From sequence record NC_061444.1: a DNA stretch of 64,000 bases; one strand, written 5' to 3'. Under the pieces are notes generated by a model. That model did not search any database. It worked only from the letters and a program-made list of their open reading frames with translations, and was not told where the DNA came from. Positions within the stretch are counted from its first letter, which is position 1, and every line of letters starts with the position of its first letter. Below, piece after piece: positions 1 to 64,000 of this stretch. The position numbers were made by a program, and so were the translations under genes.

Positions 1-1053
1 TAGTTCATTTACAGAATTAAGGCTTTCAACAAGAGCGCAAGGGATGTTGTACGCAGCGAACTCCCTCTTAATGATGTTGAGCTGGCTGGACTTCATGTCC
101 CAGTTTACACCAACAACATAGCACGCCTGTTTCAACTTGCTCGGCATGTTTTGAAAACCACCGCCAATCTCAAACAGTCGCCCGCCTTTAGTCGCAACTT
201 TATAGGCCGGCCAGTATCTGATTGTCAGAGGATCTTCGTCAACAATCTCAATCGGCCCAGACAGAATAGAATCCAGCAGATACATCGCCTGTTGAAATTT
301 CTTCTGGTCTTTCTTGTTGTTACGCAAGGACATTTGCTCAAGGAAAGCAAGTATCGGTTCGATTAAGATTTCATTCGGTGCTAAAACATCTAACACCTGT
401 TTGTAATAGCGTTTGACCTCACGGCCCGAGTTTTTGTCGATGGGACTCAGGTCATGTTTACGCATCGTGAATTTCTTCTTCGCTGCCGCGTGGATGCGCT
501 CGATTATCGTATGCCCGAAACGAGACTGAGGTGCTTTCAGTGGACTATATAGCCGCACAGTATTGAGCAAATCATATCGCGTTCTCGGTACGACAGGGTA
601 CATCTGCTCAAGGTGGAATCGCTTAACACGATACTCCCGACATTTCCCAGGCTGACCATTCTTGCCCAGCTTCTTACGCTTAACGTCAAATACGTTTTCG
701 ATTAACCAGTCAAGGGCCCTATTGAACTGATTAGAACCTCTTTTCTGTTTCGACGCAGCAACAGCACCTGTTTTCAGTCGATAATCCCCGAAAACTAGCG
801 GCAGAACAGATCGCCCGTACGAATAACTGAATGGACAGAACGTTTCCCCGAACAGCTCGCCCCTGTTACGCTTAGAGCGATAGATAGACACGTTAAGCAC
901 ATGCCAGAAGAACAGGTTGATTTGCTCCCTGAACTCCTTTTCGTTCTCTGCCGGGCCTTCGTACGGACAGGCAAAGACTATGTTATCTCGTACCCATTGA
1001 ATTGCTTGAAGCTCTTGGTACGAGGGATTTTTAATTAGAAATGGCTGACTCAT
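1..1053 (-). CDS. Window-truncated ORF (>=351 aa) with a family-A polymerase / TV-Pol-like motif-A region
   Basis: Manual translation is stop-free from ATG 1053 to base 1 (MSQPFLIKNPSY...). It contains GGRLFEIGGGFQNMPSKLKQACYVVGVNWDMKSSQLNII, resembling the PolA GRL..nlQN.P pre-motif and motif-A Asp. Missing from the ORF track because it runs off the window. Confidence 0.6.
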   Translation of the reverse strand, partial: MSQPFLIKNPSYQELQAIQWVRDNIVFACPYEGPAENEKEFREQINLFFWHVLNVSIYRSKRNRGELFGETFCPFSYSYGRSVLPLVFGDYRLKTGAVAASKQKRGSNQFNRALDWLIENVFDVKRKKLGKNGQPGKCREYRVKRFHLEQMYPVVPRTRYDLLNTVRLYSPLKAPQSRFGHTIIERIHAAAKKKFTMRKHDLSPIDKNSGREVKRYYKQVLDVLAPNEILIEPILAFLEQMSLRNNKKDQKKFQQAMYLLDSILSGPIEIVDEDPLTIRYWPAYKVATKGGRLFEIGGGFQNMPSKLKQACYVVGVNWDMKSSQLNIIKREFAAYNIPCALVESLNSVNEL

Positions 1054-1100
1054 TGCCTTTTCATACCCATATCTCGATCCTTGCTTCTTTTTCTATAGGT

Positions 1101-1110
1101 TCTTTACAGA
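1101..1110 (-). promoter_or_regulatory. TCTGTAAAGA, variant of putative phage-sigma promoter motif
   Basis: One mismatch to TCTGTAAATA; 47 nt upstream of ATG 1053. Confidence 0.35.
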
Positions 1111-1440
1111 ATCAACTTATCAACCCTTACAAACCTTGTACCGTCAACTATCCTCGCTTGGCTCGCTCTGGATGGCGAGGTCAGGACGGCTAGGTACGGC
1201 TTGGAACTGATCGATAACATACAGGGCTATAGTACACTGCGGTAAAAAAGACCTGACCTGCGAAAAACGCTATGATCTGCGTGTCTACAGTGGTCAAAAT
1301 AGCCCTATATTGAAAAAATAGCCGCAAAAAGATCTCGCCGATTCCGTGTAATTTGGGCGTGTTTTTTGAACCCCCACCCACGGAGCGCTTAAAACGCAAA
1401 TCTACCCAAAATCGGTTAATCTTTATCCAGATATTTTGAG

Positions 1441-2073
1441 TCATTTTTTCTGCGAAACGCGCTTCCCTAACTTCACTCCAATCTGCGTCAGGATGCGCTT
1501 AACGGTCTCTCCGTCGTGCTCCGCCATAGCGTTTGCGAGCCTTTCGCCCTGTTCGCGCGATAGCTCAGGCATAATCATTTTGAGCATCTGCGAGCGCATT
1601 TTAGCAGACTTTGAGCGCCCTTTCGATATTGAAACACCAGCCTCGTCGAGTTCCTCTGCTACGCGACTCATGGTGCGCTGCACACGACGATCAGCGAAGA
1701 TATCAGCGAATAAACTGCCGAACAACTGCTTAAAGTTGCCCTGTGCGTTAGGGAAACCTCCCGTTTGTGTGCAGTGCGTAGATTCAACCTGATTCGTTGT
1801 GCGTCCACCAGCACGGAAGTTCTCGTCAGGGCGCGACGCTTTACCCTCTGCACCCGGCTTAGTGTTGCCGTTACGCAGATCAGCATCGCCTTCGACAGCT
1901 TTATCCGGGTCAAACATGTCGTCAGCTTTCGCGCTTTGATTAGCGTCGAACGGAATCTTACCTGTCAGCTTATTCGGGTCTGGCCAACTGTCAGGGATAT
2001 CTGATGCAGGCTGCGCCTTGTTTGTCATATCACCATTCGCTGCGCTGTTCAAACTGATCATGATACGTGCCAT
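1441..2073 (-). CDS. Hypothetical protein (210 aa), N-terminal MARIMISLNS
   Basis: ORF 1441..2121; start moved to the ATG after the AGGAG RBS. Confidence 0.75.
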   Translation of the reverse strand: MARIMISLNSAANGDMTNKAQPASDIPDSWPDPNKLTGKIPFDANQSAKADDMFDPDKAVEGDADLRNGNTKPGAEGKASRPDENFRAGGRTTNQVESTHCTQTGGFPNAQGNFKQLFGSLFADIFADRRVQRTMSRVAEELDEAGVSISKGRSKSAKMRSQMLKMIMPELSREQGERLANAMAEHDGETVKRILTQIGVKLGKRVSQKK

Positions 2074-2083
2074 TGTCTTTCTC

Positions 2084-3193
2084 CTAGAGAATTTTGAAGC
2101 CTTTGAAAATGTTGTACGCAATCTCTTTGCGCTGTACAGGACGAGTGGTACACACCCATTCCCACTGATCGTTTTTCGCTGTGCGTTTCTTCGGTGCTTC
2201 CATCACTTTCAGCACGTAGTTTTTGAAAGGCAGAACGAGAATGTCTTCTGGTTCAATCGCACCGCTACGCGCGGGCAGCACGACTGTGATGTTACCGACA
2301 GTCAGCTCCTGATCGTAGTTCAACACGTTTGCTTCTTCGCTGATGTTACCTCGAACAGGAGGCACACCCAGGTCAAAGATCATTGTGCAGTGCGTGAACG
2401 CCTCAACGCCTCTGACGCGAATCGTTACGTGCTTGCCACGCCACGGTTCAAGGTTCTTCGCTGTCAGTTCGACTTCAACGCCGTTAACTAGCAGCATAGG
2501 ACGTGGAAAAGCAGGTAACATACTTTCGTTTAGACGTACCGAATAAGTCGCCTGAGTAAAGTATTTTGGGATAAGCTGATCAAAATCAGCATAGCCGTCT
2601 TTGCGTTGCTGTCTGAATGTTGCAGGGCTGGTGGACTGATCGAGCGTATAGCCTGTCAGCGCCTTGACGTGATGGTGTGTTGCGATGTTGTAGATATAAC
2701 CTGTGCTCACGAACCCAGGCACAACACCCTGACGGAAACAGATGCCGCAGTTCGCAACGTTACCACCATCCCATTTGACGTCGAACTCCTCACCGCTGTC
2801 AACGCCCATAATGTCTGCTGCATCCATGACCGCGTTCATACCGTCATCAATATCATCGAGAGAAACTGCTTGACGCCCACCGCCAAACATTCCCTTTGAT
2901 ACTGTGCCGATCTTAACGCCGCCGTTCATCGCGTCAGACTCACGACCAAGAGATTTCATTCCGGACGGGATGTTGTCCATGATATCGTTCTCAACCTTGT
3001 TGCAACTACAGGTGAGACCCATCTTTGCTTTCTTGAAGATAACGATATCGGCAGCATCAACCTGCAATGCCTGTTCGACTTTTGACTGCACTACCTTCTG
3101 GACAGAATCAAGACGTCGTTGGACGCGCTCCGTTTCGTAGGTCTTGTGCCTGTCATAAGTATTTCGTGGTCTTCCACGTTCAATCCAGCTCAT
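2084..3193 (-). CDS. Hypothetical protein, possibly virion head-completion/neck type
   Basis: 369-aa ORF with RBS; CSC...CGIC...G..PG Cys motif and beta-rich C-terminus. Function is a guess. Confidence 0.6.
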   Translation of the reverse strand: MSWIERGRPRNTYDRHKTYETERVQRRLDSVQKVVQSKVEQALQVDAADIVIFKKAKMGLTCSCNKVENDIMDNIPSGMKSLGRESDAMNGGVKIGTVSKGMFGGGRQAVSLDDIDDGMNAVMDAADIMGVDSGEEFDVKWDGGNVANCGICFRQGVVPGFVSTGYIYNIATHHHVKALTGYTLDQSTSPATFRQQRKDGYADFDQLIPKYFTQATYSVRLNESMLPAFPRPMLLVNGVEVELTAKNLEPWRGKHVTIRVRGVEAFTHCTMIFDLGVPPVRGNISEEANVLNYDQELTVGNITVVLPARSGAIEPEDILVLPFKNYVLKVMEAPKKRTAKNDQWEWVCTTRPVQRKEIAYNIFKGFKIL

Positions 3194-3292
3194 AGAAGTT
3201 CTCCTCTGTGTGTTTGAAATTAGTGAGAAGAAAATTTCAACCTTCAGCCTGATAAATACTTATTTATAGCATGTTAAATCACGGAGCCTAAC

Positions 3293-3841
3293 ATGCGTAT
3301 TCTATCAGGCGACCCGGGAAAGGTTAACTTCGCGTTGTCTGTTCAGGAGTTTAAGGACAATCGCATTAACATACTCGGTACGCGGATGTTTCAACATCCT
3401 ATTCAAAATCTTCATTACGATATGCGCCAGCCTGTCAAAGAGTTCACGAAAGAGCTTGAAGACATATGGAAGCGCTATGGACCGTTTGATGCGATGTGCT
3501 TCGAGCGTTTCCAATCGCGTGGTCTAGGCGGCAACACCATTGAAGCAATCTCGCTCATGCTTGGTGTGCTATCGGTGTTCGCACTGAAAAAGAATTGCCC
3601 TATCGATCTGATAACGGCAAGTCAGTGGAAGAATGCGTTCAACCGCACGATGAACCTCAAAGAGTATTACGCGCATTACAACCTGACGTCCAAAAAGAGT
3701 CGCAAAGCGATTCACGAATTTGATGCAAGCCTTATCGGCATGTATACCTTCTACCGCCACACGAACCGGAAACCTTTCGTAGGCTTCAACAGAATCGTTG
3801 ATGTGTACGTTCCGAAGTTCTTGGCTGCACCTGTACTGTGA
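3293..3841 (+). CDS. RuvC-like Holliday junction resolvase
   Basis: RNase H-fold acidic residues: ILSGDPGKVNFA, FERFQ, HEFDASLIG. Confidence 0.8.
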   Translation: MRILSGDPGKVNFALSVQEFKDNRINILGTRMFQHPIQNLHYDMRQPVKEFTKELEDIWKRYGPFDAMCFERFQSRGLGGNTIEAISLMLGVLSVFALKKNCPIDLITASQWKNAFNRTMNLKEYYAHYNLTSKKSRKAIHEFDASLIGMYTFYRHTNRKPFVGFNRIVDVYVPKFLAAPVL

Positions 3842-3848
3842 GGCAAAC

Positions 3849-4214
3849 ATGGAACACGAACAACTGCTTTCTCTCGTTAACGATGTAGTGTCCGAATTCG
3901 GCACACCGGTATACCTCGATCGTGGTCAGGTAGGAGAGAATAGTCGCACGTATGCTACAATCGAAACGCTGATCAATGTGCGCTCTGACGCGCAGGGCAC
4001 TACCCTTCTGCAAGATCTGAAAGCGAAGATCGCAGAGCACATTGAAATGCTGCGTACCGAAGGTGCAACGCGCTCTATCGACGGAGCTGTTCAGCGTCTG
4101 ACGCTTGTTACGCAAGCTCCGAAGTTTACCTATCGTGACCCGTCCGTGAATGAAATTCCAAACGGTGTGCTGTACTCGGTCTCAATTGGTTTCCCCGCAT
4201 ATGTAGCCGAGTAA
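3849..4214 (+). CDS. Hypothetical protein (121 aa)
   Basis: ORF; ATG after GAGG RBS. Confidence 0.7.
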   Translation: MEHEQLLSLVNDVVSEFGTPVYLDRGQVGENSRTYATIETLINVRSDAQGTTLLQDLKAKIAEHIEMLRTEGATRSIDGAVQRLTLVTQAPKFTYRDPSVNEIPNGVLYSVSIGFPAYVAE

Positions 4215-4224
4215 TCTGTAAATA
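4215..4224 (+). promoter_or_regulatory. TCTGTAAATA putative phage-sigma promoter motif
   Basis: Exact copy, 36 nt upstream of ATG 4261. Confidence 0.55.
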
Positions 4225-4260
4225 TCCTTACTTGGTTAACGTGGCTTGTGGGATATAGAA

Positions 4261-4956
4261 ATGGCGAAGTTGAAGAAAGAACGAGAAGTCAAAGTTAAGG
4301 CGTCGAAAGAGAAGAAGCCTGCTGCGACAAAGAAAACAAAGAAAGCAAAATCTAAAGCAGTTCCTATTCGCGTTGTGACGGACATGCGTCCAATCATTCA
4401 CTGCCCTGAAATGGAAGACAAGCCTCAACCGTTTCGTTTTCGCGGACAGTGTCCGATTACCACCTGTCAGTATTGCACACGCGAAACGCCTACTGGATGT
4501 ATGGCGCTCGACCGCAAAGAAGCTGCTGACCGTTCAATCTCTAACAGGGAGATCGCTTATTACAAACGTGGCCTCTTCCCGGAACTCAAGGAGATGGATC
4601 AAAAGCAGTTGGACAATACGATTCGACGCGCACAAAATCGTACCCGTACTGCTATCTGTCTTACTATGTTTATTGCCGGGATTGATGATTCTGATTGCGA
4701 TAGGTCTTTTGAGTACGTAGAAGGCCGCAGTCGCATTGTCGATCAAGTCCACAACTATCTGGTGCAGACGTTCAATGATTACCGTCCGTGGATGCTGGCG
4801 TATCTCGACGATGAAGAACGATTTGCTAAGATGGTGGGCAAGATAACCAATTCTGACTTTAATTTAGGTATGGCACTGCGGTTAACGCCTCGTAAGTATC
4901 AGACGTTCTGCCAGTCGCTGCAAAACCTTAAACAATCTGGAGACTCCAATGAGTGA
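4261..4956 (+). CDS. Hypothetical protein with Lys-rich N-terminus and Cys cluster
   Basis: ORF; CPITTCQYC...GC possible Zn site. Confidence 0.7.
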   Translation: MAKLKKEREVKVKASKEKKPAATKKTKKAKSKAVPIRVVTDMRPIIHCPEMEDKPQPFRFRGQCPITTCQYCTRETPTGCMALDRKEAADRSISNREIAYYKRGLFPELKEMDQKQLDNTIRRAQNRTRTAICLTMFIAGIDDSDCDRSFEYVEGRSRIVDQVHNYLVQTFNDYRPWMLAYLDDEERFAKMVGKITNSDFNLGMALRLTPRKYQTFCQSLQNLKQSGDSNE

Positions 4957-6718
4957 TTTTATCTCTCTCGATCAGTATCGCGCTATCCTTAAGCGCAACA
5001 TCCTGAGCGAGCCTCAGATGCTGGTGAAGAACCAAACCCAACCGCTGGGTCAAATCTCTTTCCAGTGTCCGGGTGACAACTTCAAAATGAAGGACGTCAT
5101 CATCCCTGCGACTCCGAACGCTGTTGACCTGACGCAGCAAGCACCGTTAGAAAATCTTCTGGCGTGTAGTCAACTGAAATCTCTGATCGATTTGCAGCGC
5201 GTTGTGCTGCTGAACCCTGACGATATGCCACAACCGGGCAAAGGTATTTCTCAGCCTACTCTGTCTCAGCCTCCTGTCGCTGGTGCACTGTCTGTTGACG
5301 GTACAACTATTCCGAATGCGACTGTGATCGTTGAACAGAACGGTAACGTCTGGACAGGTACTTCTAACGGCGCTGGCGTATTCACTGTTAACGTGTCTGG
5401 TCTGCAACAGGGTGCGTTCTCTATCACTGTCACTGCTGACGGTTTCACACCTGCTCGTTACAACTACGAAGCTGGTGAACAGCCGCTGCAACCAATGCCT
5501 GAACCGACTGTACACGCTGTCTTTAACGAGACTACTGTTTCGGGATCGACTGTTGCGAATGCTAATATCGTTGTAACTGTTGCGAGCAAAGCATTCACTG
5601 GTCAGGCTGATGATCAGGGTGCGTTCTCTATCAACGTTGACCCACTGCCGTTCGACACTATTCATCTGGCCATCGACGCTGCTGGCTATCTGATTAAACA
5701 GGTTGCTGTAGTTGTCGATAGCGTTCCGGGCATTGCGCAGATTAACAGCGCTGCTTTCCTGTCTACCTCTCTGGCAGGTAAAGCAAACCCTAACGGTGAA
5801 GTCGAAATCCTGATCGACGGTCAGTCTAACCAGTTCGTTACTGCTGATGCTCAGGGCAACTGGACTGCAACTGTTGGTGCAATCAAAGGCGCTGTGTCTA
5901 TTCGTGCTGTTGAGATTGACGGCTACGATGAAGCAACTGCGACATTGCAACCGACTAAACTCCAGTTCGGCGCTATCGCTGTTGACGATGCAGATGCGTT
6001 CGGTGAGACTCGTACCGTTGTGTCTGGTACTATCGCTGGACTGAATCCAGAAGCGAATGATATCGCTGTCACCGTAACTGTTCAGGCGGGCGTGTACGAA
6101 GGTACAGTCAATCTGGGCGCGGGTACTTTCAACATCGCTGGTGTTGATGCGAAAGCTGGTATCGGTGCGACGGGCGTTGTTAACGTAACCTCTGCGTTCT
6201 ACGCAGATGGTTCAACGTCGTTCACGATTCTGGAAGAGTTTGCTGCTCCTACTCTGGAGCAAGCAGTTGATGGACAAACAGCGGTTGTCGGTAATACCGC
6301 TGCAAGCACGACTGTCAAAGTGACCATGAACGGTGAAACCAAAACTGCGTCTTCAAACCCGCAGGGTGCGTTCTCTGTTGAAGGCTTCACAAATGTTGTG
6401 CCGGGCCCAGTTACTATCGAACTGTCTCGCGCTCAATATCTGACAGCTTCCTTCGAAGTTACTCAGGTCGTACAGGCTCGCGGTGAGCTTGACGCTGATC
6501 TGAAAGCTGGCGAAGATACTGCTACAGGTTTAGCAACCCCAGGTTCCACTGTGTCTCTGACTCAGGGTAGTGTTACCGGTGATGCTGTAGCAGACGCGAG
6601 CACTGGCGAGTTCATCATTACTCTGTCAGGTGCTCTGGTCGAGGGACAAGCCACGCTGACTGTTAAACATGCGGGCTACGTTGACTTCACTGACACTTTG
6701 GCTGTCGCTACAGCTTAA
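4949..6718 (+). CDS. Ig-like repeat protein (probable virion surface/decoration protein)
   Basis: 589 aa; about six 80-aa Thr/Val/Gly/Ala-rich beta repeats (G...pnatv.v......tad.qG.Fsi.v). Confidence 0.75.
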   Translation: MSDFISLDQYRAILKRNILSEPQMLVKNQTQPLGQISFQCPGDNFKMKDVIIPATPNAVDLTQQAPLENLLACSQLKSLIDLQRVVLLNPDDMPQPGKGISQPTLSQPPVAGALSVDGTTIPNATVIVEQNGNVWTGTSNGAGVFTVNVSGLQQGAFSITVTADGFTPARYNYEAGEQPLQPMPEPTVHAVFNETTVSGSTVANANIVVTVASKAFTGQADDQGAFSINVDPLPFDTIHLAIDAAGYLIKQVAVVVDSVPGIAQINSAAFLSTSLAGKANPNGEVEILIDGQSNQFVTADAQGNWTATVGAIKGAVSIRAVEIDGYDEATATLQPTKLQFGAIAVDDADAFGETRTVVSGTIAGLNPEANDIAVTVTVQAGVYEGTVNLGAGTFNIAGVDAKAGIGATGVVNVTSAFYADGSTSFTILEEFAAPTLEQAVDGQTAVVGNTAASTTVKVTMNGETKTASSNPQGAFSVEGFTNVVPGPVTIELSRAQYLTASFEVTQVVQARGELDADLKAGEDTATGLATPGSTVSLTQGSVTGDAVADASTGEFIITLSGALVEGQATLTVKHAGYVDFTDTLAVATA

Positions 6719-6725
6719 TCCTTTA

Positions 6726-6743
6726 TAGGGGCTTCGGCCCCTA
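6726..6743 (+). terminator. Stem-loop with TTCG loop
   Basis: TAGGGGC-TTCG-GCCCCTA after stop; weak U-tract. Confidence 0.5.
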
Positions 6744-6769
6744 ATAGAACTGAAATTCGGAGAATTACC

Positions 6770-7432
6770 ATGAGTACGAAAAAGAATAGCAACACCACTG
6801 TTAAGCCGATCACTCTCGCAACTTACAACGAACGTTACGGCGATGACGTTGTAGCTCCTATGTATGTTGCAAACCGTACTGAGCCTCGCGGTAACGTAGC
6901 GTTCAGCGCGAAAGATGATCTGGGCCAGCCTGTTGCTGTTGTTGTACCGGCAACCTTCATCCCTGTCGATCTGACTCAGCAAGCAACCAAAGCAAGCCTG
7001 CTGCAATCTACTCACCTGCGTCGTGCGCTGCGTATGAACCAGCTGGTGATCATCGACACTAAGAGCGCGGAAGAATATCTGCGCACAAGTTCTCTGGCGC
7101 AAGCTGAGATGCGTAACCTGAACAAGATGAACGCGTCTATCGCTGCTGATCTGTTGGAGAACGAAGGCGAGCTGGCTGAAATCGATCTGGGTGGCGGTGG
7201 CCGTAAGAAAGAGATTCACTTCGAAGGTGCAGAACAGCATTCTGAAAACCAGTTCGTTAACGCATTCATTCTGCGCGCCGCATCTGACAGCGAAGAATCA
7301 GACGACAACCTGGTTCGTGAGTTCCTGTCTCGCGGTATCAACCTGCCAGTTGCAGAGCTGAAAATTCTGCGTGAGCACATCACTCGTCCTGCAATCGTTG
7401 ACCTGATCGTTCAGGCTCTCGACGACGCGTAA
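6770..7432 (+). CDS. Hypothetical protein sharing a domain with the N-terminus of 4949..6718
   Basis: VVVPATFIPVDLTQQA here vs VIIPATPNAVDLTQQA. Confidence 0.8.
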   Translation: MSTKKNSNTTVKPITLATYNERYGDDVVAPMYVANRTEPRGNVAFSAKDDLGQPVAVVVPATFIPVDLTQQATKASLLQSTHLRRALRMNQLVIIDTKSAEEYLRTSSLAQAEMRNLNKMNASIAADLLENEGELAEIDLGGGGRKKEIHFEGAEQHSENQFVNAFILRAASDSEESDDNLVREFLSRGINLPVAELKILREHITRPAIVDLIVQALDDA

Positions 7433-7447
7433 TCGCTGGCTCAAGAC

Positions 7448-7485
7448 AAAAAAATGGGAGGCCCCGAAAGGAGTCTCCCATTTTT
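7448..7485. terminator. Bidirectional intrinsic terminator
   Basis: A-run, ATGGGAGGCCCC-GAAA-GGAGTCTCCCAT stem, T-run, between convergent genes. Confidence 0.8.
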
Positions 7486-7486
7486 A

Positions 7487-7666
7487 TTACTGCTGCTGTT
7501 CTGTTTGCTTGCGTAAGCGATCAAGAAACGCCGATGATTCGCCTGGCTTAATCAATCGCGGTTCAACTTTGATGCGGTTGATCAGACGCTGCATACGACG
7601 AATACTACGACTGCGTAAATCATCGAGCGTGTGTTGCTTGTACTGCTTCCTGAACTTCAAAGCCAT
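7487..7666 (-). CDS. Small basic protein (59 aa), not in ORF track
   Basis: MALKFRKQYKQHTLDDLRSRS...EQQQ; AAGGA RBS; fills the gap between primase and terminator. Confidence 0.65.
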   Translation of the reverse strand: MALKFRKQYKQHTLDDLRSRSIRRMQRLINRIKVEPRLIKPGESSAFLDRLRKQTEQQQ

Positions 7667-7667
7667 T

Positions 7668-8726
7668 CTATTTTCCTTTCTTCTCTATTGCTTTAGGACG
7701 ATTCCAGCCCAACGCTTTCGCTGGCATGATACATTTCTTACCGTGAATGTTTCGCAGTGTCATTCGAACTTCTTTGATTAACTCGAATGGTGCGTTATCA
7801 GGGTCGAGCTTAATCAGCTTACCATCTTCATCAAAATCACGAGGTAACTTGAAGTGCTTGACCGGTACTGGTGAGTTGCGCTCGAACTCCTCTTTGATCT
7901 TTGTACGCAACAACTTCCCGCCACCGTCGTTATCTGTCATCGTATAGACAACACTCACGCCCAGCATCTCAATCGTTCTGCGTTTCGTTTCACCGAACTG
8001 CTCTGCACCAAGAACTGCCAAAGCAGGTATGCCATAAGATAAAAGAGCAAGCGCATCACGAGGACCTTCGACAAGTACAATGTAACGCAACTTGTATTTC
8101 TTCAAACACTCTTTCACAAGCGGTAACGGGAATAGACCTTTATCTTTTGCCCAATCACCTTGCGAGTTCACATAGCTGGTGCCGTTCATTTGCTTACGCA
8201 GATAAGCTGCAATCCCACCTATGTATTTCGTACCGTGCTTACACGGAAAGAAGCAAACGTTCGTACCTGTGTGCTGTGCGTTAAGCAGACCACCAGCAGC
8301 ACGAACAAGCGCCCCCGGATATCCACGCCACTCAACATCGAGCGGCCACTCCATGTAAGACTTACGACCGAGAGCTTTCATCAACAGACCGACAGAAGGA
8401 TAAGTACCAATCTTCGAACCAATCTGCTCATACGTTTTGAGCAACGCACTAAGCGAGTTCGAGCCAGCGTCTTTCAACGCCCAGCCTTTAATCTCTTGAA
8501 GTCTCGCGTGTGCCGCTAATTTGTTCCAACCGCCTTTCTCACCACAACCGAAGCAGTGGAAGAAACCGAGAGGAATCTCCATCCCTACAGAAGTGTAAAT
8601 ACCACAACTAGGGGTCTTGTCACTGTGAAAAGGACAGCACACCATAACAGTGTCGCCGTTATATTTCTTGTCGCCCGGCAATTTGCCGATCTCGTCAAGT
8701 ATTATCTGATGGACATCTTCTGCCAT
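7668..8726 (-). CDS. DNA primase (DnaG-like, Zn-finger plus TOPRIM)
   Basis: CPFH.D..PSC...FHCFGCG Zn finger; TOPRIM LVEGPRDAL and TDND. Confidence 0.9.
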   Translation of the reverse strand: MAEDVHQIILDEIGKLPGDKKYNGDTVMVCCPFHSDKTPSCGIYTSVGMEIPLGFFHCFGCGEKGGWNKLAAHARLQEIKGWALKDAGSNSLSALLKTYEQIGSKIGTYPSVGLLMKALGRKSYMEWPLDVEWRGYPGALVRAAGGLLNAQHTGTNVCFFPCKHGTKYIGGIAAYLRKQMNGTSYVNSQGDWAKDKGLFPLPLVKECLKKYKLRYIVLVEGPRDALALLSYGIPALAVLGAEQFGETKRRTIEMLGVSVVYTMTDNDGGGKLLRTKIKEEFERNSPVPVKHFKLPRDFDEDGKLIKLDPDNAPFELIKEVRMTLRNIHGKKCIMPAKALGWNRPKAIEKKGK

Positions 8727-8765
8727 ACCATCCTCTATTCATTTCGTAATTTACGCATATAAGCA

Positions 8766-8775
8766 TATTTACAGA
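8766..8775 (-). promoter_or_regulatory. TCTGTAAATA putative phage-sigma promoter motif
   Basis: Exact copy on minus strand, about 40 nt upstream of primase ATG. Confidence 0.55.
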
Positions 8776-8791
8776 TAAAGGAATAACTAGA

Positions 8792-9127
8792 ATGGGTAAT
8801 CCACATCGCTACGTGCATACTGCTGTACGGCGCTTTTACGATAAGCACTGGTTACAGCTATGTGACTTGATACGAGTTGAACCTCAGACTTTAGGTGCGT
8901 TCAATACGCAGGGTGATATGATTGGCCTGTCGCTGCCTGTTGACACTGACGTTGAAGCACTGACCAAGAGTCTTCGCCTGATGTACGCAACCAAGGAAGA
9001 AGGTGTAGAAGTGCGTTCATACCTGTTTGGTACTCGCTACTACAAGTTCGTATTTTTCAAAGGCATGATTGCCGTAAGCGAGGATGACAATGAGAACGTT
9101 CGCAAACGTACCAGCGCGAGTCAATGA
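8792..9127 (+). CDS. Hypothetical protein
   Basis: 111-aa ORF with AAGGA RBS. Confidence 0.7.
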   Translation: MGNPHRYVHTAVRRFYDKHWLQLCDLIRVEPQTLGAFNTQGDMIGLSLPVDTDVEALTKSLRLMYATKEEGVEVRSYLFGTRYYKFVFFKGMIAVSEDDNENVRKRTSASQ

Positions 9128-10175
9128 TACTCGCGTAATGTCACGCATCGGCAAAATGATCGATGCTGCCCTTGATGTAAAGAATCAAGAGAAGCGCTGG
9201 CCAAAGAAGCGTGTCAGCCCTTCAATGTTTCCTATCTGCGCGATTCAAGAAACTGCCAAACTGATTTACCAGAAGCATAACAACTGCATGACTGGTGAGT
9301 CTGGTACGTTGCTGAACATCTTTGCGAAAGCAGGGACAGGGATGCACGAATCGTTGCAGAACGCTCTGGGACACAGCGGCCAGATGGTTGGTCACTGGAA
9401 ATGTACGAACGAGAAGTGCCCTGAATACCCAAAGACCAAAGGTAAAATGGTTGACGGTAAATATAAGAAGGGCAAGTACACGCGAACTCGCAGCACGAAC
9501 AATCGCTGTCCGTCGTGTGATAAGCCCATGGCATATGCAGAACTCAAAGTCCTGTATAAGTCGCTCAAAGGTTATGTCGATGGTCTGATTGATAATCTTG
9601 ACGGCACGTACAGCCTGATCGATTTGAAATCGACTATGGTGACGAAAGCCGCTGACGGAACATTCTTCGTTAAGTACCACCGCTTTCAGATCGCAACATA
9701 CGCATACCTGCTGAAAAAACGTTACGGCTACAACATCGTGGACTATACCCTAGTTTACGTGCCACGCGACAATCCGAAGAAGTTTGTCGAAAAGACCTTT
9801 GTGTTTGACGAGGCAGAGTCGAAACGTGCGAAAGACTTCATGATGGAACAAATACGCGCATGGGACGCTGCGGTAAAATCGGCGCGTACGGGTGACCTGC
9901 TGCCAGCTATCAAACGTAAGCCGTGCAAGAGCGCCGAGTATTATTGGGACGAGTTCCACGGATATGATACATGCCCTTTTGTTGACTATTGCTTTATTCA
10001 ATCACACATGATTGACTTCATGAAGAAGTTAGAGCAGCGAATCATGGCCAACCCCGACCTGACTTATATGGAGATTGTAAGCACAGGACGGAAAACTCAA
10101 CAACAAGGTCTGCTGCCGGACAAGAAGCCGAAGTCTCAACGTCCGAAGCATATCGTAAAAACATTTGAGCTATGA
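9090..10175 (+). CDS. Cas4/RecB-like PD-(D/E)XK exonuclease
   Basis: GYVDGL...LIDLKS...HRFQIATYAYLL; N-terminal Cys plus C-terminal C...CPFVDYC (Fe-S type). Confidence 0.8.
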   Translation: MRTFANVPARVNDTRVMSRIGKMIDAALDVKNQEKRWPKKRVSPSMFPICAIQETAKLIYQKHNNCMTGESGTLLNIFAKAGTGMHESLQNALGHSGQMVGHWKCTNEKCPEYPKTKGKMVDGKYKKGKYTRTRSTNNRCPSCDKPMAYAELKVLYKSLKGYVDGLIDNLDGTYSLIDLKSTMVTKAADGTFFVKYHRFQIATYAYLLKKRYGYNIVDYTLVYVPRDNPKKFVEKTFVFDEAESKRAKDFMMEQIRAWDAAVKSARTGDLLPAIKRKPCKSAEYYWDEFHGYDTCPFVDYCFIQSHMIDFMKKLEQRIMANPDLTYMEIVSTGRKTQQQGLLPDKKPKSQRPKHIVKTFEL

Positions 10176-10582
10176 GCATACAAAAAGACTATGAACGATC
10201 ACTGCGCCGACTTAAGGAGTCTGTCCATCGCACTGAGCAGCTAGGTTATATTGTGCCTCGCTGCGTTGACGTCGTTCTCTCTAGGGTGAAATCCCCTGAT
10301 CAAGTTGTGTCGAGAAAGTATCTGGTGATGCTGATGCTGTTCAGTCAGTCGTGCGAGAATCTTCGATCAGCCTTGACCATGAGAGAGCAATTGGTTGTCA
10401 AGATGGCTCTACTCAGTCGCAAGCACCCAACGCCAGAGATTCAACGTCGCATTAGACGTCTGGAAGAACTGGTCAATAATCAAGACAGGAATATCGAAAG
10501 CCAGAGACTGTTACTCGATTACAGAGCGAATGTCCTGATTGATATTCTTGACGGTAAAGAACCCAACTCACGATACACTTGA
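10172..10582 (+). CDS. Hypothetical helical protein
   Basis: 136-aa ORF, ATGA-coupled to the upstream gene. Confidence 0.7.
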   Translation: MSIQKDYERSLRRLKESVHRTEQLGYIVPRCVDVVLSRVKSPDQVVSRKYLVMLMLFSQSCENLRSALTMREQLVVKMALLSRKHPTPEIQRRIRRLEELVNNQDRNIESQRLLLDYRANVLIDILDGKEPNSRYT

Positions 10583-10590
10583 GGTGTAAC

Positions 10591-11067
10591 ATGGAAATTT
10601 ATGTAAGCCTGAGCCAAGACTCTACAGACAAGAACCGCAGCAAGGTATCAAGTCCTGAGTCTAACACAGGGCGCGTTGACGTGTCTGATTACGCAAGTCT
10701 CGAAAAGAAACTTCGTCTCACGGAAGAAGCGAAAGACAAAGAGAAACTGGCTCAGAAAGCTGGTGGCGGGGATTCTGTAAAGGGTAAGAAAGGCGCCAAG
10801 AAAAAGGGCGATGACAAACCCGAAGAAGACGATACTGACATTGATACCGACACTGATTCAGATGGAGGCGACGATGATACAGATGACTCTTCCGATGACA
10901 GTGGAGACGGTTCCGATGGAAAGTCTAAAGCTAAGAAAGGTGGAAAGAAATCTGACGACGCTGGAGATGCAGACAACGAAGACGCAGAAGACCCTGACGC
11001 AGACGAACCCGAAAGTGATGACGGGGATGCAGATGCTGAAAGCACTGATGACGAGGACATCGAATAG
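10591..11067 (+). CDS. Asp-rich low-complexity protein, N-terminal MEIYVSLSQD
   Basis: ORF; GAGG RBS. Confidence 0.7.
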   Translation: MEIYVSLSQDSTDKNRSKVSSPESNTGRVDVSDYASLEKKLRLTEEAKDKEKLAQKAGGGDSVKGKKGAKKKGDDKPEEDDTDIDTDTDSDGGDDDTDDSSDDSGDGSDGKSKAKKGGKKSDDAGDADNEDAEDPDADEPESDDGDADAESTDDEDIE

Positions 11068-11563
11068 CGATCCCGTTGATGTGCCGAAGACGCATGATGC
11101 GATGATTGAAGTTCTGATCGCAATTCGCTACATGTGCGTCAAGCGTATGATCTATCCTGTCGTTGCTGCAACAATCGAGCAGAGCAATAACTATCTGGTG
11201 ATGAATAAAGCCTGTCTCCAGATGAAGCCCACCAGCTTCTTTACTGCGCTGCAAGATCCAAACTGTGAAGTGAACTCGCGTTGGTTATTACGTGCGTTCA
11301 CTCGTACAGCGTTGCATTTCGATTTGTTGCCTGTGATTGCAGACAGAAGCGGGGACTTCCAACCGCTTATGGCTCGCTATTTCACTCAGGATGATCCTGA
11401 CTTCGCGTATCGTCGTCAGTATGACATTCGAAACCTGACTCAGCTTACTCAGATTCGTAAGCCGCGAATGTACTTGCTTAATGGAGTTGACTATGGCGTA
11501 CAAATCACTCGCCAAGAAACCGAAGAAGTCCAAAGCCGCCAAAGAGGCGGAGACTCGGACTAA
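11048..11563 (+). CDS. Hypothetical protein
   Basis: C-terminal part of ORF 10811..11563; start uncertain. Confidence 0.6.
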   Translation: MTRTSNSDPVDVPKTHDAMIEVLIAIRYMCVKRMIYPVVAATIEQSNNYLVMNKACLQMKPTSFFTALQDPNCEVNSRWLLRAFTRTALHFDLLPVIADRSGDFQPLMARYFTQDDPDFAYRRQYDIRNLTQLTQIRKPRMYLLNGVDYGVQITRQETEEVQSRQRGGDSD

Positions 11564-12149
11564 GGCGCACAAGCAAGCGAAGCGTGGTAAGCTCGCTCAA
11601 GCAGTGAAGACAATCAGTGCTGCCTCTGCTAAGTCTCGACGCATGACTAAAGGCGAGAAACGCGCAATTCAATTGCAACCGTTCAAGCCGCAAGTTGTGC
11701 CTCAGCCACCGAAAACTCCTCTGATGGAAAAGGGTCTGTCGCTTACTGCGCTGATGCGCTCGACTCCCCGCCTGATGAAAGAGAACGCGATGGAGTGTTA
11801 TGTTAACGGTGTCAAACGCGGTAAGACTAACAAAGGTCTGCCGATGATTATGGCAAACGTTCGACACAAAGATCCACTGCGCCCTAATAAAACAGTGCGC
11901 ATTCACAAGCCGATGATTATCGGTCTGGATGACCCGTTCAAGCCTATTTCAAAACAAAAGCGAGTTCTGGTCAGTTGTCCATGTGAGAACTATGTTTTCA
12001 TGTGGGAGTATGCGAACGCCGAACACGGTTGTGCGCGAATCATTTATGGCAATGGCGAGCCGCCTGACTTCACTAACCCAGGTCACGCACCGGGACTGTG
12101 TAAGCATCTGATGGCCTTAGCTGATCAAGTCAAACGTAACGGAGATTAA
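11493..12149 (+). CDS. SWIM-type Zn-finger protein with basic N-terminus
   Basis: VSCPCE...(x~30)...LCKHL SWIM pattern. Confidence 0.65.
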   Translation: MAYKSLAKKPKKSKAAKEAETRTKAHKQAKRGKLAQAVKTISAASAKSRRMTKGEKRAIQLQPFKPQVVPQPPKTPLMEKGLSLTALMRSTPRLMKENAMECYVNGVKRGKTNKGLPMIMANVRHKDPLRPNKTVRIHKPMIIGLDDPFKPISKQKRVLVSCPCENYVFMWEYANAEHGCARIIYGNGEPPDFTNPGHAPGLCKHLMALADQVKRNGD

Positions 12150-12154
12150 TCTCG

Positions 12155-12436
12155 ATGTTCTTTAACAATCCAGCTCCAGGTGTTATCCCAAACTATCCGA
12201 TTGTGCATTCGATTCAGGAGATGCACCGTCGTGTAGCAGAACTCAATGGTGAGCTTATCGCTGCCGGTTGCACTGTCGTAGAGAACTGCGGTGAGATGTT
12301 GATTGAAGTACCTGCAGGTGCGTCTGCTGTTGTAGACGAAATCATGCAGCGTCATGTTGACATGTTCGCAGGTCCTATCATTAGCGCACCTGCAAGTTTG
12401 CAAGTCGGAGGCGAGGATGCAGAAGCAGAAGTTTAA
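12155..12436 (+). CDS. Hypothetical protein
   Basis: 93-aa ORF with GGAG RBS. Confidence 0.65.
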   Translation: MFFNNPAPGVIPNYPIVHSIQEMHRRVAELNGELIAAGCTVVENCGEMLIEVPAGASAVVDEIMQRHVDMFAGPIISAPASLQVGGEDAEAEV

Positions 12437-12851
12437 TCCGAACGAACCGTACTCAGTATCATTGAGTTTCGGTCCTCATATCGTCCACGGTCACGCAGAA
12501 GAAAGCGCATTCGGTCAGGTCATGCAGAACATGTTGCTGCGTGAAATCAGCAAGACCTGTAAAGAGTCGTTTGACGCAATGGCTGCAACACCTGTAGGCA
12601 TTCAACCCACGTTCGAATGTGAGGAGAATGACGCCAGTTCGATTCTGCGCTGCGTCGAACAGTGGCACAAGCTGATTGCCGACCAACCGCCTGTGCGAGA
12701 GTTTGAGCCGTGTTCTATCCCTGACTGGATGCGACCTAGCCTTCGCTCTCAGGGCATGACTGATGATCAGATCGATAAGATCATTATCACTGGCATTGAA
12801 CCTTCTGTGGTTGATATGCCCGGCGTCGTGTTGAGAACGGTGAGTGCCTAA
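12417..12851 (+). CDS. Hypothetical protein
   Basis: ORF; ATG after GAGG. Confidence 0.6.
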   Translation: MQKQKFNPNEPYSVSLSFGPHIVHGHAEESAFGQVMQNMLLREISKTCKESFDAMAATPVGIQPTFECEENDASSILRCVEQWHKLIADQPPVREFEPCSIPDWMRPSLRSQGMTDDQIDKIIITGIEPSVVDMPGVVLRTVSA

Positions 12852-13066
12852 TGGCATGTGCCGGTTGTGGACGTCGTAGCTCTCGAATCAGCTACAACGC
12901 CAGCTCTGCTCCTCAACTCGAAATCGAAGAGGACGATACGTTAAGCGCTGCGCGTTTAACTCCGATGGGTTGGGTACGCACCTGCGTCAAATGCGGGAAA
13001 GTATCTGAACCTTCACCATTTGCAGAAAACATCAATAAGCCCTGTGACTGCACATTAGACGAGTGA
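12851..13066 (+). CDS. Small Cys-rich protein
   Basis: MACAGCG...CVKCG...PCDC; TAATG coupling. Confidence 0.6.
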   Translation: MACAGCGRRSSRISYNASSAPQLEIEEDDTLSAARLTPMGWVRTCVKCGKVSEPSPFAENINKPCDCTLDE

Positions 13067-13068
13067 TC

Positions 13069-14292
13069 ATGATGAACAATCTCGTTGGCCTTGTGGCCGC
13101 ACTGGACCATTGCCGCTTCTATGCGGAGAACATGGTTCACATTCAATTCGGCAGTTCTCTCTGTGCGGTGCCTCCTGCTGCGCCGTACAATCAACCTATC
13201 AATGAGCGTAGGCTGCACTCGTTAGCTGAAAGCATTGAACTGGCTTTCGACAATGCGATCAGTCGCACTGATTTGGAGTTTCCGATTCAGGGCATTCTCT
13301 ATCGCTTTCGTTCTATCTTCGGCTACTATGTTTCGCAGTGCCGCGAAGACATAGCAAGAGGCAGACCGTACACATCACCTCGGGGAACTCCAGTACCTGC
13401 TGTGCCTGAGCGACTTGCTGGCGAGCATGAGAAAGAGTTCGCCTCGCGTTTCCTCAAGTACACGTCGGATCAAGTGAGCGCGTTCCTGTACATGGTCTGT
13501 CTTGATCAGTACGCGCGTGAGCAAACGGATATGTGGCTGCCTGACCCGGCACCGGCATTCGATTTGCCGAAAGACATTCACAGCGACAACCCTATCGCGT
13601 TCACGACCATGCACAATGTTTTGATCAATCATTTGATGGAAGCGATGTTGCAGACGCATAGCGACACGCTGGACATTCATGTGTCGTTGCGTGACTACGG
13701 GCTGACTGTTCTGTTTCCGCTGGTGGCTGAGTGCCGTAATGTTATTTACGCTGCGTGGCCTGTAATGCGTGGGAGTTTCCGCAAGCCTCGTTTCATGGGT
13801 TGCGGTGAGCATATCGAGATTCCTGACATGGAAGACGATAGCTGTGAGGAAGATTTCGAACCAATCCCTGAGATGGGTCCTATGTTCGAGAATCAGGCGA
13901 AGTGGGAAGACATTGCGAAAAGTGTTGCTGCTGGTCTAGGCCTTACAGCTTCCACCGACGACAGTGATTCTGGCTTTGAACTGATTCCGGATATCTACGC
14001 AAGCGCTGACGACTTTATGTACCGCAGCATATATCGTTACACTGAAAAGTATGTCTTCGATATTGCATTCGTTCCTGCTGACGCGTATCCTGATATGCGT
14101 CACATTCAGGCGCTTCATGAAGCTATGGAGCGTATTCAGAAACACGCGCTTGATTTTAATTGTCACACCATCACGCGTCTTGTTGGGTATAACGGAGAGT
14201 TGAAGACCATGCTGATTCGTGTGCAGCGCAACGTGGACTTCCCGGCCCAGGATTTCGTTATTGAAAATTTACTTGGAGCATTAAATGTCTGA
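13069..14292 (+). CDS. Hypothetical protein; C-terminal domain paralogous to 14285..14818
   Basis: About 407-aa ORF. Confidence 0.75.
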   Translation: MMNNLVGLVAALDHCRFYAENMVHIQFGSSLCAVPPAAPYNQPINERRLHSLAESIELAFDNAISRTDLEFPIQGILYRFRSIFGYYVSQCREDIARGRPYTSPRGTPVPAVPERLAGEHEKEFASRFLKYTSDQVSAFLYMVCLDQYAREQTDMWLPDPAPAFDLPKDIHSDNPIAFTTMHNVLINHLMEAMLQTHSDTLDIHVSLRDYGLTVLFPLVAECRNVIYAAWPVMRGSFRKPRFMGCGEHIEIPDMEDDSCEEDFEPIPEMGPMFENQAKWEDIAKSVAAGLGLTASTDDSDSGFELIPDIYASADDFMYRSIYRYTEKYVFDIAFVPADAYPDMRHIQALHEAMERIQKHALDFNCHTITRLVGYNGELKTMLIRVQRNVDFPAQDFVIENLLGALNV

Positions 14293-14818
14293 TGTTATTC
14301 TGTTTGAAAAGCAAAACGAGTGGGAAGACTTTGGCAGCGCTGTCTACGAAGAATTTCGCCTGAACGTAATGACAGGCAGTAGCAGTGCATCTCAGATCCC
14401 TACGGTCGCTCCGTTCGAAGACGTGAAGCACCAACTCAGCTACTCTAACATCCTGCCGGAAGGTGAGCAATCGCCTATCGTTGTGCTGGACATTCTGGTT
14501 ATGGAAGTTGAGCTGGCTGAAGGTGAATCACGCGACTACGATGCTGACGGTCTCGACGAAGCTGTGCGTAAAGTTGTGGCACTGTATCAGGCTCGTGCTC
14601 GTGACCTCGACTGCCACCTGACTGGTAACTTCATTACAGCAGACCACAAAGTCAACGGCGCTCTGTTGCGTATCTATCGCAATCAGGATTTCGTGTGCAA
14701 AGGTCATCCTGAGTTGCTGCACGGTAAGCCAATCGGCATGTTCCATTGTGACAAGTGCGGTGAAATGCAAATGGCCGGTGCATTCCACTTGCCTAAAGAG
14801 GAAACTCAAAATGGTTAA
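14285..14818 (+). CDS. Hypothetical protein with C-terminal Zn ribbon
   Basis: CKGHPE...GMFHCDKCGEM. Confidence 0.7.
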   Translation: MSDVILFEKQNEWEDFGSAVYEEFRLNVMTGSSSASQIPTVAPFEDVKHQLSYSNILPEGEQSPIVVLDILVMEVELAEGESRDYDADGLDEAVRKVVALYQARARDLDCHLTGNFITADHKVNGALLRIYRNQDFVCKGHPELLHGKPIGMFHCDKCGEMQMAGAFHLPKEETQNG

Positions 14819-15278
14819 AGGCGGGCTGTGGCGCGTCTTCCCTGATTATGATTCAGAGGAGATGCTGTTGAAACTCGGTGCTGCTATCGGCATCGACCGT
14901 GACAGCGATGACGTACCTGACGAACTGCACGTTACGCTGGCCTACGACGAGTCGAACCCTGATGTTAAAGCAGAGCAAAACGATGCTGGTGAGTTCTTCG
15001 CTGTCGTCAACTCTGCTGAACTGTTTGGTGAAGGTCAAGATAAGATTCTGGTACTCGTACTTGAATCACCTGACCTGCAACGCGAACACGCTCGCATTCA
15101 CGCATGTGGTGCTGCTAAGTTTGCGCACTCTCCGTACAGGCCGCACGTCACGTTACTCAAACACGCGAAAGACAGTCAGGCTGAATATCTCAATCAGATA
15201 ATCCAGCACCCAGGCCGTCCACCAATCACTTTGCGCTTCATTGAAGAAGACCGCAAAGTGCTGGAGAAGCGTAGCTAA
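14811..15278 (+). CDS. 2H phosphoesterase, Acb1 (T4 57B)-like
   Basis: Two HxT motifs (LHVTLAY, YRPHVTL) and LVLVLESPDLQREH...GA, matching T4 Acb1 as I recall it. Confidence 0.75.
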   Translation: MVKGGLWRVFPDYDSEEMLLKLGAAIGIDRDSDDVPDELHVTLAYDESNPDVKAEQNDAGEFFAVVNSAELFGEGQDKILVLVLESPDLQREHARIHACGAAKFAHSPYRPHVTLLKHAKDSQAEYLNQIIQHPGRPPITLRFIEEDRKVLEKRS

Positions 15279-15329
15279 ATTCTAGCGGTGGCCCTGTGCT
15301 GCCGCTTTTGTCATTCTGGAGAAATTTCT

Positions 15330-15659
15330 ATGGAAATGTTAGTTAGTCTCTCGCATGAAATCCGTGTTGACCGTCAAGATAGTGCTGATGCGCAAGCACA
15401 GGAGCTGGCACCTACTGATGGTCAGCAACGTGCGCTCGAACTGCAAGAGCAAAAGCGTATCGCAGACGAGTATGGTATCGACACGCCTAAGGACGAGATT
15501 GAAGAAAAAGAGAAGGATCGTATTGAGCGTGAGGAAGACGCTGCTGCTGAACGCAAGATTACGAAGCCTGCTGATTTAGGTCAGCGCAAGCCTATCGAAG
15601 ACAAAGAGCTTACAGCCACCGATATCCAAAATCAGCACGATAGCCTGACAAAGATTTAG
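15330..15659 (+). CDS. Charged hypothetical protein, N-terminal MEMLVSLSHE
   Basis: ORF; GGAG RBS. Confidence 0.7.
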   Translation: MEMLVSLSHEIRVDRQDSADAQAQELAPTDGQQRALELQEQKRIADEYGIDTPKDEIEEKEKDRIEREEDAAAERKITKPADLGQRKPIEDKELTATDIQNQHDSLTKI

Positions 15660-15662
15660 GAA

Positions 15663-15672
15663 TCTGTAAATA
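15663..15672 (+). promoter_or_regulatory. TCTGTAAATA motif upstream of the sigma gene
   Basis: Exact copy 32 nt upstream of ATG 15705. Confidence 0.55.
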
Positions 15673-15704
15673 AGAGTCAAAGCAACTAACAGGTGTATTT
15701 GACC

Positions 15705-16742
15705 ATGAACAATAAGTCGAATCTCACAGGCGGTCAGATAGAAAGCGTCATGGACACCATGCTTCATGACTGCCTCCGTGAGATTGTTGAGAACACCAAC
15801 GTATTTGATGTGCAACTGACCTATCTGTTGAACATGATTACGTCGAATAAGAAGCGCAAGCCGTACAACGCAGAAACGCGTGACCGTGCGATTAGTCTTC
15901 TGATTAAAGCGCTCTCTGTGCCTCGCGATCAAAAAATGATCTACATTCAGGAACTCAAAATGGAGCGTAACTTCATTTATGTGTTTCTGGAAAATGTAAT
16001 TAAACGGTACTACGCGGCTTACGTCGATTTGTATCGGGCATTTATCAGTACGCAAGATCCGATTCGTCGTGACGCGTATTCGAAGCGCCTGAACGTGTAC
16101 GTGAAAATGTTTGGTGCAGAGTCTCGCTCCAAGCTGTTCGTCGCGCTGTGTCGCCTGAACGATTTGCTGCCGCAGTTTATGGAATACTTCCACTCGGTAG
16201 TTGCTGACTTCTATAGACTATGCAGCAAGCAAACAAAATTTTATGTTGATACGAACCGTGGTAAGCTGTATGACAGCAAAGACGTGCGCCAGAACTTCCT
16301 GCGTAACGTCATCGTGGCTATCAACAAGTATGACTCGTCGCGCGGTGCGATTGTGAGTTATACGAAGTGGTGGATCTTGAACGCACAAACCTGTAGTAGT
16401 AGCGAGCATGAATATGGCATCGCGTATACTATCCCACAGACTCAACGTAAGAAACTGGCTACAGGCGAAGACACCACTTCTCTGAATTTCTCGGTAAGTC
16501 TCGATACTCCTGCGAATGAATCTGATGAAGGTGCGGACGCGTCCCTACATCAAAAAGTGAGTGACCATCATCACTTAGAAGATCACGTAGATAGTGAAAG
16601 ACGTACTGAAAAACTGAGACTGCTTATTAAGCGCGTAGACCCTCTCGGCGTTGCTCGTTTAACGATGGACGTTGGTGAGGAGTTCGATAAGTTCGAACTT
16701 GATTTAATGCGTAGACATATGCAAGCTCAAGGGCTAGCCTAA
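15705..16742 (+). CDS. Phage sigma70-family RNA polymerase sigma factor
   Basis: Region 2.3-2.4-like AINKYDSSRGAIVSYTKWWI; region-3-like SVSLDTP; no clear region-4 HTH. Confidence 0.7.
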   Translation: MNNKSNLTGGQIESVMDTMLHDCLREIVENTNVFDVQLTYLLNMITSNKKRKPYNAETRDRAISLLIKALSVPRDQKMIYIQELKMERNFIYVFLENVIKRYYAAYVDLYRAFISTQDPIRRDAYSKRLNVYVKMFGAESRSKLFVALCRLNDLLPQFMEYFHSVVADFYRLCSKQTKFYVDTNRGKLYDSKDVRQNFLRNVIVAINKYDSSRGAIVSYTKWWILNAQTCSSSEHEYGIAYTIPQTQRKKLATGEDTTSLNFSVSLDTPANESDEGADASLHQKVSDHHHLEDHVDSERRTEKLRLLIKRVDPLGVARLTMDVGEEFDKFELDLMRRHMQAQGLA

Positions 16743-16743
16743 A

Positions 16744-16753
16744 ACTGTAAACA
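16744..16753 (+). promoter_or_regulatory. ACTGTAAACA motif variant
   Basis: 39 nt upstream of SSB ATG. Confidence 0.45.
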
Positions 16754-16792
16754 TTGCTCACACAAGAGCGAACTCAATATTGAGGAACAACA

Positions 16793-18058
16793 ATGGCACG
16801 TGGATTTGGTGACATTCAAGACAACAGCAAACGCGATAGTTTGCGCGAGTCGGAAATCTTTGAAATCTTCCCTCTTTCGAAGAAAGCAAACGGCAACTGG
16901 GTTTCAATTCGTCTGCTGAATCTTGACCTGCTTCCAATCAAGAAGCACTGGATCAAGATCATGGGCGGGAAAGACAAAGACAAAGAGATCAAAATCCCGC
17001 GCATGTGCGTTAGCTTCGACCCGGATAATCAGAACAAACCTCTGAACGGTATGAAGTGTCCGTACTGTGGCATTGCTCACGGTAACGACGAATCTGGTGC
17101 GCCAGCGCAGTACGACTATAAGTGGTATGCGCAAGCGATCATTCGTGACGAGCAGGCTGCTGCGCCGCGTAAAATGCCGAAGCTCACTAAGCAAGAGCAG
17201 AAGACCGGCAAGAAAGAAATGGGCAGCGAGGCTTGGACTCCTGTCATGTGTATTCCGCTGTCGAACTCTCTGGCCGGCAAAATCCGCGAACTGGGTGAAC
17301 GTAACATTCATACAGTCAAAGATAAGAAGTCTGGTAAGAAGTCGAAGCAGGCGTTCCAGGTCAACGATGACAAGTACGGTTGTGATATTGAAATCAAATA
17401 CAACCCGAAAAAATCTCCGGCAGAGCGTTACACAATCGAACGTGGTGATCACACGCCACTGACGAAGGAAGAGAAAGAGTACCTGACCTGGGACTTCGAT
17501 AACTGGAACGAAATCTACGACATGCTCGGTCGTCTTGATGAAGCTGCTGCTTTGGCTGACTTCAAGAAGATGGACGTTATCGGTGTCAACACCAACGATG
17601 ATGACGGTGATGACGACGACGATGACGGCGATGATGACATGTCTCTCGGCCGCAAAAAGAAAGGCGGCAAAGCAGACAAGAAAAAACGTCGCAACGACGA
17701 CGATGACGACGACGATGACGACGATGAAGATGATCGTCCTTCGAAGTCCAAGAAGTCAAAAGCGTCCAAGTCTCGTAAGCTGTTAGACGATGACGAAGAC
17801 GATGATGACGACGAAGACGATGAAGATGATCGTCCGTCCAAGAAAAAGAAATCTTCGAAGGACAAAAAGTCCTCGAAGGTTAAGTCGAAGAAGTCTAAGA
17901 AGTCGGACGATGAGGACGACGACGAAGACGACGCACCTAAGAAGAAGAAAAAGAAATCTTCTGACAAGGTGAAATCATCCGATAAGAAGAAAAACAAAAA
18001 GTCTTCTGATGACGATGACGACGACGCTCCGAAGAAGAAGAAAAAGAAAAAGAAGTAA
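16793..18058 (+). CDS. gp32-like single-stranded DNA-binding protein with long Asp/Lys block tail
   Basis: IRLL...HW...C..C...Y...I and YGCDIEIK..Y pattern of T4-gp32-like SSBs; adjacent to recA; about 150-aa D/K tail. Confidence 0.6.
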   Translation: MARGFGDIQDNSKRDSLRESEIFEIFPLSKKANGNWVSIRLLNLDLLPIKKHWIKIMGGKDKDKEIKIPRMCVSFDPDNQNKPLNGMKCPYCGIAHGNDESGAPAQYDYKWYAQAIIRDEQAAAPRKMPKLTKQEQKTGKKEMGSEAWTPVMCIPLSNSLAGKIRELGERNIHTVKDKKSGKKSKQAFQVNDDKYGCDIEIKYNPKKSPAERYTIERGDHTPLTKEEKEYLTWDFDNWNEIYDMLGRLDEAAALADFKKMDVIGVNTNDDDGDDDDDDGDDDMSLGRKKKGGKADKKKRRNDDDDDDDDDDEDDRPSKSKKSKASKSRKLLDDDEDDDDDEDDEDDRPSKKKKSSKDKKSSKVKSKKSKKSDDEDDDEDDAPKKKKKKSSDKVKSSDKKKNKKSSDDDDDDAPKKKKKKKK

Positions 18059-18066
18059 TCTGAAAC

Positions 18067-18096
18067 AGGGTGGCTAACGCCGCCCTTTCTTCTCTC
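18067..18096 (+). terminator. Intrinsic terminator
   Basis: AGGGTGGC-TAAC-GCCGCCCT followed by pyrimidine run. Confidence 0.55.
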
Positions 18097-18115
18097 TAAT
18101 CTGGACTATCCAACA

Positions 18116-20641
18116 ATGGCAAAAACGAACAACAAGGCTGAGAAAAAAGCTGAGAAGAAAGCTAAAGTCAAAGCCTCTAAGTCGAATGACAAAGCAGTCG
18201 CCTCTGATGATATCGGTGGCGTTGAAGTATTAGGCTTTGACCTCGGCAGCATGATGGATGACGTGCTCGACGGCATCGAAAAGAAAACGAAAGTAAGCTC
18301 TGCCGATGCAGCACGACACGCACCTCGTATCTCTACCGGTGTGCTTGCGCTTGATATGTACCTTGACGGTGGTATCGTACCTGGCGGTTGGTATACGTTC
18401 AGCGGCGGTGAGCAGTCGTGTAAGTCAACAATGACCATGAGTATCATGGCGAGTCTGATTCGTCTGAAATACTCTGGCATTAGCGTAGTGTTCGACTACG
18501 AAGGTTCGACCGATGCTGAATACGTTGCGGGTCAGCTCAAAACATTCGGTGTTAAAGTCGATCCGAAAACAATCTTCGGTGTGCGTGACGAAGACGGCTC
18601 GTGGATTATCAAGCCTAAGATTCGTTACTATGCACCTGACAACGGTGAGCGCTTCTTCGATTATATGTCGATGCTGCGTCGTCGTCTGCCTGACAAGATC
18701 GTAGAGAAAGACGGCTCTGCGTATTATCTCTTTGAGAACAACAAAGAGAACGCGAAGAAGCTGGCCGGTAAGTACGACAAGAAGTGGTTCAGTCGTAACA
18801 ACCAGTTCAAAGTTCCTGCTGCTGATGGTCACATGCAAGCGGCGGTTATCGTTGACTCCTATCCAGCAATGCTGCCTGATCAGGTCGATGACGATGACGG
18901 TTCAAAAGCAATGGCACTGCAAGCGCGTATGTTCTCTGACGGTATCAAACGTTTCCGTGGTGGTATGCGCCGTAAGATGATGACCATTGTGGGCGTTAAC
19001 CAGTTGCGTCAGAAGCCTGCTGTAATGTTCGGTAGCCCTGAGTACGAACCGGGTGGTGATGCGCTCAAGTTCTACTGCTTCGACCGTGAGACTCAGATTC
19101 GTACTGATCACGGTGTGCTGACTGCACCTCAGATCAAAGAGCTTCTGGACAACGGCACTGAGGTGCGCGTTGAGTCGTTCGACGGTTATCAGAAAATTCA
19201 GGCGGTGTGGCAGGTTGAAGACGCGCCATTCCCAATCGAAATGAATGCTGGTGGGCACACGTATATCGGTAGCGCCGAGCATCGTCAGTTCACGTTTATG
19301 TATGACTGGACTGACGAAGGTATGATGGTCCTGCGTCCTGAGTGGAACACACTTGACCAGCTTGCTAAGTGGCCTGATAAGAAAGGTCAGTATGCGGGTC
19401 TGCGTGTACCGCCAGTGAAAGAACTGAAACAGAACGTGCCTGACGCATTCGACGAAGCAAGCCAGCTCGTTCGTAATCTTCTGGGCAACTGCGATCCGGT
19501 AAGCGTTCAATTGCCGCTGGCTACTCACGGTGATGCGACCTATGCCGCTAACGTGCTGACCATTGATATGGTAGGCGAAAGCACCGACGTGTCTGACTTC
19601 TCGTTCTGGGCTAAGAAGCTGCTTGATATCGGTGTGTACGCATACGCTGATGAAAGCGGTCTGCACATGCCGGGCCTGAACAAATACGAGCTGGAGCAAG
19701 CTGTTGAGCAATACGCTGACGGTGAGTTTGTTGGTCTGTCGTTCGAAGCCACCAGCCGTCAACGTCAAACGCAGATGCTGTCTGTTATTGCTGACGTGTT
19801 CCCTGAACTGACTCGCTACGTTCTGGACTATCAGTTGCAGACTGGTCAGGATAAAATCTATCTGGCACCAGAGAATGACTTCGCTCAGGCTCTCGACCTG
19901 ATTCTGCACAAACAGATTGCAGGCTATGATGACCTGTACGATCTGCTGATGACTCAGCTCGCTTACGTTGAAGACTGGTTCAACTTCGACAACTCGATTG
20001 TGCCTGTGCCGTTCACGCTCAAAGCTCTCGACAAGCCTGTTGAGTTCTGGGACGTCAACGTTGAAGAAACCTCTGTGGTTATCACTAACGGTTTCGTATC
20101 GCATAACAGTGACGTGCGTGTTCGTCTGGCTTCTCGCGCAGTGCCAGAAGGTTGGCCGAAACTCAAAGACGCGCCTGGCGTTGTCGGAGAGAAGTCTGTT
20201 ACTGTCGAAGGTGGTACTGACCGCTATCGCTTCATTGCTGCTAAGACCATCAAGAACAAGATGGGCGGCATTCCAAACCAGAGCACTTGGTTGCGTCTGT
20301 GGGAAGCTGACGGTAATGGTGAAGCGCGTGGCTTCGACCCAGTGTTCGATACGTGGCACTATCTGAAAGTTCTCGGTCTGATCAACGGTACTCGTAAGAA
20401 CTTCAAGATCAAGGCGCCGTGTCCTCTTGCGTCCGAAGTCAAGATGGACTGGGATGATTTCCGTACTCTTATCAACGGCAGCAAGGAACAAGTTGTCGCT
20501 GTCTGTAAGAAACTGAAAGTCAAACCTGCCGGTCTGCGTCTGTGGTGCTTCAAGTTCGTGCAGTCCGCGAAAGGCAAAGAAATGTTGAAAGCGTCTATCA
20601 GTAAGTCTGCGAAGTCTTCTGATGACGGTGACGACGATTAA
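18116..20641 (+). CDS. recA: RecA/UvsX recombinase containing an intein
   Basis: Walker A GGEQSCKST, Walker B VIVDS, QARMFS, NQLRQKP..FGSPEYEPGGDALKFY; 497 aa after splicing. Confidence 0.9.
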   Translation: MAKTNNKAEKKAEKKAKVKASKSNDKAVASDDIGGVEVLGFDLGSMMDDVLDGIEKKTKVSSADAARHAPRISTGVLALDMYLDGGIVPGGWYTFSGGEQSCKSTMTMSIMASLIRLKYSGISVVFDYEGSTDAEYVAGQLKTFGVKVDPKTIFGVRDEDGSWIIKPKIRYYAPDNGERFFDYMSMLRRRLPDKIVEKDGSAYYLFENNKENAKKLAGKYDKKWFSRNNQFKVPAADGHMQAAVIVDSYPAMLPDQVDDDDGSKAMALQARMFSDGIKRFRGGMRRKMMTIVGVNQLRQKPAVMFGSPEYEPGGDALKFYCFDRETQIRTDHGVLTAPQIKELLDNGTEVRVESFDGYQKIQAVWQVEDAPFPIEMNAGGHTYIGSAEHRQFTFMYDWTDEGMMVLRPEWNTLDQLAKWPDKKGQYAGLRVPPVKELKQNVPDAFDEASQLVRNLLGNCDPVSVQLPLATHGDATYAANVLTIDMVGESTDVSDFSFWAKKLLDIGVYAYADESGLHMPGLNKYELEQAVEQYADGEFVGLSFEATSRQRQTQMLSVIADVFPELTRYVLDYQLQTGQDKIYLAPENDFAQALDLILHKQIAGYDDLYDLLMTQLAYVEDWFNFDNSIVPVPFTLKALDKPVEFWDVNVEETSVVITNGFVSHNSDVRVRLASRAVPEGWPKLKDAPGVVGEKSVTVEGGTDRYRFIAAKTIKNKMGGIPNQSTWLRLWEADGNGEARGFDPVFDTWHYLKVLGLINGTRKNFKIKAPCPLASEVKMDWDDFRTLINGSKEQVVAVCKKLKVKPAGLRLWCFKFVQSAKGKEMLKASISKSAKSSDDGDDD
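19076..20107 (+). mobile_element. Intein (344 aa) in RecA
   Basis: Starts CFDRETQI after ...LKFY; block B SAEH; block F/G VEFWDVNVEETSVVITNGFVSHN followed by Ser. Confidence 0.9.
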
Positions 20642-20648
20642 TAATTGC

Positions 20649-20672
20649 GGGAGGGCTTCGGCTCTCCCTTTT
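20649..20672 (+). terminator. Intrinsic terminator
   Basis: GGGAGGGC-TTCG-GCTCTCCC-TTTT. Confidence 0.8.
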
Positions 20673-20690
20673 CTCGTATAAGGAGAACCA

Positions 20691-21113
20691 ATGCGTACTC
20701 AAATCTTTACTGCCGATATCGTCAATCTGGAAAAGACGGAGACCGTCGAAGAAACTGGCGAAGAGATTGTTAGTCAGACAATCGTACCAAACGTCGAAGG
20801 CGAACTGACCGTCAGTGTTGACGAGCTTGTGCGTCTGTCTGAGGGTTTAACTGAACCTACTGACTCTGACTGTCGCCTGATCGTTATCGCATCGCCTGAT
20901 GCCGTACCTCTATTCTACGGCGAAGCGCTGTCTGACTACTTCGATCCAATCGAACGTGTTGCAGATATCGAAGCTGGCAACATCGGCTCTATCGTTGGTA
21001 TGCAGGTTGTTCGTGGTCTGCAAGGCGAGCACCCATACGTTGCGGTCGTGGAAGTGCGCGACGCTGACACCGTAGAGATCGTTCGTTACAACGCGTCTGT
21101 AGTAAAACTGTAA
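20691..21113 (+). CDS. Acidic hypothetical protein
   Basis: 140-aa ORF, AAGGAG RBS. Confidence 0.75.
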   Translation: MRTQIFTADIVNLEKTETVEETGEEIVSQTIVPNVEGELTVSVDELVRLSEGLTEPTDSDCRLIVIASPDAVPLFYGEALSDYFDPIERVADIEAGNIGSIVGMQVVRGLQGEHPYVAVVEVRDADTVEIVRYNASVVKL

Positions 21114-21116
21114 ATA
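21107..21116 (+). promoter_or_regulatory. ACTGTAAATA motif
   Basis: Overlaps the stop of 20691..21113; upstream of the repeat-containing leader. Confidence 0.45.
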
Positions 21117-21151
21117 CCTAGTGGGAGCAAGTCTCCCACATTCTCTCGCTT

Positions 21152-21202
21152 GATAGGCAATGCGCCACAAGCAAAACAACCAACTCGATAGGCAATGCGC
21201 CA
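21152..21202 (+). repeat. Two exact 16-bp direct repeats GATAGGCAATGCGCCA
   Basis: Copies at 21152-21167 and 21187-21202, 35-bp period; second copy abuts the AGGAG RBS. Confidence 0.85.
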
Positions 21203-21212
21203 GGAGTGACTT

Positions 21213-21914
21213 ATGAAAAAGATTCAAACTAATATTCTGCCGACCGAAGCTCTGCATGGTTTAATTCACGGTTATGCACGTCAGGCCAAACAGCCAGATG
21301 CTGCAAGCAAAACATTGTTCTACGTGGACGTCACTGAACGCAGCGCTAACGATGCGCTATATGCTATTCTGCGTCGTGATATCCCTGCAAATATCGTCGG
21401 TACTGCCTACGATTGCATTTCGAATTTCCGAGGACATACAGCACCTGCTCAACTTCCTGTTGTGCTGTCCGAGAGCTTATATCACATAAGTCTTGATAGA
21501 CTCTCCAGTTCTCTCGCAGGTATCTTCGACGCTCTGTGCCGCACCGTACATACGAACGACACGCAAATCACTATCTATGGTGAACCTGCGGTTGAGAAAC
21601 TCCTGTCTATTGTTCGAGACACGCAATTCAAAGACTTCTTAGATGTGTGTACGCCACAACTTGCTTGTGGTGACTTCGACCTAAAGTCTAATATCACTGT
21701 AGACAACTTCGTGTCTATGGCAATCGACCCTGAGTTTGAAAAGCGTGTTCAGGAGATGCCAGCGACCACTTATACTTTTGGTCGGGACTTCATGTTCATG
21801 CACTATGAAGACCTGCACAAAGTCATTCAGATGCTGCGTCGATATAAAAAGAATTGTATGCTGCATCCGGATCTGATGCGCTACTACTTCATGAACGTAA
21901 TCTGTAAATATTGA
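21213..21914 (+). CDS. Hypothetical protein
   Basis: 233-aa ORF with AGGAG RBS. Confidence 0.75.
   Translation: MKKIQTNILPTEALHGLIHGYARQAKQPDAASKTLFYVDVTERSANDALYAILRRDIPANIVGTAYDCISNFRGHTAPAQLPVVLSESLYHISLDRLSSSLAGIFDALCRTVHTNDTQITIYGEPAVEKLLSIVRDTQFKDFLDVCTPQLACGDFDLKSNITVDNFVSMAIDPEFEKRVQEMPATTYTFGRDFMFMHYEDLHKVIQMLRRYKKNCMLHPDLMRYYFMNVICKY
21901..21910 (+). promoter_or_regulatory. TCTGTAAATA motif
   Basis: Exact copy at the end of the upstream CDS, 98 nt before ATG 22009. Confidence 0.45.
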
Positions 21915-21962
21915 TCACCAACCGAACACAAATGCTGTGTGTAGTCTAGCCCGATTTGGGCA

Positions 21963-21995
21963 GGGGAGAGCCGGATGGCCTCCCCATTTTTTTTT
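21963..21995 (+). terminator. Terminator/attenuator-like hairpin directly before 22009
   Basis: GGGGAGAGCC-GGAT-GGCCTCCCC then A and 9 T. Confidence 0.7.
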
Positions 21996-22008
21996 GTCTG
22001 AGGGTTTT

Positions 22009-23031
22009 ATGTCTGAAAAAGAAACATTCGTCCAAGTACATGAGGCTTACCTGCAAGAGTCTGCCTCTCGCGGCGCAGCACGATCAAAAATAACTGATCA
22101 ATTCACTACGTACCTGAAAAAGAACAATGGCAAACTTCCTGCACTTGGAGTACCTATGGAAGAGTTTGTTCGTTGGGCTAATATGATTCCTACGGAGATC
22201 AATCCTGACATAGCGCGTCAGTTAATGTTTATTTCGTCAGCGACCTATACGCATTATGTTTGGTCTTTTACGAAAGCATCGTTTGTGATTGAGAAAGAAC
22301 TGTGGCCTCATCTGATTGAGGGCGATGCGCCTAAAGTTCTGCCCACTTCTACACTGCGCCAATTGCCTCATTGGTCACAGTGGATCAATTGCGTGTTCAC
22401 ACTCGACTACAAACATGCCGCGACTGGACACAAATACGAAATTGATATTGAAGGGTTCTGGGCAACATACGTCAACTACCAAGAGGCAACTCACCTGAGC
22501 CTGTCCTGCTTAGGTGTGTATAATGACGGCACAGGCAATCAAGTAATGTCGCTCTATATCATATTCGACATTACCAAAGACATGGAGCTGTCCGACGGTT
22601 TCGATTGGTTCATGCACCTAGTTGGCGGTAGAGGCGCAACTGGTGTGGACATTAATTCCGACAATGGTAGTGAGGTCAATGAGGCCGTTATGGCTCTCAT
22701 GAAGCCTGTCGTTAACGTGTTGCTATTTGTCGCATCGCAAGTAGACAACATCTATAAAGGAGGGATCAAGTCACTCAAACCTAGACGTAGCGGTAACAGC
22801 TACAAAATCATTCCTGTTCGTGATGTTCGTGAGTGGAATGTTGGTACAGAGCTACTGAATGAAATTCGTACCTACGAAAACGAAGTGAAGTCTCACGAAT
22901 CAAATGGTCGCCGTGCTCACATACGACGAGCGCACCATCATAGCTACTGGTATGGCCCTCTCAAGGGTGAGCGTGAATTGAAATCGCGCTGGGTACCACC
23001 ATGTGTTGTTCGCGGCACTGTCGTAGAATAA
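22009..23031 (+). CDS. AcrVA2/FinQ-like protein
   Basis: LPTSTLRQLPHW, IEGFWATY, WNVGTEL..EIRTY, RRAHIRRAHHHSYWYG...RWVPP align with AcrVA2 motifs as I recall them. Confidence 0.7.
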   Translation: MSEKETFVQVHEAYLQESASRGAARSKITDQFTTYLKKNNGKLPALGVPMEEFVRWANMIPTEINPDIARQLMFISSATYTHYVWSFTKASFVIEKELWPHLIEGDAPKVLPTSTLRQLPHWSQWINCVFTLDYKHAATGHKYEIDIEGFWATYVNYQEATHLSLSCLGVYNDGTGNQVMSLYIIFDITKDMELSDGFDWFMHLVGGRGATGVDINSDNGSEVNEAVMALMKPVVNVLLFVASQVDNIYKGGIKSLKPRRSGNSYKIIPVRDVREWNVGTELLNEIRTYENEVKSHESNGRRAHIRRAHHHSYWYGPLKGERELKSRWVPPCVVRGTVVE

Positions 23032-23077
23032 CTCTCTTAATCAACTCCACGTATGGGCGTTATGCCCGGAGGTTAAT

Positions 23078-23836
23078 ATGTCTCGTGTACAAACTCTATG
23101 GATTCCTGATATGGAATCGTATGAGCCTTACGTTCGTTCTCTGTGCCACATGGCTCGCGCTCTGGAGAACAATGGCCTGAACTACGGTAAAATGAAGCGT
23201 GTTGTGTTCATCGGTCTGTCAAAGCGTAGCGTCGAATCCTACGTCAAACAGCTTCTCAATTCAAACACGTTGCCTAATACGCTCGTCTGTTTTGGTATTG
23301 ACGAAGCACCCAACAGCCACAAAGAATTTTCATTCATCGGCTCTCATGTTGTGTTGATGCACGACCTGATGTATGCCGGTGATAATGCAATGGTCCGTGT
23401 GTCGCAACGTGTTCTCGAAATCATTCTGAGTCTCAAGCAGCGACCAGAAGATCGCGAACTTAAAAACGGTTCGCTGTCGCTTGTATATCAGAGTCCGATG
23501 CTGTGGTCTTATATTCGAGACAACGGCGCCAGCATGTACAATCACAACCCGCGCATCCAATATCAAGAAGGCCTGATATCATCCATCGGTGTTGAGCAGC
23601 TCATGTCCTGTCAAAACAATGAGGACTACCACAAGCTACATGCACCTGTGATTACGATCGGCCTTGAGTTCTTCCACGTCAAGCCTGATGAACTTCTGTC
23701 TAAGCTCTGCAATCTGATGTGGTCGCTCGGTACAACCACCAGCGAAGTTAAGGACACGTACAAGATCGTATTGCATGATGACTTCCGACTCGCCTTCTTC
23801 GAGGAATTTCTGCTACGCGACTTTAAGGGCTTTTAA
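23078..23836 (+). CDS. Hypothetical protein
   Basis: 252-aa ORF, GGAGG RBS. Confidence 0.75.
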   Translation: MSRVQTLWIPDMESYEPYVRSLCHMARALENNGLNYGKMKRVVFIGLSKRSVESYVKQLLNSNTLPNTLVCFGIDEAPNSHKEFSFIGSHVVLMHDLMYAGDNAMVRVSQRVLEIILSLKQRPEDRELKNGSLSLVYQSPMLWSYIRDNGASMYNHNPRIQYQEGLISSIGVEQLMSCQNNEDYHKLHAPVITIGLEFFHVKPDELLSKLCNLMWSLGTTTSEVKDTYKIVLHDDFRLAFFEEFLLRDFKGF

Positions 23837-23893
23837 GAATATTCTTAGTCCGCTATCTAATTTCTATATGTTGGCAAGTAGTGCTGACGTATC

Positions 23894-23909
23894 GTTATTG
23901 GAGAATAAC
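23894..23909 (+). promoter_or_regulatory. RBS hairpin, GGAG loop
   Basis: GTTATT-GGAG-AATAAC directly before ATG 23910. Confidence 0.55.
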
Positions 23910-24170
23910 ATGTGCGGACGTAGCCTATTACGGTTGAAGTACAACGCACGGTCCTCGAACTGGTGCAATAATAAAGTAAACGCTTGTAGCGAGCGGAAGG
24001 CGATAAACGTCCAGTGCGAACAATTCTTGGAAGCAACCAAAGATTGTCGTTCTGTGCAGAAGTCGTCAAGTGTAGTTTCTTTCTTCAAAGGTCAAGAGCT
24101 GGTTGGTCAAGCTATTTGGCATGAGATAGAGGGCGACAACACGCTTCAATTCCGGTTGCTACTTGCCTAA
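23910..24170 (+). CDS. Hypothetical protein (86 aa)
   Basis: Part of ORF 23775..24170; start chosen by RBS. Confidence 0.55.
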   Translation: MCGRSLLRLKYNARSSNWCNNKVNACSERKAINVQCEQFLEATKDCRSVQKSSSVVSFFKGQELVGQAIWHEIEGDNTLQFRLLLA

Positions 24171-24174
24171 CGAT

Positions 24175-24212
24175 AAAAGGGCTTTCAGAGATGATCTGAT
24201 GGCCCTTTTCTT
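24175..24212 (+). terminator. Intrinsic terminator
   Basis: AAAAGGGC...GCCCTTTT stem, T-rich tail. Confidence 0.65.
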
Positions 24213-24267
24213 ATTCTAACACTAATTTTCACCTGTCATTACACACAACCGAACTCGGAGTACTCAC

Positions 24268-25908
24268 ATGTCTTTGATTAAAATTCAAGGCGTTGCATCC
24301 ACATCTGCTCCTTCGAAAGCGCAGAAAGATGCCGCCGTATATATGTTTGGTTCTAAGGGCCATTCAATCGTCGCAGTGCTCGACAAATTCAGTCGCGCCA
24401 AAGAACTGCGTACTGCTCACCTTGACGGTTTACTCAAGCTGATGAAGGACGGTGAAGATGACGATATCATCAAGTTCACCGCGTCTGCACTCGGTAAGAG
24501 AACTATTACTGCTGCTCGGGCATTTGCTGTAGCTAAGACCCTGACTTCCAGCATCAAAGCGTTGAAACTGATTCGTGTTCCTGTTAAGTGGGTAGAAGGT
24601 CACTCAGATCTTGCCGCTGCTCGCGCACAGGAAACAAAAGAGATTCGCGCACGTCGTACTGCGGGCAACAAACCTGAGAAGCCTATTAAGCTCGACAACC
24701 CAGGCGCACCTGAGTCTACCACAGTAGACAACAAAGTGATTGACGCGAAGAAAGGTTCTGCGACACCTGCAACCGATGACCTAAGTGTGATTGACCGTGT
24801 AGTTAAAAACCCTTCTATCAAAAACACGTCTATCATTATTCGCCGCGTCTTTAAAGGCCATGAGACTACATCGTCACTGATGTTCCGCAAAGGCGTAGGT
24901 ACTCAATCGACGCTTCTGGGTCTTGGGTCTCACGGTAACGGACACGAGACTGGTGCCGGACTGCTGATGGCTGCATTCAAAGCTACCGGTATCAAACCTA
25001 AGTGGTACTTAGCTGATGCTGGCGATGCTGCTTTCGATTTGGGTTCTGCCGCGAACGTAACTAAAGTGTTCAAATGGCTGTCTGCAAGAAAGCCGGGCGA
25101 AACTTTTGCTGCTACTGCGAAGCTACCTAAGTCTGGTAAAGTGCCTGAAGGTGCAACGCGTGTTGTGCGTGATCACATCGGCAAGCCTGAGCGTGTTTCG
25201 AAAGAAAAACTCGCTTCTTCGACGTTTGATTTTGTCGGCGTTAAGTCTGCTGCCGGTGGCGCACTTAAACTGCAATTCAAACAACCGAAGAATGACCACG
25301 AATGGTCACTGACAATCCGTCGCAATAAAGACTCTATTACGAGTGACCACGATGGTTCTTCTGGCTACCAGACTGCTGAGTCGTTCTTGCAGCGCGGTGT
25401 CGTTGCAGTAGGCGGCAGTGTTGTTAATGAGCACCAGCAGCCGAACAGCGCGATCTTCCAGTTTGCGAATGAAGATCAGGCCAAAGCATTTATGTCTTGG
25501 GTTAAAAAGCAAAAAGCCCAGACAATCAACTTCAAAACTGAGCCTAAGATCACGGTCACCAAAGCTGCTTCATACACACCGTCAGGTAAAACTGATGTTT
25601 CGCTGGTGGATGAAATGGCAGAAGTACCTGCACGCAAGATCGCTGCGAAACCACTTCAGGCGCGTGAAGAATATTTCAACGCTCTGCGCAACATCCTGCA
25701 AAGCAATCTGCCTAAGTCAGACGTGTCAGCAACATCTGACGGTGTTGTCGTAGCGAAAGGTACCAAGATGTACACGATTCGCCTCGACGACAAAGCGTGG
25801 ACAATTCAGACAGGCGCTACTGGCAAACAGAAGAAGATTGGTGCGACGTTCGATATCGTTGACCTGCTCGGTATGATCGACAAGTCGATTCTGCGCCCCA
25901 AAGCGTAA
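24268..25908 (+). CDS. Lys/Ala-rich hypothetical protein (possible internal virion protein)
   Basis: 546-aa ORF, GGAG RBS, flanked by terminators. Confidence 0.75.
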   Translation: MSLIKIQGVASTSAPSKAQKDAAVYMFGSKGHSIVAVLDKFSRAKELRTAHLDGLLKLMKDGEDDDIIKFTASALGKRTITAARAFAVAKTLTSSIKALKLIRVPVKWVEGHSDLAAARAQETKEIRARRTAGNKPEKPIKLDNPGAPESTTVDNKVIDAKKGSATPATDDLSVIDRVVKNPSIKNTSIIIRRVFKGHETTSSLMFRKGVGTQSTLLGLGSHGNGHETGAGLLMAAFKATGIKPKWYLADAGDAAFDLGSAANVTKVFKWLSARKPGETFAATAKLPKSGKVPEGATRVVRDHIGKPERVSKEKLASSTFDFVGVKSAAGGALKLQFKQPKNDHEWSLTIRRNKDSITSDHDGSSGYQTAESFLQRGVVAVGGSVVNEHQQPNSAIFQFANEDQAKAFMSWVKKQKAQTINFKTEPKITVTKAASYTPSGKTDVSLVDEMAEVPARKIAAKPLQAREEYFNALRNILQSNLPKSDVSATSDGVVVAKGTKMYTIRLDDKAWTIQTGATGKQKKIGATFDIVDLLGMIDKSILRPKA

Positions 25909-25914
25909 ACACAT

Positions 25915-25939
25915 AGGGTAGCTTCGGCTGCCCTTTTTT
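25915..25939 (+). terminator. Intrinsic terminator
   Basis: AGGGTAGC-TTCG-GCTGCCCT-TTTTT. Confidence 0.8.
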
Positions 25940-26010
25940 ACGTCTGATCGACCTGAAAAGTGACTGTGACTTAGCTCAAATTGAATCGACCTACGATCTG
26001 CGAAGTCTGC

Positions 26011-26062
26011 AAATAACTGGACAAAATAGCTATATACACGCGTATGCGCCCTATGATACAAT
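26011..26062 (+). promoter_or_regulatory. Early promoter family, copy 1
   Basis: AAATAACTGGACAAAAT box; TGGACA to TACAAT 33 bp; extended -10 TG. Confidence 0.7.
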
Positions 26063-26098
26063 ATATGCAGACGCTACACGACGTAGCACATACAACTA

Positions 26099-26112
26099 AT
26101 GCTGAGGAGCAT
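26099..26112 (+). promoter_or_regulatory. GAGG-loop RBS hairpin
   Basis: ATGCT-GAGG-AGCAT, ATG at 26116. Confidence 0.65.
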
Positions 26113-26115
26113 ACA

Positions 26116-26460
26116 ATGAACGAAGTCAAACAAGCTGGTCGCGTATTCACTGAATCTGATCGTCAGATGCTGCAAGACCTCGCCGACACACTTAACGCGA
26201 AAATGAAACGTACCGACGCTCGCGTGATCGTTACTGACGGCGCCGAAGATAATCTGATACTTATGGTAGTCGGTTATGAAGACGGTGAAGTCGGTGACGA
26301 GTTTGGTTTCTTCTTAGACCTGCCGTATACAGATGACGCAGGCGAAGACGAGAATTACGTTCTGCACTATGCCGGTTACCCTGATATGAACGACTACACG
26401 TTCCGCACTGTTGACCTAGGCCAGCTTTCTGCTGCAATCGAAGAACTCGACCTGCTGTAA
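26116..26460 (+). CDS. Small acidic protein
   Basis: ORF; start set by RBS. Confidence 0.75.
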   Translation: MNEVKQAGRVFTESDRQMLQDLADTLNAKMKRTDARVIVTDGAEDNLILMVVGYEDGEVGDEFGFFLDLPYTDDAGEDENYVLHYAGYPDMNDYTFRTVDLGQLSAAIEELDLL

Positions 26461-26525
26461 TCGCTAACTGACAATGACTGCGGGGTTACGGCCCCGCCTA
26501 CTTACTTCTATAGAGAGACACGACT

Positions 26526-27146
26526 ATGACTATGCACATCACTACTTTCTTCGTAAAACGCTCTTACGCTTCTCTGGCTGCTGGTTCATTCACTATTGCT
26601 TCTAAGCAAGTGCAAGAGCTGGTGGAGTCTGAGGTATTCATTGTGTATGCTAACACAGGCTTAGGTAACGCCTTCGCTTTACGCAACATCACTCTGACGC
26701 CTGTTGATGAAGCAAACGTGCGTGTTGAGTTCGACCCGCTGACCGACGTTCACGCAATGCCACCGTCAGTGTTGCCGAAAGACGTATTGACCGAAAGCGC
26801 GCAGCAATACTATATGATGCCTGATGATGTTGCTCAGGCCCCTCGCTTCTGCGTATCTAATCACGCATCTGGCAACGAACCAAACATGTTGTGTCTGAAT
26901 CATGAAGTACGTGAGCGTCTGATTCAATATAAAGGCGGCATGATCAGCCTGACAGAGCTTGTGCTTATTCTGCATGAGCAAAACATTTCAGTGACCGACA
27001 TTCACCAGCACCGCCGCAACAAAGAGAAGTATGTGGCGCAAATCACTGAACGCACCTCACACGTTATCGAACTGTCGAAAGACAATGGCGTTAAGCAAGA
27101 CGGTAGCGACTTCCCGCTGCTTGCTCGCCTGAACGTGTATCTCTAA
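26526..27146 (+). CDS. Hypothetical protein, paralog of 27559..28137
   Basis: Colinear similarity along the length, both end in VYL. Confidence 0.8.
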   Translation: MTMHITTFFVKRSYASLAAGSFTIASKQVQELVESEVFIVYANTGLGNAFALRNITLTPVDEANVRVEFDPLTDVHAMPPSVLPKDVLTESAQQYYMMPDDVAQAPRFCVSNHASGNEPNMLCLNHEVRERLIQYKGGMISLTELVLILHEQNISVTDIHQHRRNKEKYVAQITERTSHVIELSKDNGVKQDGSDFPLLARLNVYL

Positions 27147-27150
27147 TCGG

Positions 27151-27202
27151 CAAGTCTTTGGACGAATACGCCATTGAGTTTCGAAACTCAATGGCGTACT
27201 AT
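27151..27202 (+). promoter_or_regulatory. Early promoter family, copy 2
   Basis: TGGACG box 32 bp upstream of TACTAT; TTGAGT -35 lies inside the palindrome. Confidence 0.55.
27167..27198. repeat. Perfect 32-bp palindrome
   Basis: TACGCCATTGAGTTTCGAAACTCAATGGCGTA equals its own reverse complement. Confidence 0.9.
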
Positions 27203-27249
27203 GTAATCCCTAGCGCAATGACGCGCTCAACAACGAAAGAGGCAATATC

Positions 27250-27495
27250 ATGTCAGAGAAACAAATCACACTCGACCTTATCGCAGACGTAGCATCACCA
27301 ACTGAGGTCGTGTTTGAAGACGGCGAGACTTCTACTCAATGGCTCGCACCGTACGATCTGCGCCTGACTGTTTCGCAGACTGTAGGCCCGAACGGCGACC
27401 CTGAAGTAAACATTATCGGTCACGAAGATGACCTGCGCCGCTTCTTAGCAGAAAAACTGCCTGACCTTGACAGTAAACTCGAAGACGTTCGTTAA
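27250..27495 (+). CDS. Small acidic protein
   Basis: 81-aa ORF, GAGG RBS. Confidence 0.7.
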   Translation: MSEKQITLDLIADVASPTEVVFEDGETSTQWLAPYDLRLTVSQTVGPNGDPEVNIIGHEDDLRRFLAEKLPDLDSKLEDVR

Positions 27496-27558
27496 TCGCT
27501 TAACCTGACTGTGGAGTTACGGCGCCACATAATATCAAATCAAATGAGAGACACGACT

Positions 27559-28137
27559 ATGACCATCGCTGCATTTATCAAAACAAACGACACTGTACTG
27601 GCGACTGGCGAGATTCTGATTAAGCGCCCTCACTTCGAAGCGTTATGTGAGTGTGAGATCGCTGTGCTATATACTACAGGTAAAGAGCAAGACAGCGCTA
27701 AAGCCTACGCACTGACTGACCTCATGCTGCATAGTGTAGACAAAGAGCACGTCAAAATCATGTTCGCTGAGAAGACGCCTATCGACGCGTCACTCATTCG
27801 TGAATATCAGTACGATGAAAAAGAAGGCATGGCGATTGAAGTCGAGCAGCCTAAACTGCTGACCAACCTGCCTCGCTTCAACATCGTGTCTGACCTTAGC
27901 GTTGCTGATCGTGTGCGACTGCCTTACGAAGCTCGTATGTGTATCGCGCAGTATGTGTGCGGTCAGTTCAACACTGCGACATTCAAACGTCGCATGACGC
28001 GCATGAACTTCAAGGTTGTGTCTCTGATTACACGAGGCCGCCGCGATGAATCGAAGCCGTACGCAATCTTCCGCCATCGCCTGAGTCAACTTGCTACTAT
28101 CTCTGACGGCAAGAACTCTATGCAGGTCTATCTGTAA
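27559..28137 (+). CDS. Hypothetical protein, paralog of 26526..27146
   Basis: Shares the leader GAGAGACACGACTATGAC and protein similarity. Confidence 0.8.
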   Translation: MTIAAFIKTNDTVLATGEILIKRPHFEALCECEIAVLYTTGKEQDSAKAYALTDLMLHSVDKEHVKIMFAEKTPIDASLIREYQYDEKEGMAIEVEQPKLLTNLPRFNIVSDLSVADRVRLPYEARMCIAQYVCGQFNTATFKRRMTRMNFKVVSLITRGRRDESKPYAIFRHRLSQLATISDGKNSMQVYL

Positions 28138-28140
28138 ACA
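28131..28140 (+). promoter_or_regulatory. TCTGTAAACA motif variant
   Basis: 43 nt upstream of ATG 28184. Confidence 0.4.
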
Positions 28141-28183
28141 ATCATAGCCCACACATCGTGGGCTTTTCTATTTGGAGAATGTT

Positions 28184-28444
28184 ATGATTCACTATACCCG
28201 TGAAGAACTCGAAGAAATGGACGTGACCGAACTCGACGCAATCGCTAACAGCCGCAACCTGCTCGATGACTTCGATGAAGAAGACGATCAAGACGAGCAC
28301 ATGCTGGTGGGTCTGATTCTCGACGACCAGAACGAGCAACGTATGGCAGAAGAAGACGCTGCTGACAAACAACGCGCCGAAGATGATCGTGACCCACGTA
28401 TCAATCGTCGTGAAGACCAAGACGGGTCTGACGACTACTGCTAA
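28184..28444 (+). CDS. Small acidic protein with HEH/Rho-N-like motif
   Basis: YTREELEEMDVTELDAIANSRNL. Confidence 0.7.
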   Translation: MIHYTREELEEMDVTELDAIANSRNLLDDFDEEDDQDEHMLVGLILDDQNEQRMAEEDAADKQRAEDDRDPRINRREDQDGSDDYC

Positions 28445-28457
28445 TAACTCTAAACTC

Positions 28458-28486
28458 AAGGGCTGCCATTGCTGGTGGCCCTTTTT
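28458..28486 (+). terminator. Intrinsic terminator
   Basis: AAGGGCTGCCA-TTGC-TGGTGGCCCTT-TTT. Confidence 0.7.
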
Positions 28487-28490
28487 CATT

Positions 28491-28500
28491 TCTGTAAATA
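28491..28500 (+). promoter_or_regulatory. TCTGTAAATA motif
   Basis: Exact copy right after a terminator, 32 nt before ATG 28533. Confidence 0.55.
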
Positions 28501-28532
28501 TCACGCACACAAACAACAATGCGAGATATACA

Positions 28533-28901
28533 ATGCGCCGTTTCGTTATCGTCTTCAACGTCACTCAGGCAGAGCTTGATGACCGTCGCTTCTTTCAATC
28601 TAAACTCAATATCGTTTCGTCACTGCGCCGCGCTCGCTGTGTCTTTCTCGTCGTTCGTGAAACAAAGCAGGTGCTGTGCGTTTCAGAACTGACCTATCAA
28701 CCAAGTGTAGAGCCAGGCATTCGTCAGGTAGACTTCGATGCACCGCGTGACGTGACCGCGTATGTGCTGCCATTCACCGAACTCACTACGGCTATGGTCA
28801 ACAACTCACAAGACCCAAGCATTCGCTACTTCGGTCGCCAGCTTGAAATGGATGCAGACCAACTCAAGCGCTTCCACACTCAACTGGAGATTGTCGCATG
28901 A
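28533..28901 (+). CDS. Hypothetical protein
   Basis: 122 aa from the ATG after GAGA. Confidence 0.65.
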   Translation: MRRFVIVFNVTQAELDDRRFFQSKLNIVSSLRRARCVFLVVRETKQVLCVSELTYQPSVEPGIRQVDFDAPRDVTAYVLPFTELTTAMVNNSQDPSIRYFGRQLEMDADQLKRFHTQLEIVA

Positions 28902-29143
28902 CTAAACCAACACTAGGCGCTTCTCTTGGTGCTCGCTTCGCTGTCACTTCGAAAGAGAATATCGAGGCGCGTAAGAAACCAAACCCACGTCGTAGTACAT
29001 TGAGCGCAGCAACGACCAAAGAACTGCATAACGCCGTGAACATGCTGGCGATCAAACTCAAGACCACACGCTCTGGTGCTATTGAACGCGCAGTGGCGGA
29101 GCTGTGTGACAAGCATGGCATTGACTACGGGACGCTAGAATGA
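28898..29143 (+). CDS. Ribbon-helix-helix (CopG/MetJ-like) DNA-binding protein
   Basis: STLSAATTKELHNAVNMLAIKLKTTRSGAIERAVAEL fits the RHH strand-helix-helix pattern. Confidence 0.55.
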   Translation: MTKPTLGASLGARFAVTSKENIEARKKPNPRRSTLSAATTKELHNAVNMLAIKLKTTRSGAIERAVAELCDKHGIDYGTLE

Positions 29144-29502
29144 CCGACACGCATATCTATTGTCGCCTGTATGGTGTGCAGCATCGCTTAAAGATCACCG
29201 CATTCAACTTCATGAAGCAGCCTAACATGATCACTGTCGATTCTTCTGACGTGCTCAAGATGATGCCGCTGATTAATGTTGGTGCTGCATACGACACGTA
29301 CACGCCGTACAACGTACTCAAAGCAGGACGCGCTGACTTCAAGATCCGCCTGATGGAAAAGACAGACGCGCATATCTGGCGCTACGTATTCGAAGACTAT
29401 CGCGGCCAGATGTTCGAAACGTATTTAGTTCGGAGACACTATGAAACGCCTCGGGATTGTAACGGTGTTGTCATTAAAGGACAAACAACCAAAGTCATGT
29501 GA
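29140..29502 (+). CDS. Hypothetical protein
   Basis: 120-aa ORF, ATGA coupling. Confidence 0.65.
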   Translation: MTDTHIYCRLYGVQHRLKITAFNFMKQPNMITVDSSDVLKMMPLINVGAAYDTYTPYNVLKAGRADFKIRLMEKTDAHIWRYVFEDYRGQMFETYLVRRHYETPRDCNGVVIKGQTTKVM

Positions 29503-30076
29503 CTTAGATATCACGCCTGTGTCGAAAGACGAAGAATGGGGCTCGCTGAGTCCCTTTCATTTAGGGCCGTGTCGCACACCTGATGGAACGATGTTCCTCA
29601 ACATGGAAAACCTCTGGCAGTACAGCAAGGTCTATGAAGAACATCTCGTCAATTCGAATAACCTGTTCCACGGTGAGATATCTGCCGACTGGTGGAAGTG
29701 GCACTTAAAAGGTAGCACAACAAAACAGGCGCATCGCTATCCTATGGGTAAAGGCCAAAAGGCTTTGTTCTCCAGATGGGGCGACTTGCGCCTTTCGTAC
29801 ATTCCCGCACGAAAACAAATCTATGTGCCGGAGTACACAAAGCTGGTGGTGCAGCAACCTAAGTTCAAGCGCCTGTTGAAAGAGTATAAGAAAGGTGCTC
29901 ACATAGTTTTACGCGACTATGACACCTACGACATTCAGAAAGCCTATCCTGAATCGCGTAATCCTTGGCTTTCCGCCATTCAAAACGACAATGCAAAATT
30001 CGGACACGCGTTCGTTATTGCATTGGCCCTGTTATTTCACGAACGACCACTATGGTACAATCAATGGGTAATCTAA
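29441..30076 (+). CDS. NADAR-like (DUF6939-type) protein
   Basis: LSPFHLG...MENLWQYSKVY...ARKQIYVPEY...VLRDYD...GHA; family call from remembered motifs. Confidence 0.5.
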   Translation: MKRLGIVTVLSLKDKQPKSCDLDITPVSKDEEWGSLSPFHLGPCRTPDGTMFLNMENLWQYSKVYEEHLVNSNNLFHGEISADWWKWHLKGSTTKQAHRYPMGKGQKALFSRWGDLRLSYIPARKQIYVPEYTKLVVQQPKFKRLLKEYKKGAHIVLRDYDTYDIQKAYPESRNPWLSAIQNDNAKFGHAFVIALALLFHERPLWYNQWVI

Positions 30077-30381
30077 AGTATCTGGCCTGTATCGAACTGA
30101 GCACAAGGGAAGGTAATCTGAATCTACCTATCTTACCTAAATGTGATATGCAGGCGTTTCTGCTTGATAGCCGCACTAAAACGAAAGTGCCTATCAAGCT
30201 CAATGCCACAAACGTGGTCAAAGTCTGCGGCAAGACGTGTGGCAGCCTACAGTGGTTCGACTGTATTAATCTGCTTATATGGTCTTCTTTCGAACCAGAG
30301 CGTTTCACGCTGTATATTGAGCGCGTACTCAAAACAGACGAGACTACAGAAGCCCTGCAATCTGCTGAACTCTGCAAATAA
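30064..30381 (+). CDS. Hypothetical protein
   Basis: Part of ORF 29965..30381; start uncertain. Confidence 0.5.
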   Translation: MGNLKYLACIELSTREGNLNLPILPKCDMQAFLLDSRTKTKVPIKLNATNVVKVCGKTCGSLQWFDCINLLIWSSFEPERFTLYIERVLKTDETTEALQSAELCK

Positions 30382-30427
30382 CTGGCTAAAATAGCCGTTT
30401 CATTCAGAGACTGACCTATGTTATAAT
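30376..30427 (+). promoter_or_regulatory. Early promoter family, copy 3
   Basis: AAATAACTGGCTAAAAT; 33 bp to TATAAT; extended -10 TG. Confidence 0.75.
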
Positions 30428-30456
30428 AAACGTGAGCGCAGTGCTCATTACAACAC

Positions 30457-30470
30457 AAGCTGAGGAGCTT
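30457..30470 (+). promoter_or_regulatory. GAGG-loop RBS hairpin
   Basis: AAGCT-GAGG-AGCTT, ATG 30474. Confidence 0.65.
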
Positions 30471-30473
30471 ATT

Positions 30474-30905
30474 ATGACTATTTCAATCGCTGATCTGAAA
30501 ACGCCTGCTGATTTTACTGCTGCCCTGACAGTTTCCCATATACAGGATTTGCGTGACCGTCTGATTGCTGCATTAGGCCGTGAAGATATTGAAGTGTTCG
30601 TGGATGCGGATGACGGCGGCGACGTGCCGAGTGACCCGACTGAAAATGTTAGCAGCCGCCTGATTCATCTGCGTATCGGGTACAAGGGCCGCGACCCTGA
30701 CGAACCGACCGACAAGGGTGTGTGGGATATTCTTGTTGCACTCCCGCATGAAGATAACTGCTGGGACACATGGACAAACTCATACGTCTTGCAGATAACG
30801 GATATCGATCAGGATGTTCTCGAAGAAGTTAGTGTGGAAAATGGCAACCCACGCATGTACGAAACATTCGCAGAACGTATTCAGTTCTGGTTGCCTAAAC
30901 TGTAA
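30474..30905 (+). CDS. Acidic hypothetical protein
   Basis: 143 aa; start set by RBS. Confidence 0.75.
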   Translation: MTISIADLKTPADFTAALTVSHIQDLRDRLIAALGREDIEVFVDADDGGDVPSDPTENVSSRLIHLRIGYKGRDPDEPTDKGVWDILVALPHEDNCWDTWTNSYVLQITDIDQDVLEEVSVENGNPRMYETFAERIQFWLPKL

Positions 30906-30955
30906 GTGATTTGTGTAGAGCATTCGCTGAGTGCTCTATGAAAATCCAAACAACC

Positions 30956-30971
30956 TAAGCTGAGGAGCTTA
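30956..30971 (+). promoter_or_regulatory. GAGG-loop RBS hairpin
   Basis: TAAGCT-GAGG-AGCTTA, ATG 30974. Confidence 0.65.
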
Positions 30972-30973
30972 AC

Positions 30974-31291
30974 ATGTCATCATCTACTACTCTGACTTTC
31001 ATCTTCCCAGAACTGACCTCTCTGGAAGTTTCTATCGGCAACGGCGTTGTCCCACACTATCTGGGAATTGCCGAGAACATGGACAAGACGTTTAGCGATG
31101 TTAAGGCGCTGCGTCTGATGCAAGACTCGAACGTAGTTGGCGTTATGAGCCGCTTCGATCAGTCTCTGCTTAATATGCTGATTGCTCGACACGAAACGCA
31201 TGAGCATATCCGCTGTCGTGATGCCGTTGAGCACGGCACCGAGTATTTCGCATCTACCTGTCTCTACCTGAAGGTAGCGCATCACCGCTAA
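30974..31291 (+). CDS. Hypothetical protein
   Basis: 105-aa ORF. Confidence 0.75.
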   Translation: MSSSTTLTFIFPELTSLEVSIGNGVVPHYLGIAENMDKTFSDVKALRLMQDSNVVGVMSRFDQSLLNMLIARHETHEHIRCRDAVEHGTEYFASTCLYLKVAHHR

Positions 31292-31336
31292 GATTTGTGA
31301 AGGGCCTTCGACGAGGGTCCTTTGAAAATCAAACCA

Positions 31337-31352
31337 TGTTCTGAGGAGAACA
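31337..31352 (+). promoter_or_regulatory. GAGG-loop RBS hairpin
   Basis: TGTTCT-GAGG-AGAACA, ATG 31356. Confidence 0.65.
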
Positions 31353-31355
31353 ACA

Positions 31356-31709
31356 ATGCCAGCAACTGAATTGCCTATCGACGCCCGCGCTTTTGATGAC
31401 CTGAGCAATAGCAACTTCCTGCAGGTGTGCAACGCGATCTCTTTCTGTGTGTCTCGTGGTGACCTTGAGTTTCGTCATCATATCAAAGGCCGTCACATTG
31501 ACGTTGCGTATCGCGCTGGTGGCCACAACGTTTTCGGTATCAGCACCGTTCGCATTCTGATGCCGTCCGAAGTTCTGCGTGAAGATATCGTAGAAGACTT
31601 CGAAATCATTCACGGCGATGCAGTGATTCAGATTGAACGCCAGAAAGATTCATTCTCAACCCTGCAACGTATCGCTGGTGCAGTAGAAGCGTGTATGCCT
31701 AAACGGTGA
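31356..31709 (+). CDS. Hypothetical protein
   Basis: 117-aa ORF. Confidence 0.75.
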   Translation: MPATELPIDARAFDDLSNSNFLQVCNAISFCVSRGDLEFRHHIKGRHIDVAYRAGGHNVFGISTVRILMPSEVLREDIVEDFEIIHGDAVIQIERQKDSFSTLQRIAGAVEACMPKR

Positions 31710-31755
31710 TTGTTGCTCGCAGGTTCTTACGAGAGCCTGCTGTCAACATAACCCA

Positions 31756-31771
31756 TAAGCTGAGGAGCTTA
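31756..31771 (+). promoter_or_regulatory. GAGG-loop RBS hairpin
   Basis: TAAGCT-GAGG-AGCTTA, ATG 31774. Confidence 0.65.
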
Positions 31772-31773
31772 AC

Positions 31774-32178
31774 ATGAAACAATATCCACAACGTGGCCAA
31801 GTGTACACGCTGAAAGAAATCGAGAATGAACTCGAACTGCGTGACAGCCCGTTCTTAGGCTTCACCCCGCAGAAAGTTCGTTACGTTGCACTCTCCGCGA
31901 CCGAACAAGTGATTCAGCAGTCGCATATTGCTAACCTCTCAGATCTTGAGGGTTGGGCCGATACTGAGTGGACGTATCTGTATGAGACAGACGAGTGGAT
32001 TCCAATCTTCCGTGCTGTCGATAACGCAGCAATCGAAGCGCTGTGTGTCATTGAACCTGACACGTATGAACATCGTTCTGATACAACAATGTTCGTCTAC
32101 CCTAAAGGCACTGAGTGCAAACAGTACGTGCCTTTCGATGAAGCAGTTCACGGCGATCTGCTTGAACGCGACGAATAA
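31774..32178 (+). CDS. Hypothetical protein
   Basis: 134-aa ORF. Confidence 0.75.
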   Translation: MKQYPQRGQVYTLKEIENELELRDSPFLGFTPQKVRYVALSATEQVIQQSHIANLSDLEGWADTEWTYLYETDEWIPIFRAVDNAAIEALCVIEPDTYEHRSDTTMFVYPKGTECKQYVPFDEAVHGDLLERDE

Positions 32179-32185
32179 CAAACAA

Positions 32186-32214
32186 GGGATGCTCACAATC
32201 GTGGGTGTCCCATT
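32186..32214 (+). terminator. Stem-loop / terminator
   Basis: GGGATGCTCAC-AATC-GTGGGTGTCCC. Confidence 0.5.
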
Positions 32215-32234
32215 CTACATTTAAGGGGAAAATC

Positions 32235-32774
32235 ATGTTAGACCAAATCACTCACATTATCCAAGCGATGATGACCAATCTGAAAGACGTTCGTGCTGTT
32301 GAAGAAGTTCGAATCATCGGTACCACGGCGGTGCGTTTCCGCGCAAAAGGCAAAACGTTTGACGTGCGTGGTCATTACCCGCTTTTCTGTGTTAATGAAA
32401 TCGAAGGCTCTTGCATGACTGGTTCGAAAGCAGCCTACGAGATTGAGCGTCAGATGAATGGCGGTCCTATTGACTCGCAAGACGAAGAAGACTTCGCGCA
32501 TGACTCACACGAAGAAGCAGTCAACGACCTGTTGTGTGCGCATGTCGATAGCATGAGCGAGGAACATGTTCGTGCGTACAACGAAGAATGCGGTGGGCCT
32601 GACTTAGACCCTATCAATGCGCAACGTGTCTGGTTGAAAACACACTTGATACACCGCAGCGCAGAACTGTCCCGCATGTTTGAAGAAGTGTTGTTCATGG
32701 AAGGTAAAGAGCGTTACGAAGAACTGCGTAAAGCAATCAAAGCTGTTTACGACAATAAACCGAAAGTAGCCTAA
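32235..32774 (+). CDS. Hypothetical protein
   Basis: ORF; AAGGGG RBS. Confidence 0.7.
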   Translation: MLDQITHIIQAMMTNLKDVRAVEEVRIIGTTAVRFRAKGKTFDVRGHYPLFCVNEIEGSCMTGSKAAYEIERQMNGGPIDSQDEEDFAHDSHEEAVNDLLCAHVDSMSEEHVRAYNEECGGPDLDPINAQRVWLKTHLIHRSAELSRMFEEVLFMEGKERYEELRKAIKAVYDNKPKVA

Positions 32775-32786
32775 GAGGAAATAGTA

Positions 32787-33227
32787 ATGAGCGAAATAGA
32801 TATTCTGATCCGTGAGTTCGAACGGGCGTATCTCAAGTCACTTGCGTCTGCCTGGGGTAACGTTGCGTATCATGTCCAAGACCATCACCCTGAGTTGAAA
32901 AACATTCGCATGTACTTGCGTTTTCGCACCCAGTATCAATGTCTCTGGAATCGACCTGTTCTTGTTCTCGCAACAATTGATGTTACTAATCCTGGCCAAG
33001 GCGAGTTCTCGAAGTTACTCGCTCGTACTAAAGAAATGTGTCGGCAGCGTGACTGGATTCTCCAAATTGAAAACGTGCTGACACCTAAGTTCAGAAAGTT
33101 TCTACAGCGTGGTGGATTCAAACCATTTGGTATTGATGCCGAAGTGCCGTACGGAAGTCTCTATTGGTTCCACGACGAAACAATCCCAACGCAGTGTGCC
33201 ATGTACAGACAGGAGCGTTCGCTATGA
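32787..33227 (+). CDS. GNAT-fold acetyltransferase-like protein
   Basis: LATIDV..PGQGEFSKLL...ILQIENV...RKFLQRGGF resembles GNAT motifs A/B. Confidence 0.5.
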   Translation: MSEIDILIREFERAYLKSLASAWGNVAYHVQDHHPELKNIRMYLRFRTQYQCLWNRPVLVLATIDVTNPGQGEFSKLLARTKEMCRQRDWILQIENVLTPKFRKFLQRGGFKPFGIDAEVPYGSLYWFHDETIPTQCAMYRQERSL

Positions 33228-33667
33228 CAATCTACTGGCCGACAATACTGATCTGTCTGACGCCGTTGCTTGCGTGTTATGCGACAATCCCGTGGTTCCG
33301 AGCAGCGGTAGACAGACGCCTGATGTTCAAGCCGTTTGACTATGACGCACTGACCGACATATACGCTAATGGTATGCCGGAGCGTATGCGCATCGAATGT
33401 CTACACGCAAAGTACACTGCGTTTCAGGAGAATCATTCGCATGTGGATATCTTCCCCCACAAAGAAAACGTAGCAACGCTTCGCTTTCGTGTCGATGAAG
33501 AATTTCCTATTGCTCGTATCTTTCATGATGTGCTGGTTGGTAACTACAACGCGTTCGGGCTCAAAACAAAGAAAGCGCCTACGATAAGTATCAACCAGTC
33601 AGTGTATCGTGTGCTTGATTTTGAATACGACGATCAGTACCTGTTCATTTATGTGAAACATCACTGA
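33224..33667 (+). CDS. Hypothetical protein with N-terminal hydrophobic helix
   Basis: 147 aa; AGGAG RBS. Confidence 0.65.
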   Translation: MTIYWPTILICLTPLLACYATIPWFRAAVDRRLMFKPFDYDALTDIYANGMPERMRIECLHAKYTAFQENHSHVDIFPHKENVATLRFRVDEEFPIARIFHDVLVGNYNAFGLKTKKAPTISINQSVYRVLDFEYDDQYLFIYVKHH

Positions 33668-33676
33668 GGCAACATC

Positions 33677-33976
33677 ATGGTCACCCAACAACAACTCAAA
33701 GAGTTTTCTGCATTGCCCTCTTTAGACAGGAAAGTGTTTCTGCGTAGTATGCAAGTAGAGATGTTGGGTGCCCTCCCCGAAGTCGAGGCGATTGTGCGTG
33801 AGATGTTGTATCGCGCTATCGTGGTAGACGTAGCACAGGCGGAGATGGCACTCCTTGCAGCACGTCAAATGTGTGAGAACAGGGACGTAAAGAAAGCCAT
33901 TGACGATTTACTTATGTTTGCGGCCAAGATACATGACGCCGCAACTGATATCCTTTTTCTTGGAGATATAGCATGA
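33677..33976 (+). CDS. Hypothetical protein
   Basis: 99-aa ORF. Confidence 0.7.
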   Translation: MVTQQQLKEFSALPSLDRKVFLRSMQVEMLGALPEVEAIVREMLYRAIVVDVAQAEMALLAARQMCENRDVKKAIDDLLMFAAKIHDAATDILFLGDIA

Positions 33977-35025
33977 ACACAATTTCTGGATCAGTGATTG
34001 ACGAAGATGTTCTGGATTGGCTCGATAACTTTAGTTCGCATGACCAGCGTAAGATTGCTGATGCGATCAATGCGATTGCGTATTCCCACCGCGCAGAGCT
34101 ATCTATTCCGAACATGCTGCATGACGAAGACATTGCTGCACTGTCTCACTCTGACCTGTTCACTATTCTTTCGCTTGCTGCACCTAATGCGCAGTATGAC
34201 TTAACGCTGTCCAACGTTCAACTGCTCGGCCTTGCGATGAACGCAATGGGTGTCATCAACTACAACATGCCTGAACTGAATAGCCCGATTATGATCGCTC
34301 GCAAGTTCGCAGACGAGCGCCGTAAAAACATACTTGGTGGTGATAGCGGTCGTGGTGATGTGATCAAAGCACTCAATCAGTGGGTTTGCGGTCTGCGTGA
34401 TATTGATTTGTCCCATGCAGGTTCTGATACCGCGCCTGACATTGCCGGTATGTATTTGTGTCTCGACGAGCATGAGCAGATTCGTTATGGCCGTCTGTTC
34501 CCTAACAGTAGCGAAGGCTGGACATTCTGTGAATCAAACGAAGACGGTGAATCTACTAACTGGTATGATCGCAACACCGAGCACGTCAAAGAAGATGATC
34601 TGCCTATGACGTTGCTTAGTAACTGGGTGCTGGTGGCTGAGTGGTATAGCCCGAACGTTAAAGCTGCCCAGAAAGCAATTCCGCTAGGTTGTGTGAGTGA
34701 CACGCATCGCATCTTTATGTTCCTGCGTAGTCTTAGCCCTCACGTAAAAGCGGAGCTGGTGGCACACTTCGATGGTGTGCTTGACTACAAAGCACCGACC
34801 TGTGTTGATACTATCGGTCGCTTGACTGAGCACGACTGGCGTATGGCTGCTATCGCTGTTGCAGACGACGCAGAGATTCCTGCAGGTGAGACAAGCTGGT
34901 CTAATGTACCTGCGTGGTTGTGCTTCGTTGCCGTTGCTAAATCACTTGGTTTCAACTTCGAAACGCGCCAGTTCGACCCGCAGTTCGAGTATCAAGCTAA
35001 CGACGATCATTTAGAAGGGGAGTAA
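33973..35025 (+). CDS. Hypothetical protein
   Basis: 350-aa ORF, ATGA coupling. Confidence 0.75.
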   Translation: MNTISGSVIDEDVLDWLDNFSSHDQRKIADAINAIAYSHRAELSIPNMLHDEDIAALSHSDLFTILSLAAPNAQYDLTLSNVQLLGLAMNAMGVINYNMPELNSPIMIARKFADERRKNILGGDSGRGDVIKALNQWVCGLRDIDLSHAGSDTAPDIAGMYLCLDEHEQIRYGRLFPNSSEGWTFCESNEDGESTNWYDRNTEHVKEDDLPMTLLSNWVLVAEWYSPNVKAAQKAIPLGCVSDTHRIFMFLRSLSPHVKAELVAHFDGVLDYKAPTCVDTIGRLTEHDWRMAAIAVADDAEIPAGETSWSNVPAWLCFVAVAKSLGFNFETRQFDPQFEYQANDDHLEGE

Positions 35026-35026
35026 C

Positions 35027-35569
35027 ATGGCAAAGTCACTAGGCGTATACATGACGTATATTCTGCGTCATAAGCCTCAGGACATTGGCATCGCAATGGA
35101 CACCCAAGGCTGGGTGTCTGTTCTGGATTTCTTGCAGAAAGCGAAGTACAAAAAGCAAGTGACCAGAGAGATGCTGATCGCAGAAGTAGAAGCGGACGAT
35201 AAAGGTCGTTTTGAGTTTAACTCGAACAAGTCCAAGATTCGTTGTGTTCAAGGTCATTCTGTCGAACACGTCATTCTCAATCTTGCCCCGTGGACTGATT
35301 GTTTGCCTTTGTATCACGGCACCGCTGAAAAGAATATTGCTTCAATCAAGCACGAAGGAATCCTGAAACGCAAACGCAAGCATGTCCATATCAGTAACGA
35401 TATCGAAACAGCAAAGCGTGTTGGTCAACGTCACGGTGTCCCTGTTGTGTTTGAGATCGACACACAGACAATGATTACTCACGGGTACAAGTTCTACAGA
35501 GCAGAGAATGGAGTCATCTTAACTGACCACGTACCTTCTCGCTATATCAGGCTTATGGACGCTAACTAA
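35027..35569 (+). CDS. kptA: RNA 2'-phosphotransferase (Tpt1/KptA family)
   Basis: YILRH.P..IG...D.QGWV, IRC.QGHS, LYHGT, RKHVHIS, NGVILT. Confidence 0.9.
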   Translation: MAKSLGVYMTYILRHKPQDIGIAMDTQGWVSVLDFLQKAKYKKQVTREMLIAEVEADDKGRFEFNSNKSKIRCVQGHSVEHVILNLAPWTDCLPLYHGTAEKNIASIKHEGILKRKRKHVHISNDIETAKRVGQRHGVPVVFEIDTQTMITHGYKFYRAENGVILTDHVPSRYIRLMDAN

Positions 35570-35570
35570 G

Positions 35571-35622
35571 CACAATTCTGGACGAAACAGCCATTCAAGA
35601 CTGGCTCGATTTATGCTATAAT
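35571..35622 (+). promoter_or_regulatory. Early promoter family, copy 4
   Basis: CTGGACGAAA; 32 bp to TATAAT; AGCCA/TGGCT inverted repeat. Confidence 0.7.
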
Positions 35623-35671
35623 AGAGATGAACGCTAGACACTCGTTTAGCTACTTACATGAGGATATGTAT

Positions 35672-37081
35672 ATGAAAAAGATTAAGCACACTTTCCGCCT
35701 GACCGACCTTGTTCGTATCTCCAACGTTCTGCCTGTTACCATGAAGCATTTTGATGGTGCGGGTGAAGAAGCAATCGTCGTTGGTCGTCAGGATGAAAAA
35801 GACGAGTACGCACTACACGTCAAACATCATGGTCGTGTTTCATGGTACCCCGCCGAGTGTTTGAAACTGATCAAACACGATCAGTCTGCACTTCTCGACA
35901 AGTGGGAAGCTGGTAAGTACGGCAAGAAGAAAAAGAAAGAGCGTGAGATCCCTAACGAACTGCGCAACTTCACTGCTATCCTGCCTGTGACCTGTAACGC
36001 TGATTGTGCTTTCTGCCCTGAGAAAGAAATGGAAAACAAAGCGCCGCAGAAAGAGTGGCAAGACAATCTGATGGCTGCAATCAAAACGCACGGCCATCGT
36101 GTCGACCACATATCAATCTCTGGTGGCGAACCTACGCTTCGCATGAAGTATCTGTTCGAAACGATTGATCGTATTCGTGCAGAAGCGGGTATGCACAAAG
36201 TGGGTCTGACTTCTAACGGTCAGTTTCTTGAAAAGCACAACCAGACGATGACGTTCCTCGATCTGAATACAGACGTGATGCTGGAAAGCAAACTGTCGCA
36301 TCTGAATATCAGTCTGCACTCATTCGACCGTGAGAAAGCAAACAAGATTATGGGCGTCAACTATACGTGGACTCTTGATGACCTTGTGCGCTTCCGTCGC
36401 CAGTTAGGTCGCAAGCTGAGTTTCCATATCAACTTCGTTATCAACAAGCAGAACATCGACAACATCGAATGGGAGTTCCGTCAGGCGAACGAACTGATGA
36501 AAGCAAACCCGTGGATCGACGTTGTGTTCCGTGTTGACTACGACAACAAGAAGTTGAGCAAAGAACTGCGCAAGTATGGCATGGCCCATGAAGCGTGGCG
36601 CAACGCTACTCGCGGCTCACAGCGTGACGTTATGGAAGCTGAGAAGAAGTTGAAGAAAAAGCCTGAGCTGATCAAGCTGTTTGATTCTATCTTTGACGGC
36701 AGCTACTACGATGACCTTTTCGACGAGACTATGCCCGGCTTCGACGATACGTTTACTACTGGTTGTCCGTCATGCTTCACGCATCGCAGCGCCGACCTCG
36801 GTAACAGCTTCGCATATCTGAAAGCGTCTTCATACGAACCGAACGAAGACGAAGAAGAATACACCGAAATGGTATTCCACATGGACGGCAACCTGTACTT
36901 CGACTGGTCACGCAAAGAGCCTGTACCAGAAGTGAAAGCCAAGAAGGTAAAAGCGAAGAAAGTGAAGAAGGCGAAGAAAGAAGAACCTAGAGGCTATCCT
37001 GATAGTTGTGAATACACCTCCCAGCGTTGCGGTTATGTTGGTGGTAATGGTCGTTGTGGTTTCGGTAGCGGTATGTGTTAA
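35672..37081 (+). CDS. Radical SAM enzyme with N-terminal SH3-like domain and C-terminal Cys/Gly-rich tail
   Basis: CNADCAFC (CxxxCxxC), ISGGEPT, LTSNG, LNISLH. Confidence 0.85.
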   Translation: MKKIKHTFRLTDLVRISNVLPVTMKHFDGAGEEAIVVGRQDEKDEYALHVKHHGRVSWYPAECLKLIKHDQSALLDKWEAGKYGKKKKKEREIPNELRNFTAILPVTCNADCAFCPEKEMENKAPQKEWQDNLMAAIKTHGHRVDHISISGGEPTLRMKYLFETIDRIRAEAGMHKVGLTSNGQFLEKHNQTMTFLDLNTDVMLESKLSHLNISLHSFDREKANKIMGVNYTWTLDDLVRFRRQLGRKLSFHINFVINKQNIDNIEWEFRQANELMKANPWIDVVFRVDYDNKKLSKELRKYGMAHEAWRNATRGSQRDVMEAEKKLKKKPELIKLFDSIFDGSYYDDLFDETMPGFDDTFTTGCPSCFTHRSADLGNSFAYLKASSYEPNEDEEEYTEMVFHMDGNLYFDWSRKEPVPEVKAKKVKAKKVKKAKKEEPRGYPDSCEYTSQRCGYVGGNGRCGFGSGMC

Positions 37082-37097
37082 CAGGGAAAATGAAATA

Positions 37098-37454
37098 ATG
37101 CGTAAAAACTATTACTATGACAGCCCGTTCTACTACGGGCTTATCGTGTGGCGCAGACGCCTTGCAGTTACTGGTGTGATGCTGATTGCCATTCTGATCA
37201 TGCACGGACGTTCAGCACCTGCTGTAGAAGACATGTGGTTCTGGACAGGTATCATCTTCGGTATCGTTGGTGGCGTTTGCTATATTCGCATGTGGTCCTA
37301 CGAGAGCTACTTGCTTGCTGCGATGGGTCCTCTAGATAACAGCAGTGTTGTTGGAAGTTTGCATTTCGATAAGATCGAACGCAAACATGCAGTCTGGTAC
37401 GAAAAGAAGTTCGGACGCAAGCCGCCTAAAACTAACACATGGAGTATCGACTAA
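37098..37454 (+). CDS. Membrane protein
   Basis: Two or three hydrophobic segments. Confidence 0.65.
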   Translation: MRKNYYYDSPFYYGLIVWRRRLAVTGVMLIAILIMHGRSAPAVEDMWFWTGIIFGIVGGVCYIRMWSYESYLLAAMGPLDNSSVVGSLHFDKIERKHAVWYEKKFGRKPPKTNTWSID

Positions 37455-38230
37455 TGCCTCGCATGTTTACTGATACACACCGCAAGAAATACTATCGTCG
37501 CAAAGATGACCCGCAGTATCACGGCGATTTGTGTGAGCAACTGCAACTCGAAGGTATGGAAACGCTGAAAGACCTAAAATACTTTCAGACTGCTATCGGT
37601 GCTATGCGTAGACGTGACAGCATGAACGTCAATACGACACGCAAGTTTGAGGAGTGGGAACGTCTTGGTATGCTTATTCGCGGTAATCCTGATATACGCG
37701 AACTGCAACAACACGTTCGTGCCTGTGCTTCTCGCATGAAAGCGATTCGTATTGCATACACCGAAGCGCACTCAAAGCGACACAATCAACCGCTGCAATT
37801 TGAAGTGCGTGACGCAGACAACAACCGCGTTGACGTGTTTGTGACGTATGGTGCAGCGCAGTATTGCAAATTGCGTTCAGGTCTCGGTGCAACTATCGGA
37901 CGCTATGAGGAAGTTTCTCTTGCGGAAAGTGTCGATGAACTGATGCAGGAGCAAGCTGCCTGTGACGAGATTGACCGTAAGCTCGATCTTATTGAAGACG
38001 GCAAGTGTTCCGAATGCGGCGCAGAGCGTGACCCTGATGTAGACGATGAATATATGTGTCTGTCGTGTCGTATGGACTCTGATGATGAAGAACGTGCGGA
38101 GGAAACATACGACTACCATGTAGTCGATCCTCGCATGAGAGTCTTGTTCAAATCAAACGATTTAGAGGCTGCTGAGAACTATGCCAAGTATTCTGGCCGA
38201 GTTTGTAAAGTGCAGTACGTAGGGGAATAA
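37454..38230 (+). CDS. Hypothetical protein with acidic CxxC...CxxC finger
   Basis: CSECG...MCLSC. Confidence 0.7.
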   Translation: MPRMFTDTHRKKYYRRKDDPQYHGDLCEQLQLEGMETLKDLKYFQTAIGAMRRRDSMNVNTTRKFEEWERLGMLIRGNPDIRELQQHVRACASRMKAIRIAYTEAHSKRHNQPLQFEVRDADNNRVDVFVTYGAAQYCKLRSGLGATIGRYEEVSLAESVDELMQEQAACDEIDRKLDLIEDGKCSECGAERDPDVDDEYMCLSCRMDSDDEERAEETYDYHVVDPRMRVLFKSNDLEAAENYAKYSGRVCKVQYVGE

Positions 38231-38234
38231 TAAA

Positions 38235-38498
38235 ATGGCTGTAGGCTTCGTAAAAGACGATGGCGTTAACGATACCATCGAAACAAACGTAATGAACGAG
38301 ATTGACCGTGCTCGTTCAGAACTTCAAGGTGCAGGCTCTGATTACTGCATCAACCCTGACTGCGGTGCTAAGATTCCTGTGATGCGCAAGCTCGCTATGC
38401 CGAACGCGCGTTATTGCATTAACTGTCAGGCAAGTCATGACGGTTCCGCGCATGTTGGCTACAATCGTCGTGGCTCCAAAGATTCTCAATTGAGGTAG
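38235..38498 (+). CDS. DksA/TraR C4 Zn-finger protein, YbiI-like
   Basis: C..PDC...IP..R...P..RYCINCQ and C-terminal GYNRRGSKDSQLR as recalled for E. coli YbiI. Confidence 0.85.
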   Translation: MAVGFVKDDGVNDTIETNVMNEIDRARSELQGAGSDYCINPDCGAKIPVMRKLAMPNARYCINCQASHDGSAHVGYNRRGSKDSQLR

Positions 38499-38504
38499 CA
38501 GACA

Positions 38505-38927
38505 ATGGCAACACTTACCCAAATGAATAAGAAGTGGAACGTAACGTTCACCCAGAAAGATAAACCTGATAACGTGTTCACCGCTACGTATACCAACGAG
38601 CAGGAGTATCTCAACTGGGTGGCTCTGCATGAGCAGGGCTTCGATATCGAAGTTGAGATCGAAATGTCTTTCCTCGTGCAGAAAGGTCCGCACGACAACA
38701 TACAACCTGTCGATCAGCCTGATGTGACTTATTCGCTTGAGGCGTTTATCTCGACCGCTAACGACTGGGTAGTTATTCGTAGTGGCATCGCTTCCCCAGA
38801 AGCTGTCACTCAACTTATCGATCAACTCAATATCACGCCTGAAAACAAACACGTCAAGGGAACTAAGTTCCGCGTTGTGCGTGTTATGCGTGACGCTGTT
38901 GAAGAACTGTGGGGAGAGATGCGGTGA
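38505..38927 (+). CDS. Hypothetical protein
   Basis: 140-aa ORF, GAGG RBS. Confidence 0.7.
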   Translation: MATLTQMNKKWNVTFTQKDKPDNVFTATYTNEQEYLNWVALHEQGFDIEVEIEMSFLVQKGPHDNIQPVDQPDVTYSLEAFISTANDWVVIRSGIASPEAVTQLIDQLNITPENKHVKGTKFRVVRVMRDAVEELWGEMR

Positions 38928-39058
38928 GCGACAAAGAACCATATTCACGTTGTGAAGACTGCCGTACACCTCTAGCAGAAGATGAAGTGTACGGTGAGTG
39001 GGATGACCTGTGCGAGAACTGCTTCGCCGATCGTGAAGACGAAGGGGAGCCGACATAA
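38924..39058 (+). CDS. 44-aa acidic Zn-finger peptide, not in ORF track
   Basis: GTG start overlapping TGA; MSDKEPYSRCEDCRTPLAEDEVYGEWDDLCENCFADREDEGEPT; TAATG-coupled to the next gene. Confidence 0.6.
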   Translation: MSDKEPYSRCEDCRTPLAEDEVYGEWDDLCENCFADREDEGEPT

Positions 39059-39375
39059 TGCTGCGTAAACTTTGGATAGCTATGGGATTCATATTCCCTA
39101 CTGTTGCAGATGCCATGCGTAAACGTCAGGCTTGTACACGCATCGGTTACACCAGCTACTGCGTTATGAATCGAGCTGGTTTTGCAGAAGCATTCACGCA
39201 CCACCTGCATGAGTATCGAAACGCCAGCGATTCGCTGGCTGTACTCAACAAACATAAGCACGAAGACGTGACTGCAAAAGCGCAGCGTATGGATTATCCT
39301 TGTGTTGTTGTCTTTGTGGAAGATGGCTTCTCAACGATTGCAATTGATGCGCCTACTATGGAGCGCCACGTATGA
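39058..39375 (+). CDS. Hypothetical protein
   Basis: 105-aa ORF, coupled. Confidence 0.6.
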   Translation: MLRKLWIAMGFIFPTVADAMRKRQACTRIGYTSYCVMNRAGFAEAFTHHLHEYRNASDSLAVLNKHKHEDVTAKAQRMDYPCVVVFVEDGFSTIAIDAPTMERHV

Positions 39376-39725
39376 AACTTACAAAGCTGCCACGTTACTT
39401 GTGGCTTACGAGCAAACAGGTAACGTACTTCTTCAAGCTGCTTAAAGCGAATCGTGAACTCGCTGCTATGGAGCATGAAGCAGAAGTGCTCAAAGCTCTG
39501 CAAGATCTCACTGAGCGTGATATGCAGAACGGAACTATTGTCTGCATCAAGGTGCTTTCGTTCTTTCAGGAGTTGAAGCGTCCTCGTGGTGTGAAGCATA
39601 ATCTTCCCTACCTATGGCCGAAGCGTGATTTGATTTGCTTGCTCAACAAGAACGGCGTTGCAGTAGGTCCAGTACCGAATTACTTTGCAGCGTTCCATCA
39701 ACTCGTAGACAAAGGGTTTAAATGA
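39372..39725 (+). CDS. Hypothetical protein
   Basis: 117-aa ORF, coupled. Confidence 0.65.
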   Translation: MKLTKLPRYLWLTSKQVTYFFKLLKANRELAAMEHEAEVLKALQDLTERDMQNGTIVCIKVLSFFQELKRPRGVKHNLPYLWPKRDLICLLNKNGVAVGPVPNYFAAFHQLVDKGFK

Positions 39726-40387
39726 TGAACATCATTCAATTCCTCATGGATGAGGACGAAGTACAAGAAGCACTCGTCGCGTATCGCACTGACCCTACCG
39801 ATGAAAACAAACGTCGTGTGATCGAAACGCTTTTGCGTGAGCGAGAGTCCGCACCTGACGTGTCAGAGAAACCTACTGTGCTTGGTAAGCCTCCACATCG
39901 TTTTGTGCTTATCCCGCACACTACCGCCATCAATCGTGAGCGAGTAGAAGTTAGTGGTGGTCAGATTAGCTGGGACAGGCCCGTTGATCGTAGACTGCTC
40001 GATCTAGCGAAGTGTGCTACTCGTGTCGGTCATCACGTACACGAACTTGGGGGATCTGCTGTATTTGTGCGATTCACCGTCGAAGAGTGGCATGAGACTT
40101 TCATGACGCAGGGTCTTCCTATGTACCTTGCAGCGATGCAAGATGCCTTGAAGGAAACAGAGAGTCTCGAAGCTATCGCAGTCTCTATGGAGAAACTGAT
40201 TCGCGTTGTAGGTAACATGACCGAACTTGCATATTCAAAACGCCTGATAGGCCAGATGTATGCTGTTGCCGAAAACAGACACGACGACACTGTTAGCCGT
40301 GCGCTAGTCGCTATGGTGGATCTGAAAAGAACAAAGAACATCCCTGCTATCTGTAAAGAACCCGAAGACGAGAACGAGGAAGAATAA
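39722..40387 (+). CDS. Hypothetical protein
   Basis: 221-aa ORF. Confidence 0.7.
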   Translation: MMNIIQFLMDEDEVQEALVAYRTDPTDENKRRVIETLLRERESAPDVSEKPTVLGKPPHRFVLIPHTTAINRERVEVSGGQISWDRPVDRRLLDLAKCATRVGHHVHELGGSAVFVRFTVEEWHETFMTQGLPMYLAAMQDALKETESLEAIAVSMEKLIRVVGNMTELAYSKRLIGQMYAVAENRHDDTVSRALVAMVDLKRTKNIPAICKEPEDENEEE

Positions 40388-40759
40388 ATGATCAAGAAAA
40401 TTCCTACCCAGCAAATTGATAAAGACATGGCATTGCGTATCGAAGACTACGCCGCTGCGTGTAACCTCACCGATTACACTGCCGTGGTTCGTGGTGCGTG
40501 GAAATTGATTCGCGGTACAAACAAGAATGGTCAGTTCACTGTCGTTCTTGTCGGTCCTCACGCTGTCACATCCAATCTAGTCGGCATCCAGATTCTAATG
40601 GCTGCTGGCTTCTCTGATGTAGACGCTATGCTTGCCTTAGGTGTGACGCGTGGTGAGTATAAGACGTGGGTTAAACACCAACGAGCGCGTGTACGTGAAT
40701 CTAAAACGCAACCACGCATGGGCAGCACAACATCACTCGACGATCTCAAGGGGAAATAA
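40388..40759 (+). CDS. Hypothetical protein, possible C-terminal HTH
   Basis: AAGFSDVDAMLALGVTRGEYKTW. Confidence 0.65.
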   Translation: MIKKIPTQQIDKDMALRIEDYAAACNLTDYTAVVRGAWKLIRGTNKNGQFTVVLVGPHAVTSNLVGIQILMAAGFSDVDAMLALGVTRGEYKTWVKHQRARVRESKTQPRMGSTTSLDDLKGK

Positions 40760-40760
40760 G

Positions 40761-41534
40761 ATGAAACAGTTATTCGTAGGCAGCCACCCAAACACCGTTC
40801 GCTTCTCTGATCTCGATTCGCGTGATCGCGTGTGTGAGATTCGTGTGCTGATCGCTAATGCGTATACTATTCTGCGCGATGCGATTGGCGAGAAAGCCAA
40901 AGACGAGTCAAGCATCTTCCACGGTCCGTGGCTCGTGTTTCGCAACCTGATGAATGAGCACCCTGCTACGTGTCTCGAAGAATATCGTCACGCCTCAATC
41001 TACTTCGATGCAGACACTGAAAACATGGTGACTGAGATTGCTGATCTGATTGAACAGCATATCGAGCTGACGCGACAGACTATTAGCCTGAAGGGCATTC
41101 ACCAACATCAGGCTGATGCGATGATCAGTATTGACGATACTACCCAGAATACTATGCGTGAAGTAACGGTGCGCGTTGGGTTAGGTAAGACCCGCAGTGT
41201 TCTAAGTGAGACTGAGAGCAACAATCCTCATCTGGTATTGGCGGACAGTGTTCGCGCGTATATCCAGAACGCTGCCAAGACCGCATCGGTATTTGCGTTT
41301 TGCTCGCGTTTGACCAATAAATTGGGATCTGATTGTTATGACCGTTACGACGACATGACTCAGGAAGAAATGATTGACTGCGTACACGGCCTCATTCTCG
41401 CTTCATCTCAAAGTGTGGAGCAAATTCAAGGCCATGTGCGTCACTACATCAAGGCCTTATCTATGCCGGAGTGGAAATGGTTTGGGTCGAACTATCAGGC
41501 GGCAGATGATGAAAACTTCGCGCTTCCCTCTTAA
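40761..41534 (+). CDS. Hypothetical protein
   Basis: 257 aa from the ATG after AAGGGG. Confidence 0.7.
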   Translation: MKQLFVGSHPNTVRFSDLDSRDRVCEIRVLIANAYTILRDAIGEKAKDESSIFHGPWLVFRNLMNEHPATCLEEYRHASIYFDADTENMVTEIADLIEQHIELTRQTISLKGIHQHQADAMISIDDTTQNTMREVTVRVGLGKTRSVLSETESNNPHLVLADSVRAYIQNAAKTASVFAFCSRLTNKLGSDCYDRYDDMTQEEMIDCVHGLILASSQSVEQIQGHVRHYIKALSMPEWKWFGSNYQAADDENFALPS

Positions 41535-41712
41535 ACGTTATTGGCGCGAGGCGATAATACTGATTGTGTTGGTTGTCATCGCTTTCGCTTTACCTTACTT
41601 CGAAGTGCGCAACCCAGAGCTGACTATGCTGGTGGCTGTTATCGTGGCTGTGTACTTCTTCGCTACTTGGGCATGTAAGCCTAGATATGGACGAGACAAT
41701 GAGAAAGAATGA
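41506..41712 (+). CDS. Small two-TM membrane protein
   Basis: AIILIVLVVIAFALPYF...LVAVIVAVYFFATW. Confidence 0.55.
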   Translation: MMKTSRFPLKRYWREAIILIVLVVIAFALPYFEVRNPELTMLVAVIVAVYFFATWACKPRYGRDNEKE

Positions 41713-42250
41713 AATCGTATTGAGCGCCGAAGAGATTGCAGACGGCATTGAGAAGATCAATCACGCACTACTGCAAGTTGGTCTGCGTTGCAACGAAGGT
41801 GATGTTGGTTACGAAACTGTGTACACCGATGATCGCGGTGAAACGCAGGGTGGCTGGTACGCCGAGTTCGATAAGAAGTCCCGCGATAAGCTGCGTGAAT
41901 CAAAGAAAGTGTCGTGGCGTAACTGCGGCATGATTAGCGGCGACACGCTCGATAGCATTCTGCGTACTGCTGCTAGTCTGAAATTCCGCAACTATGGCAA
42001 AGAGCCTAGCCCTACTCAGATTAAGAAAGTGGTGCACATGATGACCAAAGAAGGTGCCACCCAGAGAGCGCTTGAGATCTACAACTCAGCCGCGCCTCTG
42101 TCTGACGATGACCTCAAGCTGTGTATCGAACACTTCCGTTCACTGGAAGCGTTAATCAAAGTTGACCCGATGTTGAAGCTCGCGCAGCCATACGTCGTGA
42201 ACAACCTGTATCAACTCGAAAACTACTTACACGCACGTAAGAGCAAGTAA
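41699..42250 (+). CDS. Hypothetical protein
   Basis: About 183-aa ORF. Confidence 0.7.
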   Translation: MRKNEIVLSAEEIADGIEKINHALLQVGLRCNEGDVGYETVYTDDRGETQGGWYAEFDKKSRDKLRESKKVSWRNCGMISGDTLDSILRTAASLKFRNYGKEPSPTQIKKVVHMMTKEGATQRALEIYNSAAPLSDDDLKLCIEHFRSLEALIKVDPMLKLAQPYVVNNLYQLENYLHARKSK

Positions 42251-42255
42251 CAATC

Positions 42256-42284
42256 ATGGGAGACTCCTAACGGGGTTTCCCATT
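42256..42284 (+). terminator. Intrinsic terminator
   Basis: ATGGGAGACTCC-TAAC-GGGGTTTCCCAT; near copy of the 7448 terminator in reverse. Confidence 0.6.
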
Positions 42285-42308
42285 CGTCATTTCTGGAGCA
42301 AATTTCAC

Positions 42309-43289
42309 ATGAGATTCGGATTCGCCTGCAAACTAATCGACGAGAAAGGCAAACAACCCTACCCAAACAAAAGTCTAAGCTACAAGCACTTCTCAAAACT
42401 CAGTCTCGATGAACGACGCCAGAAGTTGCGTGAGATCGTGACAGTCAATCTAACGTCGCTGTATGATATGGTTGCTCACGTCGGTATGTTACGCCGAGAC
42501 ATGCGTATGTTTCGAATCACTAGTGAATTACTTCCGTTGTACACGCACCCGCAAGTAACGCATCTTTATCAAGAGCGTGAACTCGCCGCATACATCGAAC
42601 ACTGGTTGTGGAAGTGTGGCACGTTGGCACAGGGTGCTGGCGTTAGACTTTCGTTTCATCCTGGTCAGTTCACGGTACTCGCATCTGATCGACCTGACGT
42701 TGTGCTCAACTCGATTAACGAACTTGAGTACCATGCGTACTGCGCCTATCACATGGGGTATGGTCGTCGCTTTCAAGACTTCAAGATCAACATTCACCTA
42801 AGCGGTAAGCTGGGTGCAAAAGGCTTTCGTGCAGCGCACTCGAAACTTTCTGATCACTGCCGAAAGATGTTGACCGTTGAGAACGACGAGATCACGTCCA
42901 GCATCGAAGACTGTTTAGAACTTGCCGACATATGCCCGATAGTCCTAGATATTCATCATCACTGGGTTATGACAAACGAGTACATACAGCCGAACGATGA
43001 TCGTGTTCAGCGTGTCATAGAGTCATGGCGAGGCATCACGCCTGTTGCTCATTACTCTGTATCTCGCCCAGAGTTCGTGCCGTCACGTGGTATGCCAGAT
43101 CAGAACAAGCTCGCTGCTAATCGTATGCAGTTACGCGCACACTCTGACTACTATCACAATGACGACGTAAACGACTGGGCGCTGACTTTCACTGATTTTG
43201 ACCTTATGTGCGAGTCTAAAGCTAAAAACAGAGCACGTATAAAACTGGCATGTTTTCGTGCGAACTCTGCAAATAACTGGACAAAATAA
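42309..43289 (+). CDS. uvsE: UV-damage endonuclease (UvsE/UVDE)
   Basis: RFGFAC, RLSFHPGQF.VL.S, LTVEND, PIVLDIHHH, HSDY, DLMCESKAK. Confidence 0.9.
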   Translation: MRFGFACKLIDEKGKQPYPNKSLSYKHFSKLSLDERRQKLREIVTVNLTSLYDMVAHVGMLRRDMRMFRITSELLPLYTHPQVTHLYQERELAAYIEHWLWKCGTLAQGAGVRLSFHPGQFTVLASDRPDVVLNSINELEYHAYCAYHMGYGRRFQDFKINIHLSGKLGAKGFRAAHSKLSDHCRKMLTVENDEITSSIEDCLELADICPIVLDIHHHWVMTNEYIQPNDDRVQRVIESWRGITPVAHYSVSRPEFVPSRGMPDQNKLAANRMQLRAHSDYYHNDDVNDWALTFTDFDLMCESKAKNRARIKLACFRANSANNWTK

Positions 43290-43322
43290 GGCTTGTTTCA
43301 GACGATCGCCCTGTGCTACAAT
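43271..43322 (+). promoter_or_regulatory. Early promoter family, copy 5
   Basis: AAATAACTGGACAAAAT; 33 bp to TACAAT; TTGTTT -35. Confidence 0.75.
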
Positions 43323-43377
43323 GTAAGTGAGCACTTTAATCGCGTTTTTCACATATAACTAGACTGAGAAAATAAAC

Positions 43378-43680
43378 ATGTTCAATACAACAACCATCGC
43401 AAAGAAAACAACCGCTTCACCGTCCACCAGCCATTCTTTCGGTATCACGGGCATCACGCCTACCAATCGCATCGCTTGCGTTTGGCCAGGTGCTCTGGAA
43501 GTTCCCGCTCCTATCAAACGTTGGTGTCGTGCGAATGAAATCTTGACTGACCTTGATGCTTACATGCGTGTTCGCTTTAAAGGTCGTCGTGCTGACATTC
43601 TGAATCTGGTTACCAAACATCTGGCGCCGAACAACCCTGAAATGGCTGTTCGCATTCTTGCAACTATCACCGAGGCTTAA
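43378..43680 (+). CDS. Hypothetical protein
   Basis: 100-aa ORF, first gene after the promoter. Confidence 0.7.
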   Translation: MFNTTTIAKKTTASPSTSHSFGITGITPTNRIACVWPGALEVPAPIKRWCRANEILTDLDAYMRVRFKGRRADILNLVTKHLAPNNPEMAVRILATITEA

Positions 43681-43681
43681 A

Positions 43682-43945
43682 ATGAAAGTTCAGCCGCTGG
43701 AAGCTATGTATGGCGCTACGAACGCCAATACACCGTTAGTCGAAAAACGAGGCTTCCGTACTGTCGAATCTAAGTATGTCGATGGAACGGAGGTTAGATT
43801 ACAACGATTGTCACATGATATCCATGAGCGTGTGGTGGTGGGCTACGACCAGTTTGGTCGAGCAGTGTATGGAACATATTTGCCACCATCATCGTTCGAA
43901 GTGCGTGACAGCAAGGAGAGCGAACCGAATAAAACGGCGCCCTAG
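43682..43945 (+). CDS. Hypothetical protein
   Basis: 87 aa; GAGG RBS. Confidence 0.6.
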   Translation: MKVQPLEAMYGATNANTPLVEKRGFRTVESKYVDGTEVRLQRLSHDIHERVVVGYDQFGRAVYGTYLPPSSFEVRDSKESEPNKTAP

Positions 43946-44021
43946 CAAGCTCACAACCAGAAGCCATAGAATAAACCAAACAATAAATTCATGCGCTGAC
44001 CTATCGTGGGGGTGTCTTAAA

Positions 44022-44399
44022 ATGATCGTTATCTGTAACTCTTCAAGACAGTTTTGTGCAGATCGTCTTGCACACGGGGATGCTTTTGTTTTTGGTAAGA
44101 CTCGCATGTTGTTACGTGCTGACTATATCGTCCTGACCGACAAGAACAATAGTATCTATGTAATACGCAAATCTGATGTTGTTTGGGCTCCCGAGCTTAC
44201 GGGCGCAACGCATGTGATTAAGATCCGGGCGTTCGCCCAGATTAAACCATTTGAACTCAACGCAGCATGTCCTCAGTTTAATAGCCGCGTATTCGGAACA
44301 ATCGCGTTCCGTAATCCGCACTTCGAGTACAGACTGAATGGTCTGAAATACGTAGAGACAATCTTCGGAGGTTTACATGGCACGGTATCATGTGTTTAG
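44022..44399 (+). CDS. Hypothetical protein
   Basis: 125 aa; GGGGG RBS. Confidence 0.55.
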   Translation: MIVICNSSRQFCADRLAHGDAFVFGKTRMLLRADYIVLTDKNNSIYVIRKSDVVWAPELTGATHVIKIRAFAQIKPFELNAACPQFNSRVFGTIAFRNPHFEYRLNGLKYVETIFGGLHGTVSCV

Positions 44400-44625
44400 T
44401 GCGGCCCATAAATACTACGGCGAAGCATATGAAGGTACGTGGCTGAAAGAGATAGCACTCAACGGCCATCAAGTTACTTCCGCCGAGTTTAGAGACTTCG
44501 AGAGCGCAAAGGAATGCGCAGACAAGCTGCATGAGGTTTGCGGTACAGGGTGGATCGTTTACAACGCTTTCTCCGAGAGAGCGATGTACGATACCCGCAC
44601 AGAGCACGGCGAGTCTGTAAAGTAA
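44377..44625 (+). CDS. Hypothetical protein
   Basis: 82 aa; GGAGG RBS. Confidence 0.65.
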   Translation: MARYHVFSAAHKYYGEAYEGTWLKEIALNGHQVTSAEFRDFESAKECADKLHEVCGTGWIVYNAFSERAMYDTRTEHGESVK

Positions 44626-44702
44626 TAGCAGCCTCGCCTGCACCTATTCTTAACGTGGCGCTTACGGGCTTCACAACAATTCACTATCAATTGAGGTTCA
44701 AA

Positions 44703-45212
44703 ATGAAATTCACTTCTATCGCTATCGCACTGGTTATGTCTGCTTCCGCGTCTGCTGCAAACTACAAAGCTCCTGCACCTGCTGCAGGTATGCAGTCGTC
44801 AGGCATGTCCATCTCTGACAAACTGGATGATAGCTGTCTGAGCAAGCTGTCCGATGCGCATGACCTGCGTAGCTCTGTTGTTGATTTTGCTGTGTCGCGT
44901 GATGCTATCGACACGGTAGCACTTTGGCCTCTGGTCTGTGCGCCGACTGTTGAAGCTAAGTCTATCAGTGTTGAGCGTATGGGCTCCGACCTGACGCTCA
45001 CTTACGTCAACAAAGACGCAACAATGCCTAAGCTCGTTATGGTGTTGCAGCGCGTTAAGTCAGAGAACGAAGACGATGCACCTGCGTATCAGATTGTTCA
45101 GGTCGGTGATATGAATGCTATGGGTTATGAAGAACAGTCTGCTGTCAGAGACTGGTTACTTGATTGCTACGCAGCGACCGTACAGGATGATATGATGGCG
45201 GTGTTGAACTGA
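44703..45212 (+). CDS. Secreted/periplasmic protein with signal peptide
   Basis: MKFTSIAIALVMSASASA Sec-type signal. Confidence 0.7.
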   Translation: MKFTSIAIALVMSASASAANYKAPAPAAGMQSSGMSISDKLDDSCLSKLSDAHDLRSSVVDFAVSRDAIDTVALWPLVCAPTVEAKSISVERMGSDLTLTYVNKDATMPKLVMVLQRVKSENEDDAPAYQIVQVGDMNAMGYEEQSAVRDWLLDCYAATVQDDMMAVLN

Positions 45213-45517
45213 TGCCAAAGAAAGATATGTCCGCGTTCAATGCGCAACGCACCCTGATCAACAAAGCTGCATCAACTCCCGCAGATTGGGAAACGTTCAA
45301 ACAAATGTTACTCAATCTGCGTCTGGCTGTTGCTGTTGAGCCTCGCCCAGATGCTGCTGTACGCCATCTTGCACGTACTTGGTACACGGAAGATAAGTAC
45401 CCGCTACCCGTCTGCAAAGCAACGCTGTTGAAACTCATGGCGTTGAAGAAAGCAAACCGCAATCTTGAAGAAATGATCGCGCTCTACATTGACCTTGAGG
45501 AAGGACCTAAGAAATGA
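45212..45517 (+). CDS. Hypothetical protein
   Basis: 101 aa, TGATG coupling. Confidence 0.65.
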   Translation: MPKKDMSAFNAQRTLINKAASTPADWETFKQMLLNLRLAVAVEPRPDAAVRHLARTWYTEDKYPLPVCKATLLKLMALKKANRNLEEMIALYIDLEEGPKK

Positions 45518-46704
45518 CCGAACAAACTGAGATCACTGTCGTTGCCCGCCGACTGTTTGAGAAAGGCAGTGTCGAAGTACGTGATGCTTTACGCGCTATC
45601 GCAAACACTGTGCTCGCGCCGAGTCTGGCATTGCAGTATGAAGACAGCGTACCAAGCGTAGAGGCAACATATCGCATTCTGGACGAGATTACGTTCTCGG
45701 GTGACGGTACGCTGCTGCTTCCTGCTGATGATATTTACGCGTTCGATAATCTGCTGAATAAGAAGTGGCGCGGAACATTCTTCAATGCTGTGTCTAACAT
45801 GGCGCTGACTATGTGGTGCACTGACCCACGCACTGCCGGTAAAGGCTTCTGGCCTAAGCAGAACAATGAATGCTGTGAGCTGATCACACGTTCACTTATC
45901 TGGGTGATCGCGCAGCACGGTCTTGAGAATCTTCTCATTAAAGATTCGCCTGTTGTCAGTCACACACGTCTACCGCAGTTTATCATTGCGTTACAGACTG
46001 AGGGTAAAGACGAAGGTTACGCTCGTCACTTTAGCCTGTACAACCCACATGCAGATACAGGCAGTATCAGCACAAACAACATGTGGTCTGACGAATACCG
46101 CGCTGAGTTTGAGCGCAAACTTGTTGAAGGCCGTCCTGCAGAATACGATAGCGTTCGTCATATGGACTTCGACACTCTGGCTGATCTGTGTGAGCGTCTT
46201 AACCTTATTGGGCCGAACGCTACGCCTCGTGGTTGTACTTGCGACGAAGACGAATTTGATTGCGAATGCGACTGTGATGAGGTTATGACGCGTGAGGACT
46301 TCGATAACGACGACGATGAATTGCGTGACGTGTTCTACCAGAAGTACGGTCATCCTGACGACGGCGTTGACTACGACGAGGCCGAATGGATTACAGGCAC
46401 CTCGCTTATGGAAGTTGAAATCGATCTGCCTACTGTGCGTCTGCCTGTGCCTGACATTCCTAAGTCCCAACACCCGCACATGAAGAAGCAAAAGAAAGCG
46501 ATGCCGAAAGCACCACGCAAGCAGGTTATTCTCACTCATGCCCAACAGATCTGGCACGAGCTGGACAGCAAGCATGAGTTCGGTGATCGTCGTTTTGCTA
46601 TCACTCTCGTATCTCGCCACACGTGCGGTATCAATCGCGCTGTAGCAACGAATCGTGAAGCGCTGGCGATTGCATACGCTATCTCGTCGCTAGAAAGCAA
46701 ATAA
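45514..46704 (+). CDS. Hypothetical protein with acidic Cys-rich segment
   Basis: CTCDEDEFDCECDCDE. Confidence 0.75.
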   Translation: MTEQTEITVVARRLFEKGSVEVRDALRAIANTVLAPSLALQYEDSVPSVEATYRILDEITFSGDGTLLLPADDIYAFDNLLNKKWRGTFFNAVSNMALTMWCTDPRTAGKGFWPKQNNECCELITRSLIWVIAQHGLENLLIKDSPVVSHTRLPQFIIALQTEGKDEGYARHFSLYNPHADTGSISTNNMWSDEYRAEFERKLVEGRPAEYDSVRHMDFDTLADLCERLNLIGPNATPRGCTCDEDEFDCECDCDEVMTREDFDNDDDELRDVFYQKYGHPDDGVDYDEAEWITGTSLMEVEIDLPTVRLPVPDIPKSQHPHMKKQKKAMPKAPRKQVILTHAQQIWHELDSKHEFGDRRFAITLVSRHTCGINRAVATNREALAIAYAISSLESK

Positions 46705-46749
46705 CTGGACAAACTAGCGCTTCTATCTGATGCGCTTCTATGATATAAT
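46699..46749 (+). promoter_or_regulatory. Early promoter family, copy 6
   Basis: AAATAACTGGACAAA; 32 bp to TATAAT; AGCGC/GCGCT inverted repeat. Confidence 0.75.
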
Positions 46750-46815
46750 CATAGATAGAGCAATATCGCTCTCAACGTCATTTTTAACTATACGTTTATA
46801 ACGGGAATTGTCACT

Positions 46816-47118
46816 ATGTCACGCACCATTTCACGCAAGAAAGCAGTTAACCTGATGGCTACAACCTACAACGCAAAACATCCTGAATATCTTCCTCGCC
46901 TCTTGGCCGAAGACATGGACTCAACTCACCTGTTCGAGTTCCGTGAAATGGTTGTAGCAAAGATTCAGGCTGGTGAAGACCCTGCCAAAGTTGTTGACGA
47001 TATGATCGACACGGCTATTCGTGTTACCCAAGTTCGTCGTCGTACAAGCAACGATTACAATCCGAAGATCGCTGATGTACTGACCGACGAAATGCGTGAG
47101 ATGCTCCGTAACCTGTAA
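46816..47118 (+). CDS. Hypothetical protein
   Basis: 100-aa ORF. Confidence 0.7.
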   Translation: MSRTISRKKAVNLMATTYNAKHPEYLPRLLAEDMDSTHLFEFREMVVAKIQAGEDPAKVVDDMIDTAIRVTQVRRRTSNDYNPKIADVLTDEMREMLRNL

Positions 47119-47126
47119 GGATAAAA

Positions 47127-47681
47127 ATGAAAAGCTACGGTTACTTCTATATTCTGAACCACATCGCTATGGCCGTAGATGCACCCAACAAGGAAGTTGG
47201 GTTCAAAGCTCTTGTTGAACTGGACATGTTCAATCGCGCATCTATCTTCACTCGCCCTGACGCTGAACCTCGTGCTGCAAAGCTCGTTTGTGATCTCACT
47301 GACTCGCTTTATCCGAAGTCTGCTGACACTAACCCGACTGTTGAGCAACGCATGATGTTAGTGCAAGCTCTGCACGATCAGGAACTCGAATCCATTGTAG
47401 GTGGCATTCGCTTCTTCGTGCCGTTTGCGTACACGAAAGAGCAACTGACCGAGCAATTCGGTTTCTTCGACAACGGTGAGTCGCTTAACGTACCGTACTT
47501 CTTGCGTCACATGTTCATGGCTGATCAAGCTGTCTTCTGTGACGGCAAGCTGACCAGCTTCGCTTATTCGTGTACTCACGGCGAAGTGTCGCAGACAGCC
47601 CGGCAGTACGGTCTCTTCCCTGCTCAGGCGTATGGCAAGAACGATATTCCTGAGCGGTACAAACATCTGCCTCTGTTCTAG
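47127..47681 (+). CDS. Hypothetical protein
   Basis: 184 aa; AAGGA RBS. Confidence 0.75.
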   Translation: MKSYGYFYILNHIAMAVDAPNKEVGFKALVELDMFNRASIFTRPDAEPRAAKLVCDLTDSLYPKSADTNPTVEQRMMLVQALHDQELESIVGGIRFFVPFAYTKEQLTEQFGFFDNGESLNVPYFLRHMFMADQAVFCDGKLTSFAYSCTHGEVSQTARQYGLFPAQAYGKNDIPERYKHLPLF

Positions 47682-47693
47682 GAGACAACGCTC

Positions 47694-48152
47694 ATGGGAG
47701 TTGTTCAAGGCATAACAGCAACCACGTTCCCTTCGCGGGGACGTGATGAGGGCCAGAAGATTGCTCTCAAGTCACGCTGGGGAATCTACCCTGCAGTGAT
47801 TGTGCGTCAAGACAACGATCAGCCATACAATGAGATATGGAAGATTGACGCAAAGAATCTTCCGCGGCGTTACTTCAAAGAAGATGAAGACTTGTTCGTG
47901 TCGCGTCACTATATCGAGAACTATGCAAAGCACTCGCCTATCTGTGCGAAGGGTGAGTTCGAAAATCAGTTCGTCGATGTTGTGTTTGACTACGACACGG
48001 CGAACAAATGTGAGGGCGTCGTTGTGACGCATCGTGACCTGCTCTTGGTGATTTTGATTACCACGGGTCCGCACTCTGGTCGTTACGTTACAGGCAAAGA
48101 ATGTCAGTATGCGCCACGGCCACGTACAGTAAAAGAACTAATCGACAACTAA
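47694..48152 (+). CDS. Hypothetical protein, possible tandem SH3-like repeats
   Basis: GQKI...AVIVRQD..QPY..IWKI and NQFVDV.F...GVVVTHRD...GRYV...ECQY. Confidence 0.7.
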   Translation: MGVVQGITATTFPSRGRDEGQKIALKSRWGIYPAVIVRQDNDQPYNEIWKIDAKNLPRRYFKEDEDLFVSRHYIENYAKHSPICAKGEFENQFVDVVFDYDTANKCEGVVVTHRDLLLVILITTGPHSGRYVTGKECQYAPRPRTVKELIDN

Positions 48153-48162
48153 GGATATACGA

Positions 48163-48657
48163 ATGCAATTCAAAGTAATGCCTGATCTCAAACGTTTCCC
48201 CGACTTCATTATGCCTGAACGCGCCTCAGGTCAGGCCGCCGGTATTGACCTGTTCGCTCAGGAAGATATGGAAATCACAAACAACACCCAGCTGTTTGAA
48301 CTGGGCTTTAAAGCTGCTGTGCCTGACGGTTACGTTGGTATCATCTTCCCACGTAGTGGCCTGGGTGCTAAGTTCAACTGTCAGTTGTCGAACACTCTGG
48401 GCGTTATTGATTCTGATTATCGTGGTCAGTGGATGGCGGCTCTGCATCTCGGAGGCAAAGGCACTAAAGTTGAAAGCACTGAAACGTATCGACCGAATCA
48501 CGGCGAAACGCAGCGCCTTGTCATTAAGAAAGGCGACGCGTATGCGCAAGTGCTGTTCTTCCCTGTGCCGTTGATGCCTGTTGTTCAGGTTACCGAGCTG
48601 GACGACACAGAGCGTGGCGAGGGTGGTTTCGGTTCCACCACAAAGACTAGTGAGTAA
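48163..48657 (+). CDS. dut: Trimeric dUTPase
   Basis: AGIDL, PRSGLG, GVIDSDYRG, AQVLF, RGEGGFGST motifs. Confidence 0.95.
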   Translation: MQFKVMPDLKRFPDFIMPERASGQAAGIDLFAQEDMEITNNTQLFELGFKAAVPDGYVGIIFPRSGLGAKFNCQLSNTLGVIDSDYRGQWMAALHLGGKGTKVESTETYRPNHGETQRLVIKKGDAYAQVLFFPVPLMPVVQVTELDDTERGEGGFGSTTKTSE

Positions 48658-48865
48658 TCTCTGGGTGCTCTTTATCGCCTACTATATTGTAGGCGTTATC
48701 ATATTCATTCGTGACCTGCTCGAAGTTGCAGACGATACGCAATTGAGAAAAGCGTTCGACCGAGAACTCGAACATATATCCGATAGCGGTCTTCTCTTTG
48801 AGATGGTCAAGGTCATACTGTTCGTCGTATTCATCCACATTCCTTGTTGGATAATTCGCGTATAG
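48650..48865 (+). CDS. Small membrane protein
   Basis: GTG start; two hydrophobic segments. Confidence 0.5.
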   Translation: MSNLWVLFIAYYIVGVIIFIRDLLEVADDTQLRKAFDRELEHISDSGLLFEMVKVILFVVFIHIPCWIIRV

Positions 48866-48923
48866 TGATGCCACTCACACTAGGAGCCTTACGTGGGCTC
48901 CTCATTATCGTAATATAAACACT

Positions 48924-49238
48924 ATGGCAAAGAAAACTTATCTGCTACCTAGTCAGCGCCCAAGCCCGTTGCCGAACTTACGAGCCTATCTCGCGTTTCT
49001 CGCCCGGAAGCCCAACGCTAATCGCGCAGTATTAGAATCGTATTGCAAAGCAAGTCTGGCTCAAATGCGCCGCGACCGTTTCTTTGTGGGTAAGCTCTTT
49101 GGCTACAAAGTGTATACGAAATCGAACAAGCTCGCATACACGGTTGTCTGGATAGACCCATACAACTATGACTGTCTTGTTCTCAATCATCAAAGGAGAA
49201 TAGTAGAGTTCAAAAACCTTTACGGCCTGCTTTTATAG
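48924..49238 (+). CDS. Basic hypothetical protein
   Basis: 104-aa ORF. Confidence 0.6.
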   Translation: MAKKTYLLPSQRPSPLPNLRAYLAFLARKPNANRAVLESYCKASLAQMRRDRFFVGKLFGYKVYTKSNKLAYTVVWIDPYNYDCLVLNHQRRIVEFKNLYGLLL

Positions 49239-49312
49239 TTAGGTCCTAGCGCCTTCACACTAGGGGAAATGTTCCGATGATAACTGTTCTTAACAATCGT
49301 ACCGACGAGGTA

Positions 49313-49954
49313 ATGAAACGCCTGAACGTAGCAGTATGGGCTTGTGTCGCTATTATGTTTGCTGTGTATATCGCAATCGTGAGCAATGCAAACGCCAGTA
49401 TGTCTACAGGCCCTGACAACGCCATTGATCTTTCATCTTCCGTGTCACTCGATCCCTCCAATCGTGTGGCAACCAAATACAAGGAGATAGAAAAGGCAGT
49501 AGCTGTAAAAGAAGAACGAAGGCCCAAACGTTATGTAACGAGAGAGCGCCTCCGACAACTTTATGCTCACTTGCCTCATCCGTCTGACTTAGGCAAGCAG
49601 ATTGATTTGGCCGCAGAGAAGTACAATGTAGATGCAAAACTGCTTCTATCAATCTGTGTGTCCGAGTCGCATCTTCGTGCAAAGGTCAGGAACAAGTCTG
49701 GTGCTACAGGTCTGTGTCAAATCATGCCTAACATGCACGGACGTTCTGCACGGGAACTTATGGACTACCGAGTCAATGTTGATCAGGCAGCCCAGATTGT
49801 TGCGTCACTAAACAAGCAGTGTCGTGGGAAACGCGCTTGTGTTATCCAGAGTTACAACACTGGTTGGGGAGCATATTTGAAAGGGGTACGTGCCCCTCAA
49901 TATTTAGCTAAAGTACAGACTGAGTATCGCCGCAAGCATACTCCATCTTCTTAA
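49313..49954 (+). CDS. Lytic transglycosylase (SLT family) with N-terminal membrane anchor
   Basis: SICVSES, GATGLCQIMP, NVDQAA, YNTG; N-terminal hydrophobic helix. Confidence 0.85.
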   Translation: MKRLNVAVWACVAIMFAVYIAIVSNANASMSTGPDNAIDLSSSVSLDPSNRVATKYKEIEKAVAVKEERRPKRYVTRERLRQLYAHLPHPSDLGKQIDLAAEKYNVDAKLLLSICVSESHLRAKVRNKSGATGLCQIMPNMHGRSARELMDYRVNVDQAAQIVASLNKQCRGKRACVIQSYNTGWGAYLKGVRAPQYLAKVQTEYRRKHTPSS

Positions 49955-49968
49955 TCGAGGACATAATA

Positions 49969-50655
49969 ATGAACATCAATATCACCGCACTGTACAAAAT
50001 GCAATTCCAGTTGCTGAAACCTTTATCGCCGCGTCAGGAGTATGCGCTCGTCGTACTGCTCTGCGACAACGTGAAAGATGGTGATGTGGCTGCACTGGCA
50101 GAAGTAATCGTTCGTGATTATCCGCACGTTGCGCGTCTGTATGATGCGTTCGCCGCTGCTAATCAATACGAAAACGCAGTACCATTCATCGTACCTGTGC
50201 TGAACTCGGACGAAGTTACCGAAGAGATCTTCTGCATTCAGAATCACGCGCTTGTTGTAGCACCAGAACTGCGTGACTCTCTGTATCAGGCATTGACCCG
50301 CGTTGTAATGATGCGTGAAACGCCTGATGAATTGCTAATGCGCGAAGGCGCCGAACTGATTCTGGTACACGATGCTCTGCCGTACCTGCTCGGTCAGTTT
50401 GTTGACGGTATGCTCGACGCATACAACTGCGGTGTGCTGCCTATGGTTGTTCGTCCTTCAAAACAACAACAGGCCATGCGTGATGATCGTATGCTCTCGT
50501 TTGAGATGCTGCGTGACAGCAATATGTTCTCTGGTAGTCTGGACTTCACTAAAGCTCTACAGCCGAGTGAGAAAGCTAAAGCGATTGCTAATCAGCTTAT
50601 CTCTCGTCTGCGTAGCGTTAAGCCGGCGCGTGGCTTAGACGTAGTGGCACAATAA
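49969..50655 (+). CDS. Hypothetical protein
   Basis: 228 aa; GAGG RBS. Confidence 0.75.
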   Translation: MNINITALYKMQFQLLKPLSPRQEYALVVLLCDNVKDGDVAALAEVIVRDYPHVARLYDAFAAANQYENAVPFIVPVLNSDEVTEEIFCIQNHALVVAPELRDSLYQALTRVVMMRETPDELLMREGAELILVHDALPYLLGQFVDGMLDAYNCGVLPMVVRPSKQQQAMRDDRMLSFEMLRDSNMFSGSLDFTKALQPSEKAKAIANQLISRLRSVKPARGLDVVAQ

Positions 50656-50660
50656 AACTC

Positions 50661-50691
50661 AACGGGAGACCTTAACTGGTTTCCCGTTTTT
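50661..50691 (+). terminator. Intrinsic terminator
   Basis: AACGGGAGACC-TTAACT-GGTTTCCCGTT-TTT. Confidence 0.75.
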
Positions 50692-50716
50692 CATTTCTGC
50701 GCAAATTTTTGAGACT

Positions 50717-51667
50717 ATGACAATGACTAAGACTGCTACCTTCCCGTGGAAAAGTGCTGACCATCGTAACGTGGATTTTGCACTGCGTATCAACAAACTG
50801 AATCTGATGGAAACGTGGAACTACGTCAAGGCGAACAACAAGCCTGACGCAGAAGGTGATGCGCTTCTATCCATGATGCACTACCACTCTACCGAGCACA
50901 TGCGTCAGGTAACAGTGATTGCTCTCTGGTTGTTAGAGCGTGAGTCAGAACAAGCATGGCAGTATGACGTCGGTGCATTACCTCTGGCAGTCGCGTGTAT
51001 GTTCCACGACATGAATCACTCGCTCGGTAAAACTGACGACGAGCAGAACGTGGCCGTAGCCCAAGAGGCATTCAAGAAGTATCTCACTGATACCGAAGAT
51101 CAGCGTATCATCGATCAACAGGACATTATTCTTGAGTTGATCAAAATCACTCAATTCCCATACATGGACACCCGCCAGCCGAAGAATCTGATCGAGCGTT
51201 GCATCCGTGATGCGGATATCCTGTACGGTATGCAAGATGATGTTATCGACTATGTAATGTTTTCGCTTCGCCGTGAGCTGAATCGCCGCCCGAAAACTTC
51301 TACGTTGAAGTATGACCGAGAGCAGTGGGCATCAATGCGCATTGACTTCCTGCTATCTATCGAAATCTATACGCCGACAGCCGAAGCAATCATGGGCTGG
51401 GAGTTGTCTTCGACCAACGACAATGGCCACGAAGATAAATTGCAGGCGTGGGTGAGCGATGACCCTGTGTTCTACGTTACCACCGCAAATGCGTTGAAAG
51501 CGAATGACGTGTTGTTTATCGACACGTCAGAAGATGCAACAACGAAGCGCCGTCTGATCGAGCGCATTACAGACATGGGCGTTGGCTTCAACATCTATTT
51601 CAATGACGGTGACTCGCTTCATCTGCGCAACGGTGAGAAGTGCGTAGCAGTCGAAAGACGCAAATAA
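50717..51667 (+). CDS. HD-domain phosphohydrolase
   Basis: YHSTEH...ACMFHDMNH...RDADIL. Confidence 0.8.
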   Translation: MTMTKTATFPWKSADHRNVDFALRINKLNLMETWNYVKANNKPDAEGDALLSMMHYHSTEHMRQVTVIALWLLERESEQAWQYDVGALPLAVACMFHDMNHSLGKTDDEQNVAVAQEAFKKYLTDTEDQRIIDQQDIILELIKITQFPYMDTRQPKNLIERCIRDADILYGMQDDVIDYVMFSLRRELNRRPKTSTLKYDREQWASMRIDFLLSIEIYTPTAEAIMGWELSSTNDNGHEDKLQAWVSDDPVFYVTTANALKANDVLFIDTSEDATTKRRLIERITDMGVGFNIYFNDGDSLHLRNGEKCVAVERRK

Positions 51668-51712
51668 TAGGCTGAAATCGCCGTACTGTCTAAAGTGCGT
51701 TTATGCTACAAT
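51662..51712 (+). promoter_or_regulatory. Early promoter family, copy 7 (divergent box)
   Basis: AAATAATAGGCTGAAAT; 32 bp to TACAAT; CGTACT/AGTGCG inverted repeat. Confidence 0.55.
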
Positions 51713-51744
51713 ATGCGTAGACGCACTAACAAAGAGAGTTAATC

Positions 51745-51975
51745 ATGATGCACGATATATACAAGGTGAGTGCTGTCCTGTTCTACTTGCTTGGCGCTAT
51801 GGCTTTCCTTGCACATATCGTTGGCTTCGTGAAGAACTGGATGAAGATAAAAGAGATGCGGCAGAAAGCACGGGCGAAGATTGCCAAAGTGAAGACGCCG
51901 CATGAATTGATTAAACGCCGCTTGCGTAAAGCAGAAGAACGCGCACGGTATCGCCCACGTAAACTGAGAGACTAA
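51745..51975 (+). CDS. Small membrane-anchored basic protein
   Basis: N-terminal TM, K/R-rich tail. Confidence 0.6.
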   Translation: MMHDIYKVSAVLFYLLGAMAFLAHIVGFVKNWMKIKEMRQKARAKIAKVKTPHELIKRRLRKAEERARYRPRKLRD

Positions 51976-51979
51976 AATC

Positions 51980-52288
51980 ATGGCTGAGATGAATCACAAC
52001 GATGTACTCGAAAACAAAGTACGCCAGGCACTGGAGAAGTGCTGGAACGAAACGGCGAAAAACAATTCAGGTCCCACGACTTATGCGTTTCTTGCTTCGT
52101 CGTTTGCCTCAGACGGACGCAACTTGTTTGAGGGCGAGTTGAAGATGCTGAACGTAATGCTGCGTGACCCTGTGAATATTAACATGTACGGTCGACACGT
52201 TGCGACTGTGTATAGCAGCAACAAAGGTCTGATGGTTGCATTCCAGCCTGTTGCTGACCTCGAAGACATTGTTGAACTGGAGATGTAA
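51980..52288 (+). CDS. Hypothetical protein
   Basis: 102-aa ORF. Confidence 0.65.
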   Translation: MAEMNHNDVLENKVRQALEKCWNETAKNNSGPTTYAFLASSFASDGRNLFEGELKMLNVMLRDPVNINMYGRHVATVYSSNKGLMVAFQPVADLEDIVELEM

Positions 52289-52289
52289 C

Positions 52290-52865
52290 ATGGATCAGAT
52301 TGATTTGTTTGATACTGCCGGTGCGCATGAGATCTCAGAGTACACGCAACTCGAATATGACCGTTTACCCGCCGCGCACATTACGCAGTGTGACAGGCGA
52401 GTATTCGCCGCGTTCGGTGACCCGGTACTTACCCAAGAGTATCTTGAGAAATACCCAAGTCTGGTACCGGGCAAATTGAAGTTTCGTAAGAAGCTGGTGA
52501 TGATTCAAGAGTTTGTGTTGGTCACGCACGACAAGCTCAAGGAAAGTCTGCTCAAGAAACAAGGCAATGTTCGCCAGATGGGCAACATCGACCCGCAGTA
52601 CCTGATCAATGTGTACAATCACACTGAGAAGGTTGCGTTGTTCATGCGTGACTTCGAAGACTTCATGTCGGGCTTCATGAATGCTGTTCATCTGTTTACG
52701 GTTGCGACTGTATATGATGGTCGCTTGTTGGTGTTTGCAGAGAATGGTGATCCGCTTGTCACCGCAGAAGAAACGTTGGCGATGCTCAACGAGATTGAGA
52801 GCTTCATCAATAAAAGCAAAGTGTATCGCGTACACTCACAAAACGCCATCTACCGCACAATCTAA
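52290..52865 (+). CDS. Hypothetical protein
   Basis: 191 aa; GGAG RBS. Confidence 0.7.
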   Translation: MDQIDLFDTAGAHEISEYTQLEYDRLPAAHITQCDRRVFAAFGDPVLTQEYLEKYPSLVPGKLKFRKKLVMIQEFVLVTHDKLKESLLKKQGNVRQMGNIDPQYLINVYNHTEKVALFMRDFEDFMSGFMNAVHLFTVATVYDGRLLVFAENGDPLVTAEETLAMLNEIESFINKSKVYRVHSQNAIYRTI

Positions 52866-52913
52866 TCTACCCAATAGTAGCAGCGCTCACGGGTGCTGCA
52901 CAGGAGAAACATT

Positions 52914-54509
52914 ATGTCATTCGATATGCGCCAGAACGTACTCATGGTTCGCTCTCTGATTCACGGCCAACCATTCTACAACTTCTACAATGCCGAAGGC
53001 CTGGACTTCACCCTGCCTGGTTATCAACTCAAAGAGATCTATGACCGCCATTTCGAAGGTCGTATGTCTGGCGTCACTACTTACTGGGGGTTCTCGAACA
53101 AGTCAAACTGTGAGACTTTCGAGTTTGCGGATAACGGTGATTTGATGTGGTCAGTTTCTCTGAATGCCACCTGTCACACGCTGTTGCCTCTTGAGATGGT
53201 TATCGGTCACGATGGATTTAACGTCATTAACGGTTTCGAAATCAGCGATCATAAACGAACTGTGATTAAGATTCACCAGAAAGCTGTCGGTCGTACTGTG
53301 GAAAAACTTACGTGGTTCCGCGATATGTCAGAGAATCATATGCGTGAATTGCTGTGTGCTCTTGGTCACGGGCCTATGCGTATCGAACGTGCAGACCGTG
53401 AAGAACTGATCAAGATTCACCGAGATTGGCAGCGCAAGCACGATGAAGAATATAAGTACACGCACAACGCTTGCGGTGTTGACCCTGACGATAAACTCCC
53501 TGCTGACCTGTATGACGATCACGGTAAGTGGTTACGCCAGCGTCACATGGCCAAAGGCAAAACGATTGAGATGATGGCGAGTGAGCTTGCTAACATCGTC
53601 CGCATCTTTGAGCTTGATGATACGGACGACTTTGACCACATGAATCCTGATTGGGATGAAGGTCTGCGTCGTGTCGCACAAGCATTCATCTACGGGCCAA
53701 ACGCCAAAGAGCGCTTCGATGCTGTGAAGTACAATGGTCAGTTTGTTGTTAACGGTATCTACGCCTTAGCAAAAGACCTGAACTGGTTGCATATCAATGA
53801 CGAAACGCGAGACTACCAAGAGTCTCTGATTCGCCGTCTGATGCAAGAACTGAAAAACGAAGTCGAGCGCCCAGGCAGTGTGTTTGTTGTCGAAGAAGGT
53901 AAAGTCTTGTTGAAAGCTGAGTCTGCTGCTGCAACAGATACAGATGTGGTTGACGAGGTAGAAGAAGACGAAGACGAAGATACGTCTATGTCAGAAGAAG
54001 CCGCAGAAGTGCGTACCTTCCTCGGTGGCCTGAGCGACACCAAGTTACGTCACTACGCGAAGCTGTTTAAGTTAGCGAGCACGACGAAGTTACTGCGAAT
54101 GGATCACGCAGCGTTGGTTGACCTGTGTGCTGACTATTGCGGGTCTAACTGGCCGGAAGATTTGGAAGAAGACGAAGTTGAGGCAGAACGCGAGCCGCGC
54201 AAATTCCCTGCTGTATGCGATGACGCGAATATAGCTTACGAGGCCATTCGCAAAGTCCTGTCTTATGCCAAAATCCCTATGTCTCAGTATAGCGGCAAGT
54301 TACGTTCCGGTGTCGTTTCCACACGAGCGGCCGCCCGTAAGAAAGTAATGAGCAGCCTGAAAGATTTTGCCCGCAGCGATGCTCTGAACACTTTGCCTCA
54401 GGTGCATTTGGAGACTCTTGCTTGTGCTCTGACTAAAATGAAAGACGGTGATCGCTACCCTCGTGGTGCCGAGTACCTGAAAGAACTAATTAAACACGCA
54501 CTGCGTTAA
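52914..54509 (+). CDS. Multi-domain protein with HEH-like motifs
   Basis: 531 aa; FRDMSENHMRELL...DREELI and LGGLSDTKLRHYA...DHAALV. Confidence 0.75.
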   Translation: MSFDMRQNVLMVRSLIHGQPFYNFYNAEGLDFTLPGYQLKEIYDRHFEGRMSGVTTYWGFSNKSNCETFEFADNGDLMWSVSLNATCHTLLPLEMVIGHDGFNVINGFEISDHKRTVIKIHQKAVGRTVEKLTWFRDMSENHMRELLCALGHGPMRIERADREELIKIHRDWQRKHDEEYKYTHNACGVDPDDKLPADLYDDHGKWLRQRHMAKGKTIEMMASELANIVRIFELDDTDDFDHMNPDWDEGLRRVAQAFIYGPNAKERFDAVKYNGQFVVNGIYALAKDLNWLHINDETRDYQESLIRRLMQELKNEVERPGSVFVVEEGKVLLKAESAAATDTDVVDEVEEDEDEDTSMSEEAAEVRTFLGGLSDTKLRHYAKLFKLASTTKLLRMDHAALVDLCADYCGSNWPEDLEEDEVEAEREPRKFPAVCDDANIAYEAIRKVLSYAKIPMSQYSGKLRSGVVSTRAAARKKVMSSLKDFARSDALNTLPQVHLETLACALTKMKDGDRYPRGAEYLKELIKHALR

Positions 54510-54544
54510 TCGTCTAATCACACCTAACATTGTAGGGAACAAAA

Positions 54545-54967
54545 ATGAAACTCGAACAAAACATTCTGGTACTGAATCGCATCGCTCTGATTATGGATGA
54601 CGCGCTGGTTCAAAAATGGGGCGAGGCAGCAAACGCTGACCGCGAAGCTGCGCAATATGCAACTGTGGTTATTCTGGCAAAACTCCAGCAGCGTATTCTG
54701 ACCGCTCTGCATAGTGAGAACCCGGAAGCGTGTGCTCGTCCTGAACTTCTTTGGACAGACTATGGCGCTATCTCGATTAGCGGTTTGTTTGTTATCTCGT
54801 CGTCTGCTGATCGTGAAGTGTTGAACCACTACGAAGACCACGACTATCTCAATCATCTGCACACAATTAAACGTGTCGCCGAAGAGAACGGATTCAAGTT
54901 GACTGTCTTCCCTGTGAAAGCAGACTTCCCGTTCACTGGCACTGAGATCCCCGCTGATATGCTATGA
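54545..54967 (+). CDS. Hypothetical protein
   Basis: 140-aa ORF. Confidence 0.7.
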   Translation: MKLEQNILVLNRIALIMDDALVQKWGEAANADREAAQYATVVILAKLQQRILTALHSENPEACARPELLWTDYGAISISGLFVISSSADREVLNHYEDHDYLNHLHTIKRVAEENGFKLTVFPVKADFPFTGTEIPADML

Positions 54968-54998
54968 TGTGACCGAAGCGCATATAGCTCAAGTAAGC

Positions 54999-55050
54999 AA
55001 AAATCTGGACAAAATGAGGCTATCAATCTGATGCCTCCCTGTGATATACT
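54999..55050 (+). promoter_or_regulatory. Early promoter family, copy 8
   Basis: AAAAATCTGGACAAAAT; 33 bp to TATACT; GAGGC-T-ATCA/TGAT-GCCTC hairpin. Confidence 0.75.
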
Positions 55051-55084
55051 AGAAGCGTAGCTTGTGCTGCGCTTTTTTAACTTA

Positions 55085-55098
55085 TGTCTGAGGAGACA
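55085..55098 (+). promoter_or_regulatory. GAGG-loop RBS hairpin
   Basis: TGTCT-GAGG-AGACA, ATG 55104. Confidence 0.65.
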
Positions 55099-55103
55099 AC
55101 AAA

Positions 55104-55565
55104 ATGCTGAACGAAACGAAAGCAACTGTATCTGATATCGAATTGCAGGACCGCATGATGGACGCCGCTGTCCAGAAAGTTATCGAACTGAAACCTGAAT
55201 GGATCGACGTTTGTGCTGCGGGTCTTAGGTTGTATCTGACCGTGTGTAACCAACTCGGTGGCCTGATTCCTGAGATGCGTTTCGTTCACAACAGCAAGCC
55301 ATGCAAGATCTCATTCAACCTGAATGAATCGGCTGACGGTGGCGAGTTCACTGCGAACGATATCGACAAAGACAAGCAGATGGAAATCTGCGATGCTATT
55401 CTTACTGTGGCCGAAGCGAACGAAGAAGGTCATTCGCTGATGGACTTAGCAATTTGTTCAGGCCGCCTGTTCATGATTGGTTATGACGGACTTGCTGGTA
55501 CGGTTGATAAAGTTTGCTTCCGTTATAGCAAGAAAAACTACACTATGAACCTTAAAGGTGAATAA
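55104..55565 (+). CDS. Hypothetical protein
   Basis: 153-aa ORF. Confidence 0.75.
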   Translation: MLNETKATVSDIELQDRMMDAAVQKVIELKPEWIDVCAAGLRLYLTVCNQLGGLIPEMRFVHNSKPCKISFNLNESADGGEFTANDIDKDKQMEICDAILTVAEANEEGHSLMDLAICSGRLFMIGYDGLAGTVDKVCFRYSKKNYTMNLKGE

Positions 55566-56238
55566 CATGAAACCTGACTACACTCTACTGAAACGAAGCA
55601 AAGTCAATCCTGATTATTTTGCTTTTGTGTACGACGGTGACTTGCTTGCTGAGTTCACGCCGAGCAAGTTATATGGTGCATTTGAAAAAGCGCACAAATC
55701 ACCTGAAGTGAAAGAAGTCGATGTGCTGTGGCGTGATGGTACTCGCACCGTTGAGCACCTGGTGGTGCATCGCGTTCGCAAGTTCGTGTCTCTGGACACA
55801 ATCATGAACTACTATTCAGTGTGCCTGATGTTACGCGCTCAAGGCTCTGCTGTTAGTCTGTCTGTGCCTGTGGACGTTCGCACTATGTTCGATGCAGAAG
55901 GCCCAATGATTAGTGAGATTCGCATTGACTGTGATATCGTTGCTGATCTAGTGCGCGAGCTTAAAGCAGTCGTGGTCGAGTGTGATGACTCTAACATGGA
56001 AGACGACGAGTGGGACGACGAAGACGAGGATGAAGACTTCGACGACGAGTTTCACGATATGGAAACCATCGACCCTGCTACTGACCGTATGATGATTAGC
56101 AGTTGGGGATATCGCGCAGAAGACTGGGCAGTGACGCTGACAGACGAAGAAGTTAGCGAGGTACATAGCCTTGAAGTGGGCGTCGATTCTGACATTGAAC
56201 TGCCACTCGCACCTGATGCGAAGGACAAATACTTCTAA
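55558..56238 (+). CDS. Acidic hypothetical protein
   Basis: 226-aa ORF. Confidence 0.75.
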   Translation: MNNMKPDYTLLKRSKVNPDYFAFVYDGDLLAEFTPSKLYGAFEKAHKSPEVKEVDVLWRDGTRTVEHLVVHRVRKFVSLDTIMNYYSVCLMLRAQGSAVSLSVPVDVRTMFDAEGPMISEIRIDCDIVADLVRELKAVVVECDDSNMEDDEWDDEDEDEDFDDEFHDMETIDPATDRMMISSWGYRAEDWAVTLTDEEVSEVHSLEVGVDSDIELPLAPDAKDKYF

Positions 56239-56429
56239 TGAAAACCACAAACGAAATGATCAAAGAGTTGAGACAGCGCGGCGAGCTTGTTATTGAAGAA
56301 CGCCAGAAAGATGTAGTGCCTGACTTAACGTTCACGCTTGATTGTCTGTGTCTCACATACAAGAAGCGGGAAGTGGAAACGACCAAGCGAGGCCGCGTTA
56401 TCACAATCAAGTTGACGAGTATTCACTAA
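56238..56429 (+). CDS. Small hypothetical protein
   Basis: 63 aa, TAATG coupling. Confidence 0.55.
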   Translation: MKTTNEMIKELRQRGELVIEERQKDVVPDLTFTLDCLCLTYKKREVETTKRGRVITIKLTSIH

Positions 56430-56441
56430 CAATCCAGTTTG

Positions 56442-56511
56442 GCTCGCCCGTCCAAAATGCTCACCCCCAATGAGGCGCCCTCGCAGAGGCGTGACGGTGC
56501 GGGTCCTTTTT
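56442..56511 (+). ncRNA. Candidate three-stem structured RNA followed by a U-tract
   Basis: Closing stem 56442-56452 with 56493-56504; two inner hairpins; pairing judged by eye. Confidence 0.35.
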
Positions 56512-56551
56512 AGAGCGTATCTTTAGTGCGTTGCAGAAAGAACCCAAAACA

Positions 56552-56565
56552 AACAGGAGGCTGTT
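56552..56565 (+). promoter_or_regulatory. GAGG-loop RBS hairpin
   Basis: AACAG-GAGG-CTGTT directly before ATG 56566. Confidence 0.6.
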
Positions 56566-57027
56566 ATGAAGTTTAACGAAGTAAGTAAAGATGCTCAGGT
56601 CATTCTCATGGGTGGCGCACTCGCGGGTGTAGTTGAAGTCTTTGGCCGTGATGACGAAGACGAGGGCAAGCATTTGATTGAAACTGCGTTGCGTCAAGTC
56701 GGTCTGACGTTCGACGAGTTCCGTACTCTGATGACCGAAATGTCGCCAGAAGTTGAAGCTGAGGTCGCGTCTATCCAGACAATTGCTGCTGACCCTGACG
56801 ATGACTTCGAAGAAGACCCAGAAGACTTCGGTACATGTCCTGAATGTGATCAGCGTGTAGAAGATTGCGACTGTGAACATGACGACGAAAACCTCGACTC
56901 TATGGAAGAACGTCCCGGCAATCTGAACGATGACGATCAGACTGACGAAAATGGGTGGCAGAATCTCGATGAAGATGGCGTCTGTCGTAACTGTCACCAG
57001 CAAGTGTGCGAGTGCAGAGGTTACTGA
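56566..57027 (+). CDS. Acidic protein with two Cys-rich modules
   Basis: CPECDQRVEDCDC and CRNCHQQVCEC. Confidence 0.75.
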   Translation: MKFNEVSKDAQVILMGGALAGVVEVFGRDDEDEGKHLIETALRQVGLTFDEFRTLMTEMSPEVEAEVASIQTIAADPDDDFEEDPEDFGTCPECDQRVEDCDCEHDDENLDSMEERPGNLNDDDQTDENGWQNLDEDGVCRNCHQQVCECRGY

Positions 57028-57239
57028 TGGGAAGATCGACGCAAGACGAAATCAACGGTCAGATAGCTGCCTCCGAAGAGCAACGTTATAATGAGCAAAT
57101 CGCTCAATACGACGACTGGACAGACGACGAGCTGGCTGACGCTGTAGAAGCTAATGAGCTTGTGCGTGATGACGAAGACGCAAGCGACTACAGCCGCGAA
57201 GCGCTGATTCGAATGCTTATAGCAGATCGACGCTTCTAA
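57027..57239 (+). CDS. Small acidic HEH-like protein
   Basis: YDDWTDDELADAVEANEL...SREALIRML. Confidence 0.65.
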   Translation: MGRSTQDEINGQIAASEEQRYNEQIAQYDDWTDDELADAVEANELVRDDEDASDYSREALIRMLIADRRF

Positions 57240-57241
57240 GC

Positions 57242-57293
57242 AAAAATCTGGACAAAATGAGGGTTGTATCAGAATAGCACCCTAAGCTATACT
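57242..57293 (+). promoter_or_regulatory. Early promoter family, copy 9
   Basis: AAAAATCTGGACAAAAT; 33 bp to TATACT; AGGGT/ACCCT inverted repeat. Confidence 0.7.
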
Positions 57294-57299
57294 ATATAG

Positions 57300-57498
57300 A
57301 CAGTGAGACACGTTCTCTCTGCTATATGCCTTTGTTAATGCTTGACCGTGTGTTTTTCGTTTTCCCGGACACACGGTCCTTTTTAAAGTCGCTTCCTGTG
57401 AGGCTGCTTTAAAAAGGGTTCGATACCCTTTGAGCGCACCGGGCTTTACGCGGTTTCCGCCTTGTGTGCTCTCATGCTAAACCGCAAAGGAAATAGAT
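57300..57498 (+). ncRNA. Long structured 5' leader / candidate cis-regulatory RNA
   Basis: Two 10-bp stems, a T-loop-like hairpin, an 8-bp stem and an alternative pairing next to the RBS. Confidence 0.45.
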
Positions 57499-58227
57499 AT
57501 GCCAAACTTACGTGCTAAACCAGAAGACAAATTCTCTAAAGCTCGTTCTGCGAAGAACTCACCTGAACGTCAGGCTGCTGCTGAGAAGAAACGCACAACC
57601 CCACGCGGTCCGTCTTCTGCTAAACCTCGTCAGTTGCCGCCGGGCTATGGCTATAAGTCAAAAGCTACAGGCGAACGTGCGCCAGAGCGTGACGAAAGAG
57701 AATCCCAGAAACCTAATCTGAGTAAGAAAGAATGGGTTGCTCGTCGTGACGCAACGCCGAAGCTGCGTGATGAAGAACGTGTGTATTTTCTTGTACACGC
57801 AATCTTATCAGCGTGGAAGTTGAGTGCATCTACCGATGCTGATGCAAATGCTACAGGCATCATCAAAGTGTCTCGTCGTAAAGTTGAAGGCGCCTTGCGT
57901 GATCTCAAGAATACGCGCTTCACTAAGATACCGACGCTCATTAACGACGTCCTCGTGTATAACGAAGTCTGCAATGAGTTTGGGCAGTGGGTGTATGTCG
58001 AGCATGACAGTCCGGATTGGATTTTCGTGCGCCTTCCGAAAAACAGCACGCCTGTGATTCGCGCAGATATCGCAGTTGACAGAACAGGCGAAACGCCTAC
58101 CACTGTAACAACCTCAAGTGAGGTGCTGTTGGATAACGGCGGTGACGACGAAGACGAGATTCCTGAAAACGTCGAATATGACGACGAAGACGAATCTCAT
58201 GTACAGGAAGAAGAGGACGAAGAATAA
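57499..58227 (+). CDS. Protein with basic N-terminus and acidic C-terminus
   Basis: 242 aa; AAGGA RBS. Confidence 0.75.
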   Translation: MPNLRAKPEDKFSKARSAKNSPERQAAAEKKRTTPRGPSSAKPRQLPPGYGYKSKATGERAPERDERESQKPNLSKKEWVARRDATPKLRDEERVYFLVHAILSAWKLSASTDADANATGIIKVSRRKVEGALRDLKNTRFTKIPTLINDVLVYNEVCNEFGQWVYVEHDSPDWIFVRLPKNSTPVIRADIAVDRTGETPTTVTTSSEVLLDNGGDDEDEIPENVEYDDEDESHVQEEEDEE

Positions 58228-58676
58228 TGACCTCTTCAATTCGCCCCGCAGCCGAAACTGCTGCAATGATCATCGAAAACGTTTCTCTTTATTCGCAGGA
58301 GAAGTCGCACGAGCACACGCTACCGCGCTTCAAAATGTCAGACACCGCGATACGCCGCATATCTGGGCATTCGCGTCTGCTGCCTGAGAGTTATATCGAA
58401 CAACTCACCGTCGAGCTACAGCAACTTGATTGGTTGATGGCACGATATGACGCTGGCATGTTTATCTTCATGTCGTATGAAGTGGCAAAGAACTGGACGA
58501 CACTGAGCGCGAAACGTGTTGTACCTAACGACGAGCCTGCGTCTGAGTATGATACGTGGACGTTGCCTGAGCTACAGGGGTTCGCTCAACGTAACGACTT
58601 CTTACAGCCTGACGAAGAGGGCTTCAACGATAGAGCGTCACTTGTGCGAGCTATCATGAGAGGCGAGACTCACTAA
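58227..58676 (+). CDS. Protein with C-terminal HEH-like motif
   Basis: YDTWTLPELQGFAQRNDF...DRASLVRAI. Confidence 0.7.
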   Translation: MTSSIRPAAETAAMIIENVSLYSQEKSHEHTLPRFKMSDTAIRRISGHSRLLPESYIEQLTVELQQLDWLMARYDAGMFIFMSYEVAKNWTTLSAKRVVPNDEPASEYDTWTLPELQGFAQRNDFLQPDEEGFNDRASLVRAIMRGETH

Positions 58677-58730
58677 GCAATAACGAGCAGGGGGCTGAAA
58701 TATAGCTGCCCTGCTATCTGCGAAGTATGC

Positions 58731-58782
58731 AGAAATCTGGACAAAATCGTGGTTGCTATCTGAAAGCGACCTATGCTATAAT
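58731..58782 (+). promoter_or_regulatory. Early promoter family, copy 10
   Basis: AGAAATCTGGACAAAAT; 33 bp to TATAAT; TTGCTA -35; GGTTGCT/AGCGACC inverted repeat. Confidence 0.75.
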
Positions 58783-58820
58783 AGATACAGACGCAATAGT
58801 GCGTCACAAACAAAACACAT

Positions 58821-58834
58821 ATACTGAGGAGTAT
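58821..58834 (+). promoter_or_regulatory. GAGG-loop RBS hairpin
   Basis: ATACT-GAGG-AGTAT, ATG 58840. Confidence 0.65.
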
Positions 58835-58839
58835 TAATC

Positions 58840-60441
58840 ATGGCACGTATCGAAACTAACTCTAACCTGGTTGGCAAAACTATCATCCTGCTGAACGGCA
58901 CCAAATCTAAAATCGAAGATGCTATCGCGTCCGGCTACAAGGTGAAAGGTCAGAGCAAACGTATCGCAACCCGCTGTGTTATCAAAGAGGGATCTCACTT
59001 CCGTGAAATCGAGCGCATGAACATGAGCCAGCTTGAAGATACCGGCGAAGGTTACGTCAAGCTGAAAGAAGCGAAAGCGTCCGTCAAGAAAACTACCGGC
59101 AAGAAAGACGCAGTGAAAGAGAAAGCGCCTAAGACTTCTGGTAAGAAGACTGGCGGCAAAGTCTCGAAAGAGAAAGAACCGAAAGTTCGTCGTAAATCTT
59201 CCGAAGAGCAGTCCGAAGATTATCAGAATCTGGCACACGCTATCATCAAAGGCGGCAAAGCTAAACCCGCAGTTGAAATCGAAACTGTAGATGAAGCGCT
59301 GACCGATACTGTGGCAAAACGTCTGGTGGCGCTGCTTGAAAACAGCGAAATTGCGAAAGTGTGTGCAGACAACAAAACGCCGATCGCTAACGCTGTGTCT
59401 GTTGCTTACGGTGCTGAGTACGCCGAAGAGAACAACACAATGCAGATCACGTTGAGCCTGCAATACGCGAAGCCTGTGAAAGACACTGCTGTTGCTCCTG
59501 AGCTGGATGAAGCTGTTGCGAAACGTGCCGCCAAGCTCGCGTCTAAGAAGATTGGCAAAGTGCTGGCGAAAGCAATCAAAGCTGCGTTCGACCTCGAAGA
59601 TGCGAACGACCTGCTGCCGGGCACTGTACTGACTTCTGACGGTGCTGAGTTCGTGTTCGTGGGTGAGTCTGCGAAACACGCTGGCAAAGCGCTGATGTAT
59701 AGCGCAGACACTGATAGCTTCAAATCATTCGGCGCCGACAAGCTGTCCGACTTCGAAATCGTCGCTGATGAAAGCGAAGAAGAAGAGGAAGAAGTCGAAG
59801 AAGAGGAAGAAGAAGTCGAGGAGGAAGAGGAAGAAGAAGAAGCCGAAGAAGAAGAAGACGGCGAAGAAGAAGACGGCGAAGAAGAAGAAGGCGATACGCA
59901 AGAATACGAGTTCGTTGCTGTCGAAGCGGAACAACTCGAACTGGTCAACAAGAAAGTGACCGCTAAGTATCACGCTGCACTCGCCGAACGTTTCGGTGTA
60001 GACGAAGAAGCGCTTGCCCCTGGCCTGATGCTGACTGACGGCGATACGACTTTTGCTTACCTGGGCTGCGATAGCAAAGGCGGGCTGCTGGTAATCGACG
60101 TTGACGCAGAAGACGAAGACGACAACGTTCTGGTCTACAGCAAAGCTGATATCAAAACGCTGACCGACTTTAGCCCTGTGATCGATAGCGGCGAAAGCGA
60201 AGAAGACGCCGAAGAAGAAGACGGCGAAGAAGAAGAAGATAACAACGTTGACTTCGAAGACGAAGAGGGTGAAGAAGAAGAAGACGAAGAAGAAGACTTC
60301 GAATTTGACGACGCACCAACCGAAGACCTCGAAGACCTGACCGAAGACGAACTGCGTGATCGCGCTGTTGAAGCTGGTCTGACTACGCCGCGCAAAGCAG
60401 ACAAAATGACTGCTGCCCAGCTGCGTAAACTCCTGAAGTAA
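58840..60441 (+). CDS. Large Glu-rich multi-domain protein (paralog of 60528..61763)
   Basis: SH3-like N-terminus, two internal repeats, poly-Glu linkers, C-terminal HEH-like motif. Confidence 0.8.
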   Translation: MARIETNSNLVGKTIILLNGTKSKIEDAIASGYKVKGQSKRIATRCVIKEGSHFREIERMNMSQLEDTGEGYVKLKEAKASVKKTTGKKDAVKEKAPKTSGKKTGGKVSKEKEPKVRRKSSEEQSEDYQNLAHAIIKGGKAKPAVEIETVDEALTDTVAKRLVALLENSEIAKVCADNKTPIANAVSVAYGAEYAEENNTMQITLSLQYAKPVKDTAVAPELDEAVAKRAAKLASKKIGKVLAKAIKAAFDLEDANDLLPGTVLTSDGAEFVFVGESAKHAGKALMYSADTDSFKSFGADKLSDFEIVADESEEEEEEVEEEEEEVEEEEEEEEAEEEEDGEEEDGEEEEGDTQEYEFVAVEAEQLELVNKKVTAKYHAALAERFGVDEEALAPGLMLTDGDTTFAYLGCDSKGGLLVIDVDAEDEDDNVLVYSKADIKTLTDFSPVIDSGESEEDAEEEDGEEEEDNNVDFEDEEGEEEEDEEEDFEFDDAPTEDLEDLTEDELRDRAVEAGLTTPRKADKMTAAQLRKLLK

Positions 60442-60469
60442 TCTGTCGTAACACTGTAACACTGAAACA

Positions 60470-60496
60470 AGATGCGGTTCATACGGAGCCGCATCT
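60470..60496 (+). terminator. Intergenic stem-loop (no U-tract)
   Basis: AGATGCGGTTC-ATACG-GAGCCGCATCT. Confidence 0.45.
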
Positions 60497-60509
60497 CTGA
60501 CAACTAAGC

Positions 60510-60523
60510 TGATTGAGGAATCA
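60510..60523 (+). promoter_or_regulatory. GAGG-loop RBS hairpin
   Basis: TGATT-GAGG-AATCA, ATG 60528. Confidence 0.65.
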
Positions 60524-60527
60524 CACT

Positions 60528-61763
60528 ATGTCAAACGCAAATGCAAACCTGTTGAATGCCCGTGTTCGTCGTCTGGACGGTACTATCACTTTCATCAACA
60601 AAGTGAACGCTAATGGTTATAGCACCGACGCGAAAGGTCCGCAAATTCCAGTTAGGCGTATCGTGCTTGCGGGCAAAACGCTGAAAGAGATTGAAGCGCC
60701 GTTAGCGAAAGCTGAACACGTTCTGATTGACGGTATCACTGTGAAACTGAACAAGCGCCAGCAGAAAGACTTGCTCAACGACGAGATCGACCTCGACACG
60801 ATCAAGCCAGACTTTAGCTCTCTGGTGTATATTGACCCTGAGACAGGCAAGCCTGCTGCTGTGAAAGCTGCGAAGCAGAAAGGCGGTGTGAAAGCGACAC
60901 GCGAACGCAACAAAGACACTCGCTCTAAGAAAGAGCGTAAAGCAGAAGTCGCCGCGTCTAAAGACGAAATCGACATGCTGCCGTCTGATAAAGTTGATCG
61001 CAAAGCTGAACTGGCGGGCATCATCGACGCAACCATCGCCGACGCGACTACGAAAGACCGTCGCAAGATGTTGAGCGAAGCGTTTGACATGGACTGGAAA
61101 GATGTGAAGAAGCATGGCGGTAAGGGTGTGATTAAGCACATGGGACGCAAAGCTGCACAATCTGCCATGAACAAACTGAACGCGACCGTGACGCAAGACA
61201 CGTTCATCAAGCAGATGCCTATCGCGCTGAAACGTCTGATTCAAGACGGTGCGTTGACGCTGAACAAAGCGCAGATTGAGCGCGTACTGAGTGCGCTTGA
61301 CCTCGACGTGAAATTCTACGACGTTGCGATGCAAACGCTGCTGGGTAATCTCAAGCTGTCACTCGACAAATCTATTGAGAACCCGAAAGTGAAAGAGAAG
61401 AAAGCGAAGCGCAAACTTGCTGTGCCGACCTACGCTTCTGAGAAAGAACAGACCAAGCGTGTGCGCAAAATGACTATCAAACTCATTAAGCCGCCTAAGA
61501 AAGAAATGGCCGCAGCGAAAGCGCACATAAAAGAATCGAAAGCAATCATCGCCAAGAAGCTGGGCATTGCACCTGCTGATGTGAAGCGTGGTCTGCTCTG
61601 CTATAAACCGAACGGTGTTGAACTGATGTTCGTCGCGTGTGACATGACCGGCCCTGTCTTCATCGAGAAAGACGGTAGCGAATGCGTAATGGCACATGCC
61701 AACGTGCAAGACACCTTCAACCTGACCTTGGGTACTAACTCTGAACTGGATGCTGCTGTATGA
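60528..61763 (+). CDS. Lys-rich multi-domain protein (paralog of 58840..60441)
   Basis: Shared N-terminal L(N/D)GT..I......GY domain and C-terminal repeat domain. Confidence 0.8.
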   Translation: MSNANANLLNARVRRLDGTITFINKVNANGYSTDAKGPQIPVRRIVLAGKTLKEIEAPLAKAEHVLIDGITVKLNKRQQKDLLNDEIDLDTIKPDFSSLVYIDPETGKPAAVKAAKQKGGVKATRERNKDTRSKKERKAEVAASKDEIDMLPSDKVDRKAELAGIIDATIADATTKDRRKMLSEAFDMDWKDVKKHGGKGVIKHMGRKAAQSAMNKLNATVTQDTFIKQMPIALKRLIQDGALTLNKAQIERVLSALDLDVKFYDVAMQTLLGNLKLSLDKSIENPKVKEKKAKRKLAVPTYASEKEQTKRVRKMTIKLIKPPKKEMAAAKAHIKESKAIIAKKLGIAPADVKRGLLCYKPNGVELMFVACDMTGPVFIEKDGSECVMAHANVQDTFNLTLGTNSELDAAV

Positions 61764-62143
61764 CAAATAACGAAATCCTTTTGTCAGGCATGTTTGCTCA
61801 ACTCTACGCGCGGCTGTTAACAGCCGCAGTATTGAAGACCCACGTGTTCTACTCTGACTTAGCGCCGATTGTGTTCGGCGTTCAACTGTCTGTGATTAGT
61901 AGTGCGCAGTACGATGCGCTGTGGGGATTAGTGCGCGAAACCATGCGTGTCGATATATCGCATGGCAGACCACCGCTTGCTGCACTGTATGTATCACGGG
62001 CCACCGATAGTAAACTGCCCGCTAAGAAATTCTTTCGTGAGTACCACAAGCTCACGGGCAAGCATTTGTCAGAAACTGAATGGCAAGCACTCGTCGAAAA
62101 TGTGTGGAACAGCTATGCACCAAATCTTCGGGAGCCATCATGA
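61760..62143 (+). CDS. Small protein, possible wHTH (GRPPL motif)
   Basis: VFYSDL...GRPPLAALYV...P...FF. Confidence 0.6.
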   Translation: MTNNEILLSGMFAQLYARLLTAAVLKTHVFYSDLAPIVFGVQLSVISSAQYDALWGLVRETMRVDISHGRPPLAALYVSRATDSKLPAKKFFREYHKLTGKHLSETEWQALVENVWNSYAPNLREPS

Positions 62144-62601
62144 AAAAGTCAAAAGTAGTAATTAGTCGCGGCGGCTACAGGCCGTCATCGCAAGAAGAAG
62201 CACAAAAGCTGATAGCTGAATTTATTCTTGGTACTATCGGCGTTGACCCTACTGTTATCAGTCAGCAAATGCTGTTGAACATTGCTAACTATAATTACCT
62301 GACGTCTATCGCAGACACTGGCAAAGCAAATGCAGCGAACCAAGCTGCGTTGCACAAAACTGTAAAAGAACTTAATGCGTTCTGTAGAATGCACAAGATA
62401 TCGCTGGGTTTACTAATTATGCCCCATACTTCTGCTAGTGATTATGCTGGCGACGAGGTTGTAGCGATTCCTTGGGAGCATGTGCAGAAAAACGCATTGA
62501 GCCAGTCGGCCATCGACTCCCTGTTCAAAACAGTTGAAGCAGATGGTTACCCGCAGTTTGTGACTGATGCGAAAACAGTAGAGGGATACAATGTTTTATG
62601 A
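62140..62601 (+). CDS. Hypothetical protein
   Basis: 153 aa; GGGAG RBS. Confidence 0.65.
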   Translation: MKKSKVVISRGGYRPSSQEEAQKLIAEFILGTIGVDPTVISQQMLLNIANYNYLTSIADTGKANAANQAALHKTVKELNAFCRMHKISLGLLIMPHTSASDYAGDEVVAIPWEHVQKNALSQSAIDSLFKTVEADGYPQFVTDAKTVEGYNVL

Positions 62602-63871
62602 TCATGTATTCAGCCACGACGAGAAGCAATTGCTCTTGTCAGTGGCTGAGTCTAAATATTTGGTGAGACTTGACTGCCCCGATTATTTGAAGAAGTCTAA
62701 ACACGCGATTGAGATTCGCCACACTGTGACGAACCGTGGTGAGCAACGTCGTACTGGTACGATAACAACTGCGTTCGTACCGCGTATTCATTCTGCGACT
62801 GTGCAGCGCCTTGTGCGTGATGTGCGTGACTCTGCAACAAAGAGTTCGTCTGACAGTCTCGCTGCGTTGTTTGAGCTTGGCCTTGGTGTGCCGAAGCAAC
62901 ACGATATCGCAGTGTACCTGAAAGACTACTCGCGTGAGAACGATAAGAAGGGTGTGGGTATCAAGTATATCCGCAAACTGATTAACGAATATCACCGCAA
63001 GCATCGTCATAGCTTCGCCGGTAGTCGCTGGCTGATGCCCGCTGCGTACACTGCGAACATGCTCAACATGCAATCTTTCATTCATCTGAAAGAAGACGGC
63101 TACTCGAAGAAACTGAAAGTTCCTGAAGGTGTGCCTGTCGTGTTCATCTACCAGAACACGAATCATGAAAAAGCAACGTTCACGATGTGCGACGCATTCA
63201 TGATAAGCCCGCTCGGTTATCCGATGCCGTTTGCGCAGGTAGCGTTACGACCTGAGTTCAAAGCTGCACCGAAAGAGTTCAAGTCGAAAGCGCTGCGTGG
63301 CAAAAGCATGTACGCTATGGTCATGGGCATTGTCTACTGGGAAGAAGGAAGTGCAATTGACAACTTCCGTGAGTTGCAAGCAATCGACGACGACCCGTAT
63401 CTGACGCTGCTTAGTGACGAGAAGTACGCAGACCGCCGCTCACCTGAGTATCAAGAGCTGCTGGACAAACGTGCTGAACTGAACGAGCGAGCGAAACACT
63501 GGAACGAGATCGTATCGAAGTATGGCAAGACAACGCGCACTCTCAAACCCGAACAAGCGGAGAAGTTAGAGAAAGCTGAGGCGTTCTTCAAAGAGCGCAA
63601 AGAGTTCATGGACGACTTCGACAAGTTCGAAAAGAAAGAAAACCACAAAGCTGCGAAGAAGTTCGCTGCTGCGAAAGCGCTGTTTGCTGCTGTCGATTGT
63701 GGCACTATCATGGACCGCACCACGTACATGTCAGTGTCGTCTGGGCTTGACGATGTGAATAAGATACTCACTACGTGGGGATTCACGACCGTCAATACTG
63801 TTAATGCTAGTTTGAAGAAGTCTATCCTTACATACGACCGTAAAAACGCAAGCCGCGTCTGGTCTCTGTAA
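62591..63871 (+). CDS. Hypothetical protein
   Basis: 426-aa ORF. Confidence 0.75.
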   Translation: MFYDHVFSHDEKQLLLSVAESKYLVRLDCPDYLKKSKHAIEIRHTVTNRGEQRRTGTITTAFVPRIHSATVQRLVRDVRDSATKSSSDSLAALFELGLGVPKQHDIAVYLKDYSRENDKKGVGIKYIRKLINEYHRKHRHSFAGSRWLMPAAYTANMLNMQSFIHLKEDGYSKKLKVPEGVPVVFIYQNTNHEKATFTMCDAFMISPLGYPMPFAQVALRPEFKAAPKEFKSKALRGKSMYAMVMGIVYWEEGSAIDNFRELQAIDDDPYLTLLSDEKYADRRSPEYQELLDKRAELNERAKHWNEIVSKYGKTTRTLKPEQAEKLEKAEAFFKERKEFMDDFDKFEKKENHKAAKKFAAAKALFAAVDCGTIMDRTTYMSVSSGLDDVNKILTTWGFTTVNTVNASLKKSILTYDRKNASRVWSL

Positions 63872-63876
63872 ACCAC

Positions 63877-63892
63877 TTATCTGAGGAGATAA
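63877..63892 (+). promoter_or_regulatory. GAGG-loop RBS hairpin
   Basis: TTATCT-GAGG-AGATAA, ATG 63899. Confidence 0.65.
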
Positions 63893-63898
63893 CGCAAA

Positions 63899-64000
63899 AT
63901 GTCAAATAACAATCTGGGCGCTGCATCATCATTTGGTTCCGAAACACAAAAGCAGATCAGCGACGAACAGCGTCGTGCTAATTCTGCCGAAAGCGGTCGT
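63899..64000 (+). CDS. Start of a window-truncated CDS
   Basis: MSNNNLGAASSFGSETQKQ... open to the window end, strong RBS. Confidence 0.65.
   Translation, partial: MSNNNLGAASSFGSETQKQISDEQRRANSAESGR

Follow-up and report, generated by a model that had tools for sequence, protein, structure and literature searches.

Shine-Dalgarno-in-loop hairpins with covarying stems precede eleven genes of Erwinia phage pEa_SNUABM_32

Eleven start codons of Erwinia phage pEa_SNUABM_32 (Alexandravirus, 266 kb) are preceded by short hairpins that carry the core of the Shine-Dalgarno (SD) sequence in the loop, and these hairpins are a true family with covarying stems. The window, the whole stretch of 64,000 nucleotides analysed here, corresponds to positions 186001-250000 of record NC_061444.1. 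An earlier note on this DNA had listed eleven such hairpins, including GTTATT-GGAG-AATAAC at 23894, and all 11 are found at its coordinates with the arms it gave (Table 1).

The hairpin family

A perfect 5-6 bp hairpin ends 0-6 nt before the ATG at 11 of 11 starts, with a loop-to-ATG distance of 8 to 15 nt, and the ATGs are all annotated in NC_061444.1 (gp254, 256, 266, 267, 268, 269, 311, 314, 318, 319 and 323). The products are small acidic proteins. The tetraloop is GAGG at 10 sites and GGAG once (gp254); the swap of the loop-closing pair is real, ten sites closing with U-A and gp314 with G-C; at gp314 the SD AGGAGG stretches over the 5' arm and the loop.

GAGG is the most frequent tetraloop among all hairpins of at least 5 bp in the 266-kb genome (12 vs a mean of 2.3 per loop). 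The lengths of the stems that flank GAGG on the + strand are bimodal (0 bp: 485, 1: 109, 2: 40, 3: 10, 4: 2, 5: 7, 6: 4). Among 33 RBS GAGG sites, 10 hairpins are observed against 0.49 expected on permutation of the 3' flanks (maximum 4 in 2000) and 0.04 on shuffling of the flanks (maximum 2 in 5000), so that the comparison with shuffled RBS regions, which had been proposed as a check, places the family far above chance. A scan of the whole genome for any purine tetraloop followed by a start codon and ORF returns exactly the same 11 sites, every one in the 210-250 kb interval of the + strand, and the minus strand has none; the hairpin is thus carried by 11 of the 336 phage genes. The covariance model that had also been proposed was built and run over the genome, where it gave no convincing further match. 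A looser relative precedes gp276 and sits behind the same promoter type as the first genes that carry the hairpin.

Table 1. Hairpins and upstream elements, in window positions.
Feature	Positions	Strand	Remarks
gp254 SD hairpin, 6 bp, GGAG loop	23894..23909	+	ATG 23910
gp256 promoter module	26017..26062	+	CTGGACAAAAT motif, extended -10 TGATACAAT
gp256 transcript, 5'-proximal stem-loop	26073..26087	+	
gp256 SD hairpin, ATGCT/AGCAT, GAGG loop	26099..26112	+	ATG 26116
gp266 promoter module	30382..30427	+	CTGGCTAAAAT, TGTTATAAT
gp266 transcript, 5'-proximal stem-loop	30433..30447	+	
gp266 SD hairpin, AAGCT/AGCTT	30457..30470	+	ATG 30474
Before gp267 hairpin	30916..30955	+	intercistronic stem-loop, TGAAAATC motif, CA-rich linker
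gp267 SD hairpin, TAAGCT/AGCTTA	30956..30971	+	ATG 30974
Before gp268 hairpin	31300..31336	+	intercistronic stem-loop, TTTGAAAATC, CA-rich linker
gp268 SD hairpin, TGTTCT/AGAACA	31337..31352	+	ATG 31356
Before gp269 hairpin	31719..31755	+	intercistronic stem-loop, CA-rich linker
gp269 SD hairpin, TAAGCT/AGCTTA	31756..31771	+	ATG 31774
gp276 (radical SAM) RBS hairpin, TACAT-GAGGAT-ATGTA	35655..35670	+	6-nt loop; looser relative of the family
gp311 promoter module	55005..55050	+	CTGGACAAAAT, TGATATACT
gp311 transcript, 5'-proximal stem-loop	55054..55073	+	
gp311 SD hairpin, TGTCT/AGACA	55085..55098	+	ATG 55104
gp314 SD hairpin, AACAG/CTGTT	56552..56565	+	ATG 56566
gp318 promoter module	58737..58782	+	CTGGACAAAAT, TTGCTA-18-TATAAT with TG
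gp318 transcript, 5'-proximal stem-loop	58790..58805	+	stems covary in relatives; loop AATAGT conserved
gp318 SD hairpin, ATACT/AGTAT	58821..58834	+	ATG 58840
Before gp319 hairpin	60471..60509	+	intercistronic stem-loop, linker
gp319 SD hairpin, TGATT/AATCA	60510..60523	+	ATG 60528
gp323 SD hairpin, TTATCT/AGATAA	63877..63892	+	ATG 63899

Conservation of the helix in related phages

Orthologous starts were taken from eight relatives in at least four genera, irrespective of structure, and the helix is kept at them. The five inner pairs are formed in 85-93% of the distinct orthologue sequences, with AU/UA/GC/CG swaps, and at all three middle pairs each of AU, UA, GC and CG occurs. Paired cells make up 72.5% of the set (45.6% in shuffles) and the covariation score is 0.642 (shuffles 0.163 +/- 0.022, 0/500; slid partners at most 0.187). 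The claim that stem sequences differ while pairing is kept therefore extends to cross-genus orthologues, and the covariation that had been proposed as a check is present in the relatives. Compensatory changes among orthologues and among non-homologous genes show, at the level of sequence, that the helix is under selection.

Individual sites illustrate the pattern. The orthologues of gp266 have ACGCT/AGCGT, a compensatory change, and those of gp267 have TTAGCT/AGCTAA and ACGCT/AGCGT; SNUABM_17 has TAAGCT/AGCTTA in place of the gp268 arms. The gp269 orthologues have ATGCT/AGCAT and (A)TGTTCT/AGAACA(T), and the hairpin is lost in Alexandra and JA29. At gp311 the Y3 orthologue has AGTCT/AGACT. The gp318 hairpin is present in 8 of 8 relatives (5-7 bp, two compensatory variants) and is the sole consensus helix that RNAalifold predicts for these leaders. 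The hairpins of gp314 and gp319 are unchanged in 4 and 5 relatives, respectively, the latter being absent in JA29, and that of gp254 is conserved in 5 relatives, two of which have a 5-nt loop. At the place syntenic to gp256, hairpins with this arm and an AAGG loop occur in AD1 and, including a G.U pair, in SNUABM_17; tblastn with the gp256 N-terminus finds no orthologous start there in either phage. Judged from these comparisons, the SD-in-loop structure is evolutionarily maintained.

The few U.G/G.U pairs in the stems are limited to the sense strand and the neighbouring stem-loops show compensation involving G.U pairs, which argues for an RNA element and not a DNA element. N4 early promoters are hairpins with a 5-7 bp stem and a small purine loop, and the present palindromes resemble them superficially; they could then be N4 virion-RNA-polymerase-type promoters, or protein-binding sites, with an incidental SD-like loop. 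We consider this highly improbable. The arms differ from site to site, which does not fit a sequence-specific DNA binder; every copy is sense-strand and at the RBS position; wobble is tolerated only in the RNA sense; the variable loop-to-ATG distance is an SD-like spacing, not a fixed distance to a start site; and sigma-70-like promoters lie upstream.

Leaders, SD exposure and possible roles

The hairpin belongs to a larger module. This opens either with an intercistronic stem-loop or with a sigma-70-like promoter of the extended -10 type and its 5'-proximal stem-loop; a linker, the hairpin and the ATG come next. The linker is G-poor and CA-rich, 9-17 nt long in 10 of 11 cases and 5 nt at gp323. 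Leader composition (A+C 73% vs 55%, G 6% vs 18%, p about 0.001) is maintained in relatives despite sequence divergence. Four hairpin genes (gp256, gp266, gp311 and gp318) are indeed the first gene behind a common promoter module of this kind, as the earlier note had said; that the promoters are early is suggested by promoter type only. The hairpin is missing from three further genes that come first after a promoter of this type (gp290, gp297 and gp330), so that the device is not required for early expression as such.

The SD is GAGGAG (AGGAG) in 8 of 11 hairpin genes and in 0 of 84 other genes. The four SD core bases are unpaired in the predicted ensembles with P = 0.80, compared with 0.34 at ordinary RBSs of the window (p = 2.6e-5); predicted single-strandedness of the linker does not differ significantly from other genes (0.54 vs 0.47). 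For gp256 the helix has a predicted P of 0.96, whereas for gp254 and gp311 its predicted probability is low and it is predicted not to form in a context from -70 to +40. The stems are weak (dG37 -1.9 to -5.2 kcal/mol), and according to de Smit and van Duin the 30S subunit is reportedly able to open hairpins of such energies. Translation is raised strongly, via standby binding, when an RBS stem-loop has a single-stranded CA-repeat tail on its 5' side, an effect that peaks at 16-18 nt (PMC5934652).

We tentatively favour the reading that the hairpins, which some eleven phage mRNAs carry in their 5' leaders, are a cis-acting SD display device with a standby leader. The stem would keep the SD core from capture by other parts of the transcript, and the 30S subunit would wait in ribosome standby on the linker, CA-rich and presumably unstructured, nucleate on the Gs of the loop and next melt the short stem, whose two top pairs must open before AGGAG can pair in full. 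The outcome would be high, context-independent initiation on early transcripts and, as a by-product, an RBS that may be a worse substrate for single-strand-specific endonucleases. In favour of SD display, each of the 11 hairpins is sense-strand and spaced from an ATG as an SD would be, and none occurs elsewhere in the 266 kb. Against it, a 4-nt loop is a sterically poor partner for the anti-SD and the final two SD bases are in the stem, so that the hairpin might equally lower initiation; the strict geometry (tetraloop, GG in the loop) over unrelated genes also fits a specific factor.

Lowered initiation would mean that the stem covers the AG of a very strong SD together with the spacer and so partly masks it, making translation limited, or conditional on upstream translation that opens the stem or on temperature (about 28 C or below for growth of Erwinia). 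Stem and full AGGAG pairing exclude each other, the stems are about 1 kcal/mol more stable at 28 C than at 37 C, and in T4 the genes e, soc, 49 and I-TevI have SD-sequestering hairpins that lower translation (PMC3014915). The gp323 hairpin starts 5 nt past the gp322 stop codon, and opening by upstream translation would couple these two genes. However, 10 of 11 hairpins are 60-200 nt from the upstream stop and coupling is therefore not general; known inhibitory hairpins and RNA thermometers bury the SD in the stem, whereas here its core is in the loop and predicted to be unpaired. It would also be unparsimonious to add a brake where the promoter is strong, a 5' stabiliser hairpin is present and no SD in the genome is stronger, and we regard such tuning as improbable.

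5'-proximal stem-loops of the ompA type are a known mRNA stabiliser, and the G-poor, C/A-rich leaders open with a 5'-proximal stem-loop. Jointly with it, the hairpin stem could prolong mRNA life by making the purine-rich RBS double-stranded enough to evade single-strand-specific endonucleases (RNase E, or a RegB-type GGAG cutter of a competitor or the host). GGAG sites are protected from RegB by secondary structure (PMC3014915), but the GG of the motif remains in the loop and leaves a RegB-like cut site exposed; such a shield is quite unlikely to be the main role.

The earlier note had proposed a coordinated switch for early genes, read by a protein or nuclease. The hairpin, an N-AGG tetraloop on a 5-6 bp stem, would then be a translational operator bound or cut by a trans-acting factor (a phage-encoded repressor or nuclease, or host RsmA/CsrA), and the eleven genes would be switched off (or on) together during infection. 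We find this proposal unsupported and, as an explanation, possible but doubtful. It would account for the restriction of the hairpin to so few genes, clustered in the presumed early region, and for the same geometry in unrelated genes and several genera; small acidic products are typical of host take-over functions, needed only briefly. CsrA targets carry GGA/AGGA in a loop, and here this motif is partly in the loop. In T4, shut-off of early genes by RegA and RegB is an established precedent (PMC3014915).

Against an operator, the SD (the N-AGG loop with AG of the 3' arm) and the bases complementary to it account for everything that is conserved, and the first loop base can be G, A or U. RegB-type cleavage fits poorly, since RegB/S1 needs an 11-nt single-stranded site and structure protects from it (PMC1702504, PMC3014915). 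A CsrA/RsmA target is likewise not supported: the GGA register is one off from the CsrA SELEX tetraloop hairpin, and 7 of 11 hairpins have no second GGA within a distance of 63 nt, such GGAs being depleted overall (0.45 observed vs 1.05 expected). No RegB, CsrA, Cas6 or other RNA-binding domain occurs in the 50 window proteins scanned (of a proteome with ~285 further proteins), and gp254, the one candidate factor examined, has no conserved cysteine pattern.

Comparison with known systems

A close parallel to SD display with standby is the coat cistron of MS2 (Sterk, Romilly and Wagner 2018, PMC5934652), where an RBS stem-loop also directly follows an unstructured single-stranded stretch; the best standby sequences in that study are CA-rich, and the phage linker is A/C-rich and usually 9-17 nt. 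In MS2 both SD and AUG are hidden in a far more stable hairpin (PMC5934652), whereas the phage stem is weak, with the AUG outside and the SD core in the loop, and in this dsDNA jumbo phage the hairpins form a multi-gene family. CsrA/RsmA hairpins share the short stem, the purine loop with GG and the overlap with the SD, and the hosts Erwinia, Dickeya and Yersinia all possess RsmA/CsrA. In the phage, however, the closing pair and not the loop contains the A of GGA, the sites lack A(N)GGA with an unpaired A, and a second GGA nearby is usually absent.

The T4 RegB/S1 sites (GG*AGRAYARAA) are alike in that presumed early genes have GGAG in the SD and an A-rich spacer after it. They differ in being single-stranded and protected by structure (PMC1702504, PMC3014915), whereas in the phage pairing takes in the AG and 3-4 nt beyond it; the 50 window proteins, the scanned part of the proteome, include no RegB homologue. 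The TIR hairpins of T4 e, soc, 49 and I-TevI, and RNA thermometers, are also local translation-initiation helices conserved among related phages, but their stems enclose the SD, the AUG or both, and a promoter inside the 5' arm bypasses them; the phage hairpins display the SD core and no internal promoter is evident. The E. coli rpsA leader, a highly efficient initiation region, has hairpins with GGA in the loop and single-stranded A/U-rich spacers between them, and so resembles the phage arrangement of hairpins beside unstructured spacers. Unlike the phage, with its canonical and strong SD, rpsA has no canonical SD and is autoregulated by S1. The family differs from the known inhibitory hairpins, which bury the SD in the stem, in displaying the SD core in a loop at 11 genes of one jumbo phage, an arrangement kept across genera.

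Hairpins with the SD core in the loop

The window is 100% identical to positions 186001-250000 (+ strand) of pEa_SNUABM_32 (NC_061444.1), a 265,891-bp Alexandravirus whose host is Erwinia amylovora, and the motif was judged against all 336 annotated genes of the whole genome. The 11 SD hairpins claimed in the earlier note (at gp254, gp256, gp266, gp267, gp268, gp269, gp311, gp314, gp318, gp319 and gp323) were all found exactly as it gave them: perfect Watson-Crick stems of 5 or 6 bp, a tetraloop that is GAGG in ten and GGAG in one, and a 3' end 0-6 nt upstream of the annotated ATG in every case. GAGG is a rare word in the genome, yet it is the commonest of the 256 tetraloops among hairpins of at least 5 bp genome-wide (12 against a mean of 2.3). 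The number of + strand GAGG sites falls geometrically as the stem lengthens from 0 to 4 bp (485, 109, 40, 10 and 2 sites) and then rises again, with 7 sites at 5 bp and 4 at 6 bp. The 21 nt before annotated starts in the window contain 33 GAGG words, ten of which have a stem of at least 5 bp, whereas permuting the 3' flanks among these sites, which preserves the composition of the CT...AG columns, gives 0.49 expected (maximum 4 in 2000 trials) and shuffling each site's own flanks gives 0.04 (maximum 2 in 5000). Together with the genome scan described next, these make four independent checks by which the 11-hairpin family is not a product of chance.

A scan of both genome strands for any purine-rich tetraloop on a stem of at least 5 bp, followed within 12 nt by a start codon with an open frame, yields the 11 sites and no others; the minus strand, with its large structural and replication block, has none. 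A covariance model trained on the family and run over the whole genome brought no convincing members beyond the exact-pairing scan and missed gp314; Rfam 15 at gathering score gave no matches to curated RNA families over the window.

PHROGs, Pfam and PDB sequence searches of the hairpin gene products returned only 'unknown function' matches. The proteins are mutually unrelated apart from a weak N-terminal match between gp318 and gp319, so gene duplication does not explain the common RBS. Several are small with a very acidic composition and call to mind DNA mimics or proteins of host take-over; in gp256, gp266, gp314 and gp318, D+E make up 20-29% and no known domain is present. Elsewhere in the window, 33 nt at 56016-56048 are 100% identical to Ralstonia phage phiRSL1, within a gene annotated as single-strand DNA-binding protein.

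Compensatory changes in related phages

Syntenic regions of 42-49 kb were compared from eight relatives: SNUABM_17, Dickeya AD1 and Alexandra (Alexandravirus), Y3 (Sasquatchvirus), SNUABM_5 (Rivsvirus), Dickeya JA29 (Salmondvirus) and the unclassified SNUABM_13 and Yersinia phage fHe-Yen9-02. Orthologous starts were placed by tblastn of N-termini, blind to structure. Anchored on the SD core, the 68 upstream segments align without gaps. The five inner pairs are formed in 85-93% of the 54 distinct sequences, and AU, UA, GC and CG are all seen at each of the three middle pairs. The covariation score is 0.642, compared with 0.163 ± 0.022 for shuffled partners (0 of 500 reach the observed value), and is at most 0.187 when partners are slid by 1-3 columns.

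That the arms differ while pairing is kept, as first noticed within the window, is borne out by compensatory changes within orthologous groups across the eight relatives. The gp318 arms are ATACT/AGTAT or AATACT/AGTATT, with TAATACT/AGTATTA in SNUABM_5 (43% protein identity over the tblastn match), TAATTCT/AGAATTA in fHe-Yen9-02 and the hairpin ATTTCT-tagg-AGAAAT in JA29; RNAalifold of the gp318 leaders gives the SD helix as the sole consensus structure, with two compensatory pairs. Similar exchanges are seen at gp266 (AAGCT/AGCTT versus ACGCT/AGCGT), gp269 (AAGCT/AGCTT versus ATGCT/AGCAT) and gp311 (TGTCT/AGACA versus AGTCT/AGACT). Hairpin number drops with distance from pEa_SNUABM_32, from 9-11 per syntenic region in Alexandravirus, Y3 and SNUABM_13 to 6 in SNUABM_5, 4 in fHe-Yen9-02 and 1 in JA29, and the hairpin is maintained in jumbo phages of Erwinia, Dickeya and Yersinia that belong to at least four genera. 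Gain and loss also occur: gp269 lacks the hairpin in Alexandra, and SNUABM_13 has new ones with arms TTCTT/AAGAA and TTCTC/GAGAA.

The few wobble pairs in the SD stems are U.G or G.U in the sense strand, and together with the strict sense-strand placement at SD distance this points to hairpins that probably act as RNA rather than DNA. A DNA-level element is thus extremely improbable; an N4-type hairpin promoter in particular was rejected for the variable loop-to-ATG distance, the restriction to the sense strand and the sigma-70-like promoters upstream.

An identical RBS cassette, TAAGCTGAGGAGCTTAACATG, precedes gp267 and gp269 (window 30956-30976 and 31756-31776). In SNUABM_17, TAAGCTGAGGAGCTTAACATG also stands in place of the gp268 version (sequence L007:9027), and SNUABM_5 has one CGTCT...AGACG cassette twice (sequence L011:33828 and 34314). 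Identical cassettes before unrelated neighbouring genes suggest that whole RBS modules may be copied or converted between genes.

Promoters, stem-loops and linkers upstream of the hairpin

The SD hairpin is the final element of a longer module, whose parts are collected in the table. Four hairpin genes had been described as first behind an early promoter; gp256, gp266, gp311 and gp318 do share a promoter, with the temporal class 'early' of the hairpin genes inferred from promoter type only. This promoter combines a conserved CTGCAAATAA-CTGGACAAAAT motif with an extended -10, TGnTAnAAT (at gp318, TTGCTA-18-TATAAT with TG). The (CTGCAAATAA)CTGGACAAAAT element is located ~25-30 nt upstream of the extended -10, too far away for a -35, and could represent an UP-like element or a binding site for a factor. 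The promoter family has ~10 members, on the + strand only, between 212 and 262 kb. Genes gp290, gp297 and gp330 lie behind the same promoter type and have no SD hairpin; the radical-SAM gene gp276, with the same promoter type upstream, has a looser hairpin that is kept in relatives.

Positions of module elements and acidic hairpin gene products (window coordinates unless stated)
Feature	Position	Strand	Characteristics
Promoter family	26017, 30382, 35578, 43277, 46705, 55005, 57248, 58737	+	shared upstream motif and extended -10
Promoter family, outside window	record 257477, 261307	+	
5'-proximal stem-loops	26073-26087, 30433-30447, 55054-55073, 58790-58805	+	GC-rich
Intercistronic stem-loops	30916-30938, 31300-31322, 31719-31740, 60471-60495	+	conserved UUC...GAG inner stem
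gp276 SD hairpin	35655-35670	+	TACAT-GAGGAT-ATGTA, 6-nt loop
gp256, acidic product	26116-26460	+	
gp266, acidic product	30474-30905	+	
gp314, acidic product	56566-57027	+	
gp318, acidic product	58840-60441	+	

A stem-loop starts 4-11 nt past the -10 of the shared promoters, which would put it at or close to the transcript's 5' end. The stems covary across relatives and the loop is conserved (AATAGT at gp318); these elements look like 5' stabiliser hairpins. gp267, gp268, gp269 and gp319 are instead preceded by an intercistronic stem-loop of ~10 bp, without a proper U-tract and often with UUUGAAAAUC just downstream. These show G.U-containing compensatory changes across relatives, with processing, 3' stabilisation or leaky termination as candidate roles.

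From the upstream structure to the SD hairpin runs a linker of 9-17 nt at 10 of the 11 sites and 5 nt at gp323. The 12 nt 5' of the hairpin have an A+C content of 73%, compared with 55% at the 78 other scorable window starts, and 6% G compared with 18% (p about 0.001), a composition retained in relatives despite sequence drift.

Downstream of one further member of the promoter family, in window 57240-57499, ~200 nt of non-coding DNA contain strong hairpins and GGGTTCGATACCC, which resembles a tRNA T-arm; at the syntenic position SNUABM_13 carries an annotated tRNA-Glu. ARAGORN and Rfam gave no match in this region, nor did Rfam at E-value threshold give anything meaningful on 57200-57520. It could be a decayed tRNA or an uncharacterised small RNA.

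Possible functions and relation to known systems

Hairpin genes have the strongest SD of the window, GAGGAG (AGGAG) at 8 of 11 compared with none of the 84 other starts, which mostly have GGAG or GAGG. Stem dG ranges from -1.9 to -5.2 kcal/mol at 37 °C and from -2.9 to -6.4 at 28 °C. In -70..+40 context the predicted helix probability exceeds 0.75 at 7 of the 11 sites, with gp254 and gp311 poorly predicted. The four SD core bases have a mean unpaired probability of 0.80, compared with 0.34 at the SD cores of 78 other genes (Mann-Whitney p = 2.6e-5); the AUG, first codons and linker show no significant difference in predicted unpaired probability from other window genes. Given this predicted exposure of the core, the stem is, in the modelled ensembles, a clamp holding the SD core outside competing structures. 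Full AGGAG:anti-SD pairing requires the two top pairs to open.

That the hairpin tunes translation negatively or conditionally, through temperature or through coupling at gp323 (where it starts 5 nt past the gp322 stop), is quite unlikely: an inhibitory hairpin or RNA thermometer buries the SD and/or AUG in a helix, whereas here the core is in the loop, the AUG lies outside the helix and only the last two SD bases are paired. A role as nuclease shield is very unlikely.

The structure itself is solid and lends itself to testing; the readings of its biological role are tentative. The earlier note was right about an SD-in-loop family with covarying stems, but the coordinated switch through a protein or nuclease that it proposed has found no positive support. 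Such a translational operator or nuclease target, read by a trans factor, is rather doubtful, since the SD together with its complement accounts for all conserved bases and the first loop position varies. In the CsrA/RsmA SELEX hairpin, ACA-RGGA-UGU, the GGA is wholly in the loop, and the usual bridging by the CsrA dimer involves two or more GGA sites 10-63 nt apart. Here the loop reads N-A-G-G, shifted by one base relative to the SELEX register: the A of GGA opens the 3' arm and is paired in ~90% of sequences. At 7 of 11 sites no second GGA lies within 63 nt, and second GGAs are depleted overall (mean 0.45 against 1.05 expected from window density). The helix is weak, and induced fit by CsrA/RsmA is possible despite the register difference.

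With T4 RegB targets the hairpins share a GGAG in the translation initiation region at 9 of 11 (GAGGAG or the GGAG loop); the sequences at gp314 and gp319 are AGGAGG and GAGGAA. The RegB site is a single-stranded stretch of 11 nt with consensus GGAGRAYARAA, and structure protects against RegB/S1 (PMC1702504, PMC3014915), whereas in our hairpins a conserved helix takes up the AG and the next 3-4 nt as its 3' arm, and the sequence downstream of GGAG fits the consensus only loosely. Among 50 window proteins, Pfam found no RegB (PF10715), CsrA, Cas6 or other RNA-binding domain. Neither SNUABM_13 nor fHe-Yen9-02 conserves the gp254 cysteines, and the idea that gp254 binds its own GGAG loop as a zinc-finger protein was dropped for that reason. 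gp235 ('CRISPR/Cas associated') is a PD-(D/E)XK nuclease. gp271, gp276, gp277, gp288, gp292 and gp311 occur in all hairpin-rich relatives and are absent from the JA29 syntenic region, a phyletic co-occurrence too weak to name a candidate. A post-transcriptional regulon peculiar to this jumbo-phage lineage, in which a so far unrecognised phage protein or host RsmA reads the N-AGG tetraloop on its short stem and about eleven early genes are switched off or on together, is unlikely; it would be an analogue of T4 RegA/RegB in which structure rather than single-stranded sequence is recognised.

The YUNR U-turn motif speeds antisense RNA pairing. C-U-G-A at the loop start fits YUNR, and the loop might be a fast-capture SD by which phage mRNAs outcompete host mRNAs for the 30S subunit.

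Tentatively, and at somewhat less than an even chance, we favour a cis-acting device on early transcripts that combines SD display with standby, a reading built on the structure, its selection, the module and the core exposure in predicted ensembles. The 30S subunit would load on the CA-rich linker and nucleate on the hairpin loop, the short stem would then melt, and robust early translation would result. The closest experimental precedent is ribosome standby at the MS2 coat RBS, where CA-repeat single-stranded tails before the RBS stem-loop strongly boost initiation, with an optimum of 16-18 nt (PMC5934652). As there, the SD of the hairpin genes is inside a local stem-loop. The linkers match a standby tail (~10-18 nt, best CA-rich) in composition and, gp323 apart, roughly in length, but their predicted unpaired probability is not significantly above that of other genes.

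Packaged with promoter, 5' stem-loop and CA-rich leader, the hairpin is a natural compact test bed for two questions: how ribosomes use a loop-displayed SD, which bears on the standby model, and whether the early genes of jumbo phages are under a post-transcriptional programme. The module might also find use as a context-insulated expression part. Literature searches found no earlier account of phage hairpins with the SD in the loop, and neither a transcriptome nor a proteome for the Alexandra-like phage group. Precedents exist for structured RBSs, for standby sites and for GGA motifs displayed in loops, the structured RBSs being known as single-gene cases (MS2 coat, T4 e, thermometers, CsrA targets); what is new is a very small SD-tetraloop hairpin of sharply defined form that recurs at about eleven unrelated genes and is kept by compensatory evolution in several jumbo-phage genera.

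Follow-up and report, generated by a model that had tools for sequence, protein, structure and literature searches.

The window, a stretch of 64,000 nt, corresponds to positions 186001-250000 of the genome of pEa_SNUABM_32, an Alexandravirus jumbo phage of Erwinia. The ten sites located in it are genuine, recurring promoter cassettes of early genes, with a close resemblance to the promoter-early stem-loops (PeSLs) of T4-type phages. Judged from the sequence, they are probably compact cassettes of the PeSL kind, combining a promoter, an upstream box, an RNA hairpin in read-through transcripts (hairpin 1, between the box and the -10) and a second hairpin near +1 (hairpin 2). All ten copies proposed by an initial annotation were recovered in place (Table 1).

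Genome-wide, 12 cassette copies were detected; every one lies on the + strand, within 212-262 kb, and the genes downstream of them are small, co-oriented ORFan genes within an ORFan-rich block. No Pfam family was found for nine of the ten proteins encoded downstream of the window cassettes, the sole non-ORFan product being a radical-SAM protein. A two-block PWM applied to the 265,891-bp genome yielded 11 matches on the + strand, plus the degenerate 27151 copy, and none on the - strand, compared with 0.1-1.2 matches in shuffled genomes; the PWM was trained on the same sites, so that its score is circular and the informative part is the restriction to one strand and one region. In six of the ten window copies (30376, 35571, 43271, 46699, 51662 and 57242) the upstream gene has its stop codon in the box or within 5 nt of it.

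Table 1. Promoter cassettes in the window (window coordinates; the name of each copy and its ortholog group is given in brackets).
Feature	Coordinates	Strand	Box	Spacer repeat or hairpin 1	-10 region	Start-site hairpin (hairpin 2)	Gene driven
Canonical terminator, upstream of cassette 1	25915-25934
Cassette 1 (26011)	26009-26087	+	26009-26027	Weak inverted repeat	TGATACAAT at 26054-62	26073-26087	gp256 (start 26116)
Cassette 2 (27151)	27149-27227	+	Degenerate, TTTGGACGAAT	32-nt perfect palindrome 27167-27198, reaching into the -10	TACTAT 27197-27202, no TG	27212-27227	gp258
Cassette 3 (30376)	30374-30448	+	Variant TGGCT, pairing with nearby downstream AGCC (hairpin 30383-30397, T-rich tail); gp265 stop codon inside box		TGTTATAAT at 30419-27	30432-30448
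Cassette 4 (35571)	35569-35650	+	35569-35587	35589-35606 (AGCCA/TGGCT)	TGCTATAAT at 35614-22	35633-35650	Radical-SAM protein (35672-37081)
Cassette 5 (43271)	43269-43343	+	43269-43287, overlapping 3' end of endonuclease gene gp289	Weak repeat	TGCTACAAT at 43314-22	Weak, then T run
Cassette 6 (46699)	46697-46779	+	46697-46715, containing gp296 stop codon	46716-46736	TGATATAAT at 46741-49; extra inverted repeat around -10, 46737-46755	Inside 46754-46779
Cassette 7 (51662)	51660-51727	+	Variant TAGGCTGAAAT	51682-51699, TTTAT tail	TGCTACAAT at 51704-12; alternative 13-bp hairpin 51694-51727 enclosing -10
Cassette 8 (54999)	54997-55078	+	54997-55015	55016-55037 (GAGGC/GCCTC)	TGATATACT at 55042-50	55055-55078 with TTTTTT, intrinsic-terminator shape; predicted start site in 5' arm
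Cassette 9 (57242)	57240-57324	+	57240-57258	57260-57283 (AGGGT/ACCCT)	TATACT 57288-93, no TG	57297-57324	gp316 (start 57499), after ~200-nt leader
Cassette 10 (58731)	58729-58805	+	58729-58747, upstream CTGCGAAGTATGCA extension	58748-58775 (GGTTGCT/AGCGACC, one T:G)	TGCTATAAT at 58774-82	58790-58805 (GACGCA/TGCGTC)

The position logo of the promoter and box, built on 74 distinct sequences, revealed an extended -10 of TRTGnTAtAAT, with T-12, A-11, A-9 and T-7 invariant and T-17, T-15 and G-14 nearly invariant. These positions, together with the co-oriented small genes downstream, support the earlier reading of the sites as sigma70-type promoters, which would rely on the extended -10. As had been described, a TG usually precedes the -10, lying one base upstream of the hexamer in 8/10 window copies (27151 and 57242 being the exceptions). 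The TGGACA core, placed by the initial annotation at 32-33 bp from TAnnnT, lies 31-33 nt away by our measurement, and it was rightly not taken for the -35, of which a weak remnant is marked instead by T-36, which never varies, and T/A at -35. For the group to which the phage belongs, sigma factors have been described, and no RNA polymerase of its own (PMC7412058).

The conserved box spans -66 to -42, with A-tracts at -58 to -53 and -46 to -43, CTGGAC at -52 to -47 and invariant G-60, C-59 (kept in 71/71 sites), G-50 and G-49, and its distance to the -10 is fixed even in copies without a hairpin. The upstream extension reported for four copies was also observed, as CTGCGAA..TGCA at 26011, 30376, 43271 and 58731. 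It is plausible that the box serves as an UP-like or activator site. In UP elements positions -59 to -38 are all A/T and include an A-tract (-46 to -41) and AWWWWWTTTTT (-57 to -47), and both these elements (in the work of Estrem et al. 1998/1999) and T4 early promoters (in that of Wilkens and Rueger) reportedly carry A-tracts near -42 and -52. The cassettes are like them in that A-rich runs, spaced by one helical turn, precede a strong phage early promoter, whereas here the four G/C positions are invariant, conservation extends to -66, and the CTGGAC core stands where UP elements have a T-tract and varies between phage genera. In Dickeya phage JA29 the core is GTGTCC, its hexamer TGTCCA being the reverse complement of TGGACA at the same distance. 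The constancy of the four G/C positions and the change of core between genera with a common host strain (JA29 and Alexandravirus AD1) favour a specific factor over a plain UP element, and there are hints that the box is read by a dedicated DNA-binding factor. A SigmaE (RpoE) type promoter (GGAACTT, 16 nt, TCTGA) was considered and rejected, since the distance from GG to TCTGA is 19-20 nt here, against 23 in degP and rpoH P3, and TCTGA is not preserved in the 46699 orthologs.

Spacers folded more stably than shuffles, with z = -2.1 to -6.3 in five genomes, and combinations of the 5' half of one site with the 3' half of another folded worse than the native pairing, whose value was reached in 0/2000, 48/2000, 1/2000, 135/2000 and 47/2000 half-swap permutations. 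The claim that inverted repeats exceed those of shuffled spacers thus holds overall and is site-specific, but the excess is confined to 6/11 ortholog groups; none was found in groups 26011, 30376, 43271 and 75301 or, on average, in 35571, matching the weak repeats ascribed before to the first three. As 5/11 groups have no hairpin 1, the promoter can do without it. The arm pairs listed previously were all found, two with a T:G mismatch (58731 and 51662), and the 27167 palindrome proved perfect. The position of the repeat is fixed, with its centre near -29, arms of 5-8 bp and loops of 5-14 nt, often TCTGA or TCAGA. Among the 46699 orthologs of eight phages, the arms AGCGCTTC/GAGGCGCT are constant while the 5-nt loop varies (TATCT, AATTC, TTCGT, TTCGC), and the pEa_SNUABM_30 ortholog, with the 3' arm GGGGCGCT, keeps its pairing only via U·G. 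The 58731 orthologs carry four different arm pairs, every one of which folds, and new complementary pairs have replaced old ones in the 58731, 54999 and 51662 groups.

The strand on which pairing is kept bears on the nature of these repeats. Symmetric scoring of the stems gave 42 G:T against 10 A:C pairs (18.7 and 13.9 in shuffles), G·U pairs make up 67/362 on the + strand against 20/285 on the - strand, and G·U-type, pairing-preserving changes among orthologs are confined to the sense strand, a bias drawn from related sequences with few independent events. The folding excess is greater on the + than on the - strand in 6/6 hairpin-bearing groups, and it is consistent only in those six (paired t-test over all 11 groups, p = 0.16). 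Apart from the 27167 palindrome, single-stranded DNA hairpins reach only -2 to -6 kcal/mol; their z-scores are in many cases indistinguishable from shuffles, and the 58731 repeat folds at only -1.7 kcal/mol on the - strand. With compensatory and sense-only G·U-type changes and weak, long-loop DNA hairpins, the variable repeats have the look of RNA hairpins formed in read-through transcripts, and a cruciform is disfavoured. The initial annotation had proposed a structural (cruciform) element over the -35 and pointed to the hairpin promoters of phage N4. In the form weighed here, the repeat would extrude as DNA and be a supercoil-sensing part of the promoter, which we regard as highly improbable. 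A site-specific repeat at a fixed place would suit it, as would the weak -35, owing to which another upstream feature could matter, and the palindrome folding at -15 kcal/mol on both strands; yet that palindrome is not conserved, only its outer 8 bp pairing in the pEa_SNUABM_30 ortholog, and the short arms, long loops, weak DNA folds, G:T excess, pairing kept through U·G and absence from five groups all speak against a cruciform. N4 early hairpins have 5-7 bp stems, 3-nt loops and a conserved sequence beside the start site; a virion RNA polymerase recognises them. Apart from a short inverted repeat within a phage early promoter the analogy is poor, for the arms here are variable, the loops longer, the centre upstream, the pairing G·U-tolerant and the -10 of host sigma70 type; the PeSLs are the close precedent.

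Three further explanations were weighed against the PeSL-like reading. It is unlikely that box and hairpin form one RNA signal of the upstream transcript, such as a nut-like antitermination loader or an RNase processing site: a sense-strand, RNA-type hairpin directly 3' of a conserved linear box, its recurrent TCTGA or TCAGA loop and the co-orientation of every copy with transcription are consistent with it, but the loop varies among the 46699 orthologs, the inverted core of JA29 at an unchanged distance is sensible only for duplex DNA, the box-to-(-10) distance is fixed even without a hairpin, and an Rfam search gave no match. Tandem promoters appear very unlikely. In that model the distal box CTCTGCAAATAA, a relative of the AATCTGTAAATA class, would be a start signal for the phage's own sigma holoenzyme, and transcripts would start near -46 with hairpin 1 as their 5'-terminal stem-loop, as hairpin 2 would be for the sigma70 start. 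This would explain a sense-strand RNA hairpin right after the box, the PaBG group encodes sigma factors, and inserting one base and changing one T to C would turn the second repeated motif of the genome, which precedes many genes of either strand by 30-70 nt, into the distal box; nevertheless, the constant C-59 stands where that motif has T, about half of the copies lack CTG before GCA, and the strong TGGAC..AAAT conservation downstream of the supposed -10 is left unexplained. We also consider it improbable that the repeats lack a regulatory role and are by-products of cassette duplication or recombination, or recombination sites only. Their absence from five groups favours this, as do the proposal that PeSLs are recombination sites (PMC2839356) and the genome breakpoints, 28/121 pairwise homology gaps touching cassettes, about 2-3 times the expectation, with events that are not independent, whereas the constant arms beside drifting loops in the 46699 group, the arms exchanged for new complementary pairs and the site-specific pairing in the half-swap test argue against it.

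PeSLs occur in the T4-type phages RB49, phi1, PST and nt-1 (PMC2839356, PMC4122927), where one of the stem-loops terminated as well as rrnB T1 (PMC2839356). Both kinds of cassette are intergenic repeats of ~100 bp, found where the genome is variable and rich in ORFans. In both, the upstream gene has its stop codon in an A/T-rich stretch, the early promoter is strong and of sigma70 type, and the 3' end carries a Shine-Dalgarno sequence and a start codon. Both also have a stem-loop of variable sequence with G-T pairs, located beside the start site or at the -35 and -10, either between these elements or over them. Stem-loop positions vary here too, with hairpin 1 in 6/11 groups, hairpin 2 in 10/11, repeats around the -10 (cassettes 6 and 7) and one in the box (cassette 3). 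The cassettes differ in belonging to an unrelated lineage (PaBG/Lu11 group), in a nearly absent -35 replaced by the TRTG extended -10, in a 25-bp box with invariant G/C rather than a merely A/T-rich upstream region, in stems that are not polyG/polyC and in two hairpins in most copies.

On the PeSL-like reading, host RNA polymerase with sigma70, assisted by the residual -35, would start ~7 nt past the -10 hexamer. The box would act as duplex DNA, with its A-tracts at docking positions of the alpha C-terminal domain and its G/C positions most likely read by a sequence-specific phage or host protein that may boost the cassette promoters or later shut them off. Hairpin 1, to judge by the strand asymmetry of its pairing, would work as RNA in read-through transcripts from the upstream gene, attenuating or terminating them or protecting their 3' end, and each cassette may so insulate and restart transcription. 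A G+C-rich hairpin with a U tract was observed at 30383-30397 and 51682-51699, which both passed the terminator scan, at 55055-55078, in the AD1 and pEa_SNUABM_30 orthologs of 46699 (TTTTCTGC directly 3' of hairpin 1) and in JA29 (TCGTTTTG in the same place). Efficient termination at hairpin 1 is doubtful, however, because most copies are without a proper U tract (CCTATG..).

A second variable hairpin, which the initial annotation had missed, sits at the predicted start site. It exceeds shuffles in 10/11 ortholog groups, begins at -3 to +4 relative to that site and shows compensatory change, such as GACGC/GCGTC to GGTGC/GCACC. Hairpin 2 may be a stabilising 5'-terminal stem-loop on the new mRNA; stem-loops of this type reportedly lend stability to E. 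coli mRNAs, ompA among them (Emory, Bouvet and Belasco 1992). It resembles them in starting a few bases from the predicted 5' end and differs in the terminator-like U run of the 54999 copy, which could be folded only by upstream transcripts.

A 4-kb piece of the window matched the Erwinia jumbo phage pEa_SNUABM_32 (NC_061444.1, 265,891 bp, Alexandravirus) with 100% identity, and genome positions equal window positions plus 186000. The whole genome was put together from the record and scanned with a composite motif, which detected 11 copies genome-wide in addition to the degenerate copy at 27151, every one on the plus strand between 212 and 262 kb; the minus strand of the 265,891-bp genome contained none, and shuffled genomes gave 0.1-1.2 matches. 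All ten copies claimed by the initial annotation lie where it had placed them, and the arm pairs, the four upstream extensions and the palindrome at 27167-27198 agree with its description. The stretch bearing these cassettes is a block of small, co-oriented, mostly hypothetical genes, and nine of the ten downstream proteins belong to no Pfam family, the remaining one being a radical-SAM protein. The distance from the -10 hexamer to the next start codon ranges from 38 to 211 nt, and the preceding gene's stop codon lies within or just 5′ of the conserved box in six of the window copies. A pattern scan of IMG/VR returned five contigs of about 260 kb among its matches, two of the five having two matches each, while the other matches looked chance-like. 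No pile-up of ends was observed in the public runs holding the sequence (low-depth metagenome and metatranscriptome contigs), no Rfam family was found over the window, and the literature yielded neither a phage-related mention of the box sequence nor a description of Alexandravirus promoters.

Coordinates of the promoter cassettes and associated features (window positions unless another genome is named)
Feature	Position	Strand	Remark
Cassette	26011	+	hairpin 2 at 26073-26087
Cassette	27151	+	hairpin 2 at 27212-27227
Cassette	30376	+	hairpin 2 at 30432-30448
Cassette	35571	+	hairpin 2 at 35633-35650
Cassette	43271	+	
Cassette	46699	+	hairpin 2 at 46754-46779
Cassette	51662	+	
Cassette	54999	+	hairpin 2 at 55055-55078
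Cassette 9	57242	+	hairpin 2 at 57297-57324
Cassette	58731	+	hairpin 2 at 58790-58805
Cassette beyond the window (group 71471)	pEa_SNUABM_32 genome 257471	+	
Cassette beyond the window (group 75301)	pEa_SNUABM_32 genome 261301	+	
Repeat surrounding the -10 hexamer	46737-46755		
Repeat surrounding the -10 hexamer	51694-51727		
JA29 cassettes	JA29 6815, 10789, 18310, 20016, 20175, 31505		core GTGTCC
AATCTGTAAATA	4213-4224		
AATCTGTAAATA	8766-8777	-	
AATCTGTAAATA	15661-15672		
AATCTGTAAATA	21105-21116		
AATCTGTAAATA	21899-21910		
Canonical terminator	25915-25934		
Canonical terminator	28458-28483		
Canonical terminator	50661-50688		
DksA/TraR zinc-finger protein	38235-38498	+	87 aa
Leader	57300-57499		about 200 nt, cassette 9 to gp316 start
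GAAGAC/GACGAA repeats	59775-60290		
Stretch near-identical in metagenomes	54000-59500		
Deletion in one relative	57027-57229		201 bp

The alignment of 71-74 distinct copies from eight Alexandravirus genomes revealed (near-)invariant positions at A-66, A-65, T-63, G-60, C-59, A-58 and A-56 in the distal part of the box, and at T-51, G-50, G-49, C-47, A-45 to A-43, T-42 and T-36 from the core to the -35, while T-17, T-15, G-14, T-12, A-11, A-9 and T-7 form the promoter proper, a TRTGn extended -10. The -35 is reduced to its first one or two bases in the aligned copies. These conserved positions give a box of about 25 bp whose TGGACA is not the -35, bearing out what had been proposed for it. A standard -35/-10 scan recovers only two of the ten sites because the -35 is weak. 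As read from the sequence, the sites are genuine promoters whose general design is known; the lineage is new and the box distinctive. For the PaBG/Lu11 group of jumbo phages, which includes pEa_SNUABM_32, the available part of the published account reports sigma-factor genes and mentions no phage RNA polymerase gene (PMC7412058), and on that part of the account transcription of the early genes would have to fall to the host polymerase. Among the other promoter types considered, a sigmaE/ECF-type promoter (GGAC .. TCTGA) has a spacing 3 nt too short and its TCTGA is not kept among orthologs, and for a sigma54 promoter, as for TGGACA taken as a displaced -35, no fitting partner element lies at the required distance. 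The host sites for CRP, Fis, IHF, LexA, MarA and PhoB, compared as leads only, do not fit either. The early block also encodes a small protein with a DksA/TraR C4 zinc finger (Pfam E = 4.6e-08, above the cutoff), which could act on host RNA polymerase.

The A-tracts of the box coincide with UP subsites, but an UP element would not account for its invariant G/C positions. All Alexandravirus copies share the core CTGGAC, and all those seen in Dickeya phage JA29 (Salmondvirus) share GTGTCC, at 33 nt from the -10 in both. JA29 contains at least six copies with the layout AACTCTGCAAA, three variable bases, GTGTCC and AAAAT, and the -10 region of its cassette at 18310 is AATCTGTAAAAT. At the orthologous topoisomerase II promoter the sequence is TGGACA in pEa_SNUABM_32, TGTCCA in JA29, TGGTCA in Yoloswag and CGGCTG in Yersinia phage fHe-Yen9-02, with the distal AACTCTGCAAA common to all four genera; in Pseudomonas phage Lu11 nothing comparable was found at this promoter. 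Phages AD1 (Alexandravirus, CTGGAC) and JA29 (GTGTCC) differ in core on the same D. solani host strain, so the host by itself does not determine the core. TGTCCA is the reverse complement of TGGACA, an argument for recognition of the box as double-stranded DNA. The misfit to an UP element, the core shift on one host strain and the duplex reading therefore favour recognition of the box by a putative sequence-specific protein together with alpha-domain contacts. It is possible, though less likely than not, that the box serves as operator for a dedicated transcription factor coevolving with the phage lineage, virion-delivered or made early, which would activate or silence a whole class of early promoters used by host sigma70. 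The distal half, AACTCTGCAAA, resembles a second promoter motif of these phages, AATCTGTAAATA, which has five copies in the window against 0.28 expected, and 18 copies on the plus strand and nine on the minus strand genome-wide. On either strand, copies of AATCTGTAAATA lie 30-70 nt 5′ of start codons in the genome's replication and structural regions, and the motif is probably a second promoter class, middle or late, with a T4-late-like TAAATA.

Folding of the spacer between box and -10 beats shuffles in all five genomes (z = -2.1 to -6.3), and the pairing of native spacer halves beats that of cross-site chimeras, with permutations equalling the native value in 0, 48, 1, 135 and 47 of 2000; the complementarity is therefore site-specific and not a property of the consensus. 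The inverted repeat over the -35 (hairpin 1) thus exceeds shuffled spacers overall and in six of the 11 ortholog groups, named by window position (46699, 58731, 54999, 51662, 57242 and 71471), but shows no excess in the other five, so that the repeat is genuine without being universal. The initial annotation had favoured a structural DNA element, a cruciform, which requires short loops as well as Watson-Crick pairing of both strands. The 32-nt palindrome at 27167 is the exception among single-stranded DNA hairpins that otherwise reach only -2 to -6 kcal/mol with loops of 5-14 nt, several being no better than shuffles, and in pEa_SNUABM_30 pairing of this palindrome is left only in the outer 8 bp. 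When G:T and A:C were scored alike, the best stems contained 42 G:T and 10 A:C pairs, against 18.7 and 13.9 in shuffles. Such G:T-type pairing and long loops are at odds with what a cruciform needs, so the cruciform reading is not supported.

We instead read the inverted repeat as behaving as sense-strand RNA. Of 362 pairs on the plus strand 67 are G·U, against 20 of 285 on the minus strand; like the G:T and A:C totals, these counts are drawn from related sequences with a modest number of independent events. The folding excess is larger on the plus strand in all six hairpin-bearing groups; a paired strand test on the full set of eleven groups does not reach significance (p = 0.16). In the 46699 group the arms are constant across eight phages while the 5-nt loop varies, and one ortholog pairs only via two U·G pairs; the 58731 group has four distinct arm pairs, all folding and each with T:G on the plus strand. 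Hairpin 1 lies upstream of the cassette's own start, so its RNA form would occur only in transcripts from the upstream gene. A T run follows the hairpin in some copies of AD1, pEa_SNUABM_30 and JA29, overlapping the TG of the extended -10, and two window copies pass a terminator scan. Most copies carry only CCTATG after the stem, so hairpin 1 would more likely attenuate upstream transcripts or protect their 3′ ends than fully terminate them. Its strength showed no clear relation to an upstream canonical terminator or to how far upstream the preceding stop codon lies; 26011 alone combines a weak repeat with a canonical terminator. Canonical strong intrinsic terminators with G+C-rich stems of 8-11 bp followed by a T run also occur in the early block, showing that the phage employs ordinary terminators too.

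A further variable hairpin near the predicted start (hairpin 2), absent from the initial account, was observed in 10 of 11 groups, beginning at -3 to +4 relative to that start, and fits a 5′-terminal stabilising stem-loop. In the 58731 group it changes from GACGC/GCGTC to GGTGC/GCACC, a compensatory substitution, and in the 35571 and 57242 groups it is replaced wholesale. At 54999 the predicted start lies inside the 5′ arm of hairpin 2, so only upstream transcripts could fold it, and six T follow. Inverted repeats also surround the -10 hexamer at two sites, and both arms of the one at 46737 are altered together in pEa_SNUABM_30 (CTGCTAT/ATAGCAG).

The promoter-early stem-loop (PeSL) cassettes of T4-type phages comprise an upstream stop codon in an A/T-rich stretch followed by a strong sigma70 promoter, with a G-T-containing stem-loop between or over the -35 and -10 or adjoining the start; they lie 5′ of ORFans in variable regions, and one such stem-loop equals rrnB T1 in termination (PMC2839356). 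Four of the six defining PeSL features are found in the sequence of the pEa_SNUABM_32 cassettes. Homology gaps touch a cassette in 28 of 121 cases, and cassette-mediated gene shuffling as in PeSLs is only suggested. The PeSL-like design in a lineage unrelated to T4 suggests that selection has convergently favoured insulating and restarting transcription where accessory genes form long co-oriented arrays.

The sites provide a first map of early transcription, at the level of sequence, in Alexandravirus and related Erwinia/Dickeya jumbo phages, plant-pathogen phages whose early genes are almost all unannotated. Such phages are used in fire-blight cocktails. The lineage-specific core is a tractable candidate site for a new regulator and the cassettes are compact, probably strong promoter parts for Enterobacterales. 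Overall, the gain is a useful annotation together with a modest clue to a possible regulator. The leader between cassette 9 and gp316 contains no ORF >28 aa, and several relatives have a similarly long gap 5′ of the gene downstream of this cassette. GAAGAC and GACGAA repeats, the most frequent 9- to 11-mers of the genome, encode Asp/Glu-rich tracts such as the gp316 C-terminus and occur in many other early genes. The stretch containing cassette 9 is near-identical (0.8-0.96 of sampled words) in unrelated metagenomes, among them those from money, tobacco, manure, compost and wastewater, and the deletion carried by one relative ends 11 nt 5′ of the cassette 9 box.
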